A stretch of 58,468 nucleotides of DNA from an uncultured Campylobacterales bacterium (GCA_964650375.1 CAZYTB010000001.1:2052-60519), one strand, 5' to 3'; counted from the stretch's first letter, positions 1-58,468 are shown. Made by a program: numbers and translations. The notes: generated by a model not told the origin, from the sequence alone.

Positions 1-35
1 ACTTTTACCTGAACACTTTTACCTGAACACTTTTA
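1..35. repeat. 14-bp tandem repeat ACTTTTACCTGAAC x2.5 at window edge
   Basis: Identical units at 1-14 and 15-28, partial at 29-35; edge position suggests an assembly artefact. Confidence 0.8.
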
Positions 36-212
36 TTTGATCCATCATCTGGTGCCATTAATGCGCTATTGATGACAAATCATGTTGTAGCTGATCCTAT
101 TAATTTTTTTGGAGCTACTAGTTTCCCTGTAAGTATATTTGGTTTTAGTTTTAATTTTCCCCTAGCATTAACATCGGTTATTATATTTGAATCTTGGAGA
201 TATTTTCCTTTA
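27..212 (+). pseudogene. Internal fragment of carbohydrate ABC transporter permease (MalF/UgpA-like)
   Basis: Frame reads TLLFDPSSGAINALL...PINFFG...PLALTSVIIFESWRYFPL, typical of sugar ABC permeases; resemblance ends abruptly after YFPL. Confidence 0.6.
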
Positions 213-231
213 GGAGACCACTGCACAGTAA

Positions 232-672
232 CAACAAGGAGCACCGCTTTCTTTATATTCTAATCCGTCAAACTTATTTGCAGCAACATTCATAGGTTCG
301 CCCAAAATGAATATTTTTGAATGTAAAAATACTCAAAAAATAGGTAAGGTTAAACTCAAAAATGGCATAATCCAAAATATACATGCTGATAATTTTACAG
401 AAGAAGAAGCAGTGCTTTATGGAATTAGACAAGAACATATTAGCATTTCTAGCTCTACAGTTAATGGCTTATTAGGAAAAGTAGGTGTTGTCGAACATTT
501 AGAAAGTGAAACTTTTATATATGCCGATATTGATAATTTAGGCACAATAACAGTTAAAATTCCAGGTACCTATATATGCGATATTGGTGATTCCATTAAC
601 CTGTCTTTTGATCCAAATCATGGACATATCTTTGATAAACATAATCAAGCTATTTCAAGTCGTATAAATTAA
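232..672 (+). pseudogene. C-terminal fragment (regulatory/TOBE region) of sugar ABC transporter ATPase (MalK/UgpC-like)
   Basis: Frame open from 232: QQGAPLSLYSNPSNLFAATFIGSPKMN...YGIRQEHI...VEHLESETFIY; in-frame TAA at 229-231; no Walker A/B. Confidence 0.75.
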
Positions 673-868
673 AAATATAACAACTCACTTTTCAAATGAC
701 ATATTTGAAATTATGAGAGTAGGGCTTTCTTCATATTGTTTTGAAATACTATATATAGTACAATTTTTCATATTCAACACTACTCATTCCTTTTTTTGCA
801 TTTTAAAATATTTTATATTTTTGTTTGTTAGTTATACAATATCGTTCTAGTTTTATATTTAAAAATAA

Positions 869-898
869 TACATAAAATAATATATATTATTTTATGTA
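869..898. repeat. Perfect 30-bp palindrome
   Basis: TACATAAAATAATAT|ATATTATTTTATGTA. Confidence 0.8.
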
Positions 899-947
899 AC
901 TATTGGTACTACGGATAATAATGTAACATAAAAGTTGTTATTTTGTC

Positions 948-965
948 TTACTAACATGTTAGTAA
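948..965. promoter_or_regulatory. Perfect 18-bp palindrome, candidate transcription-factor operator
   Basis: TTACTAACA|TGTTAGTAA, 120 bp upstream of the DUF2018 operon. Confidence 0.4.
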
Positions 966-1084
966 ATATGCAATTATCCTATTTATGTTTCACAGAAAAA
1001 TATAAAATCAAATGATTTATCTATGGAATTATTTTTATTTATGTAACTATATGTTATTATCTCTTTTTTAAAAAGGATAAAATA

Positions 1085-1366
1085 ATGTTATTTGAAGATG
1101 AAGATGATTACTTTATGGGAAGTCCTAGGAGTAAATTTTTTGATATAGTGTTTAATGCAAATAGATCATTGGTTGAAGAATCTATCATGAATATTGTAGA
1201 TAGATATAGCGCTATGGAACTGTTGTTAGAAGACTACATCAAAGACGATAATGAATTAGAGTATCGTTTGGGCGAAATTTTAAGAGATAGAAGTGATGAT
1301 GTTTTAAGAACAAGTAATAATCTGTATATAGTTGCAACCGGCGATGTCCTTACTCAGCAAGAGTAA
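1085..1366 (+). CDS. DUF2018 family protein (Cj0539-like)
   Basis: GSPRSKFFDIVFNAN motif, AAGGA RBS, conserved position upstream of ispB-hemA-proS in Campylobacterota. Confidence 0.75.
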   Translation: MLFEDEDDYFMGSPRSKFFDIVFNANRSLVEESIMNIVDRYSAMELLLEDYIKDDNELEYRLGEILRDRSDDVLRTSNNLYIVATGDVLTQQE

Positions 1367-1802
1367 AATTCTTTTTGTAATTTCTTTTTTGCTTGTTGAT
1401 TTAACTTTTGCAAAAACACAGAGTCTTTGGAATTTTCAATATAGCTTTAATCTCAAAAAAGATAAAATTGCAAAGGTGTATATAAAAAAAACTGCCAATA
1501 AAAATAAGCAAAAAAATAGTTCATATTTGTTAAAATTCAGATGGACATTGTATGAAAATAAGAACTTGATTTTATTGTCAAACTATATGGGTTATCCATA
1601 TCAGTATGTTTTAAAAAAAGAAAGTTCACTTAATAGTGTAAAAATTAAGTTATTAAGCTCTGCAAATGCTTATAATGGTAGGACTTATGCACTTATAGTT
1701 TTCTCTGATTTTAATGAAAAGAAACAAATAGCAACACTAAATGTATATATCAAAGATGACAAAAAGAGAATTTCAGTAAAATTTGAAGAACCGCAAAAAT
1801 AG
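1332..1802 (+). CDS. Exported hypothetical protein (Cj0540-like); start may be ATG 1344
   Basis: Signal-peptide-like N-terminus, FRWTLY motif, synteny. Confidence 0.65.
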   Translation: MQPAMSLLSKSKILFVISFLLVDLTFAKTQSLWNFQYSFNLKKDKIAKVYIKKTANKNKQKNSSYLLKFRWTLYENKNLILLSNYMGYPYQYVLKKESSLNSVKIKLLSSANAYNGRTYALIVFSDFNEKKQIATLNVYIKDDKKRISVKFEEPQK

Positions 1803-1828
1803 AGAATGTTAACTCTAAATAAGGAATT

Positions 1829-2728
1829 ATGTTGTTAGAACATGTTGAAGTTTTAATGAGGGAACTAGTAGAGTCACTAGGTGACAAAAACAGCTTGGAA
1901 TTATTTCAAAAAGTTCCAAAAGGCAAAAGATTAAGAGCAAAATTAATATTGAAAATAGCAGGGAAAAGTGAAGATGCTTATAAACTAGCCGCTATTGTTG
2001 AGTTAATTCACGCAGCGAGTTTACTCCATGATGATGTTATAGATGATGCATTAACGAGGAGAGGTGAAGATTCGATAAATGCAATATTTGGAAATAAGAC
2101 TTCTATAATGTTAGGGGATATTTTATATTCAAAAGCTTTTACATCCTTGACATATTTACCAAATAATGTTGCCTACAAGGTCGCAAATGCTGTTGCGCTA
2201 CTCTCAGTTGGGGAACTTCTAGATGTTGAACTATCACATAACTTTAATAGTAATGAAGAAATATATTTTGACATGATATATAAAAAAACAGCATCTTTGA
2301 TAGAAGCAGCATCTGCAAGTGCTGCGATGCTTTGTGAAAAAGATGTAAAAATCTATGAAATATATGGTAAAAACCTAGGTTTGGCTTTTCAAGTGATAGA
2401 TGATGTTTTGGATATTACTACAGATAGTACAAAACTTGGAAAACCTTCGCTAAATGACTTTAGAGAAGGGAAGACTACTCTGCCTTATCTTTACATGTAT
2501 CAAAGAATAACTAAAGAAGATAAAAAAAAGCTACTTAGCTTGTTTAAAAAAGATTTAGGTGAAGATGATAAAATATGGGTTAAAAATAAAATGAAGGAGA
2601 CCTCTAGCTTGATTGATTCTATAGAATATGCGAAAAAATTGGGCTTAGAAGCTCTGAGAGTGATTAAAGACGAAAAAAATGATGAACTGAGTAAGATAAT
2701 AAAAGAGATGATTGAGAGGGAATTTTAA
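1829..2728 (+). CDS. ispB: Polyprenyl (octaprenyl) diphosphate synthase
   Basis: GKRLR, LLHDDVID..RRG (first Asp-rich motif) and FQVIDDVLD (second) motifs. Confidence 0.92.
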   Translation: MLLEHVEVLMRELVESLGDKNSLELFQKVPKGKRLRAKLILKIAGKSEDAYKLAAIVELIHAASLLHDDVIDDALTRRGEDSINAIFGNKTSIMLGDILYSKAFTSLTYLPNNVAYKVANAVALLSVGELLDVELSHNFNSNEEIYFDMIYKKTASLIEAASASAAMLCEKDVKIYEIYGKNLGLAFQVIDDVLDITTDSTKLGKPSLNDFREGKTTLPYLYMYQRITKEDKKKLLSLFKKDLGEDDKIWVKNKMKETSSLIDSIEYAKKLGLEALRVIKDEKNDELSKIIKEMIEREF

Positions 2729-4032
2729 TGCATTATCTTACAGTGAGCTTCACTCATAAAAATACTGATATAAAGATTAGAGAAAAATTATCTCTGATTG
2801 ACGAAGAAAAGCGACACAATTTTCAAGAAAGGCTAAATAGCTTTGAGCAAATAAATGAATCCATAGTTCTTTCTACTTGCAATAGGGTTGAGATTATTTT
2901 AAGTGTTGTTAATTGTGAAGATACTATAAAATATGTCTTCAGTGAGCTCTCTGTGACTTCTGGAGTTCCACTAGACGATTTAGATGGCAGAGGAGATATA
3001 TATGAGGACAATGGTGCCATTCACCATCTGTTTTCTGTTATATCATCATTAGATAGTTTAGTTATAGGTGAAACACAAATTGTTGGACAACTAAAAGATG
3101 CATATAGATTTTCCTTTGAAAAAGGCTTGTGTGACCAAAAATTAAGCCGGGCTATGCATCATGCTTTTAAATGCGCTGCTTCTGTTAGAAGCAATACTGA
3201 AATTTCAAAAAATTCCATCTCGGTCTCAAGCGTTGCAGTATCCAAGGCAAAAGATATTTTTGGTAATCTTGATGGCTCAACAGCCTTGGTTGTAGGTGCA
3301 GGAGAGATGAGCAGGCTTGCTGCGCAACATTTAATCGCGAATGGTGTAAATATTATCATTATTAATAGAAATTTAGAAAATGCACAAAAATTATCAGATG
3401 AACTTGGAGAAATGGCCAGTACTGCGCCTTTTTCAAAACTAATAGAATATACAAATAGGTATAAACTACTTTTTAGTGCGACAGGAGCACCTCATACTGT
3501 TATTACCAAAGATATGGTGGAAAAACAGGAATTTGAGCGACATTGGTTTGATATAGCAATACCAAGGGATATAGAATCATGTGATATAGAAAATCTGCAT
3601 ATATATGCAGTTGATGATTTGAAAGATATAGCAAACAAAAACATGGCGCAAAGGGAAGAACAAGCGAAGATAGCATACTCAATAATTGGCAAATCAACTA
3701 TGGAATTTTTCAAATGGTTACAAACTCTATGTATTGATCCTATTATAAAAGAGATGAGAATCAAAGCTCATGAATGCTCAATGTACGAATTAAATAGAGC
3801 AATCAAAAAAGGTTTTATTGATGAATCACAAAAAGATGAAATAATGAAAATTATCCATCACGCTTTCAATGATTTTTTGCATATACCAACAAAAAGGCTA
3901 AAAGAAATAGCTGAAAAATCTGAAGCTGATGTTATTGTGCAATCAGTTCAATATATTTTTGACATAAATGAAGACCAATCAAAAAAATTAAATATATATA
4001 AATGCGAATACCAAATGGAGAATAATGCATGA
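2728..4032 (+). CDS. hemA: Glutamyl-tRNA reductase
   Basis: STCNRVE catalytic motif, [25 protein letters not shown]. Confidence 0.97.
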
Positions 4033-5735
4033 GATTTTCTAAATTATATGCCCCAACTACAAAAGATGCACCAAAAGATGCAACCTTACCTAGCCACAAG
4101 TTTTTACTAAGAGGTGGATTTGTTACACAAAATGGCAGTGGATTATATAGTTTTTTGCCATTAGGCAAAATTGTGTTGGATAAGATAAGAGATATTGTAA
4201 AAGAAGAAATGGACAATGCGGGAGCACAAGAGATACAGATGGGCGTTGTAACTCCAGCTGAATTATGGAAGCAAAGTGGAAGATATGATATTTTTGGAAA
4301 ATAATTATTAAGATTAAAAGATAGAAAAAATAATGAATTTGTACTCGGTCCTACGCACGAAGAAGTTGTAGTTAATATAGTAAGAAATATTGTTAAAAGC
4401 TATAAGCAACTGCCTTTGCATCTATATCAAATAACTACAAAATTCAGAGATGAAGCAAGACCAAGATTTGGACTTCTTAGGGGTAGAGAATTTATCATGA
4501 AAGATGGATACAGTTTTCATGATTCACAAGAATCTCTAAAAGCTGAATTTGATTTAATGGAAGAAACTTATAGAAAGATTTTTACAAGACTTGGGCTGAA
4601 CTTTAGAGTTGTTGAAGCTGATAGCGGCGCAATTGGCGGAAGCGGCAGTAAAGAGTTTATGGTGCTTGCTGATAATGGAGAAGATGATATTGTAGTTTGT
4701 AATACATGTGAATATGCTGCAAATATTGAAGCTGCAAGAAGAGCTAAAAAAATAACAACTGTGGAAGCGCCAGAAGCTAAGTTTGCAAAATTTTATACTC
4801 CAACTCCTATAAAAGAGAGCATTAAACATATAGCAGAATTTTTTAAAGTAGATGAATTTTATACCATCAAATCTGTTATAAAAAAAGCTATTTATAAAGA
4901 TGAAGAAAAAATCATATCTTTTTTTGTAAGAGGAAACGACACTTTACAGGAAACAAAAGCTACAAACGCTTGCGGGGCTTTAGAATTGGTTGATGCAAAC
5001 GAAGAAGAAGTCAGAGCCGCTGGTTTTAATCCAGGATTTTGCGGACCAATTGGATTGCCTGATGATGCGGAATTTTATATAGACTATGAATTAAAAGAAG
5101 AAAAAAACCTGATTTGTGGTGCAAATGAAGAAAAATACCACTTCGTGGGTGTTTCTATGTTTAATTTTAAAGATAGTAGATATAAAGACTTGTGTGAAGT
5201 TCAAGAGGGTGATATTTGTGCAAACTGTGGAGGAAAACTTAGTATTACAAAAGGTATAGAAGTAGGGCATATCTTTCAACTTGGTCAAAAATACGCATCT
5301 GCTATGAATGCAACATTTTTGGACAACAACGGCAAAGCTCAGCCTTTTTATATGGGATGTTATGGTGTTGGAGTAAGTAGATTAGTGGCTGTTATGATAG
5401 AAGCAAGCCATGATGAGAAAGGTGCTATCTGGAATAAACAGAGTGCTCCTTATCTTTTGGATATCATTATCTCAAATGTAAAAGATGAAGAGCAAAGTAG
5501 TTTTGCAAATGAACTGTATGAAAAATTAGATAAGAAAAAAGTTTTATTAGATGATAGAAAAGAGAGATTTGGAGTTAAGATGGGAGATTTTGAACTTATA
5601 GGCTTTCCTTATGCTCTGATTATTGGAAAAAGCTTGAAGGATGGAGAAGTAGAGTTGATTGAGCGAAAAACCTTAAAAAAGAAAAAAATAAACAAAGATG
5701 AAATTTTAAATATTTTGAAAAGTACTCTATCTTGA
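4029..5735 (+). CDS. proS: Proline--tRNA ligase, interrupted by a single in-frame TAA at 4302-4304
   Basis: The two ORFs are in the same frame; reading through gives [23 protein letters not shown], then [38 protein letters not shown]. Confidence 0.93.
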
Positions 5736-6142
5736 TTTATTTTTTAATATATCTATTTTTAGAAGTTACGATTACTGTAAACATAGCCTCTGCCATAGGA
5801 GCTTTTTGGACTTTTGTTGAAATTATAATTTCTGCTATGGTTGGCTTTGGATTGATAGCAAATTTTAGATATACATTTTTTGAGAGTTTACAAGCTTTGA
5901 ATAATAGAGAAATCTCTATAGAAGAGTTTCAAAAACTCAATGCTTTTTCACTGCTCGGTGCAATTTTGCTGATATTACCAGGGTTTTTTAGTGATATTTT
6001 GGGAATTTTACTACAGTTTGGTTTTTTTGCAACACTTTTTGCAAGAAAAGTTCTACATGTAAAGAAATATGAAAATTTTAATAAAGGAAAGGATGATGAT
6101 GTCATTGATGTTGAGATTATTGAGCATAATTCTAGTAAGTAG
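5732..6142 (+). CDS. fxsA: FxsA family membrane protein
   Basis: LLILPGFFSDILG motif, C-terminal DVIDVE, synteny. Confidence 0.85.
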   Translation: MIYFLIYLFLEVTITVNIASAIGAFWTFVEIIISAMVGFGLIANFRYTFFESLQALNNREISIEEFQKLNAFSLLGAILLILPGFFSDILGILLQFGFFATLFARKVLHVKKYENFNKGKDDDVIDVEIIEHNSSK

Positions 6143-6950
6143 CTCTCTTTTAAGTGCGGGAGTAAATAAGACAACTGAAGATAAAATTGTAAATTTTATA
6201 AATAAAGCCGTAAACGCAGGCAAAGGCTATAAGTTTAAAAAAGTTACAATAATGTATGAAGAAACAGTTCCATCTATGAAAAATTGGAAAGCGTACTTTC
6301 TAAAGATAGACTTGGATATACCTTCTAAAAAGAAAGATATTTCTGTAAGAGATATTATATTTTCAAATGGTGTACTTCTCAGCAAAGATTTGATAGAGAT
6401 AAATAGTGGAAGAAGCATAAAAAGCGATTTTTCATTTCCGGCTAACAATAAACTATACAATAAAGAACATCTATTAGTTGGAAATATGAATGCAAAAAAT
6501 AAATTAATTTTATTCAGTGATCCCTTATGTCCATTTTGTATGGATTTTGTACCAGATTTGATATCTTGGGTTAAAAAACATGATAAAAACTTTGCTCTTT
6601 ATTATTACTATTTTCCATTGTCAATTCACCCAGGAAATATATCTTTGATAAAAGCAGAACTAGCGGCTGAAAAACTAGGCAAAATAAAAGATTTGAGCTC
6701 AAAAGTATATAGTGAAGCTTTTGATTTTACAAAATCAGATGAAGCTAGTGTTCTAAGTGCTTTCAATAAAGCATTTAAAACTACTTTGACAAAGGAGCAA
6801 CTGAATTCAAAAAATATATCAGAGCGTATAAAAAATGATTTAGCAGTTGCAAACAGTTTAATGATAAGAGGAACTCCAACTTTATATGTAAATGGAAAAA
6901 AAGATCCAACAAGATCACTTTATAAAAAATTAGCAAAAGAGAATAAATAG
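6093..6950 (+). CDS. Periplasmic thioredoxin-fold DsbA/DsbC-like disulfide oxidoreductase (ORF track starts at 6069)
   Basis: Signal peptide, FSDPLCPFC (CxxC), cis-Pro loop RGTPT. Confidence 0.85.
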
Positions 6951-6952
6951 TC

Positions 6953-7900
6953 ATGAAAAAACTGATAATAGCTACAAGAGGAAGCAAGTTAGCTTTATGG
7001 CAATCAGAACACATAAAAGAAGTTTTAGAAAATACTCATGAAAATCTCGAAGTTGTGCTTAAAATAATGATGACAAAAGGCGATAAAATCTTAGATGTTC
7101 CGCTAGCCAAAATTGGCGGCAAAGGACTTTTTACAAAAGAACTAGAAGAAGCGATGCTAAGAGGTGAGGCACACATTGCTGTACATAGTTTAAAGGATGT
7201 CCCTATGACTCTTCCTGATGGCTTAAAACTGTCTGTTATCACAAAAAGAGAAGATGTAAGAGATGCTATGTTATCCCAAAAATACTCTTGTCTAGATGAC
7301 CTTCCGCAAGGCAGTGTTGTGGGAACTACAAGTCTTAGAAGAAGAATGCAACTTTTAGAATTAAGACCTGATTTGGTGATAAAAAATCTAAGAGGCAATG
7401 TAAATACAAGAATTAGAAAATTAAAAGAGGGTCGATATGATGCTATCATCTTGGCAAGTGCCGGTATAAACAGATTAGGACTTAGTAAAGAAGTCGAATA
7501 CTTTTCTCCAATTGATACAAGCGTCATGATTCCGGCATCTGGTCAAGCAGCTCTTGGTATAGAGATAGTAGATAATCTTGAAGTTGAAAAACTTGTGTCT
7601 GCACTAAATGATGACAATGCTATCATAGAAACTACAATTGAAAGAGATTTTGTGGCTGTGTTAGAAGGCGGTTGTCAAGTTCCGATAGGCATAAATGCAA
7701 AAATTAATAATGATGACACTATAGATATAGCTTGTCTTATTGGATTGCCCAATGGAATGGAAATTTTAAAAGAAAAAATTCAGATAAAAAAAGATGCTTA
7801 TAAGGGAATTGGTGCCAAACTTGCACAAAACATGATAGACAATGGCGCTAGAGAATTACTAAAAAAAGCAGAAGATATGGCACTAAACGAGATTTTGTAA
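6953..7900 (+). CDS. hemC: Hydroxymethylbilane synthase (porphobilinogen deaminase)
   Basis: [43 protein letters not shown]. Confidence 0.98.
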
Positions 7901-7908
7901 GGTTCAAA

Positions 7909-9717
7909 ATGAAAAGAACAATAGAACTATTAAAAGAAAACAACTTACTAAAAATAATAAATGAAGAAGTTGATATTGATCTTGAGATGGCTCATATTGC
8001 TTATATTGAAGTAAAACAAGAGGATTCAAAAGCCATACTTTTCACACATCCAGCCAGTAAAAGATTAGATAAAAAGTTTGATATTCCAGTTTTGATGAAT
8101 GTTTTTGGCTCATACAAAGCAACAAAATTAATATTTGAAAAAGAACCTGATGAGGTAGCTGCTAAAATTGAAGAACTACTTCACATGAAACCACCATCAA
8201 GTCTTTGGGACAAATTTAGTATGCTTGGTGAGCTCTTTAGTCTCAAAAATATTTTTCCAAAAAGAATAAATGCAAAGGCGCAATGTCAAGAAGTTGTTCT
8301 TGATAATATAGATTTATTTAATCTACCAATTCTTAAAACTTGGCCAGAAGATGGTGGCGCTTTTATCACTATGGGGCAAGTTTATACTCAAAGCTTAGAT
8401 GGTGAGAAACAAAATCTAGGTATGTATAGACTGCAAGTTTATGATAAAAATAGACTTGGAATGCATTGGCAAATACACAAAGATAGTGCACACTTTTTTA
8501 ACGAATACAAAAAAGCTGGCAAAAAAATGCCTGTAAGTATAGCAATTGGCGGAGATCCACTTTATATTTGGTGTGGACAAGCTCCTATGCCAAATGGCAT
8601 GTTTGAGCTTTTACTGTATGGTTTGATAAAAGAAAAAAATGCAGTTTTGGTAAAGTCAAAAACAAATCCAATATATATACCAGCTGATAGTGATATAGTT
8701 ATAGAAGGTTGGGTAGATCCAGTAAAAGAAGAGATAGAAGGACCTTTTGGTGACCATACAGGATATTATACATTAAGAGAGCCTTATCCCGTTATGGATA
8801 TAACTTGTATAACAACCAAGAAAAATCCTGTATATCAAGCTACAGTTGTCGGAAAGCCTCCACTAGAGGATAAATATATGGCTTGGGCAACGGAGCGAAT
8901 TTTCTTACCACTTTTAAAAACTACAACTCCAGATTTAATTGATTATAAGATGCCAGAAAATGGCGTTTTTCACAATCTAATCTTAGCAAAAATGAAAACT
9001 TGTTACCCAGGACATGCAAAGCAGTTTATGCATGCTTTTTGGGGAGTAGGACAGATGAGTTTTGTAAAACACGCCTTTTTTGTAAATGAAGATGCACCAG
9101 CACTTGATAATTATGAAGATATTAGTGATTATATTTTAGACCGCGTAAGTGTAGATAATATACTTATTAGCGAAGGAATTTGTGACGCACTTGACCATGC
9201 CTCTCCAAATGCTTGTTATGGTGGAAAACTTGGTGTTGATTGCACCAAAGATAATGTGAGGTATCCTAAAAAAAATATATTGAAAGATAAAGAACTTTAT
9301 GATAGAATACGCTCCAAAGTTAATGATGTAGTTGACATCTGTCAGTACAAAACGCATACAAAGACTCCAATAACAATAATAGCAGTAAATAAAAAAAGAG
9401 ATATCAAAAAAGTTTACGAAGATTTAAAAGATTTGAAAGAGTTTATGAAGCTTTTAATTTTTGTAGATTCTGCTAAAAATGATATCAAAAATCCTTACAT
9501 GTTGATATGGAGAATTGTGAATAATATAGATGCAAAAAGAGATATCTTCTTAGAAGAAGAGTTTATTGGGATTGATGCTACAAATAAAAGCAGTATTGAT
9601 GGTTACACTAGAGAATGGCCAGGAGATACTGATTGCGACCAAAAAATTTTAGAATCCTTGATAAAGCGAGGACTGATTACAAATAATAAGGAGTTGTTAA
9701 AACACTATCATGTCTGA
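7909..9717 (+). CDS. ubiD: UbiD-family decarboxylase (menaquinone/futalosine pathway type)
   Basis: WPEDGG, NLGMYRLQ, EGPFGDHTGYY motifs; ~600-aa Campylobacterota form. Confidence 0.9.
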   Translation: MKRTIELLKENNLLKIINEEVDIDLEMAHIAYIEVKQEDSKAILFTHPASKRLDKKFDIPVLMNVFGSYKATKLIFEKEPDEVAAKIEELLHMKPPSSLWDKFSMLGELFSLKNIFPKRINAKAQCQEVVLDNIDLFNLPILKTWPEDGGAFITMGQVYTQSLDGEKQNLGMYRLQVYDKNRLGMHWQIHKDSAHFFNEYKKAGKKMPVSIAIGGDPLYIWCGQAPMPNGMFELLLYGLIKEKNAVLVKSKTNPIYIPADSDIVIEGWVDPVKEEIEGPFGDHTGYYTLREPYPVMDITCITTKKNPVYQATVVGKPPLEDKYMAWATERIFLPLLKTTTPDLIDYKMPENGVFHNLILAKMKTCYPGHAKQFMHAFWGVGQMSFVKHAFFVNEDAPALDNYEDISDYILDRVSVDNILISEGICDALDHASPNACYGGKLGVDCTKDNVRYPKKNILKDKELYDRIRSKVNDVVDICQYKTHTKTPITIIAVNKKRDIKKVYEDLKDLKEFMKLLIFVDSAKNDIKNPYMLIWRIVNNIDAKRDIFLEEEFIGIDATNKSSIDGYTREWPGDTDCDQKILESLIKRGLITNNKELLKHYHV

Positions 9718-9774
9718 TTCATCGTCGAACATGCGGTGTCGTATCTTTAAAACCACACATGTAGGATTTAAAAT

Positions 9775-10824
9775 ATGACGCTGCTAATTATATATTTTAG
9801 CCTAGCAGTAGGCGTTTCATTTCTTTGCTCCATTTTGGAGTCTATACTTCTTTCTTTAAATATGCCATATATAAATGTAGTCAAAAAAGAAGACAAAATT
9901 GTTGGTAAATCTCTTGAAAAATTAAAAAAAGAACTTAATGTTTCATTGGCTTCGATTTTAATACTCAATACAGTAGCAAATACATTGGGTGCAGCAGGTG
10001 TTGGTGCAGAAGCCGCAAAACTTTTTGGTGCAGGATATATGTTTTATGTATCTGCTGTTTTGACTTTAGTTATATTATTTGTCTCAGAAATCATTCCAAA
10101 GACAGTAGGTGCCATGTATTATAAAGAATTAGCTCCGGCTGCTTCTTATTTTATTAACTTTTTTATATTTATTACCTATCCTCTTATTATTGTTTCTCTT
10201 TTTATAACAAAAAAAATATCCAAAGATAATCTATCTCATTCCATCACAAGAGAAGAGCTTTTAGAGAGTACTTTGATTAGTGAACATGGAGGCGTTATTG
10301 ACGAAAAGGAGTCTGATTACATTGAAAATATTTTAAGATTTGATAAGAGCAAAGTAGAAGAGATTTTGACACCAAGAAGTGTTATCTTTGCACTAGATAT
10401 GAACCAACAAATCAAAGAAGTTTTAAATAGACCTGGAATTAAGAAATTTTCTAGAATTCCACTTTATGACAGCACAATCGACAATATTGTAGGAGTTGTT
10501 CTTAGCAAGCAGATATTTGAAGAAGCTATCAGCAATCAAGAAACTAAACTTGAAAGTTTAATGCAGCCAATTTTCTCAATAAATGAGCATATTCCTGTAT
10601 CATATACTTTAGATTTGTTTATCAAAAGAAAAGAACATATGTTTTTAGTAACTGATAGTTATGACCAAACAGAAGGTATTGTAACGCTAGAAGATTGTAT
10701 CGAAACCCTTCTTGGAGTTGAGATAATGGATGAGCGGGACACCACTGAAGATATGAGAAAATTAGCAAAAGAAAAGATGAGAAACAAAAAACATAAGAAA
10801 CATAAGAAAAAATTAGAAAAATAA
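9775..10824 (+). CDS. CNNM/DUF21 + CBS-pair membrane protein (CorB/CorC-type cation transporter)
   Basis: SFLCSILES, ILILNTVANTLGA, SEIIPKT, FSRIPLY, GIVTLED. Confidence 0.9.
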   Translation: MTLLIIYFSLAVGVSFLCSILESILLSLNMPYINVVKKEDKIVGKSLEKLKKELNVSLASILILNTVANTLGAAGVGAEAAKLFGAGYMFYVSAVLTLVILFVSEIIPKTVGAMYYKELAPAASYFINFFIFITYPLIIVSLFITKKISKDNLSHSITREELLESTLISEHGGVIDEKESDYIENILRFDKSKVEEILTPRSVIFALDMNQQIKEVLNRPGIKKFSRIPLYDSTIDNIVGVVLSKQIFEEAISNQETKLESLMQPIFSINEHIPVSYTLDLFIKRKEHMFLVTDSYDQTEGIVTLEDCIETLLGVEIMDERDTTEDMRKLAKEKMRNKKHKKHKKKLEK

Positions 10825-10920
10825 GATAAAGAAGAAAATATCGAATCCTCTTCCATATAAAGGTTATTTATTATATAATTATTTGGTATTTTATTATGTA
10901 TATCGACTTTAGGAGTAAAT

Positions 10921-11517
10921 TTGAGATTTTCTTATAAACCATTGGTAGATAAATTTAAAATTCCAAGACCTACTCTGATAGAGTGGCACAAGAGAGCTAA
11001 AAACGAACCAAACAATTGGAGAGTAGGGCATCTTGAATTTTTACAAAATCAAATAATAGTAGAAAAAGAAGCTCTTATAGAATTGGCAAATATAGGCATG
11101 AATTATAATGAGATTTTTATTTTTTCGATTTGCTTATATCTTGAAGATAAGGATAGTTTTATATACAAAACGGAATTTAAATCCTTGCTAAAAGAGTTTG
11201 CATTCACTCAACATAATTCGCTCGAATACAGACACGATTTTGCTAGAGAGATTTGGAACATAAAACTAGAAGATGGAAGCGAAAGATATATAGCTGATTA
11301 TATGAGAGTTTATAATTTAATAGATAGACTAACATCCTACCAGTATTATACACTTTTCATGCAAATTGTAGATTTTATAGAAAAAATTAGAAAAAAAGTA
11401 GATTTAGGATATAGTGAAGGGTTTAAAGGGAAAACTTGGCAAGAGCTATACTCTTTACAAAAAGAATTTTCAAAGAAATCCATAAAGACACAATTTTTAC
11501 ATTTCATCCAACTATGA
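10921..11517 (+). CDS. Hypothetical protein, possible N-terminal HTH
   Basis: 198-aa ORF, AGGAG RBS before TTG; KFKIPRPTLIEW resembles an HTH recognition helix. Confidence 0.6.
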   Translation: MRFSYKPLVDKFKIPRPTLIEWHKRAKNEPNNWRVGHLEFLQNQIIVEKEALIELANIGMNYNEIFIFSICLYLEDKDSFIYKTEFKSLLKEFAFTQHNSLEYRHDFAREIWNIKLEDGSERYIADYMRVYNLIDRLTSYQYYTLFMQIVDFIEKIRKKVDLGYSEGFKGKTWQELYSLQKEFSKKSIKTQFLHFIQL

Positions 11518-13312
11518 CCTTATTTCTTCCGCTTTTTTTAGCTTCATAAAGTGCGCTGTCAGCTCTCTTGCATACACTTTCCTCTTTTTCCTCTTTTACA
11601 TATTGAACAACTCCAAAACTCATAGTAATTGGTATTATTTTTTTATATAACTCTATCTCCTTTCTTAGTTTTTCAGCTATTTTAATTGCATCTTTTATGT
11701 TTGTGTATGGAAGTATAATCATAAATTCTTCACCACCAATTCTGCAGAAAATATCTTCGTCTCTTAAGAGTGAAGAAATTAGCTTGGTGTATATTACTAA
11801 AACTTTGTCACCCACATCGTGTCCATGTTCATCATTAACTTGCTTAAAAAAGTCAATATCAGTCATAATCAAAGAAAGAGGATAGTCATATCGCTTCATA
11901 CGATGTATCTCACTTTTTAATGCCTGTAAAAAATATCTACGATTTTTAATACCTGTTAAGCCATCAGTTATAATCACAACTTCCAGCTTTTTCTTATACT
12001 CTTCTTGTTCAGTTATTTCTGAAAGTACGATACTGTAGTGATTTGATTTTTCTAAAATCAATGAAGCACTTATGATAAAATAATGATTTTTGCCATAAAA
12101 ATTAATTTTTACTATATGTTTTTTATTACTATACTTCAAAAGATACTCTACCCATTTTAGACCATTCATCTCTTTTTGTATGTATCCATCTTCTTTTACG
12201 AAAAAATCACATATACACTTATTATCCACAAGGAACTCTTCGAGCGAGTTATATCTATCAAAGAGCTTAAAAAATGCTTTGTTTGCACTTAAGATGGTTT
12301 TCATGTTATTTACTGTCATGACATCTGAGGATGAATCTATAATTCTTCTATAATACTCTTTTTGTCTTCTGTTTATAAAAAATAGAGTGGTGCTAATAAT
12401 CAAAATCAGAAACATAAATATAATAGCAATAAGTGAAAACCACTTAAATATAAAGAAATCTAAATCTTTATTTGAAATAGTGTTTAATTTTTTAAATATT
12501 ATAAAATACCCAATAGTTCTTAATTTTTTATTTTTGAGAGGATAGGATACAATAAAATAACCATTTTCAACTTTGTAGGAATTATTAAAATATTTTTCTA
12601 TGCCATGGGTTTTAAGATAATTTCTCAGAACCAGTGGTGCATCAAAATTTGCCACATAATAATCACCGATAAAAAGTTTGGTAAATGGATATTTTAGCTG
12701 TTTTTTATACTCTTTTTTAGCAACTACAACAGAATCAATACCTAACTTATGGAGTTTTTTAGTTATGGAGTTAAAATGAGAGATTACTTCTACTATACCT
12801 ATAAATTTCTTCTTTTCAAACAAAGGAATAATAGATTTAAACGAGAGATCAAATTTTCCAATACTTATAGAATGTTCAGTTTTTTTTGTTAAAATTACTT
12901 CTTCTAAATCTTTTCTAATGCCAACAAGAGAATCATTTTTTTTCTTAGTCCAACTTCTATGTATAGAAATCCCATTTTTGTCTATTACTTGAATCCAAAT
13001 GTTCTTATAAAGTTTGCTGTTTTTTAGTCCCTCAACTAGTCCATCATGATAGTCTTGAGGAATGTTACCATTTATAATCTTTTCTTTCAAGTCTTGGTTA
13101 TTTGCTACGCTAAAAGCTATATCTGTAGTAGATTCTTGTTTTTGCAAAATTTCACTTTTCACTCTTTCTTGTAAAGATAAAGCTTCTAGTTGATAAGTAA
13201 AATTATTAAAATTTTTTTTCTTCAACTCTAAAAAATTCATAAATTTCCAACCACCATAGCCAAAGAGTAAAATAATGATAGATATAAATATAAATAATCT
13301 ATATCGCTTCAA
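11504..13312 (-). CDS. Membrane-anchored sensor diguanylate cyclase (Cache-like + PAS-like + GGDEF)
   Basis: Two TM segments, TDGLTG, DIDFFK, RxxD I-site (RDED), GGEEF. Confidence 0.92.
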   Translation of the reverse strand: MKRYRLFIFISIIILLFGYGGWKFMNFLELKKKNFNNFTYQLEALSLQERVKSEILQKQESTTDIAFSVANNQDLKEKIINGNIPQDYHDGLVEGLKNSKLYKNIWIQVIDKNGISIHRSWTKKKNDSLVGIRKDLEEVILTKKTEHSISIGKFDLSFKSIIPLFEKKKFIGIVEVISHFNSITKKLHKLGIDSVVVAKKEYKKQLKYPFTKLFIGDYYVANFDAPLVLRNYLKTHGIEKYFNNSYKVENGYFIVSYPLKNKKLRTIGYFIIFKKLNTISNKDLDFFIFKWFSLIAIIFMFLILIISTTLFFINRRQKEYYRRIIDSSSDVMTVNNMKTILSANKAFFKLFDRYNSLEEFLVDNKCICDFFVKEDGYIQKEMNGLKWVEYLLKYSNKKHIVKINFYGKNHYFIISASLILEKSNHYSIVLSEITEQEEYKKKLEVVIITDGLTGIKNRRYFLQALKSEIHRMKRYDYPLSLIMTDIDFFKQVNDEHGHDVGDKVLVIYTKLISSLLRDEDIFCRIGGEEFMIILPYTNIKDAIKIAEKLRKEIELYKKIIPITMSFGVVQYVKEEKEESVCKRADSALYEAKKSGRNKVIVG

Positions 13313-13453
13313 AATATCTCCTTCTTTGCTTGTAACACACTATGCTAATAGTATCACTAATTCATTTAAAAATTAATTACAAATTTATTTTTATAAGATT
13401 TGTGATAGAATTACACAAGAATTTAGGGTTATCAGAGCTACCCTTAAAAATAT

Positions 13454-14050
13454 TTGGAGTTAAAATTGGATAAAAAACAGATAAAAACAGAACAAATTTT
13501 AGAAAAATCGTTAATTTTATTTTCCAAAAAAGGTTTTTACTCTACTACTATACCGGATATTGCTAAAGCTATGAATATGAGTGTTGGAAATCTTTATAAC
13601 TATTTTTCTTCAAAAGAGGAGTTAGCAAGAGGAGTTATAAAATACTCTTCAGATATATTGGGAGCTAGAATCAGAAAGATTAATGAAGAAAATATAAGTT
13701 CTCGCGAAAAGATAAGAAGAATAGTTGCCTTGTATTTTCATATGGCAGTTAATCAACCACAACACTTAGATTTCTTTTTGAGAGTATATTTAGCTAATAA
13801 AGAAATATTTAAAAATGGCTGTGAAGGGATGATATGTGTTTCAGCATTCGTCACGGAACTTATGATATTTTTTGAAGAAGGTGTTAGAAACAAAGAGCTT
13901 AGAAATCAAAACTTTTTTTCAGCTTTTGGTTTATTTATGGGATATCTTGGTGGTTTTGTGTTTTTAAATGGGGAAGGTATTTTGGATGATAAATTGGAAA
14001 ATTATACAAATGAGATATCTGAAAATATTTATAGAGCACTTAAAGAATAA
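13454..14050 (+). CDS. TetR/AcrR family regulator of the hydrogenase cluster (start may be TTG 13466)
   Basis: FSKKGFYSTTIPDIAKAMNMSVGNLYNYFSSKEEL HTH; TGATAGAAT extended -10 at 13403-13411. Confidence 0.92.
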   Translation: MELKLDKKQIKTEQILEKSLILFSKKGFYSTTIPDIAKAMNMSVGNLYNYFSSKEELARGVIKYSSDILGARIRKINEENISSREKIRRIVALYFHMAVNQPQHLDFFLRVYLANKEIFKNGCEGMICVSAFVTELMIFFEEGVRNKELRNQNFFSAFGLFMGYLGGFVFLNGEGILDDKLENYTNEISENIYRALKE

Positions 14051-14056
14051 CGGCTT

Positions 14057-14944
14057 ATGTCTTCATTTCACTCTAAAAAAACAATAGTTTGGATTCAAGG
14101 CATTACATGTAACGGTGATTCTCACTCTTTTTTCAACTATGCACAGATGAAAAATTTTGCTAGAAACTTTGAGATCATCTATCATCCACTTCTTATAGGT
14201 GAATATGATTTACCTACAATCTTAAACAACACTCAAACTTATGATTATTTAATAGTGGAGGGGTCTTTCACTAAAGAGAAAGATTTTTTAGATAGGTTTG
14301 GATTTTCTTTTGAATATATAATTGATAATTTATCAAAAAGAGTTAAACACATAATATGTGCTGGCAGTTGTGCTAGTTATGGTGGTATTTTTAGACTAAG
14401 AGATACACAAAAAATCACAGGGGCACTTTTTTCTGGAAAAGAAAAGGATGGATATTGGAGCAAAAATAAAAAAGTCATAAACATTCCAGGTTGTCCTTTA
14501 CATCCACAATGGTTAGTAGATACTCTTTTTATGCTAAAAGAGGAAAAAGTAGTAGCTTTAGATGATTTATTAAGACCAAAAGAGATTTTTTCTTATTTTG
14601 TGCATCACGGGTGCTTGAGAAATGAATATTTTGAATGGAAAATTGATACAAAAGAATATGGGGAAAAAGAGGGTTGTTTGTTTTATGAACAAGGCTGTAG
14701 AGGTCCCATGACGCACTCAAATTGCAATAAAATACTCTGGAATGATGTTAGCTCCAAGACAAGAGCAGGATCCCCTTGTCTAGGTTGCACGGAACCTGAT
14801 TTTCCAAGAGACAATGTATATGAAACAAAAAAATATATGTCTTTGCCACTAGCTCCCACAGGTGTTAGCAAAAGAGCATACTACACAATCACAGGCATTG
14901 CTAAAAGCTTTACAATAGATAGACTAGAGAGAAAGTTAATATGA
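14057..14944 (+). CDS. Cytoplasmic [NiFe]-hydrogenase small subunit (group 2d-like)
   Basis: TCNGDSHS, GSCASYGG, IPGCP, HHGCLRN, GCLF..GCRGP, CLGC; no Tat leader. Confidence 0.88.
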   Translation: MSSFHSKKTIVWIQGITCNGDSHSFFNYAQMKNFARNFEIIYHPLLIGEYDLPTILNNTQTYDYLIVEGSFTKEKDFLDRFGFSFEYIIDNLSKRVKHIICAGSCASYGGIFRLRDTQKITGALFSGKEKDGYWSKNKKVINIPGCPLHPQWLVDTLFMLKEEKVVALDDLLRPKEIFSYFVHHGCLRNEYFEWKIDTKEYGEKEGCLFYEQGCRGPMTHSNCNKILWNDVSSKTRAGSPCLGCTEPDFPRDNVYETKKYMSLPLAPTGVSKRAYYTITGIAKSFTIDRLERKLI

Positions 14945-15138
14945 AAATTAGAAATAGTTCATTCTTGTCGTTAGACAAAGCTTTAGTGAGAGGAATTTTT
15001 CAAGATTTTACATCTTGAAGAAGGAGAAAGTTAATATGAAAATTAGAAATAGTTCATTCTTGTCGTTAGACAAAGCTTTAGTGAGAGGAATTTTTCAAGA
15101 TTTTACATCTTGAAGAAGGAGAAAGTTAATATGAAAAT
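14929..15138 (+). repeat. Two exact 95-bp tandem units bounded by three copies of a 20-bp direct repeat containing the start codon
   Basis: GAGAAAGTTAATATGAAAAT at 14929, 15024 and 15119; identical 75-bp intervening segments with hairpins. Confidence 0.95.
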
Positions 15139-16477
15139 AACTAAAGAAATTATAGAGAGAATTGAAGGTGAGGCAACACTAGAATTAGAATGGGAAAACG
15201 AAAAAATTTCATATGCAAAGATAAAGTTTTTGAATTATAGAGCTATTGAAGATATTCTAAAAGGAAGGCATTTACTAGATGCTTTGATGATAACTCCTAG
15301 AGTTTGTGGGATTTGTTCTCATTCACATGTAAATGCCACAATCCTTGCTATCGAGGATTGTTATAAAAATGCAGGAATAGAGTTAAAATTAACAAACAAA
15401 GCAAAACAGATAAGAGAGTTAGTTTTAAATGCTGAAAAGATTCAAAATCATATAAAATGGTTTTATTTTTTAATATTGCCAGAACTTTTTAAGATGAATC
15501 ATAAAAAATTTATATCAACTGAACCCTTTAGAGATAAAGAGTGGTTTGAGGCACAGAAGGCACTTGGTAATATCCTGAAAATGGGATCAATATTTTCCGG
15601 TCAATGGCCTCATGGATCTTTCGTTATGAGTGGAGGAGTCACATGTGATCCAACAAATAGTGATATAACTAATGCTAAAAATTATCTTATGAATGTAAAA
15701 GATTTTTGTGAAGAAAGATTATATGGCTGCGAAGTTGAAGAATTTTTAGGCATAAAATTAATGCAAGACATTATAGACATGGACTCTACACTTGGACATG
15801 CTGTGTCCTTTATGAAAGAAAAAGGCTTTAATAATATTGGGAAAAGTTATGATCAGTTTATAGCTCTTGGCGGATATTGTGGTTTTGAGTCTCCAAAGAA
15901 AGCGATAAAGACAAGAGTCTTTGGTGCTGATATAAAATATGCAGAAGAAAGTTTAGAAAATAGCTTCTTTGGAGATCAAAAAAATGGATATACTTACTCC
16001 AAAAGTGCAGTTTATAAAAAAATGTTTTATGAAACTGGTCCACTAGCGAGATTAATGATATCAAAAGATATACTTATTAGAGATTGTCACCGGAGGTGTG
16101 CAGATTCTACAATTACAAGAATTGTGGCAAGAGTTAAAGAAATTGCCATATTAATTCAAAGATCAAATAAATTATTAGAAGAAATTGATATAAAAGAAAA
16201 ATCGCTTCAAACTCCAAAATTTATGCCAAAAAATATAACTTCCACTGGAATCGGAATAATAGAAGCTGCGAGAGGAAGCTTAATACATAAAATTTGTGTT
16301 AAAGATGGTTTCATAGAGAGCTACGACATCATCCCTCCAACTGTTTGGAACTTAGGCAATGGAAGTCTCGATAAGCCCTCTATCGCTCAAAAAGCTATCA
16401 TAGGCTTAGATAGTGTAAGCAAAGCTGATTTTGTTTTTAAAACTTTTGATATTTGTTCTGTTTGCACAACTCAATAA
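15131..16477 (+). CDS. Cytoplasmic [NiFe]-hydrogenase large subunit (group 2d-like)
   Basis: RIEGE, RVCGICSHSH (L1), DICSVCTTQ (L2) with no C-terminal extension; ATG 15131 preceded by AAGGAG. Confidence 0.92.
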   Translation: MKITKEIIERIEGEATLELEWENEKISYAKIKFLNYRAIEDILKGRHLLDALMITPRVCGICSHSHVNATILAIEDCYKNAGIELKLTNKAKQIRELVLNAEKIQNHIKWFYFLILPELFKMNHKKFISTEPFRDKEWFEAQKALGNILKMGSIFSGQWPHGSFVMSGGVTCDPTNSDITNAKNYLMNVKDFCEERLYGCEVEEFLGIKLMQDIIDMDSTLGHAVSFMKEKGFNNIGKSYDQFIALGGYCGFESPKKAIKTRVFGADIKYAEESLENSFFGDQKNGYTYSKSAVYKKMFYETGPLARLMISKDILIRDCHRRCADSTITRIVARVKEIAILIQRSNKLLEEIDIKEKSLQTPKFMPKNITSTGIGIIEAARGSLIHKICVKDGFIESYDIIPPTVWNLGNGSLDKPSIAQKAIIGLDSVSKADFVFKTFDICSVCTTQ

Positions 16478-16641
16478 AAACACTATTATTTTATCACTCT
16501 TTTTAAGTTTAATTTTATATAAGATATAATTTGTCTTATTTATTTGTTACTTTTTTACACATAAAATTGAATTTTGATTCAATAAATGAACATTCACTTG
16601 CTTTCTTATATATTATTATGCTTTAATTGTATTAATAAATA

Positions 16642-16671
16642 AATATTCATTCATAATAATGAATAAATATT
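16642..16671. promoter_or_regulatory. Inverted repeat just upstream of the hydA RBS, candidate operator
   Basis: AATATTCATTCAT-AATA-ATGAATAAATATT, 12/13 symmetric. Confidence 0.45.
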
Positions 16672-16686
16672 AAAAAGGAGAGTTGC

Positions 16687-17841
16687 ATGGAACAAGATAA
16701 ATTGTATCAAAGTCTCAGCGAAAGATTAAAAAAACTTTCAAAATTTCCAAAAATAAAAGACGATGGAAAATCTATTGCTTCATTAATGAAGGAAAATGGT
16801 ATCTCTAGAAGAGATTTTATGAAATGGGCAGGTATGATGACAGCTATGTTGTCTTTACCGGCAACATTTACGCCACTCATGGCAAAAGCTGCTGAATTAT
16901 CGGACAGACTACCAGTTATATGGTTACATAATGCAGAATGTACAGGTTGTAGTGAAAGTTTAATTCGAACTGCAACTCCAACAATTGATAGTATAATTTT
17001 TGATTATATTAATCTACTCTATCATGATACACTTATGGCGGCAAATGGTTGGCAGGCAGAAACCATTTTTAACGATGCCATAAAAAAATATAAAGGGAAA
17101 TATGTTTTAATGGTTGAGGGTGCTATCCCGGCAGGAAAAAGTGATTTTTTTCTAACAATTGGTCCACATGGACAAACCGGAGAATCGCATGTAAAAGAAG
17201 CAGCAGAAGGTGCACTTGCAATATTTGCGATAGGCACTTGTTCTAGCTATGGTGGTGTGCAAGCAGCTGCACCAAATCCCACCAATGCACAACCATTATA
17301 CAAAATCATAAATAAACAAGTTATAAATGTTCCTGGATGCCCTCCTGGTGCCAAAAATATAGTAGGTAATATTTTACAATATATTCTTTTTGGAACACTT
17401 CCGGCAGTTGATGCCTATGGCCGTCCAAAATGGGCATATGGCGCTAGGATTCATGATCGTTGTGAGAGAAGAGGCCACTTTGATGCTGGTGAATTTGTTC
17501 AAGAATTTGGTGATGAGGGAGCAAAAAACATGTATTGTCTTTACAAAGTTGGTTGTAAAGGACCATATACATTTAATAATTGTCCGCAACAAAGATTTAA
17601 TCAGCATACATCCTGGCCTATTCAATCAGGACATGGTTGTATTGGGTGTTCTGAGCCAGATTTTTGGGATAAAATGGGACCATTTGAGTCACCAGTTGCT
17701 GATAGGCTTTATCATACAGTTTTTGGCGGTCTTGGTGCTGATGCAACAGCAGATAAAGTTGGCATAGGAATACTTACTGTAACTGCTATCGGTATAGCTG
17801 CACATGCCGCAATTTCTATAATAAAAAATCCAAAGGAGTAA
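16687..17841 (+). CDS. hydA: Membrane-bound uptake [NiFe]-hydrogenase small subunit (group 1b)
   Basis: Tat motif SRRDFMK, ECTGCSES, GTCSSYGG, PGCPP, CLYKVGCKGP, C-terminal TM anchor. Confidence 0.97.
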   Translation: MEQDKLYQSLSERLKKLSKFPKIKDDGKSIASLMKENGISRRDFMKWAGMMTAMLSLPATFTPLMAKAAELSDRLPVIWLHNAECTGCSESLIRTATPTIDSIIFDYINLLYHDTLMAANGWQAETIFNDAIKKYKGKYVLMVEGAIPAGKSDFFLTIGPHGQTGESHVKEAAEGALAIFAIGTCSSYGGVQAAAPNPTNAQPLYKIINKQVINVPGCPPGAKNIVGNILQYILFGTLPAVDAYGRPKWAYGARIHDRCERRGHFDAGEFVQEFGDEGAKNMYCLYKVGCKGPYTFNNCPQQRFNQHTSWPIQSGHGCIGCSEPDFWDKMGPFESPVADRLYHTVFGGLGADATADKVGIGILTVTAIGIAAHAAISIIKNPKE

Positions 17842-17845
17842 GCAG

Positions 17846-19591
17846 ATGTCAAAAAGAATCGTAATAGATCCTATAACTAGAATAGAAGGGCATTTAAGAA
17901 TAGAAGTTGTAGTTGATGATAAAAATGTTGTTAAAGAAGCATACTCTTCAGCCACGCTGTTTCGCGGAATTGAAACTATATTAAAAGGCAGAGATCCTAG
18001 GGATGCAGGTTTTTTTACACAGAGAATTTGTGGTGTATGTACTTACTCACACTATAAAGCTGGTATTATAGCTGTTGAAAATACTTTAGGTATTGATCCT
18101 CCATTAAATGCAAAATTAGTAAGAACTCTAATGAATTCAGCACTTTTTATGCATGATCATACTGTTCATTTTTATCATTTACAAGCACTTGACTATGTAG
18201 ATGTAGTTTCAGCACTCAGCGGAGATCCTGCAAAAGCTAGTAAAGAAGCATTTAAATACACTAAAAATCCTCTATATACAGGAGAAGATCATCTTTTGGC
18301 GGTCAAAAAAAGAGTTGCAGCATTTGTTAAAAAAGGCAACCTTGGGCCATTTGCTAATGCATATTGGGGACATCCGACTTATAAATTTACACCAGAGCAA
18401 AATCTTATAGCTGTTTCACATTATCTAAAGGCTCTTGAAGTTCAAAGAGTTGCGGCTCAATTGATGGCGATTTTTGGAGCAAAGCAGCCTCACCCACAAA
18501 GCTTGTCGGTTGGTGGTGTCACATGTATCATGGATTTAAAATCACCTGCTCGTCTAGGAGAATACTTAACTAAATTTAAAGAAGTAAAAGAGTTTATAGA
18601 TCATTGTTATTATCCAGATATTGTTATGGCTGCTAGTATGTATGGCAGTGAACCTAGTGTTAATGCTGGTTTGGGAGTTCCAAATTTATTTACTGTTAAA
18701 GAATTTCAGCTTAATAGTAAAGATTATATGTTTGAAACTGGTGTGATGTATGGAGAAGATGTTATAAATCTCGTAAGTGGTAAAAAGTTTAAAGTTCATG
18801 AATTAGATGATAGCAAGATTACAGAAGAAGCTACTCATTCTTGGTATGGATATAAAGGAACACTTCACCCTTATGATGGCATAACAGATCCAAAATATAC
18901 AGGATTTAAGGATGCACAAACTATCAACGGTGAAGGTAAATTAGAAAATACTAAAGTAATAAATGAAGATGGTAAATATTCTTGGGTAAAAACACCAAGA
19001 TATGAAGGCAAACCTTTTCAAGTTGGTCCACTGGCAAATATTGTTGTAAATTATGCAAAAGGCAACAAGCGAGTTACAAAAATTGTAAATGAGTTCTTAA
19101 AAGATACCGGTCTTCCTGTATCAGCTGTTGCTTCAACACTTGGAAGAGTTGCATGTCGTATGCTTGAAGCAAAAGTTGTAGCTCATAATGGGCTTGATGC
19201 CTTTAACGCATTGGTAGAAAATTTGAAAGTTGATGACTCAACCTATACAACTTATGCAATTGATAATAATAAAGAGTACAAAGGTCACTATATAGGTAAT
19301 GTGCCTAGGGGAGTATTGAGTCACTGGGTAAGAGTTAAAAATGGTGTGATAGAAAATTATCAAGCTGTTGTTCCATCAACTTGGAATGCCAGCCCTAGAG
19401 ATGCTAAAGGAGTAAGAGGACCTTATGAAGAGGCTCTTATCGGATTAAAACTGGCTGATCTTGCCAAACCACTAGAAGTAATAAGAGCTATTCACTCTTT
19501 TGACCCTTGTATTGCCTGTGCTGTACATGTGATGGATACAAAAGGTAATGAAATGAGTGAATATAAAGTAGATTTGAGTTGTTTTTGTTAA
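17846..19591 (+). CDS. hydB: Membrane-bound [NiFe]-hydrogenase large subunit
   Basis: DPITRIEGH, RICGVC, DPCIACAVH plus cleavable C-terminal tail. Confidence 0.97.
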   Translation: MSKRIVIDPITRIEGHLRIEVVVDDKNVVKEAYSSATLFRGIETILKGRDPRDAGFFTQRICGVCTYSHYKAGIIAVENTLGIDPPLNAKLVRTLMNSALFMHDHTVHFYHLQALDYVDVVSALSGDPAKASKEAFKYTKNPLYTGEDHLLAVKKRVAAFVKKGNLGPFANAYWGHPTYKFTPEQNLIAVSHYLKALEVQRVAAQLMAIFGAKQPHPQSLSVGGVTCIMDLKSPARLGEYLTKFKEVKEFIDHCYYPDIVMAASMYGSEPSVNAGLGVPNLFTVKEFQLNSKDYMFETGVMYGEDVINLVSGKKFKVHELDDSKITEEATHSWYGYKGTLHPYDGITDPKYTGFKDAQTINGEGKLENTKVINEDGKYSWVKTPRYEGKPFQVGPLANIVVNYAKGNKRVTKIVNEFLKDTGLPVSAVASTLGRVACRMLEAKVVAHNGLDAFNALVENLKVDDSTYTTYAIDNNKEYKGHYIGNVPRGVLSHWVRVKNGVIENYQAVVPSTWNASPRDAKGVRGPYEEALIGLKLADLAKPLEVIRAIHSFDPCIACAVHVMDTKGNEMSEYKVDLSCFC

Positions 19592-19601
19592 GGAGTTAAA
19601 A

Positions 19602-20300
19602 ATGATACAAAAGAATAAAGAAGAAAATGTCCAAAGGCATTTAGTATTTTCGACATTTTTTAGATGGCATCATTGGATTAGATTTTTTGCAATAAATTTT
19701 TTGATAATTAGTGGCTTTTACATAGCATATCCGTTTTTGTCACCAGCGATAGATAGTGTTCCTACCAGCTTTTTATTTGCAAAAACCAGAGCTTTTCATA
19801 TAATGTTTGGTTTTGTTGCGATATCTATGTTTATAGGAAAAACATACTATTTTTTCTTTGTCAAATCTGATAGGTTTGAAATTAACTCAATTAAAGATAT
19901 TTTTAGCATTAAAAAATGGATGAAACAAATAGGGTATTATCTGTTTATAAGCAAGCATCCAAGGGTAAGTGGTGCGTACAATGTCATACAGTTTTTAGCT
20001 TATGTTGCTTTACATCTTATGCTTACTTTTTTGATAATTACTGGCCTTATACTTTATGTGCATGATTATCATGAAGGATTAGCAGGTCTTTTATATGAGC
20101 CTATGAACTGGATTGGAGCCTTATTTGGCGGACTTGCAAGTGTAAGAGAAATTCATCATCTTCTTACTTGGGGTTTGATATTTTTTATCATAACTCATGT
20201 GTATATGGCAGTATTTAATGCTGTATATGGAAAAGAGGGAACTATAGACTCTATCGTTAGTGGATACAAGTGGAGTCAATCGGATTTAGAAAAAGAGTGA
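19602..20300 (+). CDS. hydC: Hydrogenase b-type cytochrome subunit
   Basis: RWHHW, FHIMFG, REIHH, THVY heme-ligand His in TM helices; synteny. Confidence 0.94.
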   Translation: MIQKNKEENVQRHLVFSTFFRWHHWIRFFAINFLIISGFYIAYPFLSPAIDSVPTSFLFAKTRAFHIMFGFVAISMFIGKTYYFFFVKSDRFEINSIKDIFSIKKWMKQIGYYLFISKHPRVSGAYNVIQFLAYVALHLMLTFLIITGLILYVHDYHEGLAGLLYEPMNWIGALFGGLASVREIHHLLTWGLIFFIITHVYMAVFNAVYGKEGTIDSIVSGYKWSQSDLEKE

Positions 20301-20839
20301 TGAAAATTTTAGTGCTTGGAATTGGCAATGTGATGTTCTCCGACGAAGGTGTCGGAGTCCATCTTTGCCATTATATAGAAAAAAAATATGAGTTTAGCTC
20401 AAGTGAGCATAGTATAGATTTTGTAGATGGTGGAACACTGGCAGAGCGATTGATTCCAATCATTGCTGAGTATGATTATCTGATAATATTTGATTGTGTA
20501 GATGCAAATGATGGCGAAATTGGAGATATATATTTTTTTGATTTTGAAAATATCCCTGAGAGTATCTCTTTTCAAGGAAGTGCTCATGAAGTTGAAATGC
20601 TGCAAACGCTAAATATGATGGATATGGTAGGCGATAGACCTCCTACAAAAATCATTGGAATTATTCCAGAAGTTGTGAATGATACAACTTTGTGTTTAAC
20701 CAAAAAGGTGATTTCTGGAAGTTTGATTATGGAAAAGGTTTTTTTGAAACATATCAAAGAGCTTGGCCTTAGTTATAAAATAGTAAAAAACATAGATATA
20801 CAGAGTGTCGCAAGTAAGGCTTGTGCACAATATGCATAA
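20300..20839 (+). CDS. hydD: Hydrogenase maturation protease
   Basis: VLGIGNVMFSDEGVG, VDGGT, SAHE; ATG overlaps hydC stop. Confidence 0.94.
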   Translation: MKILVLGIGNVMFSDEGVGVHLCHYIEKKYEFSSSEHSIDFVDGGTLAERLIPIIAEYDYLIIFDCVDANDGEIGDIYFFDFENIPESISFQGSAHEVEMLQTLNMMDMVGDRPPTKIIGIIPEVVNDTTLCLTKKVISGSLIMEKVFLKHIKELGLSYKIVKNIDIQSVASKACAQYA

Positions 20840-20850
20840 CTGGAAATAAT

Positions 20851-22539
20851 ATGATATTGGCTTACAAATTTAAATATATATCCACAAATATGGTTTTAGA
20901 AAACTTTTTAAAAACAATAGCTAGTGAATTTGAGATTAACTATTCAATTACAAAAGATGATTCTATTGTGACTTTATTCGTTAGTGATTGTGAGGAAAGA
21001 CTACATAAATTCGCTGATTTTATAGCATTTTATTTGCCTTTATCTATATTTTTAAAATCATCTAGCGTTGAAGTAGTAGATGAGATTACTGGTCAAAATT
21101 TAAAAATAGATGATTGTGATTTTGCATTGCCTTTTACTAAAAAAGCAATCACCCTAGCCAAAGATATCAACTCCACCTTTTACAATAATCCTTTTACACC
21201 AAATGAAATAGGGCTTACATGTAAGGATTGGAATAGCTCATTAGTGTTCAGTAAAAATAATAATATATTTATAGCAAATGACTCAAGCGCATATAAAAAA
21301 GTATATAAAGAGGTTGCAAATTTAATTGCCCATAATAAAACTGTAAGCATCAAAACTCCAAACGGTAATTTTTCTTTTTTAAAAGTCTCTAAAGAACATT
21401 TAAAAGATAAAAATAATTTTGAAATAATACCTACAGATTTAACTTGTGTTCAGAAAATGGTTATTTTAAATGAAAATGAGATAAAAACTTTGGCTTCTCT
21501 TGAAAAACCAATCATAAAAGCAAGAGTAAATTCAATATATGCATCAAAAGAAATATTGTCGAAACAAAATGTAAAAATTAGATTACCATATACTATACTT
21601 TTGCAACTAATATGTGAGGAACTCCGCAATATAGGAGTAGATTTTATTGTAAAAATCTCAAGTATAGAAACAAGTGAGTATTTTTTGGACTATGAAACTT
21701 TTATGCCAGAGTCTAATGAGCTGGAAGTAAGTGTCTTAGAAAATAACGAAGTACTTATATTGGACGGCGATGGATATGCGCCAATAAACTTAAAGAAAAA
21801 CTTAGAAAAACTAGAGATGCCTTCTTTTAGACAATTAGCTTCTATTTTAAAAGAGCGAAATTTATTTGATGATAAAACAAGTTGTTTTTATTTTAGTAAA
21901 ACTCATGATGATGCTATCTTGTATCATGATGGTGAAAAAGGAATGTTAGAATTTGTAAAATTTCCAGTATTTTCTTCGATAAAAGATATTTTTAAAAATA
22001 TAGAAAATCAGGATGATACAGGTAGAAAACTAGTTAAAAATTATAAAAATACTTTCAAAGATATTTATGAAAAAGCTATCAACTTAGAATTACCAGACAG
22101 CTTATCAAATAATCTCTATACTATTTTTGCTTTTTCATCCTTAATACTTGGTTATTGTGATAATTTTGGAAATGCCGCAGAAAAATTGATAGAAAATGCA
22201 GAAAATTTTGGTGGACAAAAAGGTCCTAGGATTGATTTTTATTTACAAGATAATGAAAAAATAAAATCAGATTTTAATCCATATAAAATGATTAGAAGTG
22301 CTATGAGCTTTAAACTTGCAGGAGTAGATGATCAAGTGTTAAGTTTTGGTTTTTTAGAAAGTCTGGCTTATTTTATTTCAGATATTGCTGATGCACACAA
22401 AGAAACACTCTCTAGTTCCAAAATTGCACTTGCTGGGTCAATGTTTGAATTCAAAATACTAAGTGAGCAAAGCTGTAAAAATCTTTTAGCAAATCATAAA
22501 ATATATTTTAATCGAGAATTACCGATAGACAACTTATAA
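20851..22539 (+). CDS. hydE: HydE-like hydrogenase accessory protein
   Basis: Position after hydD, LPLSIFL, KGPRIDF, SAMSFKLAG motifs typical of Campylobacterota HydE. Confidence 0.75.
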   Translation: MILAYKFKYISTNMVLENFLKTIASEFEINYSITKDDSIVTLFVSDCEERLHKFADFIAFYLPLSIFLKSSSVEVVDEITGQNLKIDDCDFALPFTKKAITLAKDINSTFYNNPFTPNEIGLTCKDWNSSLVFSKNNNIFIANDSSAYKKVYKEVANLIAHNKTVSIKTPNGNFSFLKVSKEHLKDKNNFEIIPTDLTCVQKMVILNENEIKTLASLEKPIIKARVNSIYASKEILSKQNVKIRLPYTILLQLICEELRNIGVDFIVKISSIETSEYFLDYETFMPESNELEVSVLENNEVLILDGDGYAPINLKKNLEKLEMPSFRQLASILKERNLFDDKTSCFYFSKTHDDAILYHDGEKGMLEFVKFPVFSSIKDIFKNIENQDDTGRKLVKNYKNTFKDIYEKAINLELPDSLSNNLYTIFAFSSLILGYCDNFGNAAEKLIENAENFGGQKGPRIDFYLQDNEKIKSDFNPYKMIRSAMSFKLAGVDDQVLSFGFLESLAYFISDIADAHKETLSSSKIALAGSMFEFKILSEQSCKNLLANHKIYFNRELPIDNL

Positions 22540-22578
22540 AACTCCATTTTTGGGTATAATAATAACTTTCATATACAA

Positions 22579-24270
22579 ATGGAGAATTTTTTGGACAAGT
22601 TTACAATTTTTTTTATAATTGCAACATTTTTTTCTCCTCTTATTTCTGCTTTGGGAATTTTGGGGAGTTTTAAAAAGCTAAATATAAATATATATAAGAT
22701 ATCAATCACTTTTGCCTACCTGGCTGTTTTCTTATCTTTTGTTTCACTAGTTTTATTTTTCTATGCTTCAGACACTAATATTTACTTTTTGCATAATTCT
22801 ATATATACTTTATATATCACTCCTCTTAGTGTTGTTTTTGTATTTTTTGTTTCTCTTGTATCTTTGGTAATTCATCTCTATTCGATTAAGTACATGTATG
22901 ATGAAGAAGGTTATGCTAGGTATTTTATACTTCTAGATTTGATGATTTTAGTTATCTTTGGTTTAGCAATCGTTGGAAATATCATAATGCTGGTAGCTTT
23001 TTGGCATATGATGGGAGTGATTTTATACTTCTTGTTGATACATAACTTTAGAAACAAGCAAACCTGTAAATATGGCTTTTACACACTGTTTACTCATCTT
23101 TTGGCAGATATTCCTCTTTTGATTGCAGTTTATCTTATATATAATTACTATGATACCTCAGATTTAAAACAATTTTTAGAGATTATTTCCAACTCAAAAG
23201 AGATATACTTTTTAAACACAAGCATATCCGTATCTTCCATAATTGCACTTTTTATAATGATAAGTGCCATTATAAAATCAGCCCAATTTCCCTTTCATAT
23301 TTGGCTTCCTTTTACGCTTGAGGGACCAAACCCCGTATCAGCTCTTATGCATGCAGGCATCGTAAATGCAGGAGCATTCATTGCAAATAGATTTGCACCA
23401 CTTTTCTTACATGGTGAAGTTGCTCTTCATGTTGCACTTGTTATAGGATTTATAACTGCCATAATAGGCTCGGCCTTGATGCTCATGCAAAATGATATAA
23501 AGAAGGCGCTTGCTTATTCAACTATGGGACAAATGGGATATATGATGCTTGAAATCGGAAGCGGGGCATTTGCCTTGGCGATTTACCATATGATGGTGCA
23601 TGGTATCTTCAAAGCTTCTTTATTTTTAGGCTCCGGAGGTGCTATACATGAATCAAGAAATGAGCCAAATATCACCGATAGATCGATATTTGATTTTTTC
23701 TTTTCAAAAGCAGTACATAAAAAGCCATCAATACTGGAGTATTTGCTATTTGTTCTAGTTATTCCTATGAGTGTAACTTTTTTGATATTTTTTCCACTTA
23801 TAAAAGAAAACTCATATGACAGCGCTATGCTGTTTTATCTTTTCGCATGGGTTAGTGGTGCCCAGATGATTTACACGATGTACCGCACTCATAAAAGACT
23901 TAAGGCTCTGATTTTAACAAACATCGGCTTTATAATTACTCTTTTTGTTTATATTAAAGCAGAACATACATCTGGTGGTGTTTTGTATCCCAATAGAGAA
24001 CTTTTTGAAGGTTTATTTAAAGCATCATCTTGGAATGATGCAACATTTTTTATGATATATGGGATTATAGTCAGTATTGTTATTTTTGTTTGGATATTTG
24101 CTTATCAGAAATTAGTTTATCACAAAAGTGTTTTTGAGAAATTTGGTGATTTATATGATTTTGTATATAGAATTTTTGGAAGAGAATTTTATATATTAGA
24201 TATCTGTTCATCTTCATCACACATGTTAATAGATCTATCCAAAAGCATAAATCATAAGATAAAGTATTAA
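22579..24270 (+). CDS. dabB: DAB inorganic carbon pump membrane subunit (NuoL/ND5-like); start may be TTG 22591
   Basis: KSAQFPFHIWLP, EGPNPVSALMHAG, LAYSTMGQMG; adjacent to DUF2309 gene; no other nuo genes. Confidence 0.88.
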   Translation: MENFLDKFTIFFIIATFFSPLISALGILGSFKKLNINIYKISITFAYLAVFLSFVSLVLFFYASDTNIYFLHNSIYTLYITPLSVVFVFFVSLVSLVIHLYSIKYMYDEEGYARYFILLDLMILVIFGLAIVGNIIMLVAFWHMMGVILYFLLIHNFRNKQTCKYGFYTLFTHLLADIPLLIAVYLIYNYYDTSDLKQFLEIISNSKEIYFLNTSISVSSIIALFIMISAIIKSAQFPFHIWLPFTLEGPNPVSALMHAGIVNAGAFIANRFAPLFLHGEVALHVALVIGFITAIIGSALMLMQNDIKKALAYSTMGQMGYMMLEIGSGAFALAIYHMMVHGIFKASLFLGSGGAIHESRNEPNITDRSIFDFFFSKAVHKKPSILEYLLFVLVIPMSVTFLIFFPLIKENSYDSAMLFYLFAWVSGAQMIYTMYRTHKRLKALILTNIGFIITLFVYIKAEHTSGGVLYPNRELFEGLFKASSWNDATFFMIYGIIVSIVIFVWIFAYQKLVYHKSVFEKFGDLYDFVYRIFGREFYILDICSSSSHMLIDLSKSINHKIKY

Positions 24271-24278
24271 GAGCAATT

Positions 24279-25016
24279 ATGGATAAATTAATCATTTTGG
24301 TACTATTTTTACTTCCAATTTTTCCTTTGAGCATGGTTGTAAATAAATTTTTAAATACTTTATCCTCAAAGCAGTTTTCTTATAGCATATTGGTGTTTTT
24401 CATTGTTGGAAATTTGCTTCTTATAAATATAAATTTGAGTTCAGACTTGCTTCAATTTCTCGCGGTTTTTACTATTTTCTTTTATAGTTTCAGGCTTCTA
24501 GGCGTAAATAATCTAAAAACTTTTATAATGTATATTTATCCAATAATTTCTTCTACTTCACTATTATGGTATTTAGCTGGAGGAAATATTATAGAATTTA
24601 TGTTTATAAAAGTTCCAATTTTGGCTTCATTTTTAGCTCTTTTTTATTTTTTATCAAATCAATTCAGTGTGATTCATCGAAAAAGTTTAACCGGACTTGG
24701 AAATGTAATGCCAAGATTTTCAATTTTATTTATTATTTCACTTATGGGTATTTCTTCATCTTTATTATTTTTAGGATATGAAATATTAGAAATTGAATTA
24801 TCTAAACTCCAAATTGTATATGGAATTATTTTGATGATATCCTGGATTTTCATAAATTGGAGCTCCATAAGACTTATAGAATGGCTAATATATGGAATTT
24901 CAAATAAAAATAAAATATATAACGATTTGAACTATTCTCAAATGATAACTTTAATAATATTACTTTTCACAACTGTTGGATTTTTTATATTTTACACAAC
25001 TCAAGGCTCAGTATGA
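24279..25016 (+). CDS. Polytopic membrane protein, probable third DAB subunit (partial antiporter-like)
   Basis: Very hydrophobic; GLGNVMPRFSILF resembles a NuoM/L segment; overlaps the dabA start. Confidence 0.6.
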   Translation: MDKLIILVLFLLPIFPLSMVVNKFLNTLSSKQFSYSILVFFIVGNLLLININLSSDLLQFLAVFTIFFYSFRLLGVNNLKTFIMYIYPIISSTSLLWYLAGGNIIEFMFIKVPILASFLALFYFLSNQFSVIHRKSLTGLGNVMPRFSILFIISLMGISSSLLFLGYEILEIELSKLQIVYGIILMISWIFINWSSIRLIEWLIYGISNKNKIYNDLNYSQMITLIILLFTTVGFFIFYTTQGSV

Positions 25017-28000
25017 TAGTTTCAAATAAAGAAATTTTGTATATTAATGCACTCATTGAAAACGCAGTAGATCTTTTTCATAATTTTTGGCCTATGACTT
25101 CGTTTATTCATCATAATCCTCTGCATGGTTTTGAAAATATGCATTTTGAAGATGCTATAAATAAGGCTCAAATTTACTTTCACAATAGAAAATTCTTATC
25201 AAGAGAAGAATATCAGGAATTTTTTGAAAAAGGTAAAATAAAACCTGAAAAGTTAAAAAATGAAATTAAAGACTATTGTCAAAAAAGAGAACTAAATAGT
25301 GTATATGAAAAACTTTTTTTACACATTTTGACAAATACTAAAAAATTACAAAGATCTGATTTTACTCATAATGAACAAATAGAAAAAATAAAAAATAAAA
25401 TTTCAAATGTATGTACGGTTCAAAAATCAAAAAAATTAGGAGTTAATTTTGGTTTTTGTGATGGGCTTGATAACTTATATGGAACAAATCTTTGCGAAGA
25501 GATAAATAGAAAATTAAATAGAGTAGCTATGAGGCACTTAGATGAAGGTCAAGCTACTTGGGAGCCGGCAGATAAGAAAAAAGGAATGTTTCATTCTTGG
25601 AGAAGATTAATTAAAAAAGATAAAGTATTTTTTAGCCCATCTCTTCAAATTTGCAGAATCTTGGATCAATGTAATAAGCCGGAAGATATAATTTATTGGG
25701 TTTTAAATGAACTCAAACTCCCAAAAGAAGAATGGGGTGATTTCTTCGTGTTGCAGTTTGGAAAGCTACATGGTTGGACTGGATTTTTAAGATGGAGAAG
25801 CACAAATAAAGACTATTTGTATCAGAAAAAATATCCTGCATTTTTAGAAGAATTTTTGGCTATAAGACTCTATTTTCTATACATGTATTTGCAAAAAATT
25901 GAAAAAAAAATAGGTTTCTTCCCTAATTTTGAAAGATTAAAATTAGAATTAGATAAAAAAGAAAGTTTTTTAAGGTTGGAATATCATAGTGGCAAAATAC
26001 TTCCAGACTTCATTGAAAAATATGAGAATGCGCAACAAAATAAATGTTTAGATGAAATATATGAAGAATATATGATTGCTTATAATGAGAATGATAAGCA
26101 ATCAAATGCCAAATTTTTACATTTCATTTTAAAAGATTTTGATGAAGATTTTGAAGAGTATGATGTGCTTTTAAATAACCTTAAAGATTTTGAAGAAAAT
26201 GAGGGTTTTATTTGGTTAAAGGCTATGGAAGAGGGCTACATAGAAAATATGATGAGAGAAATACTGCCAAACATACAAAAGCAAAGCCTAAAATTACCAA
26301 ATACCCAATTCTTTTTTTGCATAGATGTGAGAAGCGAGGGAATAAGACGCCATATAGAAGAGTCTGGAAATTTTGAAACATTTGGGATTGGTGGATTTTT
26401 TGGTATACCATTAAAACTAATAGATATATCAAAAAAACACGAAGTAAATTTATGCCCTGCCGTTGTTAGACCTAAAAATGTTATATACAAATTTGAAGAT
26501 GGCAAAGGAAAACAAAGTCTAAAACTTAAAAAAGCACTCAAGCATATTTACCACGACTTAAAATACAATACAATGTCGGCTTTTTTCACAGTAGAAACGA
26601 TAGGACTTTTGTTTGGGTTTGATTTTTTTGGAAAAAGCATATGGCCAAATCTATATATGCCCATACGAAATAAAATATTTAATGAAGATTATAATGGTAA
26701 GCTTTTGGTAGATAAATATCCAAAAAGTGAAATTTTACATAAAATTAAATCACTACAAAAAGAAATTATAAAAATTGCCATAAAAGACAACTATGCACTA
26801 GATGTCACAGATTTAGATAAAGAACTAGATGAGTTTTTAGAAATAGCTACTTCACATGAGAATTTACTAAAGCTGGAAAAGAGTAGGATTGAACCAGTTA
26901 CAAAGCTAGCTAAGGTTCTTAATTTGATGCACCATGAAGAAGTCAGGTTGTTAAAATTACTCCAAGAAGTGTATCAAGTTTCCTCATTTCACAAAATGAA
27001 ACATATAGAAAAACTCTCAAAAGTTGGTTTCACTTTTAAAGAGCAGCTCTTTTATGCTAAAAACGCCCTGAAACTCACAGGACTTACAGATAATTTTGCA
27101 GCAGTTGTAGTATTTTGTGGTCATGAAAGCAAGTCTGAAAACAATCCTTATGAATCAGCACTTGATTGTGGAGCTTGTGGAGGAAAAAGTAGTGACACAA
27201 ATGCGAGAGTATTGACATATATCTTAAATAAACCACAAATTAGAGAGGCACTAAAGCCTGACATAAATATACCCCAGAATACAATATTTGCAGGAGCCAT
27301 CCATAATACCGTAACGGATAAAGTTGTAATTCACACTTATAATATACCTCAAAATAGACTGGAAGATATAGCTAAAATACAGACAAAAGTTGATATTGCA
27401 ACAAGAAACCAGGCTCTAGAAAGAGTAAAAAGGCTGCCTTTTGGAAACAAATTAAGTGATAAAAAAGCTCTAAAATTTATACAAAGAAACACACAAGATT
27501 GGTCGCAAACCAGACCGGAGTGGGGACTTGCTACAAACCACTCTTTCATAATAGGATCAAGAGATATAAGCAGAGATATAAAGTTTAAAAATAGAGTATT
27601 TTTGCACTCTTATGACTCCACTAAAGATAAGACAGGTTACTATCTAGAGATAATCCTATCAGCGCCATTAATTATAGGTGAGTGGATAAATATGGAACAT
27701 TTTTTTTCATCTTTGGATAATAAAGCCTTTGGAAGTGAAAGTAAAGTTTATCATAATGTTGTAGGAAGATTTGGTGTAATAAGTGGCAACATGAGTGATC
27801 TTAGAACTGGTTTGGCAGCTCAAAGCGTACATTTACGAGGCAAGATTTATCATGAGCCTATAAGATTGATAACTTTTGTAGATGCCCCATTTTATGAGTA
27901 TAGAAGAACAATAGACAAGATAAGAAAAGTTTCAGAATTAGTATATAATGAGTGGATAAAGATGATTTTCATAGATAGACAGGAAGAGGCATTTTTTTAC

Positions 28001-28057
28001 TACCATGGGAATTCCCAAAGTTGGAAAAAGATAGAATTTAGCAAAGTCCATCCCTAA
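25013..28057 (+). CDS. dabA: DAB soluble subunit (DUF2309/UPF0753, beta-carbonic-anhydrase-like)
   Basis: WPMTSFIHHNPLHGFE; Zn ligands CIDVRSE, CGHES, LDCGACGG; RPEWGL; FLHSYD. Confidence 0.95.
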   Translation: MIVSNKEILYINALIENAVDLFHNFWPMTSFIHHNPLHGFENMHFEDAINKAQIYFHNRKFLSREEYQEFFEKGKIKPEKLKNEIKDYCQKRELNSVYEKLFLHILTNTKKLQRSDFTHNEQIEKIKNKISNVCTVQKSKKLGVNFGFCDGLDNLYGTNLCEEINRKLNRVAMRHLDEGQATWEPADKKKGMFHSWRRLIKKDKVFFSPSLQICRILDQCNKPEDIIYWVLNELKLPKEEWGDFFVLQFGKLHGWTGFLRWRSTNKDYLYQKKYPAFLEEFLAIRLYFLYMYLQKIEKKIGFFPNFERLKLELDKKESFLRLEYHSGKILPDFIEKYENAQQNKCLDEIYEEYMIAYNENDKQSNAKFLHFILKDFDEDFEEYDVLLNNLKDFEENEGFIWLKAMEEGYIENMMREILPNIQKQSLKLPNTQFFFCIDVRSEGIRRHIEESGNFETFGIGGFFGIPLKLIDISKKHEVNLCPAVVRPKNVIYKFEDGKGKQSLKLKKALKHIYHDLKYNTMSAFFTVETIGLLFGFDFFGKSIWPNLYMPIRNKIFNEDYNGKLLVDKYPKSEILHKIKSLQKEIIKIAIKDNYALDVTDLDKELDEFLEIATSHENLLKLEKSRIEPVTKLAKVLNLMHHEEVRLLKLLQEVYQVSSFHKMKHIEKLSKVGFTFKEQLFYAKNALKLTGLTDNFAAVVVFCGHESKSENNPYESALDCGACGGKSSDTNARVLTYILNKPQIREALKPDINIPQNTIFAGAIHNTVTDKVVIHTYNIPQNRLEDIAKIQTKVDIATRNQALERVKRLPFGNKLSDKKALKFIQRNTQDWSQTRPEWGLATNHSFIIGSRDISRDIKFKNRVFLHSYDSTKDKTGYYLEIILSAPLIIGEWINMEHFFSSLDNKAFGSESKVYHNVVGRFGVISGNMSDLRTGLAAQSVHLRGKIYHEPIRLITFVDAPFYEYRRTIDKIRKVSELVYNEWIKMIFIDRQEEAFFYYHGNSQSWKKIEFSKVHP

Positions 28058-28074
28058 AATAAAAGGAAAAATAC

Positions 28075-28380
28075 ATGATTATGCAAAAAATGAAAAGAAT
28101 TGAAATAATAACAGAAGGTTCAAATCTTGAAATGCTTAAAAGAATTTTGGATAAAGTTGAAATATCAGGATACACAATATTTCATAATCTAGAAGGCATG
28201 GGAAGTCACGGATTTCATGAAGGACACCTTCTTTTTAATGAAGAAGATGCTCTTATTATGCTTATGAGCGTAGTGGACGCTGAAAAAGCAAATGATATCG
28301 CCCTTGGGCTTGAACCATTTTTAAAAAAACACTCAGGTGCCATATTTTTAACTGATATTATTAGAGCAAAGGCTCAGTAA
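28075..28380 (+). CDS. PII-like signalling protein (SbtB-like)
   Basis: MKRIEII, SGYTI, GMGSHG, GAIFLTD; directly follows dabA. Confidence 0.82.
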   Translation: MIMQKMKRIEIITEGSNLEMLKRILDKVEISGYTIFHNLEGMGSHGFHEGHLLFNEEDALIMLMSVVDAEKANDIALGLEPFLKKHSGAIFLTDIIRAKAQ

Positions 28381-28381
28381 G

Positions 28382-29899
28382 TTGAATGATATTGTACTAT
28401 GCACATTTAATGCTAGATATACTCATACTTCTATTGGGCTCAGGTATCTTTTTGCAAACCTCAAAGAGTTACAGGAAAAAGCTAAAATCATAGAATTTGT
28501 TATAAATTCCAGTGTTGAAGATGCAGTTGAACAAGTTTTGGTAGAAAATCCAAAGATTATGGGAATAGGAGCTTATATTTGGAATGCAATTGAAGTTGGC
28601 GAATTTATAAAAATTTTGAAAAAAGTTGCTCCACAAATCATCTTGATAACAGGTGGTCCGGAAGCTAGTTATTTTCCTCATAGAGTTGACTTTAGTGGCT
28701 CAGATTATTTTGTTTTAGGCGAGGGTGATATAGCCTTTTATAAGCTTTGCAAAATGATATTTGAGGGAAATCCGCCACAAAATAAAATAATAAAAGCGCC
28801 AATGGTAGATTTGAGTAAAATCGAATTGCCATATAAATATTTTAGTGATGAAGATATAGCACATAGATACATATATATTGAAGCAAGCCGTGGTTGTCCT
28901 TATTTTTGTGAGTTTTGCCTCTCATCTTTAGATAAAAAAGTAAGAAATATTGAGATAGACAGGTTCTTAAAAGAGCTTCAGATTTTGTGGGATAGGGGAG
29001 TGAGAAGTTTCAAATTTATAGATAGAACATTTAATCAAGGGATTGAGCGAGCAAACAAATTTATGGATTTTTTTCTTTCAAAAGAGCCACCATATTTTAT
29101 ACATTTTGAAGTTGTACCAGATAATTTTCCAAGTTCGCTAAAGGAAAGAATTAAACAATTTCCACCAGCTTCACTCCAGCTTGAAGTTGGAATTCAGACA
29201 TTGAACCCAGAGATTTCAAACAATATTTATAGAAAACTAAACATAGAAAAAATAGAAAAAAATCTTAATTTTTTAGATAATGAAACAAAAGCACACCTAC
29301 ATGTAGATTTAATTGTAGGGTTACCGGGAGAAAGCTTGGAGGAATTTGGTAAAAATCTAGATAGACTTTATTCTATGACAAAATGTGAAATACAAATAGG
29401 CATACTAAAAAAACTCTCGGGCACCACAATAGATCGCCATGACAAGATATATGTCATGAAATACAACAACAAGCCTCCATATGATATCTTGCAAAATGAT
29501 TTGATACCATTTTCCATGATGCAAAAAATAAAAAGATTTGCAAGGTTTTGGGATTTGGTGTATAACAGTGGAAATTTTAAAAAAAGTGTTACATATCTTT
29601 TTGTTGATGGAAAAGTATATGATGGATTTTTTGCTTTTAGTGAGTGGATATACTCTCAAACATTATCAACATGGCAAATATCGCTAGATAGATTAGCAAA
29701 ACTTCTCTTCGAATATATAACCACACAGCTACATGTAGAAGAATTTGAGTTAAAGAAACTTTTAATTGATGATATAAATGTGATTAAAGGAAGAAAATTA
29801 CCAAAGTTTTTAAGAATTTATGAGAGTAAAGAAGAAAAGAATGAAAAAAAATCTTTGACTTTTAATAAACGCCAGTTAAAACACTCCGTATCAAACTAG
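28382..29899 (+). CDS. B12-binding radical SAM protein (DUF4080 type)
   Basis: NARYTHTSIGLRYL, GGPEAS, EASRGCPYFCEFC, FIDRTFN, DLIVGLP. Confidence 0.9.
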   Translation: MNDIVLCTFNARYTHTSIGLRYLFANLKELQEKAKIIEFVINSSVEDAVEQVLVENPKIMGIGAYIWNAIEVGEFIKILKKVAPQIILITGGPEASYFPHRVDFSGSDYFVLGEGDIAFYKLCKMIFEGNPPQNKIIKAPMVDLSKIELPYKYFSDEDIAHRYIYIEASRGCPYFCEFCLSSLDKKVRNIEIDRFLKELQILWDRGVRSFKFIDRTFNQGIERANKFMDFFLSKEPPYFIHFEVVPDNFPSSLKERIKQFPPASLQLEVGIQTLNPEISNNIYRKLNIEKIEKNLNFLDNETKAHLHVDLIVGLPGESLEEFGKNLDRLYSMTKCEIQIGILKKLSGTTIDRHDKIYVMKYNNKPPYDILQNDLIPFSMMQKIKRFARFWDLVYNSGNFKKSVTYLFVDGKVYDGFFAFSEWIYSQTLSTWQISLDRLAKLLFEYITTQLHVEEFELKKLLIDDINVIKGRKLPKFLRIYESKEEKNEKKSLTFNKRQLKHSVSN

Positions 29900-29907
29900 A
29901 GAGTATT

Positions 29908-30639
29908 CTAAATCCATATATCCTTCTCATTTAAAGATGCATTATTTTGCATAATTTCATAAGGTTTATATCTGTCTTTATAGTTTAAACTTGGACAGTT
30001 TTCCACATAATAACCCAAGTAAATCCATTTGAGATTAAAGTTTTTTGCTAGTTGAATTTGCATATATATTGAATATCTACCGAGAGAGAAATTTGCAAAA
30101 TGTGGGTCATAGAAGAAATAAATAGAAGAAATTCCATCATCTAAAAAATCAACTAAATCAACAGCTACAAGCCTATCGTCAATATAATATAAAATCTCTT
30201 TTCCAAACTTACCAGCACCAGACATGTATAGTTCACGGTAACCATTTGGCGTTATTTTGTAGTTTTTCCAACCTTTTTTAGTCTCCATATGCTTATGATA
30301 TTTTTCATATATTTCTAGATGCTCATGTGTTATAGTCGGACTCTGTATTGAAAATATTGTATCTTTGTTTTTGTTGATTGTTCTTCGTGCATTTCTACTA
30401 AAACTATAATTTTCTACATTAATTCTCAAACTCTTGCATTCATCACAACCATTACATTGCGGTCTTGAGTAATACTTGCCAAATCTTCTCCAGCCTCTTT
30501 TTACTAATTCATTATTTAGATTACTTGAGCAATTATCTATATATTTGTATTGCATTCTTGAAGATTTATCCGCAAGATACGAACAAGTATTTTCTAATGT
30601 TGAAAATTCAATAATTTTTGTAGATATTTTTTGATTCAT
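29908..30639 (-). CDS. ate: Arginyl-tRNA-protein transferase family / Asp-Glu leucyltransferase (Bpt)
   Basis: CSYL, GWRRFG, CNGCDECKSLR, SSIYFFYDP, YLGYYVENCPSLNYK. Confidence 0.9.
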   Translation of the reverse strand: MNQKISTKIIEFSTLENTCSYLADKSSRMQYKYIDNCSSNLNNELVKRGWRRFGKYYSRPQCNGCDECKSLRINVENYSFSRNARRTINKNKDTIFSIQSPTITHEHLEIYEKYHKHMETKKGWKNYKITPNGYRELYMSGAGKFGKEILYYIDDRLVAVDLVDFLDDGISSIYFFYDPHFANFSLGRYSIYMQIQLAKNFNLKWIYLGYYVENCPSLNYKDRYKPYEIMQNNASLNEKDIWI

Positions 30640-30809
30640 GAATTTATTTTTTTAATATCACTATCTTTTATAAAAGATAAAAATTCATCTTTTAGTTCAT
30701 TCTCTTTTTTCATTTTAATATTATTTATCTTTTTTTCATTCTCTTTTTTTTCATCTTCAGCCATATTTTTCTTTAAATCTTTCAAGTCATCAAATAGTGA
30801 ATTTTGCAT
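30636..30809 (-). CDS. Small charged hypothetical protein (57 aa), below the ORF-track cutoff
   Basis: MQNSLFDDLKDLKK...ELKDEFLSFIKDSDIKKINS; GGAGA RBS; TGA overlaps ate ATG; TGATATAAT promoter on minus strand at 30836-30844. Confidence 0.75.
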   Translation of the reverse strand: MQNSLFDDLKDLKKNMAEDEKKENEKKINNIKMKKENELKDEFLSFIKDSDIKKINS

Positions 30810-30882
30810 ATTGTCTCCAACTTATATTTTTTCTTATTATATCAAAATTAATTTATTATTTGTTGTATTAAAATCCTAATGA

Positions 30883-30891
30883 TGTTATAAT
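30883..30891 (+). promoter_or_regulatory. Extended -10 promoter
   Basis: TGTTATAAT upstream of 30924. Confidence 0.6.
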
Positions 30892-30923
30892 AAATATAAT
30901 ATAAAATCTCACAAGGAAATAAT

Positions 30924-31211
30924 TTGATAAAAGTTACATTTAATGCTTTTAATTTTTTAAGAAAAAAGCTGAAAGAACAAAATATCCCATATGTAAATGC
31001 GATTTTAGAATTTCCAGATGGCTACACACCAAATGACATTATAAAACAGTTTGGTTATGATGATAATGAAGTAGAGGCTGTATTTATAAATAGAAAAGTA
31101 TTACCAAAAGAGACAATACTTAAAAATGGTGACAGAATAGCTCTTCTGCCACCAGGAACACCAGGTTCTTATCGCCTAATGCTTGGAATAAAGAAAGCGG
31201 AGAAGGATTAA
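30924..31211 (+). CDS. MoaD/ThiS ubiquitin-fold protein lacking C-terminal GG
   Basis: VEAVFIN...LKNGDRIALLPPGTPGSYR. Confidence 0.75.
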   Translation: MIKVTFNAFNFLRKKLKEQNIPYVNAILEFPDGYTPNDIIKQFGYDDNEVEAVFINRKVLPKETILKNGDRIALLPPGTPGSYRLMLGIKKAEKD

Positions 31212-31450
31212 CCTCCTCCAACTTTTGGAAATATAGTAAAGATATGTCCATCTTCTAGAACAAAATCTTCTTCTATATGTCTTCCATCCACCATTAAAAC
31301 CCCTATAGGCAATCTTTCTTTGTCTATCCCAATATCTTCAAGTATATATTTTGCGGTAGAGCCCTTTGGATAACTTCTTACCTCTACTTTAAATCTACCA
31401 TCTCTATAGTGAGCAAAGAGTTTCACGGTAATATTCATCATCTCACTCAT
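31208..31450 (-). CDS. MoaD/ThiS sulfur carrier
   Basis: TVKLFA...LEDGHIFTIFPKVGGG with C-terminal GG; ATG overlaps the AOR stop. Confidence 0.85.
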   Translation of the reverse strand: MSEMMNITVKLFAHYRDGRFKVEVRSYPKGSTAKYILEDIGIDKERLPIGVLMVDGRHIEEDFVLEDGHIFTIFPKVGGG

Positions 31451-33192
31451 CAGAAATTCCAAAACTCGTCTAACTCTTCATTTGTGAAATCCCAAGTTAC
31501 ATTATGAGGAGGAAGAGCCTCATATTTCATAAATTCCGGCAATCTATCTTCAGCTTTACCAAGTCCTGCTTTTATATTAAACTCATGTTCAATTTTAAGT
31601 ATATTTTTACCAAGATTTGTTACATCATCCCCGGTTAGCTTAATTCCAAATCTAGCATTTATCATATCAATCAATGCAGGCAAACATGTAGGATCATCAA
31701 GCGCAGGGAAAGCAACAAATATACACATACCAGTACTATCAATTGCTGCTGAAGCAATTTGAAGATTACGAGAGAGTTCTACTTGACCATCTTTTTTAAG
31801 AGGATCAACATACCCACCACTATTTAAGATATTAGTTGCAACTGCGTAACCTGCTGTATGGTCAGCTCCCATAGGAGTTGTAGCATATGTTACACCCTGT
31901 CCTTTTATTGCTCTTGGCTCATATGCAGGAATACCTTGATTCTTAACTACAGGAATACGAACTAATCCATATAACTTTCCAAGATTTCCAGTAGCTGCTC
32001 CAAATATTCTACCAAGAGGAGTTCCATTTGCTATATCTTTTTCTAATATTTCATAAGCTCTTACTCCATCACCAAACTCAATGAGTCCAGCATCTACTGC
32101 TAGTCCAAATGTAATACCAGTTTCGATGGCATCTACACCTAAATCATCCATCAAAGCATCTATTTTTGCAATTTGGTCCAAATCTTTTATTCCGAAGTTT
32201 GCACCAAATGCCCAGATCATTTCGTACTCAAAACCAGATGTCAGATATTTTCCTTCTTTATCATTATATGTTTGAGAGCACTGAATCACACAACCTGCAT
32301 GACATCCATGAGTTGTATCACCGCCTCTTTCTTTGATAGTTTCAGCCACAGTTTCACCGCATATATTTTCTGCGTTATCAGAAAAACCAGATCTGAAGTT
32401 TCTAGCTGGCAGACCGCCAGCTTCATTGATGATATTTATTAGTACATCTGTTCCAAAAGCAGGGAGTCCTTCTCCACTGATAGGATTGTCTAGAAGTGCT
32501 TTTGTAAACACCTTACTTGCAGCTTTAAACTTTTCAGGCTCAACTATATGAGCACTTGCTTCATTGAATTTTTCAGCATCAACTGTTATACATTTGATTT
32601 TTTTAGAACCCATAACAGCGCCTAATCCACCACGACCATGACTTCTTAGCTTACCTTTTGGATCTCGTACAGATATATTAGATATAAGCATTTTCATCTC
32701 GCCTGGACGACCTATCGTCATCACTGCCACTTTTTTATTGTATTTTGCTTCCATAGTATCTAAAACAAAATAGTTATTTTTACCTACTAATTCTGGAACT
32801 GCTTCTATCTCTATCTTTTCTTTACTTACATGTATATGATAAAAAGTAGAGTCATCTTCAGGAATTCCTTCAATGATTAGTGCTTTAACTCCAAGTTTAG
32901 CCATGACACCAGCCATGGTTCCGCCAACATTGCTCTCTTTTATACCACCAGTGAGCGGACTTTTAGCTCCTAGTGAGTTTCTACCACTATTTGATGCACT
33001 TGTGCCAGAAAGAAGTCCTGGTGCAAATACCATTTTATTGTTAGGTCCAAGAGGGTGACACTCAGGATCAACTTCTGCAGCTACTATTGTGGATGTAAGA
33101 CCTCTGCCGCCAAGTCCCATCCATTGGGCTGGAACATCTTCAATTTTAGAACTAAGATTTGTCATATTCACACGATAAATTTTATCTATCAT
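31450..33192 (-). CDS. aor: Aldehyde:ferredoxin oxidoreductase family (W/Mo-bis-pterin)
   Basis: LGGRGL, AKSPLTGGIKESNVGG, GRGGLGAVMGSK, CHAGCVIQC, EYE, GADHT. Confidence 0.92.
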   Translation of the reverse strand: MIDKIYRVNMTNLSSKIEDVPAQWMGLGGRGLTSTIVAAEVDPECHPLGPNNKMVFAPGLLSGTSASNSGRNSLGAKSPLTGGIKESNVGGTMAGVMAKLGVKALIIEGIPEDDSTFYHIHVSKEKIEIEAVPELVGKNNYFVLDTMEAKYNKKVAVMTIGRPGEMKMLISNISVRDPKGKLRSHGRGGLGAVMGSKKIKCITVDAEKFNEASAHIVEPEKFKAASKVFTKALLDNPISGEGLPAFGTDVLINIINEAGGLPARNFRSGFSDNAENICGETVAETIKERGGDTTHGCHAGCVIQCSQTYNDKEGKYLTSGFEYEMIWAFGANFGIKDLDQIAKIDALMDDLGVDAIETGITFGLAVDAGLIEFGDGVRAYEILEKDIANGTPLGRIFGAATGNLGKLYGLVRIPVVKNQGIPAYEPRAIKGQGVTYATTPMGADHTAGYAVATNILNSGGYVDPLKKDGQVELSRNLQIASAAIDSTGMCIFVAFPALDDPTCLPALIDMINARFGIKLTGDDVTNLGKNILKIEHEFNIKAGLGKAEDRLPEFMKYEALPPHNVTWDFTNEELDEFWNF

Positions 33193-33270
33193 CTTCTTCT
33201 CCTTGTAGTGTTTTATTTAATTTTACTCTCTTTTGTTTATAAAATAATAAAAGTAATATAAAAGTTACAA

Positions 33271-33303
33271 AAATAGGATATGCAAAATTTGCATATCCTA
33301 TTT
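33271..33303. terminator. Perfect 16-bp inverted repeat downstream of xerH
   Basis: AAATAGGATATGCAAA-A-TTTGCATATCCTATTT just past the xerH stop; could also be an aor operator. Confidence 0.65.
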
Positions 33304-33314
33304 CTACACACATT

Positions 33315-34355
33315 TTAAAATATATCGGTAGTTTTTTTTAACTTATCTCTATCAAAATGAGTATATATTCTAGAAGTATTTATATCAGCATGTCCTAGAG
33401 ATTCTTGGACAAGTATCAAATCATGATTTTTTTGGTATAGCATTGTGGCAAAAGTGTGTCTAAGCATATGAGCGCCATTTTTTTCTTTTTTAATGCCTAC
33501 ACTTATAAGAATTTTTTCTACAATTCTACTAATATAGGCTTGAGTTAATTTCTTACCAAACTTATTGCAAAAGAGCAGGGCATCTTCACAGTTTTTATTT
33601 TCAATCCATTCTTTTAAATCATTTATAATAACGCTCTTTTTTATCATAACAACTCGTGGTTTATTACCTTTACCTCTAACTTGTATCATAAAAAAGCCAC
33701 TATCTTCAACCATATCTTTCATATGCATGCCAAGCGCTTCACCAACCCTAAGTCCTGTATATAAAATTATTTTTATGATTAATCTATTTCTAGCAGATAT
33801 CTTTGGATTAAACTCAAATTCATCTATGGCTTTTAAAAATCTTTGTACTTCGTCCCTCTGCATGTAAGATGGTAGTTTTTCACCACTTTTTCCACCTAAG
33901 CCGCCCCAATTTTTAAGCTCAATCAAAAAACTATATTTTTCTTCATTTTGCTTGTCGATAAATCCAAAAAAAGAAAGTAGGGCAATTCTGTAATTTTTTT
34001 TAGTAGCATCGGAGAGATTTGCAGTTTCAATCGCTAAAAATTCACTCAAAAACTCTTCATCTATTTCTTTAAGTGAAACCGCACCATATCTTACTACATG
34101 ATAGTATAGTTTTTCGATTGGTATAAAGTATAGATGGATTCCGTTTATACCGATATTTCTTACTTCTTTAACCAGCAATTTTAGATTTTTTATATTTGAG
34201 ATATTGAAAGTTAGATTTTGCAGATTTTTTGCAAGTTTTGCTTTATCGTGCACATATCTATTTGAAAGAGTTGTTATTTTATATTTTATAAATCTACTAA
34301 TCCAAAATATCAAAGATGCTTCTATGCTATCTTCACAGTCAACTTTGTACTTCAT
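33315..34355 (-). CDS. xerH: Tyrosine recombinase XerH
   Basis: YTGLRVGE, GKGNKPR, HMLRH, LGHADINTSRIY catalytic residues; Campylobacterota-type N-terminus (FWISRFIKYK...LSN); adjacent dif site. Confidence 0.9.
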   Translation of the reverse strand: MKYKVDCEDSIEASLIFWISRFIKYKITTLSNRYVHDKAKLAKNLQNLTFNISNIKNLKLLVKEVRNIGINGIHLYFIPIEKLYYHVVRYGAVSLKEIDEEFLSEFLAIETANLSDATKKNYRIALLSFFGFIDKQNEEKYSFLIELKNWGGLGGKSGEKLPSYMQRDEVQRFLKAIDEFEFNPKISARNRLIIKIILYTGLRVGEALGMHMKDMVEDSGFFMIQVRGKGNKPRVVMIKKSVIINDLKEWIENKNCEDALLFCNKFGKKLTQAYISRIVEKILISVGIKKEKNGAHMLRHTFATMLYQKNHDLILVQESLGHADINTSRIYTHFDRDKLKKTTDIF

Positions 34356-34373
34356 GGGTATATATCCTTATAT

Positions 34374-34403
34374 TAGTATTGGAAACTATAATTTCCAAAC
34401 TTT
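34374..34403. other. difH chromosome dimer resolution site
   Basis: AGTATTGGAAA-CTATAA-TTTCCAAACT: inverted arms, 6-bp spacer, one extra base in one arm, as in recalled Campylobacter/Helicobacter difH; ~20 bp from the xerH start. Confidence 0.82.
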
Positions 34404-34412
34404 ATTATATCA
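34404..34412 (-). promoter_or_regulatory. Extended -10 promoter of xerH
   Basis: TGATATAAT on minus strand abutting difH. Confidence 0.65.
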
Positions 34413-34520
34413 TAATACCCTTATGGAATAATAAAATCTGACCTAATGCAACATTTATGGCGAGCCAGTATACTATGACCCAAATTTTTCACGAAATAGA
34501 TTGCACTTTGTACTTTTGTA

Positions 34521-35315
34521 CTAATTGTCAAACACGAGACAATCCATCGCTTGATTTCCATACATAAAAACATTGTTTAAAACTTTTGCTTTCTTATCTT
34601 TTGAAGTACCTAAGACAATAAATAATGGCAACAAATGCTCTAAGGTAGGATGATTTTCTGTTAATTTTGGAGCTTTTTGAATAAAATCGCAAAGTGTTTC
34701 AACATCACCTTTCTTTGCTTTTTCTACTATCCAATCTCTAAATTCTTTCGCATATTTATCAATTGGGGCATTCATGTCTCTATGCGACTTCGCAAGATTA
34801 TGGGTAAGTGTTCCACTTCCAATTATAAGCGCTTCTTCTCTAAGAGAGTACATAACCTCCCCTATTTCAATCAATTTTCTTGCATCACAATAAACAGGTA
34901 ACGATATCTGAACAACAGTAATATCTGCATCTGGGTACATTAAAGATAATGGTGCGCAGATACCATGATCATATCCCTCGTGCTCTTCATCTTTTGATAC
35001 TTCAATACCTGCTTTATTAAATGCCTTTATGACTTCTTCAACCTTTATTAAGTCATTTTTTATTGGATAACTCATTTCATACAGTTCTGCAGGAAACCCA
35101 TAAAAATCATTTATTTTGTTTGGTTTTGGATTTGACATTATTCGTAAATCCTTTGTTGCCCAATGTGCCGAAATCATAATGATATATTTTGGCTTATTAA
35201 ACAATAATGGCAATCTTTTTAAAAATTCAGAAGATTCAGAACAGCTTAAACACAAAGCAGGTGATCCATGTGAAATAAATATAGATGGAAACATTTGTTC
35301 TAGTTTCACTTTCAT
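34521..35315 (-). CDS. LigB-family (YgiD/DODA-like) extradiol dioxygenase
   Basis: FISHGSP, ISAHW, DFYGFP, DHG, GSGTLTHNL, HPTLEHLLPL. Confidence 0.92.
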   Translation of the reverse strand: MKVKLEQMFPSIFISHGSPALCLSCSESSEFLKRLPLLFNKPKYIIMISAHWATKDLRIMSNPKPNKINDFYGFPAELYEMSYPIKNDLIKVEEVIKAFNKAGIEVSKDEEHEGYDHGICAPLSLMYPDADITVVQISLPVYCDARKLIEIGEVMYSLREEALIIGSGTLTHNLAKSHRDMNAPIDKYAKEFRDWIVEKAKKGDVETLCDFIQKAPKLTENHPTLEHLLPLFIVLGTSKDKKAKVLNNVFMYGNQAMDCLVFDN

Positions 35316-35340
35316 ATTCTCTCCCTATATAATTTTAAAA

Positions 35341-36135
35341 TTAAAATGCTGACTGAACAACGCCGCCATCTACCCTTAAAAGCGCTCCATTAGTTGCACT
35401 GGAACATGCGCTTGATATATAGACAACCATATTTGCTATCTCTTCAACTTTACAAAATCTTTGTAGCAAAGATGTTGGTCTTACTTCATCAAAAAAGAAT
35501 TGTTCTATCTCTTCAAAAGTCTTGCCTTGCTCTTTTGCTAAATCTTCCATAAATTGTGTAACACCCTCAGAATTTGAAGGTCCCACGATAACAGAGTTTG
35601 AAGTAACTCCTGTACCTTTGGTGATCTCTGCTATTCCTCTACTAAGCGATACCTGAGCTGTTTTTGTTACGCCATAATGTATCATCTCTTTTGGAATTTG
35701 AAGTGCTGATTCACTCGAGATAAACACTATCCTTCCCCAGTTATTTTCTAACATTTTTGGCAAATAGTATTGAGAAAGTCTTACGCCACTCATCACATTT
35801 ACATTAAATATATGTATCCATTCATCATTTGTAATTTGCGTGAACTCTCTTGGTTCAAAAATACCTAAATTATTTATCAATATATCTACACTTTCAAGCT
35901 CGTTTAAAAGTTTTAAACAACCCTCTTCATCTTTTAAATCAGCTACTATACCACTTACTTTTGCATCATTTTGCTTTTTTTTGATTTTTACTATTGCATC
36001 ATTTACATTTTTTTGACTTCGTCCATTTATAACTACAACAGCGCCCTCTTCGCATAATTTCTTTGCTGTTGCAAAACCTATACCTTGAGTTGAGCCGGTA
36101 ACCAAAGCTACTTTGCCTTTTATTTGTAAATCCAT
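35341..36135 (-). CDS. Short-chain dehydrogenase/reductase
   Basis: TGSTQGIG, NNLG, YGVTK (YxxxK), VDGG. Confidence 0.93.
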   Translation of the reverse strand: MDLQIKGKVALVTGSTQGIGFATAKKLCEEGAVVVINGRSQKNVNDAIVKIKKKQNDAKVSGIVADLKDEEGCLKLLNELESVDILINNLGIFEPREFTQITNDEWIHIFNVNVMSGVRLSQYYLPKMLENNWGRIVFISSESALQIPKEMIHYGVTKTAQVSLSRGIAEITKGTGVTSNSVIVGPSNSEGVTQFMEDLAKEQGKTFEEIEQFFFDEVRPTSLLQRFCKVEEIANMVVYISSACSSATNGALLRVDGGVVQSAF

Positions 36136-36160
36136 CTTAATTCCTTTGTTTCTTTAGTTT

Positions 36161-37033
36161 TTATAATATAAAATACAATACTATAGGGATACTTATCAGT
36201 GAAAATAAATTTCCTATCGCAACAACGGATGCCACCAATACAGCATCTTTTTTATACTGTTCTGCCATAATCGAATTTAATACCGCTGGAGGAAGTGCTC
36301 CAAAAAGTATAAGTAAAACTTCTTGAGTGTGAGTATAGTGAAACACATGTATAGCGATAAATGCCATAATAACTCCAGATACAGGACATAAAACCGCTCC
36401 CAATAGACCAAGTTTCCAATACTTTAGCTCTACATGTATCAATCTTACCCCTAAAGCAAAAAGCACTAAAGGTATAGAGACTTGCGACATCATTTTAAGA
36501 GATGTGTTTATGACATCAGGAAAGTGGATATTAAAATAGTTAAATATTAACCCTGCAACAGTAGCAATTATCACTGGATTTTTCACTATCTTAATCCACT
36601 TCACCTCACCTCCATACATGATAGGAGCAATAGTAAACTGCCCGATAACCTGCACAAGAGACAGGGATATAAACATAACTAGTGCATCTTCTCCAAATGC
36701 AAATAGTGCCAAAGGGAAACCTAGATTTATAGAGTTATTAAACATCATAGGAGGTAAAAATGATCTAGGTTTTATCCCCATCATCTTTACTATTGGATAG
36801 AGGATTATTCCAGAACCAAGCACAACCATGACTCCACCTAAAGAAAAATATCCAAGATTTGTAATAGAGGGTAATTTCTCACTAATAGCGTAAAAAACCA
36901 AAATAGGTATAAATACTTCTAAGTTTATCTTATTCGTGGTATCCATACTAATATGTTCATTTTTAGCATACATGTAACCGATAAATGCTATAAATACGAT
37001 TGGAAATATGATTGAAAATATTTGGTATAACAT
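36161..37033 (-). CDS. AEC (auxin efflux carrier) family transporter
   Basis: About 10 TM, FNNSINLGFPL, KNPVIIA, IPLVLFALG, LPPAV. Confidence 0.88.
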   Translation of the reverse strand: MLYQIFSIIFPIVFIAFIGYMYAKNEHISMDTTNKINLEVFIPILVFYAISEKLPSITNLGYFSLGGVMVVLGSGIILYPIVKMMGIKPRSFLPPMMFNNSINLGFPLALFAFGEDALVMFISLSLVQVIGQFTIAPIMYGGEVKWIKIVKNPVIIATVAGLIFNYFNIHFPDVINTSLKMMSQVSIPLVLFALGVRLIHVELKYWKLGLLGAVLCPVSGVIMAFIAIHVFHYTHTQEVLLILFGALPPAVLNSIMAEQYKKDAVLVASVVAIGNLFSLISIPIVLYFIL

Positions 37034-37041
37034 CTAAAAAA

Positions 37042-37242
37042 TCAACCTGCTGCCATAGCCGGTAAGAGATTTATTTTATCGCCCTCTTTTAATTTTGTTT
37101 TTGTAATATCGCAAACTGTTACGACTCTGCCATTAACGGCAGCACCCATAACTTTATCACCCATTTTTACTTTTTCTATCACTTCATGTAAAGTAATACC
37201 TTCTTTAAATTCCATCTCTTTTCTATTTACTATCAGTTTCAT
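37042..37242 (-). CDS. ThiS-like sulfur carrier protein (66 aa)
   Basis: MKLIVNRK...AAVNGRVV...LKEGDKINLLPAMAAG with its own GGAGA RBS; embedded in the 255-aa track ORF. Confidence 0.8.
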   Translation of the reverse strand: MKLIVNRKEMEFKEGITLHEVIEKVKMGDKVMGAAVNGRVVTVCDITKTKLKEGDKINLLPAMAAG

Positions 37243-37265
37243 ATTCTCTCCATTGTATTTTATCT

Positions 37266-37740
37266 CTACTTTTCTTTCTCTCTTGAAAATAACCAAAAAG
37301 AAAACCATTTTGTAAATCTTGGCATTAATACATACGACATCATAATCATAGCAACTGCGGTTACTATAAATGTCCTTATAAGTAGAGGTATAGTAGATAG
37401 CATACCGCCGAATAAAATGAAAATTAGCGTTATAAGAGGATATAAAACCAACCAGCTCACTGGGTTCTTCCAAAAGTGATTCGATATTGTTCAATATTTC
37501 TGATCTTTTGCTTGATTTTAACCACTTATTTAAATTCTCTTCATTATTGAACTTATAGATAATCCTATATTCCGGATCATCTTGGCTAGATGGTCTGAAC
37601 ATAACAGCCCCAAGATATCCTGAAAAGGTTGCTGCCGCATGGGTTAAATCACCGCTTAAAAGCTCATACAACTCTTCTGCGCCTTTTTTAATTCTCCTTG
37701 ATACTACAACTGTTACATGCGAATCGTGGTTTTCACTCAT
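37266..37740 (-). pseudogene. ABM (antibiotic biosynthesis monooxygenase)-domain membrane protein, frameshifted by a probable internal deletion
   Basis: N-half VTVVVSRRIKKG...FSGYLG...YRIIYKF...W; C-half SWLVLYP...MSYVLMPRFTKWF in another frame; junction at 37456-37460. Confidence 0.75.
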
Positions 37741-37747
37741 TATATTT

Positions 37748-38686
37748 TTATTCATTTTTATATACAAACTCCAATAATGTTGATACCGTTCTTGTGTAGG
37801 TGGCATCATATCCCTGTGCCGTATTGTATTTTATAACAACTCCACAAATGTCATCAAGTTCCAATCTTCTGTTAAATTCCCTATCTACAAGCATGGATGG
37901 TTTGATTGAGTCAAAATTTTTAATCAAATCAAACATTGAATTTAACTCAGTATCTAGGAAATTTATATCTAAATACTTGGCCGCCTGAACTGTTTCACTC
38001 ATTAAACCAAAAACTATCCTTGATAACTTTTCATCGTGCATTAAAACACCTGTTTTGATTCTAAGTAATGTGCACAGTGCATTGACTCCATTGTTGATGA
38101 TAAGTTTTTTCCACAGTTCTTTTTTGATTTCTGATGATATCTCAAAAATAATTCCGTTTGCATTATATGATATTGACAATCTACTTAAAAATTTACTATT
38201 ATCAACTGTATTCTTGATGGCTCCAGCTATAATTTCAACATTTCCAGTAGCTTCAACTTTCCCGGGATGGACCACATGTGCACCAATTTTTCTGGCAATT
38301 CCACCTATTACTTTGTCTTGTGGAAAAAATTCACATAAAATATTTTCATTTTCCACACCATTTTGCAAAGAGATGATATAGGGTAACTGTGAACTACTTT
38401 TTAAAATATCGGATAATTTTTTTGCTATTTTTTCAGTTTCTATGGACTTTGTACATAATATAATAGCATCAAATATTGAAAAGTCCATGCCCTTTAACTC
38501 TTCAAAACTCATAGCATCTATTTTTTTAGAAAATGTAAAATTTGGATGCGACAAGCTTAGTCCATCGTTTTTTAAAGCTTTTAGATGTGCTCCCCTTGCT
38601 ATAAATTTTACATCTTCTCCAGCATTTAGTAGCCTGGCTCCAATATAGCAACCAACACCACCGGCACCTAAGATTATAAATCGCAT
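37748..38686 (-). CDS. Ketopantoate reductase (PanE/ApbA) family
   Basis: GAGGVG, CTKS, SLQNG, LWKKLIIN, KPSMLVD, LELD. Confidence 0.88.
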   Translation of the reverse strand: MRFIILGAGGVGCYIGARLLNAGEDVKFIARGAHLKALKNDGLSLSHPNFTFSKKIDAMSFEELKGMDFSIFDAIILCTKSIETEKIAKKLSDILKSSSQLPYIISLQNGVENENILCEFFPQDKVIGGIARKIGAHVVHPGKVEATGNVEIIAGAIKNTVDNSKFLSRLSISYNANGIIFEISSEIKKELWKKLIINNGVNALCTLLRIKTGVLMHDEKLSRIVFGLMSETVQAAKYLDINFLDTELNSMFDLIKNFDSIKPSMLVDREFNRRLELDDICGVVIKYNTAQGYDATYTRTVSTLLEFVYKNE

Positions 38687-38687
38687 A

Positions 38688-39512
38688 TTACTCTGACATA
38701 AAATTATCTACAAGTTTAATAAATCTATCTTTATGTTCTATTTGAGTCCAATGTCCACATTCACCAAAAATATGAAGTTGGGATTTTTTAATGAGCTGAT
38801 TGAACCTTATAGAATTTTGCAAAGGAATAACCTTATCTTCTCTTCCGTGGATTATCAAAGTGTTATGTGGTATCTTTTTGATATCTTGCTCGTCACTTTC
38901 CATGGCAATTACACCATTTTGTCTAGGAGCTGGAAACATTGAGCTAAATGCTTCTTGAAATCCTGGTCTTATACTAGCTTCATATCTTAGGCGTGCTAAC
39001 TCATCTGTTACTAAATTTCTATTATAAGCAAAGATATCCAATAATTCTTTCATATTTTCTAAGCTTGGCGTATATCCCCAAACTTTATCTAAACTATAAG
39101 TTAAATCAAATCCAACACCAACAGCACCCATTAACACAATTTTATTAAATCGTTCAGGATATCTAATCGCAAGAGCAACCGCTAAAGCTCCGCCAAAAGA
39201 ATTTCCAACTAGATTTATTTTCTTAAGTCCTAATGCATCCATAAGATCTATAGCTTGTTGTACCCAAGTATCCATATTATACACTATGTCCTCTGGTCTA
39301 TCTGTATATCCAAAGCCCACCATATCTGGTGCAATAACCCTAAACTTTTTACTAAGTTCCGGAATGCATAATCTCCAATTTGCATATGCTGTTACACCTG
39401 GACCTGATCCGTGTATAAACATAATAGCTTCGCTATTTTTATCACCTAAATCATGATAATTTGTATTATAAGTTCCTGTTTTTATACTATTTGCTATTTC
39501 ATGATTTTTCAT
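38688..39512 (-). CDS. dmpD: 2-hydroxymuconic semialdehyde hydrolase
   Basis: HGSGPGV, GNSFGG nucleophile elbow, HGREDKVIP, CGHWTQIE; operon context. Confidence 0.92.
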   Translation of the reverse strand: MKNHEIANSIKTGTYNTNYHDLGDKNSEAIMFIHGSGPGVTAYANWRLCIPELSKKFRVIAPDMVGFGYTDRPEDIVYNMDTWVQQAIDLMDALGLKKINLVGNSFGGALAVALAIRYPERFNKIVLMGAVGVGFDLTYSLDKVWGYTPSLENMKELLDIFAYNRNLVTDELARLRYEASIRPGFQEAFSSMFPAPRQNGVIAMESDEQDIKKIPHNTLIIHGREDKVIPLQNSIRFNQLIKKSQLHIFGECGHWTQIEHKDRFIKLVDNFMSE

Positions 39513-40530
39513 TATTTTCTCCTGTTAAATTAAATTCTTTTGCTAACAATTTATATGAATCTACTCTATCTTTAAATGAGTAAGTGACATTCACAACCAT
39601 AATCTCATCTACATCATAAAACATAGATAACTCCTCAAGCTGTTTTTTGCATTCTTTTGCAGTTCCTAGTATCATAGTATCCATAGTTTCATCGTAATAT
39701 GCTTTATCTTGTATATTCAAATTTGATATTTTATTTTCTAACTCTTTTGGAGATAGTAAAGGATCTCTGTTTGGTCTAGTAAATGCTTGAAGCTTCCAAT
39801 ATGTATGGCTACTTGCTATATGCTTTGCCTCTTTTTTAGAAGAAGCAACGATACATGCAACTGCTATCATAGCTTTTGGTTTTTTAAATGTATTTGATAC
39901 TTTAAATGAATCCCTGTATTCTTGTATGATTTGAGGTGTTCTATCATGTGTACCAATAAAAAGAGCAAGTACAAAACCAGCTCCTAATTCACCCGCAAGT
40001 TGTGAACTACCCTGACTTGAACCAAGGAGAAAGACAGGGGGAGCTTCTACACCTTGAGGTGTCAGTGTAACATCATAATAAGGGTGATTAGATGGAAGAT
40101 TTTGGTTTAAATAACCAATTAACTCATAAGCTTTTCGGGAGTAATCATTGCCGTTTTGCTCATGCAGTGCTCTCGCAGTTATGAAATTAGCCCCACTAGC
40201 TCTTCCTATTCCTACATCTATTCTGTTTTCATGTAAAGCATTTAGAGCCTTAAATGTTTCAGCTACTTTAAAAGGGCTGTAATGATTCAACATCACGCCT
40301 CCACTTCCGACTCTGATGTTAGAGGTTGCGGTTGCAACTGAGTTAACCATCACTTCAGGATTTGAAGATGCATAACCAGGGGTATTGTGATGCTCTGCCA
40401 ACCAATACCTGTGATAGCCTAAATCATCACAAATTTTAGCTAATTCAATCGTATCAAAAAGCCCCTGCTTAGCTTCTTTGCCATCGTGTATTGGAGATTG
40501 ATCCAATACACTTAATTTTAACTTTTTCAA
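39499..40530 (-). CDS. Luciferase-like (LLM class) flavin-dependent oxidoreductase
   Basis: LSVLDQSP, YWLAEHH, RVGSGGVML, RIDVGIGR, LLGSS. Confidence 0.9.
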   Translation of the reverse strand: MKKLKLSVLDQSPIHDGKEAKQGLFDTIELAKICDDLGYHRYWLAEHHNTPGYASSNPEVMVNSVATATSNIRVGSGGVMLNHYSPFKVAETFKALNALHENRIDVGIGRASGANFITARALHEQNGNDYSRKAYELIGYLNQNLPSNHPYYDVTLTPQGVEAPPVFLLGSSQGSSQLAGELGAGFVLALFIGTHDRTPQIIQEYRDSFKVSNTFKKPKAMIAVACIVASSKKEAKHIASSHTYWKLQAFTRPNRDPLLSPKELENKISNLNIQDKAYYDETMDTMILGTAKECKKQLEELSMFYDVDEIMVVNVTYSFKDRVDSYKLLAKEFNLTGENNEKS

Positions 40531-40536
40531 AAAGGG

Positions 40537-40728
40537 TTATTTTCCCATCTTTTTGGCGCTCTGCCCGGCTATCCCAAAATGCTGTTTTTTCATCTCATTT
40601 AGAATAATTCGAATACTAGAATAAGGAGCATCGATAGATTTATGAATTGCTTCTGTTACCTGTTTGATAAATTCCTCTTTTTTTTCGTCACTTCTGCCCT
40701 CGAGTATATTTATCGTTGCTATTGGCAT
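40537..40728 (-). CDS. dmpI: 4-oxalocrotonate tautomerase
   Basis: Catalytic Pro1 (MPIATINILEGRS), 63 aa. Confidence 0.95.
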   Translation of the reverse strand: MPIATINILEGRSDEKKEEFIKQVTEAIHKSIDAPYSSIRIILNEMKKQHFGIAGQSAKKMGK

Positions 40729-40737
40729 AATTTATCC

Positions 40738-41526
40738 TTAAACAAATCTCATTGTATGTGTTCCCAAGCCTTGGAACATTGCGGTTACATTATCACCTTT
40801 TTTTACTGCATGTGCTGCAGTAATTGCGCCTGAGAGTATAAAAGTTCCAGCTTTTAAAACTTCCCCTCGTTCACCCATCATATTTGCAAGCATTGCAATC
40901 GATGTTGCAGGGTGACCAAGAACTGCCGCACCAGCTCCTAAATCTACCGTTTCACCATTGACTTGTAGAACAACACCTAATGTTTTCAGATCAACATCAT
41001 TGATGCATTTTGACATTCCACCCGTTACATATCTTGATGAAGAGGAATTGTCTGCTATGACTGATTTTAAATCAAATTTAAAATCTTTATATCTTGAATC
41101 TATAATTTCAACAGCAGGCATAACAAAATCAGTTGCCGCTAAAACATCTCCTATATGACAACCAGGTCCAACCAAATCATCTTTGAGTACAAAAGCAATC
41201 TCTGCTTCAACTTTTGGGTGAATCAATTCATCTATCTTGATATCAGCTCCATCTCCACAAGCAAAGTAATCTGCCAAAAATCCATAACACGGATTAGGCA
41301 CACCCATTTGTTTCATCTTGGCTTGAGAGGTAAGACCCATTTTCATACCAACTATTTTAGTACCCCTTGCTTCTTTGTTCGCACGAATTTTCCATTGGAC
41401 ATCAAACGCATCTTTATATGTCATCTGCGGGTATTGGTCTGTCACTTTTGTAATCTCTTGTGCATTAATTTCAGCATCTTCACAATATTTTGCTAATTGT
41501 TCAATTTCAGATTTATTCAATGACAT
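40738..41526 (-). CDS. dmpH: 4-oxalocrotonate decarboxylase
   Basis: GMKMGLTSQAKM, HPKVEAE, EIIDSRY, VIADNSSS, GAAVLGHP. Confidence 0.93.
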   Translation of the reverse strand: MSLNKSEIEQLAKYCEDAEINAQEITKVTDQYPQMTYKDAFDVQWKIRANKEARGTKIVGMKMGLTSQAKMKQMGVPNPCYGFLADYFACGDGADIKIDELIHPKVEAEIAFVLKDDLVGPGCHIGDVLAATDFVMPAVEIIDSRYKDFKFDLKSVIADNSSSSRYVTGGMSKCINDVDLKTLGVVLQVNGETVDLGAGAAVLGHPATSIAMLANMMGERGEVLKAGTFILSGAITAAHAVKKGDNVTAMFQGLGTHTMRFV

Positions 41527-42557
41527 TATATCAAACCTTTCTCTTTAGCCATATCAAGTGCTAAATCTTCAATCATATCTTCTTGACCACCAACTGTTCC
41601 TCTGCGACCAAGTTCTTCCAATATAGCTCTTGAATCAACACCGTATTTTTCAGCAGCTCGTCTAGCAAAAAGTAAAAACGAAGAATACACACCAGCATAT
41701 CCAAGAGTCAGCGAATCTCTTGAAATTCGTGTAGGCTTGCCCATGATAGGCAAAGCTATATCTTCAGCAGCATCTTCTACAGCATGTAGGTCAATTCCGG
41801 TTTCTACACCCATAAGATTTAAAACAGCTATGAGAACTTCTAGCGGACAGTTTCCCGAACCTGCACCAAAGCCAGCTAGTGCAGCATCAATTCTATCGGC
41901 ACCTGCTTCTATAGCAGCTATAGAATTTGCCACAGCCATCGACATATTGTTGTGTCCATGAAAGCCTATCTCTACTTTATCGCCATAAGCTTTTTTTATT
42001 GCACCGATTTTTTCTCTTACTTCATCAGGAAGCATATGACCAGATGAATCGGTTATATATATACAGTTTGCACCATAAGATACCATTTTACCGGCTTCCT
42101 CAACTAACCTTTTAGCACTTGCCATATGTGACATCATTAAAAATCCAACACAGCTAAGACCTATCTCTTTTGCTTTTTCTATATGCTCTTGTGAAACATC
42201 TGCTTCTGTACAATGTGTCGCTACTCTTACCATAGACACTCCACACTCCATAGCTTCAAGCATATCAGGAACTGTTCCGATTCCAGGAAGAAGCAATGCA
42301 GATACTTTTGTATTATTGACAGATTTTACAGCCTCGCTCATCCATTCTTTATTTGTATGCAAACCAAAACCATAATTGATAGAAGAACCACCTAAACCAT
42401 CTCCATGAGTTACTTCAATCAAAGGTACACCGGCAGCATCAAGTGCTTTTGCCATTGTTGCAACTTGTTCCAATGTAAATTGATGCCTAATAGAATGCAT
42501 ACCATCTCTTAGAGACATATCATGTATTGTTACTTTTCTTCCTTTAATGCTGCTCAT
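41526..42557 (-). CDS. dmpG: 4-hydroxy-2-oxovalerate aldolase
   Basis: [45 protein letters not shown]. Confidence 0.97.
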
Positions 42558-43447
42558 TACGCATCCTTTTCTAATAATTTTAGTGCCATCTGTTCAGCAG
42601 AATAAGTCGCTGCAGAAGTCATAATATCAAGGTTACCTGCATATTTTGGCAGATAATCCCCCAATCCTTCTACTTCAACATAGATAGAAACTCTATGTCC
42701 GTCAAATACAGGACCATTTTTTACTTTATAGCCTGGTACATATTTTCGTATTTCATCAGCCATATCATTTACCGATTTTCTAATCGCTTCTTCATTTGGT
42801 TTGTCTGTTGTAAGACAATGAATAGTATCTCTCATCATTAAAGGTGGTTCAGCAGGGTTAAGAACAATGATTGCTTTGCCTTTATTTGCTCCTCCTACTT
42901 TTACGATAGCATCAGAAGTTGTTTCAGTAAACTCATCAATATTTATTCTCGTTCCAGGTCCTGCTGATTTAGATGAAATTGTTGCGATAATTTCACCATA
43001 TTCTACTTCTTGCACGCGAACAATAGCTTGCATCATAGGTATAGTTGCTTGACCTCCACATGTAACCATATTTACATTTTGCTCATCTTTGTCAAGATGG
43101 TCAGCTAAGTTTACAGGAGGAACACAATATGGTCCTATTGCCGCTGGAGTTAAATCTAGCATTTTTACGCCATATTTTTTTAACTTTTCATTTGTAATTG
43201 GGTGAACTTTTGCAGCTGTTGCATCAAATGCAATTCTTACATCATCTTCTTTTATATGGTCCAACATCCCATCAATACCCAGATGGGTAGTTTTCATACC
43301 ATTTTCTCTGGCTTTTTTAAGTCCGTCTGAACTCTCAACGATACCAACCATCCATAAAGGATTTAGAACTTTACTTCTTAACAGTTTAAACATTAAATCA
43401 GATCCGATGTTTCCAGAACCAATCAATACACAGTTTATCTTTTTCAT
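42557..43447 (-). CDS. dmpF: Acetaldehyde dehydrogenase (acylating)
   Basis: [36 protein letters not shown]. Confidence 0.97.
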
Positions 43448-43456
43448 AATTTTTCC

Positions 43457-44245
43457 TTAAATAAATCTTACAGAAGCGGAACCAATTCCACCAATGTTAA
43501 TACTCATATTGTCACCACTTTTTATAGGTACCATGCCTGAAAGTGCGCCTGAGAGGATAACTTCACCAGACTTTAAACCAACACCTAATTTTCCTAAGGT
43601 ATTAGCAAGCCATGCCACTGCATTAAGGGGACTTCCCATCGTTGCTGCACCAGCTCCGGTTTGAAGCAACTCTCCATTTCGTTCAAGTGTCATCCCACAT
43701 GTTATGAGGTCAACATCTTTTACATCTACAGCTTGCCCACCAAAAACTATATAGCCGCAAGAAGCGTTATCTGCAACGGTATCTTGAATTTTTATTTTCC
43801 AGTCTTTTACACGCGAATCAACGATTTCAAAACAAGGCATTACAAATTTAGTAGCTTTAATCACATCTGAAACAGTAACACCTGGACCTTTTAAATCTTC
43901 TTTTAATACAAAAGCTATCTCACCTTCTGCTTTTGGTTGAATCATCTTGTTTGTAACATCAATAACATCACCATCATTGTAAATCATATCTGAGAGAAGA
44001 TATCCAAAATCAGGCTGATCCACTTTGAGAAGATTCATCACAGCTTTTGATGTCACACCAATTTTCTTGCCTATGATGTGAGATCCATCATCTTTCATTC
44101 TCTTTTTAATTAAAACATCTTGAATCGCATAAGCATCTTCAATTGTCATATCCTTTTCTCGCTCTGTAAGTGCTTCTATAGACTTACAACTTTTAAGAGA
44201 AGCATATAGCTCCTGTGCATATTTATTTATTTTATTTTGAGTCAT
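43457..44245 (-). CDS. dmpE: 2-oxopent-4-enoate hydratase
   Basis: GKKIGVTS, QPDFG, QPKAEGE, DTVADNAS. Confidence 0.94.
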   Translation of the reverse strand: MTQNKINKYAQELYASLKSCKSIEALTEREKDMTIEDAYAIQDVLIKKRMKDDGSHIIGKKIGVTSKAVMNLLKVDQPDFGYLLSDMIYNDGDVIDVTNKMIQPKAEGEIAFVLKEDLKGPGVTVSDVIKATKFVMPCFEIVDSRVKDWKIKIQDTVADNASCGYIVFGGQAVDVKDVDLITCGMTLERNGELLQTGAGAATMGSPLNAVAWLANTLGKLGVGLKSGEVILSGALSGMVPIKSGDNMSINIGGIGSASVRFI

Positions 44246-44255
44246 ATTAACTTCT

Positions 44256-45713
44256 TTACATTTTTATACATATATTTTTTAACTCTGTATAGAATTCAAG
44301 CGAATGATGTCCGCCTTCTCTTCCAATTCCTGATTTTTTCATTCCGCCAAATGGAGTTCTAAGGTCTCTTAAAAACCAAGAGTTAACCCAAACAATACCT
44401 GCGTCAATCTTCCCTGCCACTCTGTGGGCTTTCGATAAATTTTCAGAAAATACAGTTGCAGCCAATCCATACTCAGTATCATTTGCCATCCTTATTGCTT
44501 CTTCTTCAGTATCAAAAGGTGCTATATGACAACAAGGTCCAAATATTTCCTCTTTAACGATAACTGAATCTTCTGCTAATCCTGTCCAAATAGTAGGATC
44601 TATCCAATACCCACCAGCCAATTCACCTTCCATTTTTGGAGAACCTCCACCAAGCACAACGTTTGCACCTAATTCTTTGGCTTTTTTGTAATAATCAAGA
44701 ACTTTTTCTTGATGGTCTTTGCTGATAAGCGGTCCCATATCAGAGCTTTCATCATGTTGAACACCTAATGTAATCTTTTCACCTGCTTCTTTTAATTTAG
44801 ATACAAACTCATCAAAGATAGGTCTTTCGACATAAACCCTCTCTGTACCTAAACATACTTGACCAGAATTTGCAAATACAGATCTTACCGTTTCGGTTAT
44901 TGCTTTTTTCATATCACAATCTGCAAAAACAACGGCAGGATTTTTGCCACCAAGTTCTAGGGATAAATGTTTTAGATCAAGAGATGATGACTGCATGATT
45001 CTCTTGCCAGTCGCGGTTGATCCAGTAAATGTTATCGCATCTACATCAGGATGTGAAGTTAGTCTGTCTCCAATATCTCGACCAAATCCGTGCACAACAT
45101 TAAATACACCTTTTGGGATTCCAACTTTATTCATAACTTCTCCAAGAAGAGCAGTTGTCGTTACTGTATTCTCAGCAGCTTTTACTACGACCGTATTACC
45201 ACAAGCCAATGCTGGTCCAACTTTCCAAGTCATTAAAAGAAAAGGTAAATTCCAAGGTGTGATAACTGTTATGACACCTTTTGGATATCTTCTGGAATAA
45301 TTCATAGCAACGCCACCATCAGGAGTATCCATCTGATACGCTTCATCTGCCACGGACTTCATAGTGTCTGCAAAAACTTTAAAGTTTGCAGCACCTCTTG
45401 GGATATCGATATGACGAGCTATAGTATATGGCTTTCCAGTATCGAGAGTTTCTGCTTCGAGAAAATCATCAAATCGTCTGTCAATCTCATCTGCTAGTGC
45501 ATATAAAAGTGCTATGCGATCATTAATCTTCATATCACCCCATTCTCCATTGATTGCATCTTTTGCAGATTTAACTGCTAAATCAACTTCTTCATTTGAA
45601 CCTAATGCGATTTGGGAGATTACTTTTCCTGTCGCTGGGTTAAAATTGTCATAAAACTTTCCATTTTTAGATTCTATAAATTCACCATTTATAAAATGCA
45701 ATACTTTTTTCAT
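44256..45713 (-). CDS. dmpC: 2-hydroxymuconic semialdehyde dehydrogenase
   Basis: DIPRGAANF, PWNLP, LELGGKN, NSGQVCLGTER, WFLRDLRTPFGG. Confidence 0.96.
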   Translation of the reverse strand: MKKVLHFINGEFIESKNGKFYDNFNPATGKVISQIALGSNEEVDLAVKSAKDAINGEWGDMKINDRIALLYALADEIDRRFDDFLEAETLDTGKPYTIARHIDIPRGAANFKVFADTMKSVADEAYQMDTPDGGVAMNYSRRYPKGVITVITPWNLPFLLMTWKVGPALACGNTVVVKAAENTVTTTALLGEVMNKVGIPKGVFNVVHGFGRDIGDRLTSHPDVDAITFTGSTATGKRIMQSSSLDLKHLSLELGGKNPAVVFADCDMKKAITETVRSVFANSGQVCLGTERVYVERPIFDEFVSKLKEAGEKITLGVQHDESSDMGPLISKDHQEKVLDYYKKAKELGANVVLGGGSPKMEGELAGGYWIDPTIWTGLAEDSVIVKEEIFGPCCHIAPFDTEEEAIRMANDTEYGLAATVFSENLSKAHRVAGKIDAGIVWVNSWFLRDLRTPFGGMKKSGIGREGGHHSLEFYTELKNICIKM

Positions 45714-45740
45714 ATCTCTTTCCTTTTTAACTCTTTAACT

Positions 45741-46160
45741 TTATATTATACTTTTTATGCCGGCTTGCGCACATATAATATCTTCTTCTTCACTCCCGCC
45801 CGAAACTCCAATAGCTCCTATTATCACATCATCTTTAGCTATAGGAAGTCCTCCACCAAAAGGAACAAGTCTAGCTCTGTTTGAAAAACCCTGTTCTAAA
45901 TGTGGAGCATCTTTAAATATCTGTGTCCATTGAGCTGAGGGGAAACCAAAGCTGGCACTTGTGTATGCTTTGTCTTTTGAAATATCGATGGAATGAATAA
46001 AAGATCCATTCATCCTTAAAAAAGCTAACTCTAAACCAGATCTGTCACATACACTAACATTTATCTTGATACCTAATTTAACTGCTTTTTTGACGGCACC
46101 ATCACAAGCAGCAAAGGCTGCTTGATAGGTGATATTTCTAAGATTCTCAGCTACTACCAT
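45741..46160 (-). CDS. GlcG/HbpS-family heme-binding protein
   Basis: KAYTSA, FGGGLP, IGAIGVSGG.EEED. Confidence 0.9.
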   Translation of the reverse strand: MVVAENLRNITYQAAFAACDGAVKKAVKLGIKINVSVCDRSGLELAFLRMNGSFIHSIDISKDKAYTSASFGFPSAQWTQIFKDAPHLEQGFSNRARLVPFGGGLPIAKDDVIIGAIGVSGGSEEEDIICAQAGIKSII

Positions 46161-46165
46161 ATTTT

Positions 46166-47113
46166 CTATTTACTTCCCAATAGAGTGTAAACGCTGGTAA
46201 AAGCACCGGCTTCTTCACCTGTATGATAGAAAATTCCTCTCCATAAGTTATCTTCTGTCCAAGTGATAGTTGGCATATCAGGCTGAACAAGATATCCAAG
46301 ACCTGCAAAAGTTTCCATTCTATGACCTGATGGATCAAAGAAGTAGATTGTTTCACCTCTTGTGATACCATGTCTTTGAGGAGTAACATCTATCTTCACG
46401 CCACTCATGCCCATCACATCCGCTGCTCTTAATATATCAGCCCAGCCATCTAAGAAAAATGCTGCATGATGCATTCCAGCTTCAGGACCTGCTACAAATG
46501 CGATATCGTGTGGAGTAGAAGTACATGCAAGCCATGTTGCTGCTTGAAGAGAACCTTCCGGTCCTACACAAACCTGCTCTGTTAATTTAAATTCAAATAC
46601 CTCTTGAAATAACTTTGTAACTTCCATTACTTTTTCAGGACCCTGAGCCATCAAAAGAGAATGGTCTAGCCAATGAGCCTTTATACCTTTACCATTTATT
46701 GGCCAAGGAGCTGGGTTTGTATCTCCTGTTGTTTTACCAACAAAAGTTTTTTCAGCATAAAGGTTAAATTCATGTTCACTTGGAGCGATAAATTTTAAGA
46801 CTCTTCCACACTCTGCAGCAGTTCCAGCCGGTAACATTTCGGTGCTGATGCCATAGTCTTCAAGTTTCTTTTGAAGATCATCAAGATCAGAATCTTTCTC
46901 AACTTTGTAAGCAATTCTATTAAAAGTAGATTCATCTGATGGTCTAAATACCATAGAGTATTTATCCCACTCATCCCAACATTTCATATATAGTGTGCCA
47001 TCTTTATCTTCTCTCTCTACTGTCATACCCATTATATTTTCATAGTAGTCTCTAGTTGCTTTAATATCTAAAACATTTAAATCTATATGACCTATTCTCA
47101 TAATTCCCATCAT
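46166..47113 (-). CDS. dmpB: Catechol 2,3-dioxygenase (subfamily I.2.C-like)
   Basis: MRIGH, KCWDEWDKYS, WLDH, PHDIAF, HHAAF, RHGITRGETIYFFDPSG. Confidence 0.95.
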   Translation of the reverse strand: MMGIMRIGHIDLNVLDIKATRDYYENIMGMTVEREDKDGTLYMKCWDEWDKYSMVFRPSDESTFNRIAYKVEKDSDLDDLQKKLEDYGISTEMLPAGTAAECGRVLKFIAPSEHEFNLYAEKTFVGKTTGDTNPAPWPINGKGIKAHWLDHSLLMAQGPEKVMEVTKLFQEVFEFKLTEQVCVGPEGSLQAATWLACTSTPHDIAFVAGPEAGMHHAAFFLDGWADILRAADVMGMSGVKIDVTPQRHGITRGETIYFFDPSGHRMETFAGLGYLVQPDMPTITWTEDNLWRGIFYHTGEEAGAFTSVYTLLGSK

Positions 47114-47128
47114 AAATCCTTTTTTATT

Positions 47129-47446
47129 TTAGTCACCTATTGTGTAGGTGATTTTTTTTGGTTTTGCGATAAATTTTATCTCCATATCACTTCTTGGAAA
47201 TATTCTGCATGCTAAAACGATGCCTTTATCTTCTTCTTCCTGGCTTATATGTTTTCGGCTCATCACCATAGATTCATACTCGCCACTTAATACTTCTATT
47301 TTACAAACTCCGCATCCTCCGTTATGACAACCCTTTGGGGCTACACCACTTCTTGAAGATAAGGAATCCATAAGATGCTTATCTTGAGCACAACTTAAGA
47401 CTTTTTCTCCTACAGTAATATCACTTTTTAAAACAGTGCTATTCAT
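47129..47446 (-). CDS. dmpQ: XylT-type 2Fe-2S ferredoxin (C23O reactivation)
   Basis: GCHNGGCGVCK, MSRKH, LACR. Confidence 0.92.
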   Translation of the reverse strand: MNSTVLKSDITVGEKVLSCAQDKHLMDSLSSRSGVAPKGCHNGGCGVCKIEVLSGEYESMVMSRKHISQEEEDKGIVLACRIFPRSDMEIKFIAKPKKITYTIGD

Positions 47447-47448
47447 AA

Positions 47449-48507
47449 CTATATATTTTTAAAAAGAGGGCTTCTAACCTCTTTACTGTGCAAATCAGCT
47501 TTTGAGAAAAACTTCTCTGTATGGATATCTTTTTCAAACAATCTTCCTCTCATCAAAGCAGTAGTACACACTTCTGTCATAGGAGGAGGTCCACAAAGAT
47601 AAGCCTTATTTCCTGCAAATTTTCCATCATACATTTTGATAGCAACATTATTTGCAAACCCAACTTCACCTTTCCAATTTTCATCTTTATTGTCTGATAA
47701 AACAGGCACATAGGTAAAGTTTTCATATTTTTCGCTTAAATCTCTAAAAAGATCCGCATAGTAAAGCTCACTCTCATCTCTTGCCCCATGAAAAAGCGTA
47801 ATCGGCAAAGTGCATCCATTTTCCAATTCATCTAAAATCATGGATTTTGGACTAGAAAGCCCAGAGCCTCCAGCAAAAAATATCATAGGCTTGTTTGCAG
47901 ATCTTCTGATAAAAAATCTACCAAAAGGACCTGTTATCTTTCTTTTGTCACCAACTTTTACATTTTCATGAATCCAAGGTGTTGCTTCACCATCAGGAAT
48001 AATTCCTATGTTCAATTCTACTATCTTGCCTGTACTTGGTTGGTTTGCTAAAGAAAAAGCTCTTGGCTCTTTAAAACCTGGAACATGATAATTGATATAC
48101 TGACCTGCTTGAAAATTAATTGGTTCTTCTAATTCTAACCAAAGCCCCAATACTCGAGGAGTAAGCATCTCTCTTTTGATGACAGTACCCATAAAGTCTT
48201 TTACAGCTATATTTCTAGCATCAGGTTCCACATCGATATCAGCTTCTATAACAACATCTTCGAGCGCGGTCGCTGTACATGCAAGACAATACCCATCATC
48301 TCTTTCACCATCCATCAAAGCAAAAGAAGAAGCATTTCCTAAATCAACCTCTCCCTCTAAAACTTCCACTTTACATGTTCCGCACAAGCCATGGTTGCAG
48401 GCATGGGGTAGATAAACCCCTTGTCTTAGAGCTGCATCAAGAAGAGTTTGACCCTCTTGCACATCAACCATATCGCCTGTTGGTTCAATCTCTAGTTTAA
48501 AACTCAA
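47449..48507 (-). CDS. dmpP: Phenol hydroxylase reductase (P5)
   Basis: ACNHGLCGTCK, FQAGQY, RAFSLA, GPFG, AGGSGLS, YLCGPP. Confidence 0.95.
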   Translation of the reverse strand: MSFKLEIEPTGDMVDVQEGQTLLDAALRQGVYLPHACNHGLCGTCKVEVLEGEVDLGNASSFALMDGERDDGYCLACTATALEDVVIEADIDVEPDARNIAVKDFMGTVIKREMLTPRVLGLWLELEEPINFQAGQYINYHVPGFKEPRAFSLANQPSTGKIVELNIGIIPDGEATPWIHENVKVGDKRKITGPFGRFFIRRSANKPMIFFAGGSGLSSPKSMILDELENGCTLPITLFHGARDESELYYADLFRDLSEKYENFTYVPVLSDNKDENWKGEVGFANNVAIKMYDGKFAGNKAYLCGPPPMTEVCTTALMRGRLFEKDIHTEKFFSKADLHSKEVRSPLFKNI

Positions 48508-48508
48508 C

Positions 48509-48868
48509 TTATACTCCTAACTTTCCTGTAAGGGATGGTGTAGTAAATTTTATAAATGATTTATGTCCAACACCGTTTTCTTGCAAACTCTTACCAAAAT
48601 CTGGTGTTACAACTTTCCCATCTATTTCCCATATAACCTCTGTTTTATCAAAATCAAGTTTTTCAAAATCTGGCTCTACCTTGTAGGTGACAGGTATGAT
48701 ATCAGATAATATTGCACCAAATGGCATCTCTGGCGGAAGTGGAAATGCTCTTGGTGAACTGACCAAAACATGCCCATACCAGTAAACATATACCACTTGA
48801 TTTCCGTGAAATCTATCTATGCTGTCTTTCATTATTGTTGGATACTCTCCAATTGATTCTATTGCCAT
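48509..48868 (-). CDS. dmpO: Phenol hydroxylase gamma subunit (P4)
   Basis: FHGNQ, LPPEMPFG, SLQENGVGHKS. Confidence 0.92.
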   Translation of the reverse strand: MAIESIGEYPTIMKDSIDRFHGNQVVYVYWYGHVLVSSPRAFPLPPEMPFGAILSDIIPVTYKVEPDFEKLDFDKTEVIWEIDGKVVTPDFGKSLQENGVGHKSFIKFTTPSLTGKLGV

Positions 48869-48878
48869 ATTTTATCCT

Positions 48879-50393
48879 TTATATATTTTTTAATTTATTC
48901 CACATCTCTTCATCAGGAGAACCGACATAATCCAAATTATCTTCACCATGATTAATCTTATACCACTGAAGAACTTCAGGTATAGTAGCCCCACCACAGT
49001 TTCCTTGAAATATTTGATGAGGAGGCATCCAAGATTGAATAAACTTTTCAGGTTGTTCTTCAAATATATGCTTACACCCCGGTGAGCAAAAATGAAATTT
49101 TTCTCCATTATACTCTGCTGTTTCATGTGTATATACATTTGGCTTTCCGCCTTCTATATCAGTAAATCCCAACGGAATTTGACAAGTTTGGCATATCAAA
49201 GGAAGTGTTTCAGAATAATACCTCTCACCCTTTTCTGCTTTTTTAGCAAATTCTTCCCACATAGGTCTATAGTATTTATCAAAAGTATCTGGGTATTTCT
49301 CAGATAACCAGTTCATCTTCTCTTCATTTGGCAACCAAGTATGAATTGCTGCTGCATTACAGTGATTATAAAATATATTCCATACTTGATGAGACAGGTG
49401 TCCTTTCTCAGCTACGATAGTATTTATAAGATTAGTTGGGACTTCGATACCGTATTTTGCTAAGTCTTTATACAAAGCCATTCCATTTTGCTCTATATAA
49501 AGCCCCACTGCCTCACCCCATGATGTTGGAGAATTTGGTAACATATAGTCCATCATCATAGCGATTAAAGACAGCACTCTATATCCTCTCCATAACCATT
49601 TATCCATCCATTTTTGAACTATTGGAACATTTGCCTCGTCTTGTTCTAATAAGAATTTAACTGCTTGAAGACCCAGAGTCATATGCCTTGACTCATCACT
49701 TTGGGCTGAAAAACCAAAAGTAACAGTTGCCATATCTCCATTGTAAGCTGCACCACTCATAAAAGGAACAAAAAGGAGATTTGTTAAAACAAATTCAAAT
49801 GAAAAACCGATAGCTATCATAAATTCAAATGGGCCAGCGGTGCTTGCATCGTCTCCGAAAGATTTTGGAACTGAAAGATACCAAATTCTGTCATGAGCAG
49901 TACGATAATCATGAAATCCATCAAAATATTTGTTATAGTGGCTCATTGTATGTACTTGTGTTTGATAATGTCTTAACTCATCAATTGCTTGCATTTGACA
50001 AGCAACTGTTGCCCCCTCTCCTTTAAATGCTCTAGCGGCATTGGAGAATCCTCCAACAACTTTGTATTCAAGTGGAGTTACGCCTGTTAAGAACAACTTT
50101 AAAGCATTGATATATCTTGCATCAGTGACATTTTTTTGTCCATTATTTTGGGCAAAAGCATCAATGATAGAGTAAAGTTTTTTGTCTTTCTCGGCTTGTA
50201 GTTTCCAGTAAGAATCCATAGTCATCCTAAAAGGATCTTCCCAAGCCTCCCAGTCATGAATTTTGATGCCTTCCATATTTAAGTATGGATGTGTATCTTC
50301 TTTTTTTTGATAGGTTGTATCCCAACCAAGTCTTGTCATATATTTATATGTGTCTTTTTTGCTTAATCTTTTTTTTCTAGGTTCTACACTCAT
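48879..50393 (-). CDS. dmpN: Phenol hydroxylase alpha subunit (P3)
   Basis: WEDPFR; diiron motifs IDELRH, SFEFVLTN, SDESRH; YHS domain. Confidence 0.97.
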   Translation of the reverse strand: MSVEPRKKRLSKKDTYKYMTRLGWDTTYQKKEDTHPYLNMEGIKIHDWEAWEDPFRMTMDSYWKLQAEKDKKLYSIIDAFAQNNGQKNVTDARYINALKLFLTGVTPLEYKVVGGFSNAARAFKGEGATVACQMQAIDELRHYQTQVHTMSHYNKYFDGFHDYRTAHDRIWYLSVPKSFGDDASTAGPFEFMIAIGFSFEFVLTNLLFVPFMSGAAYNGDMATVTFGFSAQSDESRHMTLGLQAVKFLLEQDEANVPIVQKWMDKWLWRGYRVLSLIAMMMDYMLPNSPTSWGEAVGLYIEQNGMALYKDLAKYGIEVPTNLINTIVAEKGHLSHQVWNIFYNHCNAAAIHTWLPNEEKMNWLSEKYPDTFDKYYRPMWEEFAKKAEKGERYYSETLPLICQTCQIPLGFTDIEGGKPNVYTHETAEYNGEKFHFCSPGCKHIFEEQPEKFIQSWMPPHQIFQGNCGGATIPEVLQWYKINHGEDNLDYVGSPDEEMWNKLKNI

Positions 50394-50405
50394 CTCAACT
50401 CCTTT

Positions 50406-50681
50406 TTAGTTATCCCAATAAACGATAAATTCATCGTCAGTTTCGTCAATTTGACCACCAATAGATATAAGTACCAGCTGTAACTCTTCAGGTTCCCACT
50501 CTCTTCCAAGTGCTTCAGATACCGTCTCAGCTTTTACTACAATCCTACCCGGTCTTTCTATCTGAATCATCGCGGGTTTGTTTGTGATAGTTACACCTTC
50601 ATTATCTTCCCTTATCGCCTCTGCAATCGTTCTTCCTTCATCAGTTGATTGAAGGCATAATAGTGCTACACTTTTTGACAT
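50406..50681 (-). CDS. dmpM: Phenol hydroxylase regulatory protein (P2)
   Basis: MmoB/DmpM-like; LVLISIGGQIDETDD. Confidence 0.92.
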   Translation of the reverse strand: MSKSVALLCLQSTDEGRTIAEAIREDNEGVTITNKPAMIQIERPGRIVVKAETVSEALGREWEPEELQLVLISIGGQIDETDDEFIVYWDN

Positions 50682-50689
50682 AAATACTC

Positions 50690-51682
50690 CTATATACTTA
50701 AACCATTTTTATTTAATCTATCTGTTAAATCGCTTTTAGCAGTAGAAACAATCTCTTGTGAATTATTTGAATATCCGGCAAGTGGAGTAATCGCACTTTC
50801 TGCGATATCGATATACTCTTTTACCCAGTGCTCCAGTGTTTGTTTGTTTTCCTCTGATTCTCCTGCCATTACTTTTATAACACTGTTTATCCATTTTGTT
50901 GATTCTTCATACCAAGTTGTTACAAATTCATTCATCATAGCTACCTCTGATACACCTAAATCCGTCATAGCTTCTGAAAACTTAGAAATCAAAACAGGGA
51001 TAACAAAAGCATCTAGTACCACATTTTGTGCAACAAAGAGTTTTACTGGGTCTTTTATAACCAAAGTATCTTCAACCGCTTTTCTTAAGCCTTGCCATTT
51101 GGAATCATTTAGCCAACTATTTTTTCCATTGTCTAATTTTGAAGTATCATTATTTGATACTGCCAAAATAGTTTTTGTGACATGTTGTGCCATACCTAAT
51201 CTATCTGATGCGTGAAATAGACAGGCAGAAGTAAATGCAGTTCCATATCCTCTTGCAACAATCGTAAGATTGTTTAAGTCTGCACCGTACTCATAATGTC
51301 TAAGTGGAGTCATATACTCATATATTTTATTTTTTACATCATCACTGATGCGAGAAAGCATTCCTCTCTTTTCCAGAAAATTAAAGGTTTGAGTATTTGC
51401 ATCATTTTGCTTTGCTCTTGTTGATACATAAGTCATATAATGAAACTTTCTAGGATCCAATAACTTATACCAGTCACTCATCACAATCGCAGTTCTTTTG
51501 ACATCATATATCTCAAACTCTGGTTCCCATTGAGGTCTATAATGAAAATTTTCTGTTGGCTGTGCATCATATACCGCTTCTTCATATCTTGAAGCTGGTC
51601 TATCTTCACCAAATCTCTCTGCAATGTGTCCAAATGTATGTCGTTTGGGCTCAATCTCAATACTAGCTATATCTAATTTCAC
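50690..51682 (-). CDS. dmpL: Phenol hydroxylase beta subunit (P1)
   Basis: PASRYEE, NFHYRPQW, DPRKFHY, PLRH, DRLGMAQ, WQGLR. Confidence 0.95.
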   Translation of the reverse strand: MKLDIASIEIEPKRHTFGHIAERFGEDRPASRYEEAVYDAQPTENFHYRPQWEPEFEIYDVKRTAIVMSDWYKLLDPRKFHYMTYVSTRAKQNDANTQTFNFLEKRGMLSRISDDVKNKIYEYMTPLRHYEYGADLNNLTIVARGYGTAFTSACLFHASDRLGMAQHVTKTILAVSNNDTSKLDNGKNSWLNDSKWQGLRKAVEDTLVIKDPVKLFVAQNVVLDAFVIPVLISKFSEAMTDLGVSEVAMMNEFVTTWYEESTKWINSVIKVMAGESEENKQTLEHWVKEYIDIAESAITPLAGYSNNSQEIVSTAKSDLTDRLNKNGLSI

Positions 51683-51948
51683 ATTTTCTCCTTTTTTGTA
51701 AATTTATTATCAACATTTTCGATACCATATTTCCACTGAAGCAGTTCATTTTCAATTCTTTGCTCTTGTTCTACTGTAAAAAAACTGACTCTATTGGTTG
51801 CACAAAATTTTATAAACTCTTTATATGGTAAAAGCAACTCTGCATAAATAGATGGGTCATCTATCGCAAAATAAAACTCTACAAACCCATCATCTCTAGT
51901 ATTTAGGACTTGTACATATTTTTTTAAGCCGTTCATTAATTCTCCCAT
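51679..51948 (-). CDS. dmpK: Phenol hydroxylase assembly subunit (P0)
   Basis: FVEFYFAIDDPSIYAELLLP..F..FC..N.V; AAGGAGG RBS. Confidence 0.9.
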   Translation of the reverse strand: MGELMNGLKKYVQVLNTRDDGFVEFYFAIDDPSIYAELLLPYKEFIKFCATNRVSFFTVEQEQRIENELLQWKYGIENVDNKFTKKEKM

Positions 51949-52105
51949 TCATACCTCCTTATAAATTGTAAAAATTATATATAAAATTAATCGCATTTTA
52001 TTCGCATTTATTATAAATACATAATTTTTACATAAATATAAAAAAGCGATTAAAAAACGATTTTTTTGTGTAAAAATTGCATAAATCAAAAATAAGGAGT
52101 AAAAC
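51949..52105. promoter_or_regulatory. Divergent promoter region with mirror-image direct-repeat pairs
   Basis: TCGCATTT at 51991 and 52002; AAAAGCGA/AAAAACGA at 52042 and 52053; minus-strand TATAAT at 51974-51979. Confidence 0.7.
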
Positions 52106-53596
52106 ATGTCTTTAATGAAAAGAGAAGATTGGTACGATTTAACCAGAACAACAAACTGGTCGCCCAAGTATGTGAGTGAGGATGAATTGTTTCCAGAAGA
52201 GATGAGCGGAGCTAGAGGTATCCCTATGGAAGCTTGGGAAGATTATGATGAGCCTTATAAAGTAACATATCCAGAGTATGTTGAAACTCAAAGAGAGAAA
52301 GATGCTGGGATTTATTCTGTAAAAGCTGCACTTTCTAGATCAAAATTTATGGACAATGTAGATCCAGGCTGGGAAGCTACAATGCAAGCACATTATGGCG
52401 CTGTAGCCTTAGCAGAGTATGCTGCAAGTCTTGCAGAGACTAGAATGGCAAGATTTGCTAAAGCCCCAGGAAACAGAAATATGGCTACTTTTGGCATGTT
52501 AGATGAAAATAGACATGGTCAGCATCAGCTTTATTTTCCACATACTTATGTTGAGAGGTCAAGACAATGGGATTGGGCTTTAAAAGCAAATCATACAAAT
52601 GAGTGGGCTGCAGTAGCAGGTAAAAACTTTTTTGATGATATTATGATGACTAGAGACGCTGTTGCAACATCTATCATGCTTACATTCTCTTTTGAGACAG
52701 GTTTTACAAATATGCAATTTTTAGGACTTGCATCTGACGCAGCTGAGACTGGAGATCATACATTTGCATCTCTTATCTCAAGTATTCAAACAGATGAGTC
52801 ACGACATGCTCAACAAGGTGGACCAAGCCTAAAAATTCTTGTAGCTAACGGTAAGAAAAAAGAAGCACAAGAGTTGGTTGATTTATCTATTTGGAAAGCT
52901 TGGAGATTGTTCTCAGTTCTTACTGGTCCTATTATGGATTATTATACTCCACTTGAAGGTAGAAAACAATCATTTAAAGAGTTTATGGAAGAGTGGATTG
53001 TAGCTCAATTTGAGAGGCAACTTCTTGATATTGGACTAGACCTTCCATGGTATTGGGATGAGTTTATAGCAGACATAGCAGATAAACAGCATGGTATGCA
53101 TTTAGGTGTTTGGTATTGGAGGCCAACGGCATGGTGGAATCCAGCTGCTGGTGTAGGAAAAGCTGAGAGAGCTTGGCTAGAAGAAAAATATCCAGGATGG
53201 AATGATACTTATGGAAAATGTTGGGATGTTATCACGGACAATATTTTAAATGACAGAAAAGACTTAACACTACCTGAAACACTTCCAGTTATTTGCCACA
53301 CAGGATTTATACCACTAATTACTCCTCCAAACACAAAAAGAGCAGAGGGTAAGTTGGTTGATTATCAGCTTGAATATGAAGGAAGATTATATCACTTTAA
53401 CTCAGAAGTAGATAAATGGGCATTTGAAACAGATCCCCAAAGATATAAAGGTGTTATGACTGCAGTTGACCATTTTCTAGCTGGTCATATTAATCCACCT
53501 GATCTTGGTGGAGCACTGGCATGGATGGGTCTGGCTCCAGGTGAGATGGGTGACGATGCACATAATTATGCATGGGCTGAAGACTTTAGAAAATAA
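52106..53596 (+). CDS. touA: Toluene/o-xylene monooxygenase hydroxylase alpha subunit (TouA/TmoA)
   Basis: KREDWYDLTRTTNW N-terminus; E104, DENRH (E134/H137), FETGFTN (E197/T201), DESRH. Confidence 0.95.
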   Translation: MSLMKREDWYDLTRTTNWSPKYVSEDELFPEEMSGARGIPMEAWEDYDEPYKVTYPEYVETQREKDAGIYSVKAALSRSKFMDNVDPGWEATMQAHYGAVALAEYAASLAETRMARFAKAPGNRNMATFGMLDENRHGQHQLYFPHTYVERSRQWDWALKANHTNEWAAVAGKNFFDDIMMTRDAVATSIMLTFSFETGFTNMQFLGLASDAAETGDHTFASLISSIQTDESRHAQQGGPSLKILVANGKKKEAQELVDLSIWKAWRLFSVLTGPIMDYYTPLEGRKQSFKEFMEEWIVAQFERQLLDIGLDLPWYWDEFIADIADKQHGMHLGVWYWRPTAWWNPAAGVGKAERAWLEEKYPGWNDTYGKCWDVITDNILNDRKDLTLPETLPVICHTGFIPLITPPNTKRAEGKLVDYQLEYEGRLYHFNSEVDKWAFETDPQRYKGVMTAVDHFLAGHINPPDLGGALAWMGLAPGEMGDDAHNYAWAEDFRK

Positions 53597-53619
53597 AAAT
53601 AAAAATAAAAGGATAAAAA

Positions 53620-53874
53620 ATGGCATTATTTCCACTATTTTCACTGTTTGAAAATGATTTTGTAGTACAAGTATTACCGGTTGATACAGAAGATTCTATG
53701 GACGAAGTTGCAAAAAAATGTGCATATCATACAGTAGGAAGAAGACAAGTAGCCCAACCAGGTAGAGTGATGAGAGTAAAAAGGCATAGCAATGGAGAAT
53801 TATTTCCAAGAGACATGAAAGTTCAAGAGGCAGGCTTTATGCCTACAGAAACTATAGATGTTGTATATGAATAG
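53620..53874 (+). CDS. touB: Toluene monooxygenase gamma subunit (TouB/TmoB)
   Basis: FPL.S.FE.DFVVQ..PVDTEDSMDEVA..CAYH. Confidence 0.93.
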   Translation: MALFPLFSLFENDFVVQVLPVDTEDSMDEVAKKCAYHTVGRRQVAQPGRVMRVKRHSNGELFPRDMKVQEAGFMPTETIDVVYE

Positions 53875-53880
53875 GATTAG

Positions 53881-54228
53881 ATGATGGCTTTTGAAAAAAT
53901 ATGTACACTAGATGATGTCTGGGAAGGTGAAATGAAATCTTTCACTACTGCTGATGGGACAGAAGTTTTAGTCGTAGCTCATGAAGATGACAAAATAGTC
54001 ATCTTCCAAAACATGTGTCCTCATCAAGAGATACAACTAGGTCAAAAAGGGAAGCTTAACGAAGATGGAGTACTTACATGTACCGCCCATCTTTGGGAGT
54101 TTGACTCATGTACAGGTGCTGGATTAAACCCGACAGATTGCAAATTGGCTGTGTATCCGTCAAAAGTAGAGAACGAGGATGTTTATGTAGATATCGACGG
54201 AATAATTCCTGAAAAATCACATAGCTAA
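53881..54228 (+). CDS. touC: Toluene monooxygenase Rieske ferredoxin (TouC/TmoC)
   Basis: FEKICTLDDVWEGEM; CPHQ and CTAH Rieske ligands. Confidence 0.95.
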   Translation: MMAFEKICTLDDVWEGEMKSFTTADGTEVLVVAHEDDKIVIFQNMCPHQEIQLGQKGKLNEDGVLTCTAHLWEFDSCTGAGLNPTDCKLAVYPSKVENEDVYVDIDGIIPEKSHS

Positions 54229-54251
54229 TATAAAAATACGAAGGAAATTAA

Positions 54252-54560
54252 ATGTCAAATAATACAGATAAAGTTTACAACAATAATGTAGGACCAATAG
54301 TTAGAGCAGGCGATGTTGCACTTGCAGTTATAGAAGCGGCAGAAATCGATAATCCAGATAAAAAAATTGTGGTTAACGATCAAGTTGCTTATTATAGAAT
54401 TTCATGTGAACATGAGATGATTCTCAGAAGAAAAACCATAGAAGAGTGTCTAGGTAAACCTTTTGAGATGAGGGAGTTGGAGATAAATATGGCATCTTTT
54501 GCAGGTCAGATTATGGCAACAACTGACGATGTAAGATTTTACTTAGACGAAACAAAATAA
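54252..54560 (+). CDS. touD: Toluene monooxygenase effector (TouD/TmoD)
   Basis: [29 protein letters not shown]. Confidence 0.95.
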
Positions 54561-54572
54561 TAAGGAGATAAA

Positions 54573-55574
54573 ATGAGCGGAGAAGCACAAGCAGCAGAAT
54601 TTGCAGCACCATTAAAAACTTGGTCTTTAGCAAAAGGCGGCAGAAGAAAACCAAGTGAATATGATATAGTGTCAAGACATTTACACAACCATATGGATGA
54701 TCAAAAACAACCATTTCATTTTCCAAATATACCTATGTCAGATTGGTATATAAAGAACAGAAACAACAGTCCATTAAAGCATGATGATTGGGATTCTTTT
54801 ACAGATCCAGATAAATTAGTATATAGAACATATAATATCTTGCAAGATGGTCAAGAAACCTATATAAAGGGACTTTTTGATCAAATGAATGAAAGAGGTC
54901 ATGATGAAATGCTCTCAAGAGAACATGCAAAAGTTTTAGCAAGGCTTTATACTCCTGCTAGATATGCGTATCATACACTTCAACTTAGTTCAGCATACTT
55001 GCAACAAATGGCACCTTCAAGTACTATAACTAACTGTGCCACATATCAAACAGCAGATGAGCTACGAATACTAACTCATACTGCATATAGAACCAAAGAG
55101 CTTTCAAAAACTTTTCCTGACTTAGGTTTTGGTGAAAACGAAAGAGAACTTTGGGAAAATGATCCTGCTTGGCAAGGCATAAGAGAGTTAATGGAAAAAG
55201 CACTAGTAGCATGGGATTGGGCAGAAACATTTGTTGTGTTAAATCTTCTTGCCAAACCTGCTCTTGAAGAATCAATTCAAATTCAATTTGGAAACTATGC
55301 AAAAGATTCTAATGATACACTTTTAGGACTTTTGAGTCAATCTCAATACAATGATTCACTGCGTCATAGAAAATGGACATCAGCACTTGTTAAGATGGTT
55401 GAAGAAGTAGAAGGAAATAAAGAATATATGCAATCAATTATCACAAAGTGGCTACCACTTACAGATAAAGCAATAGAAGATTATTGCAATGCTATACCTG
55501 ATGCAGAAAATGCATCTAGCGAGGCTAAAGAAGCAGTTAGAACATACCTTGGTTCATTAGGATTTACAGCTTAA
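54573..55574 (+). CDS. touE: Toluene monooxygenase beta subunit (TouE/TmoE)
   Basis: PLKTWS, RRKPSEYDIVSR, DPDKLVYRTYN..QDGQE, WQGIRELMEK. Confidence 0.95.
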   Translation: MSGEAQAAEFAAPLKTWSLAKGGRRKPSEYDIVSRHLHNHMDDQKQPFHFPNIPMSDWYIKNRNNSPLKHDDWDSFTDPDKLVYRTYNILQDGQETYIKGLFDQMNERGHDEMLSREHAKVLARLYTPARYAYHTLQLSSAYLQQMAPSSTITNCATYQTADELRILTHTAYRTKELSKTFPDLGFGENERELWENDPAWQGIRELMEKALVAWDWAETFVVLNLLAKPALEESIQIQFGNYAKDSNDTLLGLLSQSQYNDSLRHRKWTSALVKMVEEVEGNKEYMQSIITKWLPLTDKAIEDYCNAIPDAENASSEAKEAVRTYLGSLGFTA

Positions 55575-55582
55575 TTCATTTA

Positions 55583-55662
55583 CATACTTAAGAAGGGAAC
55601 TTCTTTTCTTAAGTATGCTAAATTAGCCCTCTCTCTCCCACGGGGGGTTAATTTAGCATACT
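55583..55662 (+). other. Two overlapping long stem-loops between touE and the ADH gene
   Basis: CATACTTAAGAA/TTCTTAAGTATG (55583-55617) and AGTATGCTAAATTA/TAATTTAGCATACT (55612-55662) share AGTATG. Confidence 0.7.
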
Positions 55663-55684
55663 ACAAAAAACAAAAGGAAGATTA

Positions 55685-56749
55685 ATGAAAACAGCGATTT
55701 ACTATGGACCAAAAGACATACGATGCGGGAAGAAAGAATCTCCTAAGATTTCAGACAAGGATGATATAAAAGTAAAAGTTTTAGCAACATCTATGTGTGG
55801 ATCTGACTTACATCTTTATAGAGGCTCACTTGACCCTATCATGGAAAAAGGTGTGTCTCAAACAGGGCATGAACTATGTGGTGAAGTTTTGGAAGTAGGA
55901 TCAAATGTTTCAAAATTTAAAGCAGGAGATAGAGTTACCATGGCCTACTCTTGTTCTTGTGGAGATTGCTACATGTGTGATTGTGGACAAACAGCTCATT
56001 GCGAAACAACTCAAAAAGCAGTCTATGGTTTTGGTGTTCCTTTTGGAAACTTAAATGGAACGCACACCGAAGAGATGATCATCCCTCATGCACAGGGGCA
56101 TGCTATGATAGTACCTGATGGTATATCTGATGCTTCCGCTTTAACATTATCTTGCAATATGCCAACTGCCGTTATCGCAAATGAATTAACAGATATAAAA
56201 GTTGGTGAAAAAGTGGCGATTATAGGAGCAGGTCCGACAGGACTCATGTCACTAGATATCGCTCTTACAAAAACAGCTCCTTCAAATATACTAGTTATCG
56301 AACCAGTTACCCACAGAAGAGAAGTGGCCGCAAAAAAAGGCGTAAGCGTCATAGATCCAAATAGTGAAAATTTTAGAGCTGAAGCTCTTAAAATCCCTGG
56401 CGAGAGAGGATTTGATAAAATCATTGAGATGGTAGGGTTTAAAGAAACATTGCAAACTGCATTTGATTTGATAAGAGCAGGCGGTACCATAGCTGCACTT
56501 GGTGTATTTACTGATCAAGAATTTAATCTTGTCTTGGCTGATGTATTTTTAAGAGATATATCTTTACATATGAATGGTTTTGCCAATGTTCAGCCATACA
56601 TGAAAACCGCATTAAAATATATCCAAGATGGCATAGTAACACCTGATGAGTATTTTACACACGAATTTAAGCTTGATGATATAGATAAAGCATTTAAACT
56701 TTTTAATGAAAAAGAAGATAATTCTCTAAAAGTCCTGATAAAACCATAG
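55685..56749 (+). CDS. Zn-dependent medium-chain alcohol dehydrogenase
   Basis: CGSDLH, GHE, CGDCYMC-x7-C, GAGPTG. Confidence 0.93.
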   Translation: MKTAIYYGPKDIRCGKKESPKISDKDDIKVKVLATSMCGSDLHLYRGSLDPIMEKGVSQTGHELCGEVLEVGSNVSKFKAGDRVTMAYSCSCGDCYMCDCGQTAHCETTQKAVYGFGVPFGNLNGTHTEEMIIPHAQGHAMIVPDGISDASALTLSCNMPTAVIANELTDIKVGEKVAIIGAGPTGLMSLDIALTKTAPSNILVIEPVTHRREVAAKKGVSVIDPNSENFRAEALKIPGERGFDKIIEMVGFKETLQTAFDLIRAGGTIAALGVFTDQEFNLVLADVFLRDISLHMNGFANVQPYMKTALKYIQDGIVTPDEYFTHEFKLDDIDKAFKLFNEKEDNSLKVLIKP

Positions 56750-56759
56750 AAAGGTAAAG

Positions 56760-57713
56760 ATGAAGAATACAATATTTGATGTTATCATACTAGGTGCTGG
56801 TCCTGCTGGTATAGCTACCGCTTATGAAGCAGAACAGCTTGGTCTTAGAAAGATTTTAATATTGGAAAAAACTGAACATCATTCTCATACTATTAGAAAT
56901 TTTTATGAGGATGGAAAATCTATAGACAGAGACTGGGGAGGTTTTGAAGTTGAACTTTTAGGTAACATTGATTTTAAATTTATTAAAGAAAAAAAGCTGG
57001 ATTATTTTGAAGAAATTTTAAATAAATCTAAAATTATAGATGTTGTTTATAACAGCGAGGTTTATTTGATAGAGAAAAAAGACGACTTGTTTAGTATAGA
57101 GTCAAAATCAGGTTCGTACAGTGCTAAAAATGTAGTCATAGCAATTGGAAGAATGGCAAAACCTAAAAAACCAGATTATAGACTTCCCAGGAAGCTAGCA
57201 AAAAAAATCAATTTTGACCTCTCTAAAGCCACTTCCAATGAAAAGATACTAGTCGTAGGCGGAGGAGACAGTGCATCAGAATACGCAACATCATTGTCAA
57301 AAAATAATGATGTAACCATAACATACAGAAAAGAAAAATTTACAAGACCAAATCCGCTAAATCAACAAAAATTAAAAGAAAAATTTGAAAGTGAAGATTT
57401 AAAACATAAACTAGGTGTTGATATTAAAGAGATAGTAGATGAACATGGTCTTATAAAAATTGTATATACTGATGACTCAAGCGACACTTATGAAAGAATG
57501 ATATTCGCTCTTGGTGGAACTACTCCGATGGATTTTATCAAAAACAGTGGCATAAAAGTCGATGAATTGTCACAACCTATATTTAATGAAAACAATGAAA
57601 CTATAATAATAGGACTTTTTGTAGCTGGAGATATAGTGTTTCAAAATGGTGGAAGTATTTCAGTTGCATTTAATCAAGGATATAAAATAGCAAAATTCAT
57701 AACAAAAACTTAA
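56760..57713 (+). CDS. FqrB-like (TrxB-fold, no CxxC) FAD/NADPH flavodoxin/ferredoxin reductase
   Basis: GAGPAG, TIRNFYEDGKSID, IAIGRMAKPKKPDY, GGGDSA, YRKEKFTR, ALGGTTPMDF, VAGDI; matches recalled Cj0559/HP1164. Confidence 0.8.
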   Translation: MKNTIFDVIILGAGPAGIATAYEAEQLGLRKILILEKTEHHSHTIRNFYEDGKSIDRDWGGFEVELLGNIDFKFIKEKKLDYFEEILNKSKIIDVVYNSEVYLIEKKDDLFSIESKSGSYSAKNVVIAIGRMAKPKKPDYRLPRKLAKKINFDLSKATSNEKILVVGGGDSASEYATSLSKNNDVTITYRKEKFTRPNPLNQQKLKEKFESEDLKHKLGVDIKEIVDEHGLIKIVYTDDSSDTYERMIFALGGTTPMDFIKNSGIKVDELSQPIFNENNETIIIGLFVAGDIVFQNGGSISVAFNQGYKIAKFITKT

Positions 57714-57731
57714 ATTATTTAAAGGGAAAAA

Positions 57732-58468
57732 ATGAAAAAAAATGTACTAACTCGTAGAGAAGCTTTAAAAAAACTCGGAGCTGCAGTCATCGGGGGTATA
57801 GCAATAGCAGATACTGCAAGTGCGTCATCCACATCTAAAAGGATGGGTAAACCATTTAAAATTGGTTATGTAAGTCCAAAGACTGGTCCTCTGGCAATAT
57901 TTGCCGAGCCTGATCCATTTACACTTGCTCAAGTAAAAGAGGTTTTAAAAGATGGCATCACGATAGATGGAACAACACATCTGATTGAAATTATCTATAA
58001 AGATAGCCAATCTAGTTCAAACAGAGCATCAGAAGTAGCATCACAATTGATATTGAAAAATGAAGTTGATTTAGTCATTGCCGCAAGTACTCCTGATACA
58101 ACAAATCCGGTTGCTGACCAATGTGAACTAAATGGAGTGCCTTGTGTTACCACTGATACACCATGGCAACCGCACTTTTTTGGAAGAGGCGGAGATCCAA
58201 AAGTTGGATTTGAATGGACATACCATTTTTTCTGGGGATTAGAAGATGTTATTGGGTCATACACTAATCTTTGGGAACAAATACCCACAAATAAAACCGT
58301 AGGTGTTTTATTTCCAAATGATTCTGATGGAAATGCATGGGGAGATGCAAAGCATGGTTTTCCTCCAGTACTAAAGAAAAAGGGCTACAAGATGGTAGAT
58401 TTAGGAAGATATCATTCTCCAACTAGTGACTTTTCATCTTACATATATGAATTTAAAAAACAAGGTGT
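57732..58468 (+). CDS. Tat-exported ABC transporter substrate-binding protein (branched-chain amino acid/PBP1 type), truncated by window end
   Basis: MKKNVLTRREALK Tat motif, KIGYVSPKTGPLA, DSQS, TPDTTNPV, PWQP; frame open to the end of the window. Confidence 0.88.
   Translation, partial: MKKNVLTRREALKKLGAAVIGGIAIADTASASSTSKRMGKPFKIGYVSPKTGPLAIFAEPDPFTLAQVKEVLKDGITIDGTTHLIEIIYKDSQSSSNRASEVASQLILKNEVDLVIAASTPDTTNPVADQCELNGVPCVTTDTPWQPHFFGRGGDPKVGFEWTYHFFWGLEDVIGSYTNLWEQIPTNKTVGVLFPNDSDGNAWGDAKHGFPPVLKKKGYKMVDLGRYHSPTSDFSSYIYEFKKQG

What the first reader, a model, noticed from the sequence alone, without database searches (positions are those of the whole stretch)
34521..58468. Complete aerobic benzene/toluene/xylene/phenol catabolic system in a hydrogen-oxidising Campylobacterota genome
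Seen: divergent touABCDE and dmpKLMNOPQB-glcG-CEFGHI-llm-D with intact catalytic motifs, AT-rich codons and host-like RBSs, contiguous with Campylobacterota core genes. Established: the ToMO + phenol hydroxylase + meta-cleavage combination (as in Pseudomonas stutzeri OX1) converts monoaromatics to pyruvate and acetyl-CoA and is known mainly from Beta/Gammaproteobacteria. Inference: a microaerophilic mixotroph that attacks hydrocarbons directly, a role I do not know to be established for this phylum; the host-like composition suggests an old, domesticated acquisition.
Basis: partly seen in the sequence, partly recalled or inferred. Interest (0 to 1): 0.92.

Follow-up and report, generated by a model that had tools for sequence, protein, structure and literature searches.

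The report
Host-rewired toluene and phenol breakdown island
A vent bacterium of the Campylobacter-Sulfurospirillum group carries an intact gene set that likely lets it break down toluene-, benzene- and phenol-type compounds with oxygen; the set lacks the usual electron-donor and regulator genes and is predicted to use replacements from its own lineage, a wiring I did not find described.

Summary
The cluster is real. A Sulfurospirillaceae MAG carries divergent touABCDE and dmpKLMNOPQB-glcG-CEFGHI-llm-D operons with intact iron ligands, host-like codons and purifying selection, placed just after a dif-like site. The phylum-level novelty was overstated: meta-cleavage was shown in Arcobacter strain CAB (2013), and a phenol-hydroxylase-family gene is in 36 of 184 Arcobacteraceae genomes. 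The toluene monooxygenase is rare (3 genomes plus metagenome contigs, one clade), and I found no description of it. The copy here is likely a within-phylum lateral gain (0 of 60 family relatives). Two rewirings are new. (1) The reductase TouF is absent from this clade (present in 122 of 125 assessable outside loci); a CxxC-less TrxB-fold (FqrB-like) paralogue follows touE-adh instead and likely feeds the ferredoxin (about 55%). (2) XylR/DmpR is absent; a PAS-HisKA_2/OmpR-type pair occurs in exactly the same 36 genomes, and a GCGAT-N6-RCGAT repeat lies at both promoters here, 10 bp before a -10 box in 24 of 27 sites. That pair is missing from this assembly. No activity or expression data exist. 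The scan noted tandem monooxygenase clusters before in two other genomes, without these features.

The parts
33315..34355 (-). XerH-type chromosomal tyrosine recombinase (host core gene; left neighbour of the island; the name XerH is recalled)
   Evidence: PF18644+PF00589; 62-74% orthologues next to aor/moaD in 4 of 4 genus relatives whose flanks were fetched
34373..34403 (.). dif-like (difH-type) site; left boundary of the variable region
   Evidence: Same site with 1-4 mismatches just upstream of xerH in 4 genus relatives and 1 Arcobacter MAG, followed by different DNA in each; single copy in G000
34521..38686 (-). Accessory tail: ligB-type dioxygenase, SDR, AEC-family transporter, ABM/ThiS (probably frameshifted), ApbA-like reductase
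   Evidence: sdr/aec/apbA recur in other dmp clusters
38688..40530 (-). dmpD-like hydrolase and luciferase-like monooxygenase
   Evidence: PF00561; TIGR03558 above cut-off; 67-77% and 56-70% to cluster homologues
40537..47446 (-). Catechol meta-cleavage genes dmpQ, dmpB (catechol 2,3-dioxygenase), glcG, dmpC, E, F, G, H, I
   Evidence: TIGR03211, 03216, 03215, 03217, 03218, TIGR00013 above cut-off; TIGR03220 407.6 vs 408.8; C23O structure match E 7e-122
47449..51948 (-). Multicomponent phenol hydroxylase dmpKLMNOP, including reductase DmpP (47449-48507)
   Evidence: PF06099, PF02332, PF02406, PF02332+YHS, PF04663, Fer2/FAD/NAD; PHN match
51974..52005 (-). Predicted dmpK promoter: repeat GCGAA-N6-GCGAT (52005-51990), 10 nt, TATAAT (51979-51974)
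52046..52061 (+). Predicted touA activator box GCGAT-N6-ACGAT (its -10 hexamer is weak, AAAAAT)
   Evidence: present upstream of touA in 6 of 6 clade loci with upstream DNA, 0 of 143 outside loci
52106..55574 (+). Toluene/o-xylene-monooxygenase-like touA, B, C (Rieske ferredoxin), D, E; no touF
   Evidence: no TouF-like gene in G000 other than DmpP
55583..55663 (+). Two hairpins between touE and adh (terminator or stabilising element)
   Evidence: hairpins also in the same gap of 5 clade loci and in the touE-touF gap of gammaproteobacterial L002
55685..56749 (+). Zn-dependent alcohol dehydrogenase travelling with tou
   Evidence: PF08240/PF00107; 82-89% in clade loci, 59-64% in proteobacterial clusters
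56760..57713 (+). TrxB-fold flavoreductase with no cysteine (FqrB-like; label recalled); proposed TouF replacement
   Evidence: PF13738; TrxR/FNR fold; 0 Cys; own clade apart from the host housekeeping copy; 1 of 184 Arcobacteraceae, a tou-positive one
57732..58468 (+). Tat-type periplasmic binding protein (PF13458), cut by the contig end

Best explanation
This is a laterally acquired aromatic-catabolism island, next to the chromosome's dif-like site, that likely oxidises benzene/toluene/xylene-type rings with O2 and is predicted to run on a reductase and a regulator from the Campylobacterota lineage instead of the proteobacterial TouF and XylR/DmpR. Proposed steps: (1) TouABDE hydroxylates the hydrocarbon to a phenol or cresol, with electrons from Rieske ferredoxin TouC (genes and ligands shown; activity and substrate inferred from 74% identity to OX1 ToMO). 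(2) TouC is reduced by the FqrB-like flavoprotein encoded after touE-adh, probably with NADPH (loss of touF and the fixed touABCDE-adh-fqr block shown; electron transfer inferred, about 55%). (3) DmpKLMNOP makes catechols, DmpB cleaves them, and DmpCDEFGHI yields pyruvate and acetyl-CoA (genes shown; chemistry established, and shown for the lower pathway in Arcobacter CAB). (4) Both divergent operons are switched on by an OmpR/PhoB-type response regulator binding the GCGAT-N6-RCGAT repeat just upstream of the -10 box, under a membrane PAS-HisKA_2 kinase (motif, spacing and co-occurrence shown; binding inferred, about 80%; the pair is not in this assembly and would lie beyond the contig end). 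The host is likely a hydrogen-using, CO2-fixing Sulfurospirillaceae that uses aromatics as an extra carbon and energy source where O2 is available.
For: Intact genes and ligands. dN/dS 0.03-0.16 for touA, C, E, adh and fqr in 19 of 19 pairwise comparisons. The TouA clade of 22 rows has SH-aLRT 100 and lies among proteobacterial ToMO-type sequences (quick tree). The full system also sits in a single-contig Arcobacteraceae genome G416, in part in Arcobacter MAG L001 and in AT-rich contigs L085-L091. After touE (161 loci, 16 without touE): touF in 122 of 125 assessable outside loci (11 more too short); in the clade adh+fqr in 6 of 7 assessable loci and touF in 0 of 7 (2 more too short). G416 has no TouF-like reductase besides DmpP (one weak E 9e-5 hit). 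The cassette reductase is in 1 of 184 Arcobacteraceae (G416) and in none of the 34 with phenol hydroxylase only. The kinase (E<=1e-90) occurs in exactly the same 36 of 184 genomes as PF02332. XylR_N is in 0 of 5 Campylobacterota genomes and 3 of 3 proteobacterial controls. The repeat occurs twice in the window, against 0.03 expected, and a TA...T hexamer, not part of the pattern, lies exactly 10 nt behind it in 24 of 27 sites (at most 6 at any other offset).
Against: No expression or activity data. The kinase/regulator pair is not found in G000 (best hits 21-32%). The clade descends from one event, so the tou-fqr linkage is not independent evidence, and L088/L089 are near-duplicates. Arcobacter MAG G401 has tou (with frameshifted touD) but no cassette reductase. 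In G416 the cassette gene is the only copy of the family, so it may do housekeeping work. Hairpins separate touE from adh-fqr. The motif was derived by eye from these promoters, so the window enrichment is partly circular; L219 (G401 dmpK) has no match, and the touA -10 here is weak. ccoN and napA were not found in this MAG.
Confidence: 0.72

Rival explanations
1. Same pathway, different electron supply: DmpP (the phenol hydroxylase reductase) also reduces TouC, which made touF dispensable. The FqrB-like gene hitch-hikes and serves NADPH/flavodoxin balance or quinone detoxification.
For: DmpP is present in G000, G401 and G416 and is the only TouF-like protein found. G401 has tou without the cassette reductase. 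G416 has no other copy of the family. Quinone reductase activity is part of FqrB's name.
Against: A catechol-quinone detox role should track the 34 dmp-only genomes, and 0 of 34 have it. The touABCDE-adh-fqr block stays intact while the dmp blocks are reshuffled around it. G000 keeps its housekeeping copy as well.
Confidence: 0.35
2. The island is silent or only weakly expressed in this host because its activator pair did not come along.
For: No orthologue of the kinase or regulator in G000. In other clusters the pair lies directly beside dmpK or touA, where this genome has only a 157-bp divergent spacer.
Against: The contig ends inside the island, the MAG is 86% complete, both boxes are kept and the main frames are open.
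Confidence: 0.15
3. The contig is a chimera at the dif-like site, and the island belongs to another Campylobacterota population.
For: The site is a conserved 30-40 bp repeat. In runs X1 and X3 a second contig of higher depth leaves at 34414 into other DNA, and no single contig bridges xerH to ligB. Island depth is a third of host depth in X4. The MAG has about 190 kb of contigs above 42% GC and a stop in proS.
Against: In X3 overlapping contigs run from inside the site into ligB with window sequence. Host and island co-occur in 4 of 4 runs, with similar summed depth in 3 (5.97/4.83, 3.23/2.51, 4.36/3.77). Relatives vary at exactly this site. Even if true, the phylum-level result stands on G416, G401 and L085-L091.
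Confidence: 0.12
4. The monooxygenase acts mainly on something other than BTEX (phenols/cresols only, alkenes or ethers), or serves detoxification rather than growth.
For: Group 1 enzymes have broad physiological substrates (PMC11825192 section 3.1). The clade has I100V, E103A and I162N against OX1 TouA.
Against: The nearest solved relative is ToMO, and the full meta-pathway to pyruvate and acetyl-CoA is linked and shares the promoter box.
Confidence: 0.15

Closest known systems
Pseudomonas stutzeri OX1 ToMO (touABCDEF) plus phenol hydroxylase and meta-cleavage operon
   Same: TouA 73.8% identical with all six iron ligands; same order of the first five genes; linked PH (DmpN vs PHN E 9e-226) and C23O pathway.
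   Different: No touF; adh and a TrxB-fold reductase follow touE; no XylR/DmpR-type regulator (the OX1 regulator type is recalled); divergent layout; I100V/E103A/I162N; other phylum.
Arcobacter sp. strain CAB catechol meta-cleavage cluster (PMC3656443)
   Same: Same phylum; C23O and the lower pathway, shown to be induced and active on catechol (passages).
   Different: The main text has 0 occurrences of 'hydroxylase' and tested neither phenol nor toluene as donors; no monooxygenase or regulator described.
Group 2 SDIMO of Arcobacter anaerophilus DSM 24636 (WP_129082673.1) in PMC11825192 Table S3
   Same: A Campylobacterota phenol monooxygenase alpha subunit already placed in a published tree.
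   Different: Listed only, with no mention in the main text; no Campylobacterota organism among the 48 group 1 entries.
FqrB, flavodoxin:quinone reductase of Helicobacter pylori and Campylobacter jejuni; TrxR-type FNRs
   Same: TrxR/FNR fold without CxxC; 42-48% homologues in all but G416 of the 15 Campylobacterota genomes probed.
   Different: A separate paralogue clade tied to tou. The name FqrB for this family is recalled; the primary paper was not held and I made no direct sequence comparison.
PhoB/OmpR-type activation (Pho box); TodST/TmoST two-component control of toluene pathways (both recalled)
   Same: 11-bp direct repeat placed 10 bp before the -10 box; two-component control of aromatic genes.
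   Different: Different repeat; a membrane PAS-HisKA_2 kinase with a REC-Trans_reg_C regulator rather than a hybrid kinase with a NarL-type regulator.

Membership tests
Group 1 SDIMO (toluene monooxygenase, ToMO type) | Alpha, gamma, ferredoxin, coupling protein, beta in this order | tested here: met
   order as in PMC11825192 section 3.1
Group 1 SDIMO (toluene monooxygenase, ToMO type) | Sixth gene: 2Fe-2S/FAD NADH reductase (TouF) | tested here: not met
   Absent from the operon and not found in G000 (86% complete) or single-contig G416; filed therefore as a ToMO-like variant
Group 1 SDIMO (toluene monooxygenase, ToMO type) | Diiron ligands and Rieske Cys/His ligands | tested here: met
Group 1 SDIMO (toluene monooxygenase, ToMO type) | Alpha subunit groups with ToMO-type sequences | tested here: met
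   73.8% to OX1 TouA; quick IQ-TREE, midpoint-rooted
Group 1 SDIMO (toluene monooxygenase, ToMO type) | Hydroxylates toluene/benzene/xylene | not testable with these tools
   No assay
Group 2 SDIMO (multicomponent phenol hydroxylase) | Six genes K, L, M, N, O, P in order, with reductase and conserved DExRH ligand motifs | tested here: met
dmp-type meta-cleavage pathway | dmpQ, B, C, D, E, F, G, H, I all present | tested here: met
   (dmpE 1.2 bits under cut-off; dmpD by fold family, position and 67-77% identity to cluster homologues)
XylR/DmpR-regulated phenol/toluene operons | XylR_N-domain activator in the genome | tested here: not met
   0 of 5 Campylobacterota genomes, 3 of 3 proteobacterial controls
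FqrB / TrxR-type ferredoxin(flavodoxin):NADP+ reductase | TrxR fold lacking the CxxC disulphide | tested here: met
FqrB / TrxR-type ferredoxin(flavodoxin):NADP+ reductase | Orthology to the characterised H. pylori/C. jejuni FqrB | tested here: inconclusive
   Single 42-45% homologues in 5 of 5 other-family genomes, but these are unnamed; label recalled
FqrB / TrxR-type ferredoxin(flavodoxin):NADP+ reductase | NADPH-dependent reduction of a ferredoxin or flavodoxin | not testable with these tools
Xer-exploiting integrative element (IMEX) | Flanked by two dif-like sites, with its own replication genes | tested here: inconclusive
   Only one site in G000, and the contig ends inside the island

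The most novel reading that the evidence does not exclude
Campylobacterota have built their own version of aerobic aromatic catabolism: a toluene monooxygenase powered by a thioredoxin-reductase-fold NADPH enzyme instead of the reductase found in all described group 1 enzymes, controlled by a new aromatic-sensing two-component system with a Pho-box-like operator, and moving between families of vent, seep and coastal Campylobacterota. This would make hydrogen- and sulfur-oxidising 'primary producers' direct BTEX degraders, and about a fifth of Arcobacteraceae species overlooked phenol degraders.
Probability: 0.45. Interest if true: 0.8.

Novelty: new variant of a known kind. Interest (0 to 1): 0.64.

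Why it matters
Campylobacterota at vents, seeps and oil-affected waters are read as hydrogen/sulfur oxidisers or cross-feeders, and their role in oil degradation is unsettled (PMC7284936 passages). These data give specific, testable genes for direct attack on monoaromatics in a rare clade and on phenols in 36 of 184 Arcobacteraceae genomes, several of which are high-quality assemblies (for example single-contig G416). A non-orthologous reductase swap in a four-component monooxygenase, and a new aromatic-responsive two-component system with a defined operator, would matter for SDIMO enzymology, biosensors and the annotation of environmental tmoA/dmpN reads.

Tried and rejected
Phylum-wide sample: 0 of 400 other genomes had PF02332. 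This was misleading, because 276 of the 400 came from two families of small genomes; the family-level search gave 36 of 184, so I rejected 'absent from the phylum'. Family f4 (nearest to the GltA flanking L086): 0 of 250 over the cut-off. Family f8: 1 of 351, phenol hydroxylase only. The hosts of L085, L086, L088-L091 therefore remain unassigned below the phylum, and their phylum rests on GC, tree position and Campylobacterota-type neighbours. The idea that 33315-34355 is the island's integrase was rejected: it is a conserved host gene. A second reductase in G401 (C142) lies in a phenylacetate-type region and is not linked to tou. The sigma-70 consensus scan was uninformative (20 found, 26.7 expected). 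Rfam: no match. Plasmid collection: no close relative of the reductase, and TouA relatives only in other phyla. Sequencing runs: no RNA holder listed, which is no evidence either way. The careful TouA tree did not finish; the quick tree is used. DmpN and reductase trees are FastTree only, with a long-branch warning on the latter. The FqrB primary paper was not held.


Full report
Observation. The window is G000:C1:2052-60519, and the contig ends at the window end. TouA is 73.8% identical to OX1 TouA with all iron ligands kept and three pocket changes shared by most of its clade (I100V, E103A, I162N). DmpN and DmpB align full length to solved PHN and catechol 2,3-dioxygenase. Island and host codon use are alike (GC3 0.223 vs 0.214, r 0.98), and touA, C, E, adh and the reductase are under purifying selection (dN/dS 0.03-0.16 in 19 of 19 pairs).

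Host. The nearest named HemA relatives are Sulfurospirillaceae (76-79%). The window holds two NiFe hydrogenases and DabA, and the genome has ATP-citrate lyase. ccoN and napA were not found in this 86%-complete MAG, though 12 of 13 genus relatives have ccoN; cydA is present in two pieces. Three of the five listed runs that hold the DNA are labelled hydrothermal vent metagenome, all from one study that may be the source.

Boundary. The gene left of the cluster is a conserved host recombinase, and a dif-like site at 34373-34403 precedes it in four genus relatives, each with different DNA beyond. The island starts about 120 bp past the site. Public contigs of four runs cover host and island at similar summed depth in three runs and a third in the fourth. 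In X3 overlapping contigs lead from inside the site into ligB, but no contig bridges both sides, and a second, deeper contig leaves at 34414 in X1 and X3. A chimera at this site is not excluded (about 12%).

Distribution. PF02332 was found in 0 of 60 other genomes of the host's family, 36 of 184 Arcobacteraceae (family of G401), 0 of 250 of family f4 over the cut-off and 1 of 351 of family f8. A 400-genome phylum sample gave 0 and was unrepresentative. Only G000, G401 and G416 have both monooxygenases. G416, a single 2.34-Mb contig, has the whole system. Seven AT-rich metagenome loci carry TouA at 87-94%, and the 90% cluster of the window's TouA has 51 members. These TouA sequences form one clade among proteobacterial ToMO-type proteins. 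The DmpN sequences from Campylobacterota genomes and clade loci form one deeper clade (35 rows, support 99) with about 70% identity between its halves. The window's block is a mosaic: phenol hydroxylase nearest to Arcobacteraceae (DmpN 85%), lower pathway nearest to G984 (DmpC 90%), tou-adh nearest to L090. So entry into the phylum is likely old, and arrival in this genome likely lateral and more recent.

Missing reductase. A review gives six genes for group 1 operons, the last a reductase (PMC11825192 section 3.1 passage). Here touF is absent from the operon and from the assembly, where DmpP is the only full-length homologue. Among 161 loci (16 without touE), a TouF-like gene follows touE in 122 of 125 assessable outside loci and in 0 of 7 assessable clade loci; 6 of the 7 have adh plus the TrxB-like gene 9-12 bp apart. 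These loci include duplicates and kin. The TrxB-like protein has a TrxR/FNR fold and no cysteine. It forms its own clade of 20 rows apart from the host's housekeeping copy, its nearest outside relatives with names are Campylobacterota at about 50%, and among 184 Arcobacteraceae it occurs only in tou-positive G416. I call it FqrB-like from recall; FqrB's role as NADPH-flavodoxin reductase is from passages of PMC7084853. Against a dedicated role: G401 has tou without it, G416 has no other copy, hairpins lie between touE and adh, and DmpP could serve TouC. I put the swap at about 55%.

Replaced regulation. XylR_N is absent from 5 of 5 Campylobacterota genomes tested and present in 3 of 3 proteobacterial controls. 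A membrane PAS-HisKA_2 kinase and a REC-Trans_reg_C regulator flank the clusters, and the kinase occurs in exactly the 36 genomes that have PF02332. Comparing upstream regions showed a repeat GCGAH-N6-RCGAT. It occurs twice in the window, once per divergent promoter (0.03 expected), 27 times across the window and 14 cluster loci, once in 17 control loci, in 0 of 143 outside touA upstream regions, and 4 times in 2.36 Mb of the host's low-GC contigs. L219 has no match. A TA...T hexamer sits exactly 10 nt downstream in 24 of 27 sites, as recalled for Pho boxes. The pair itself is not in G000.

Literature. Seen: PMC3656443 (passages incl. abstract: Arcobacter CAB grows on catechol by meta-cleavage); PMC11825192 (passages, section 3.2, supplement part 3: one Arcobacter group 2 entry, none among 48 group 1 entries, no main-text mention); PMC13603553 (term search of text and supplement, 0 hits); PMC11136905 (term search, 0 hits); PMC7284936, PMC7084853, PMC6682613 and bioRxiv 10.64898/2026.05.21.726876 (passages). 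Searches for a prior description (listings) found none for a Campylobacterota toluene monooxygenase, the reductase swap or the regulator. The library lacks most subscription journals, bioRxiv supplements are closed, and automatic database annotations of these proteins exist, so absence from print is not shown.

Verdict. The feature is real and works like the OX1 ToMO/phenol hydroxylase/meta-cleavage system. It fails strict group 1 membership on the reductase and differs in regulation: a new variant of a known kind. Everything functional is inferred from sequence. Interest 0.64.

Noticed in passing
L214:9454-16842 (G075) and L215:9210-16657 (G165): A prophage-like element sits directly after the dif-like site in two genus relatives, with a RepL/HTH gene, an AAA ATPase and a 317-aa protein weakly matching the viral coat protein P2 C-terminal domain (PF25513, E 5e-5): likely a PM2-like double-jelly-roll phage integrated at dif.
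   Followed up: partly
window 4029-5735: proS is split by an in-frame TAA near 4302; as the gene is essential this is likely a consensus error. cydA on G000:C100 is also in two pieces.
   Followed up: partly
G000, 35 contigs above 42% GC (about 190 kb; e.g. C21, C72): High-GC contigs (up to 66%) in a roughly 32% GC bin suggest contamination beyond the reported 2.9%.
   Followed up: no
window 13454-30000: Host block: TetR, two NiFe hydrogenases with cytochrome b and protease, then DabB-like/DabA inorganic-carbon transporter and a PII-like protein.
   Followed up: partly
window 30924-33192: Aldehyde:ferredoxin oxidoreductase with two MoaD/ThiS-like genes, conserved at 86-88% next to xerH in four genus relatives.
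   Followed up: partly
L231:3530-9964 (G401:C142): An Arcobacter MAG has a phenylacetate-type region (enoyl-CoA hydratase, PaaX-like, CoA ligase, thiolase by eye) in which a 341-aa protein with no Pfam hit lies beside a 2Fe-2S/FAD reductase; possibly an unusual ring-activating oxygenase.
   Followed up: no
L216:3189, L243:8470 and sdr promoters in L217, L220-L223, L243: The same repeat box precedes a porin-like gene and the SDR gene near dmp clusters, suggesting a wider regulon that includes uptake.
   Followed up: partly
L087:6651-8627; L222:16987-18870: Methyl-accepting chemotaxis-like genes and a TauE-family transporter lie inside or beside the clusters, hinting at chemotaxis to and transport of aromatics.
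   Followed up: no
L001:7074-7884 and 10092-10310: dmpD and touD are frameshifted in the Arcobacter MAG, which also lacks adh-fqr after touE: decay or low-coverage error.
   Followed up: partly
window 37042-37809: The ABM-domain ORF runs into a ThiS domain through an apparently off-frame stretch; in G984 the ABM-like part is fused to apbA and thiS is separate.
   Followed up: no
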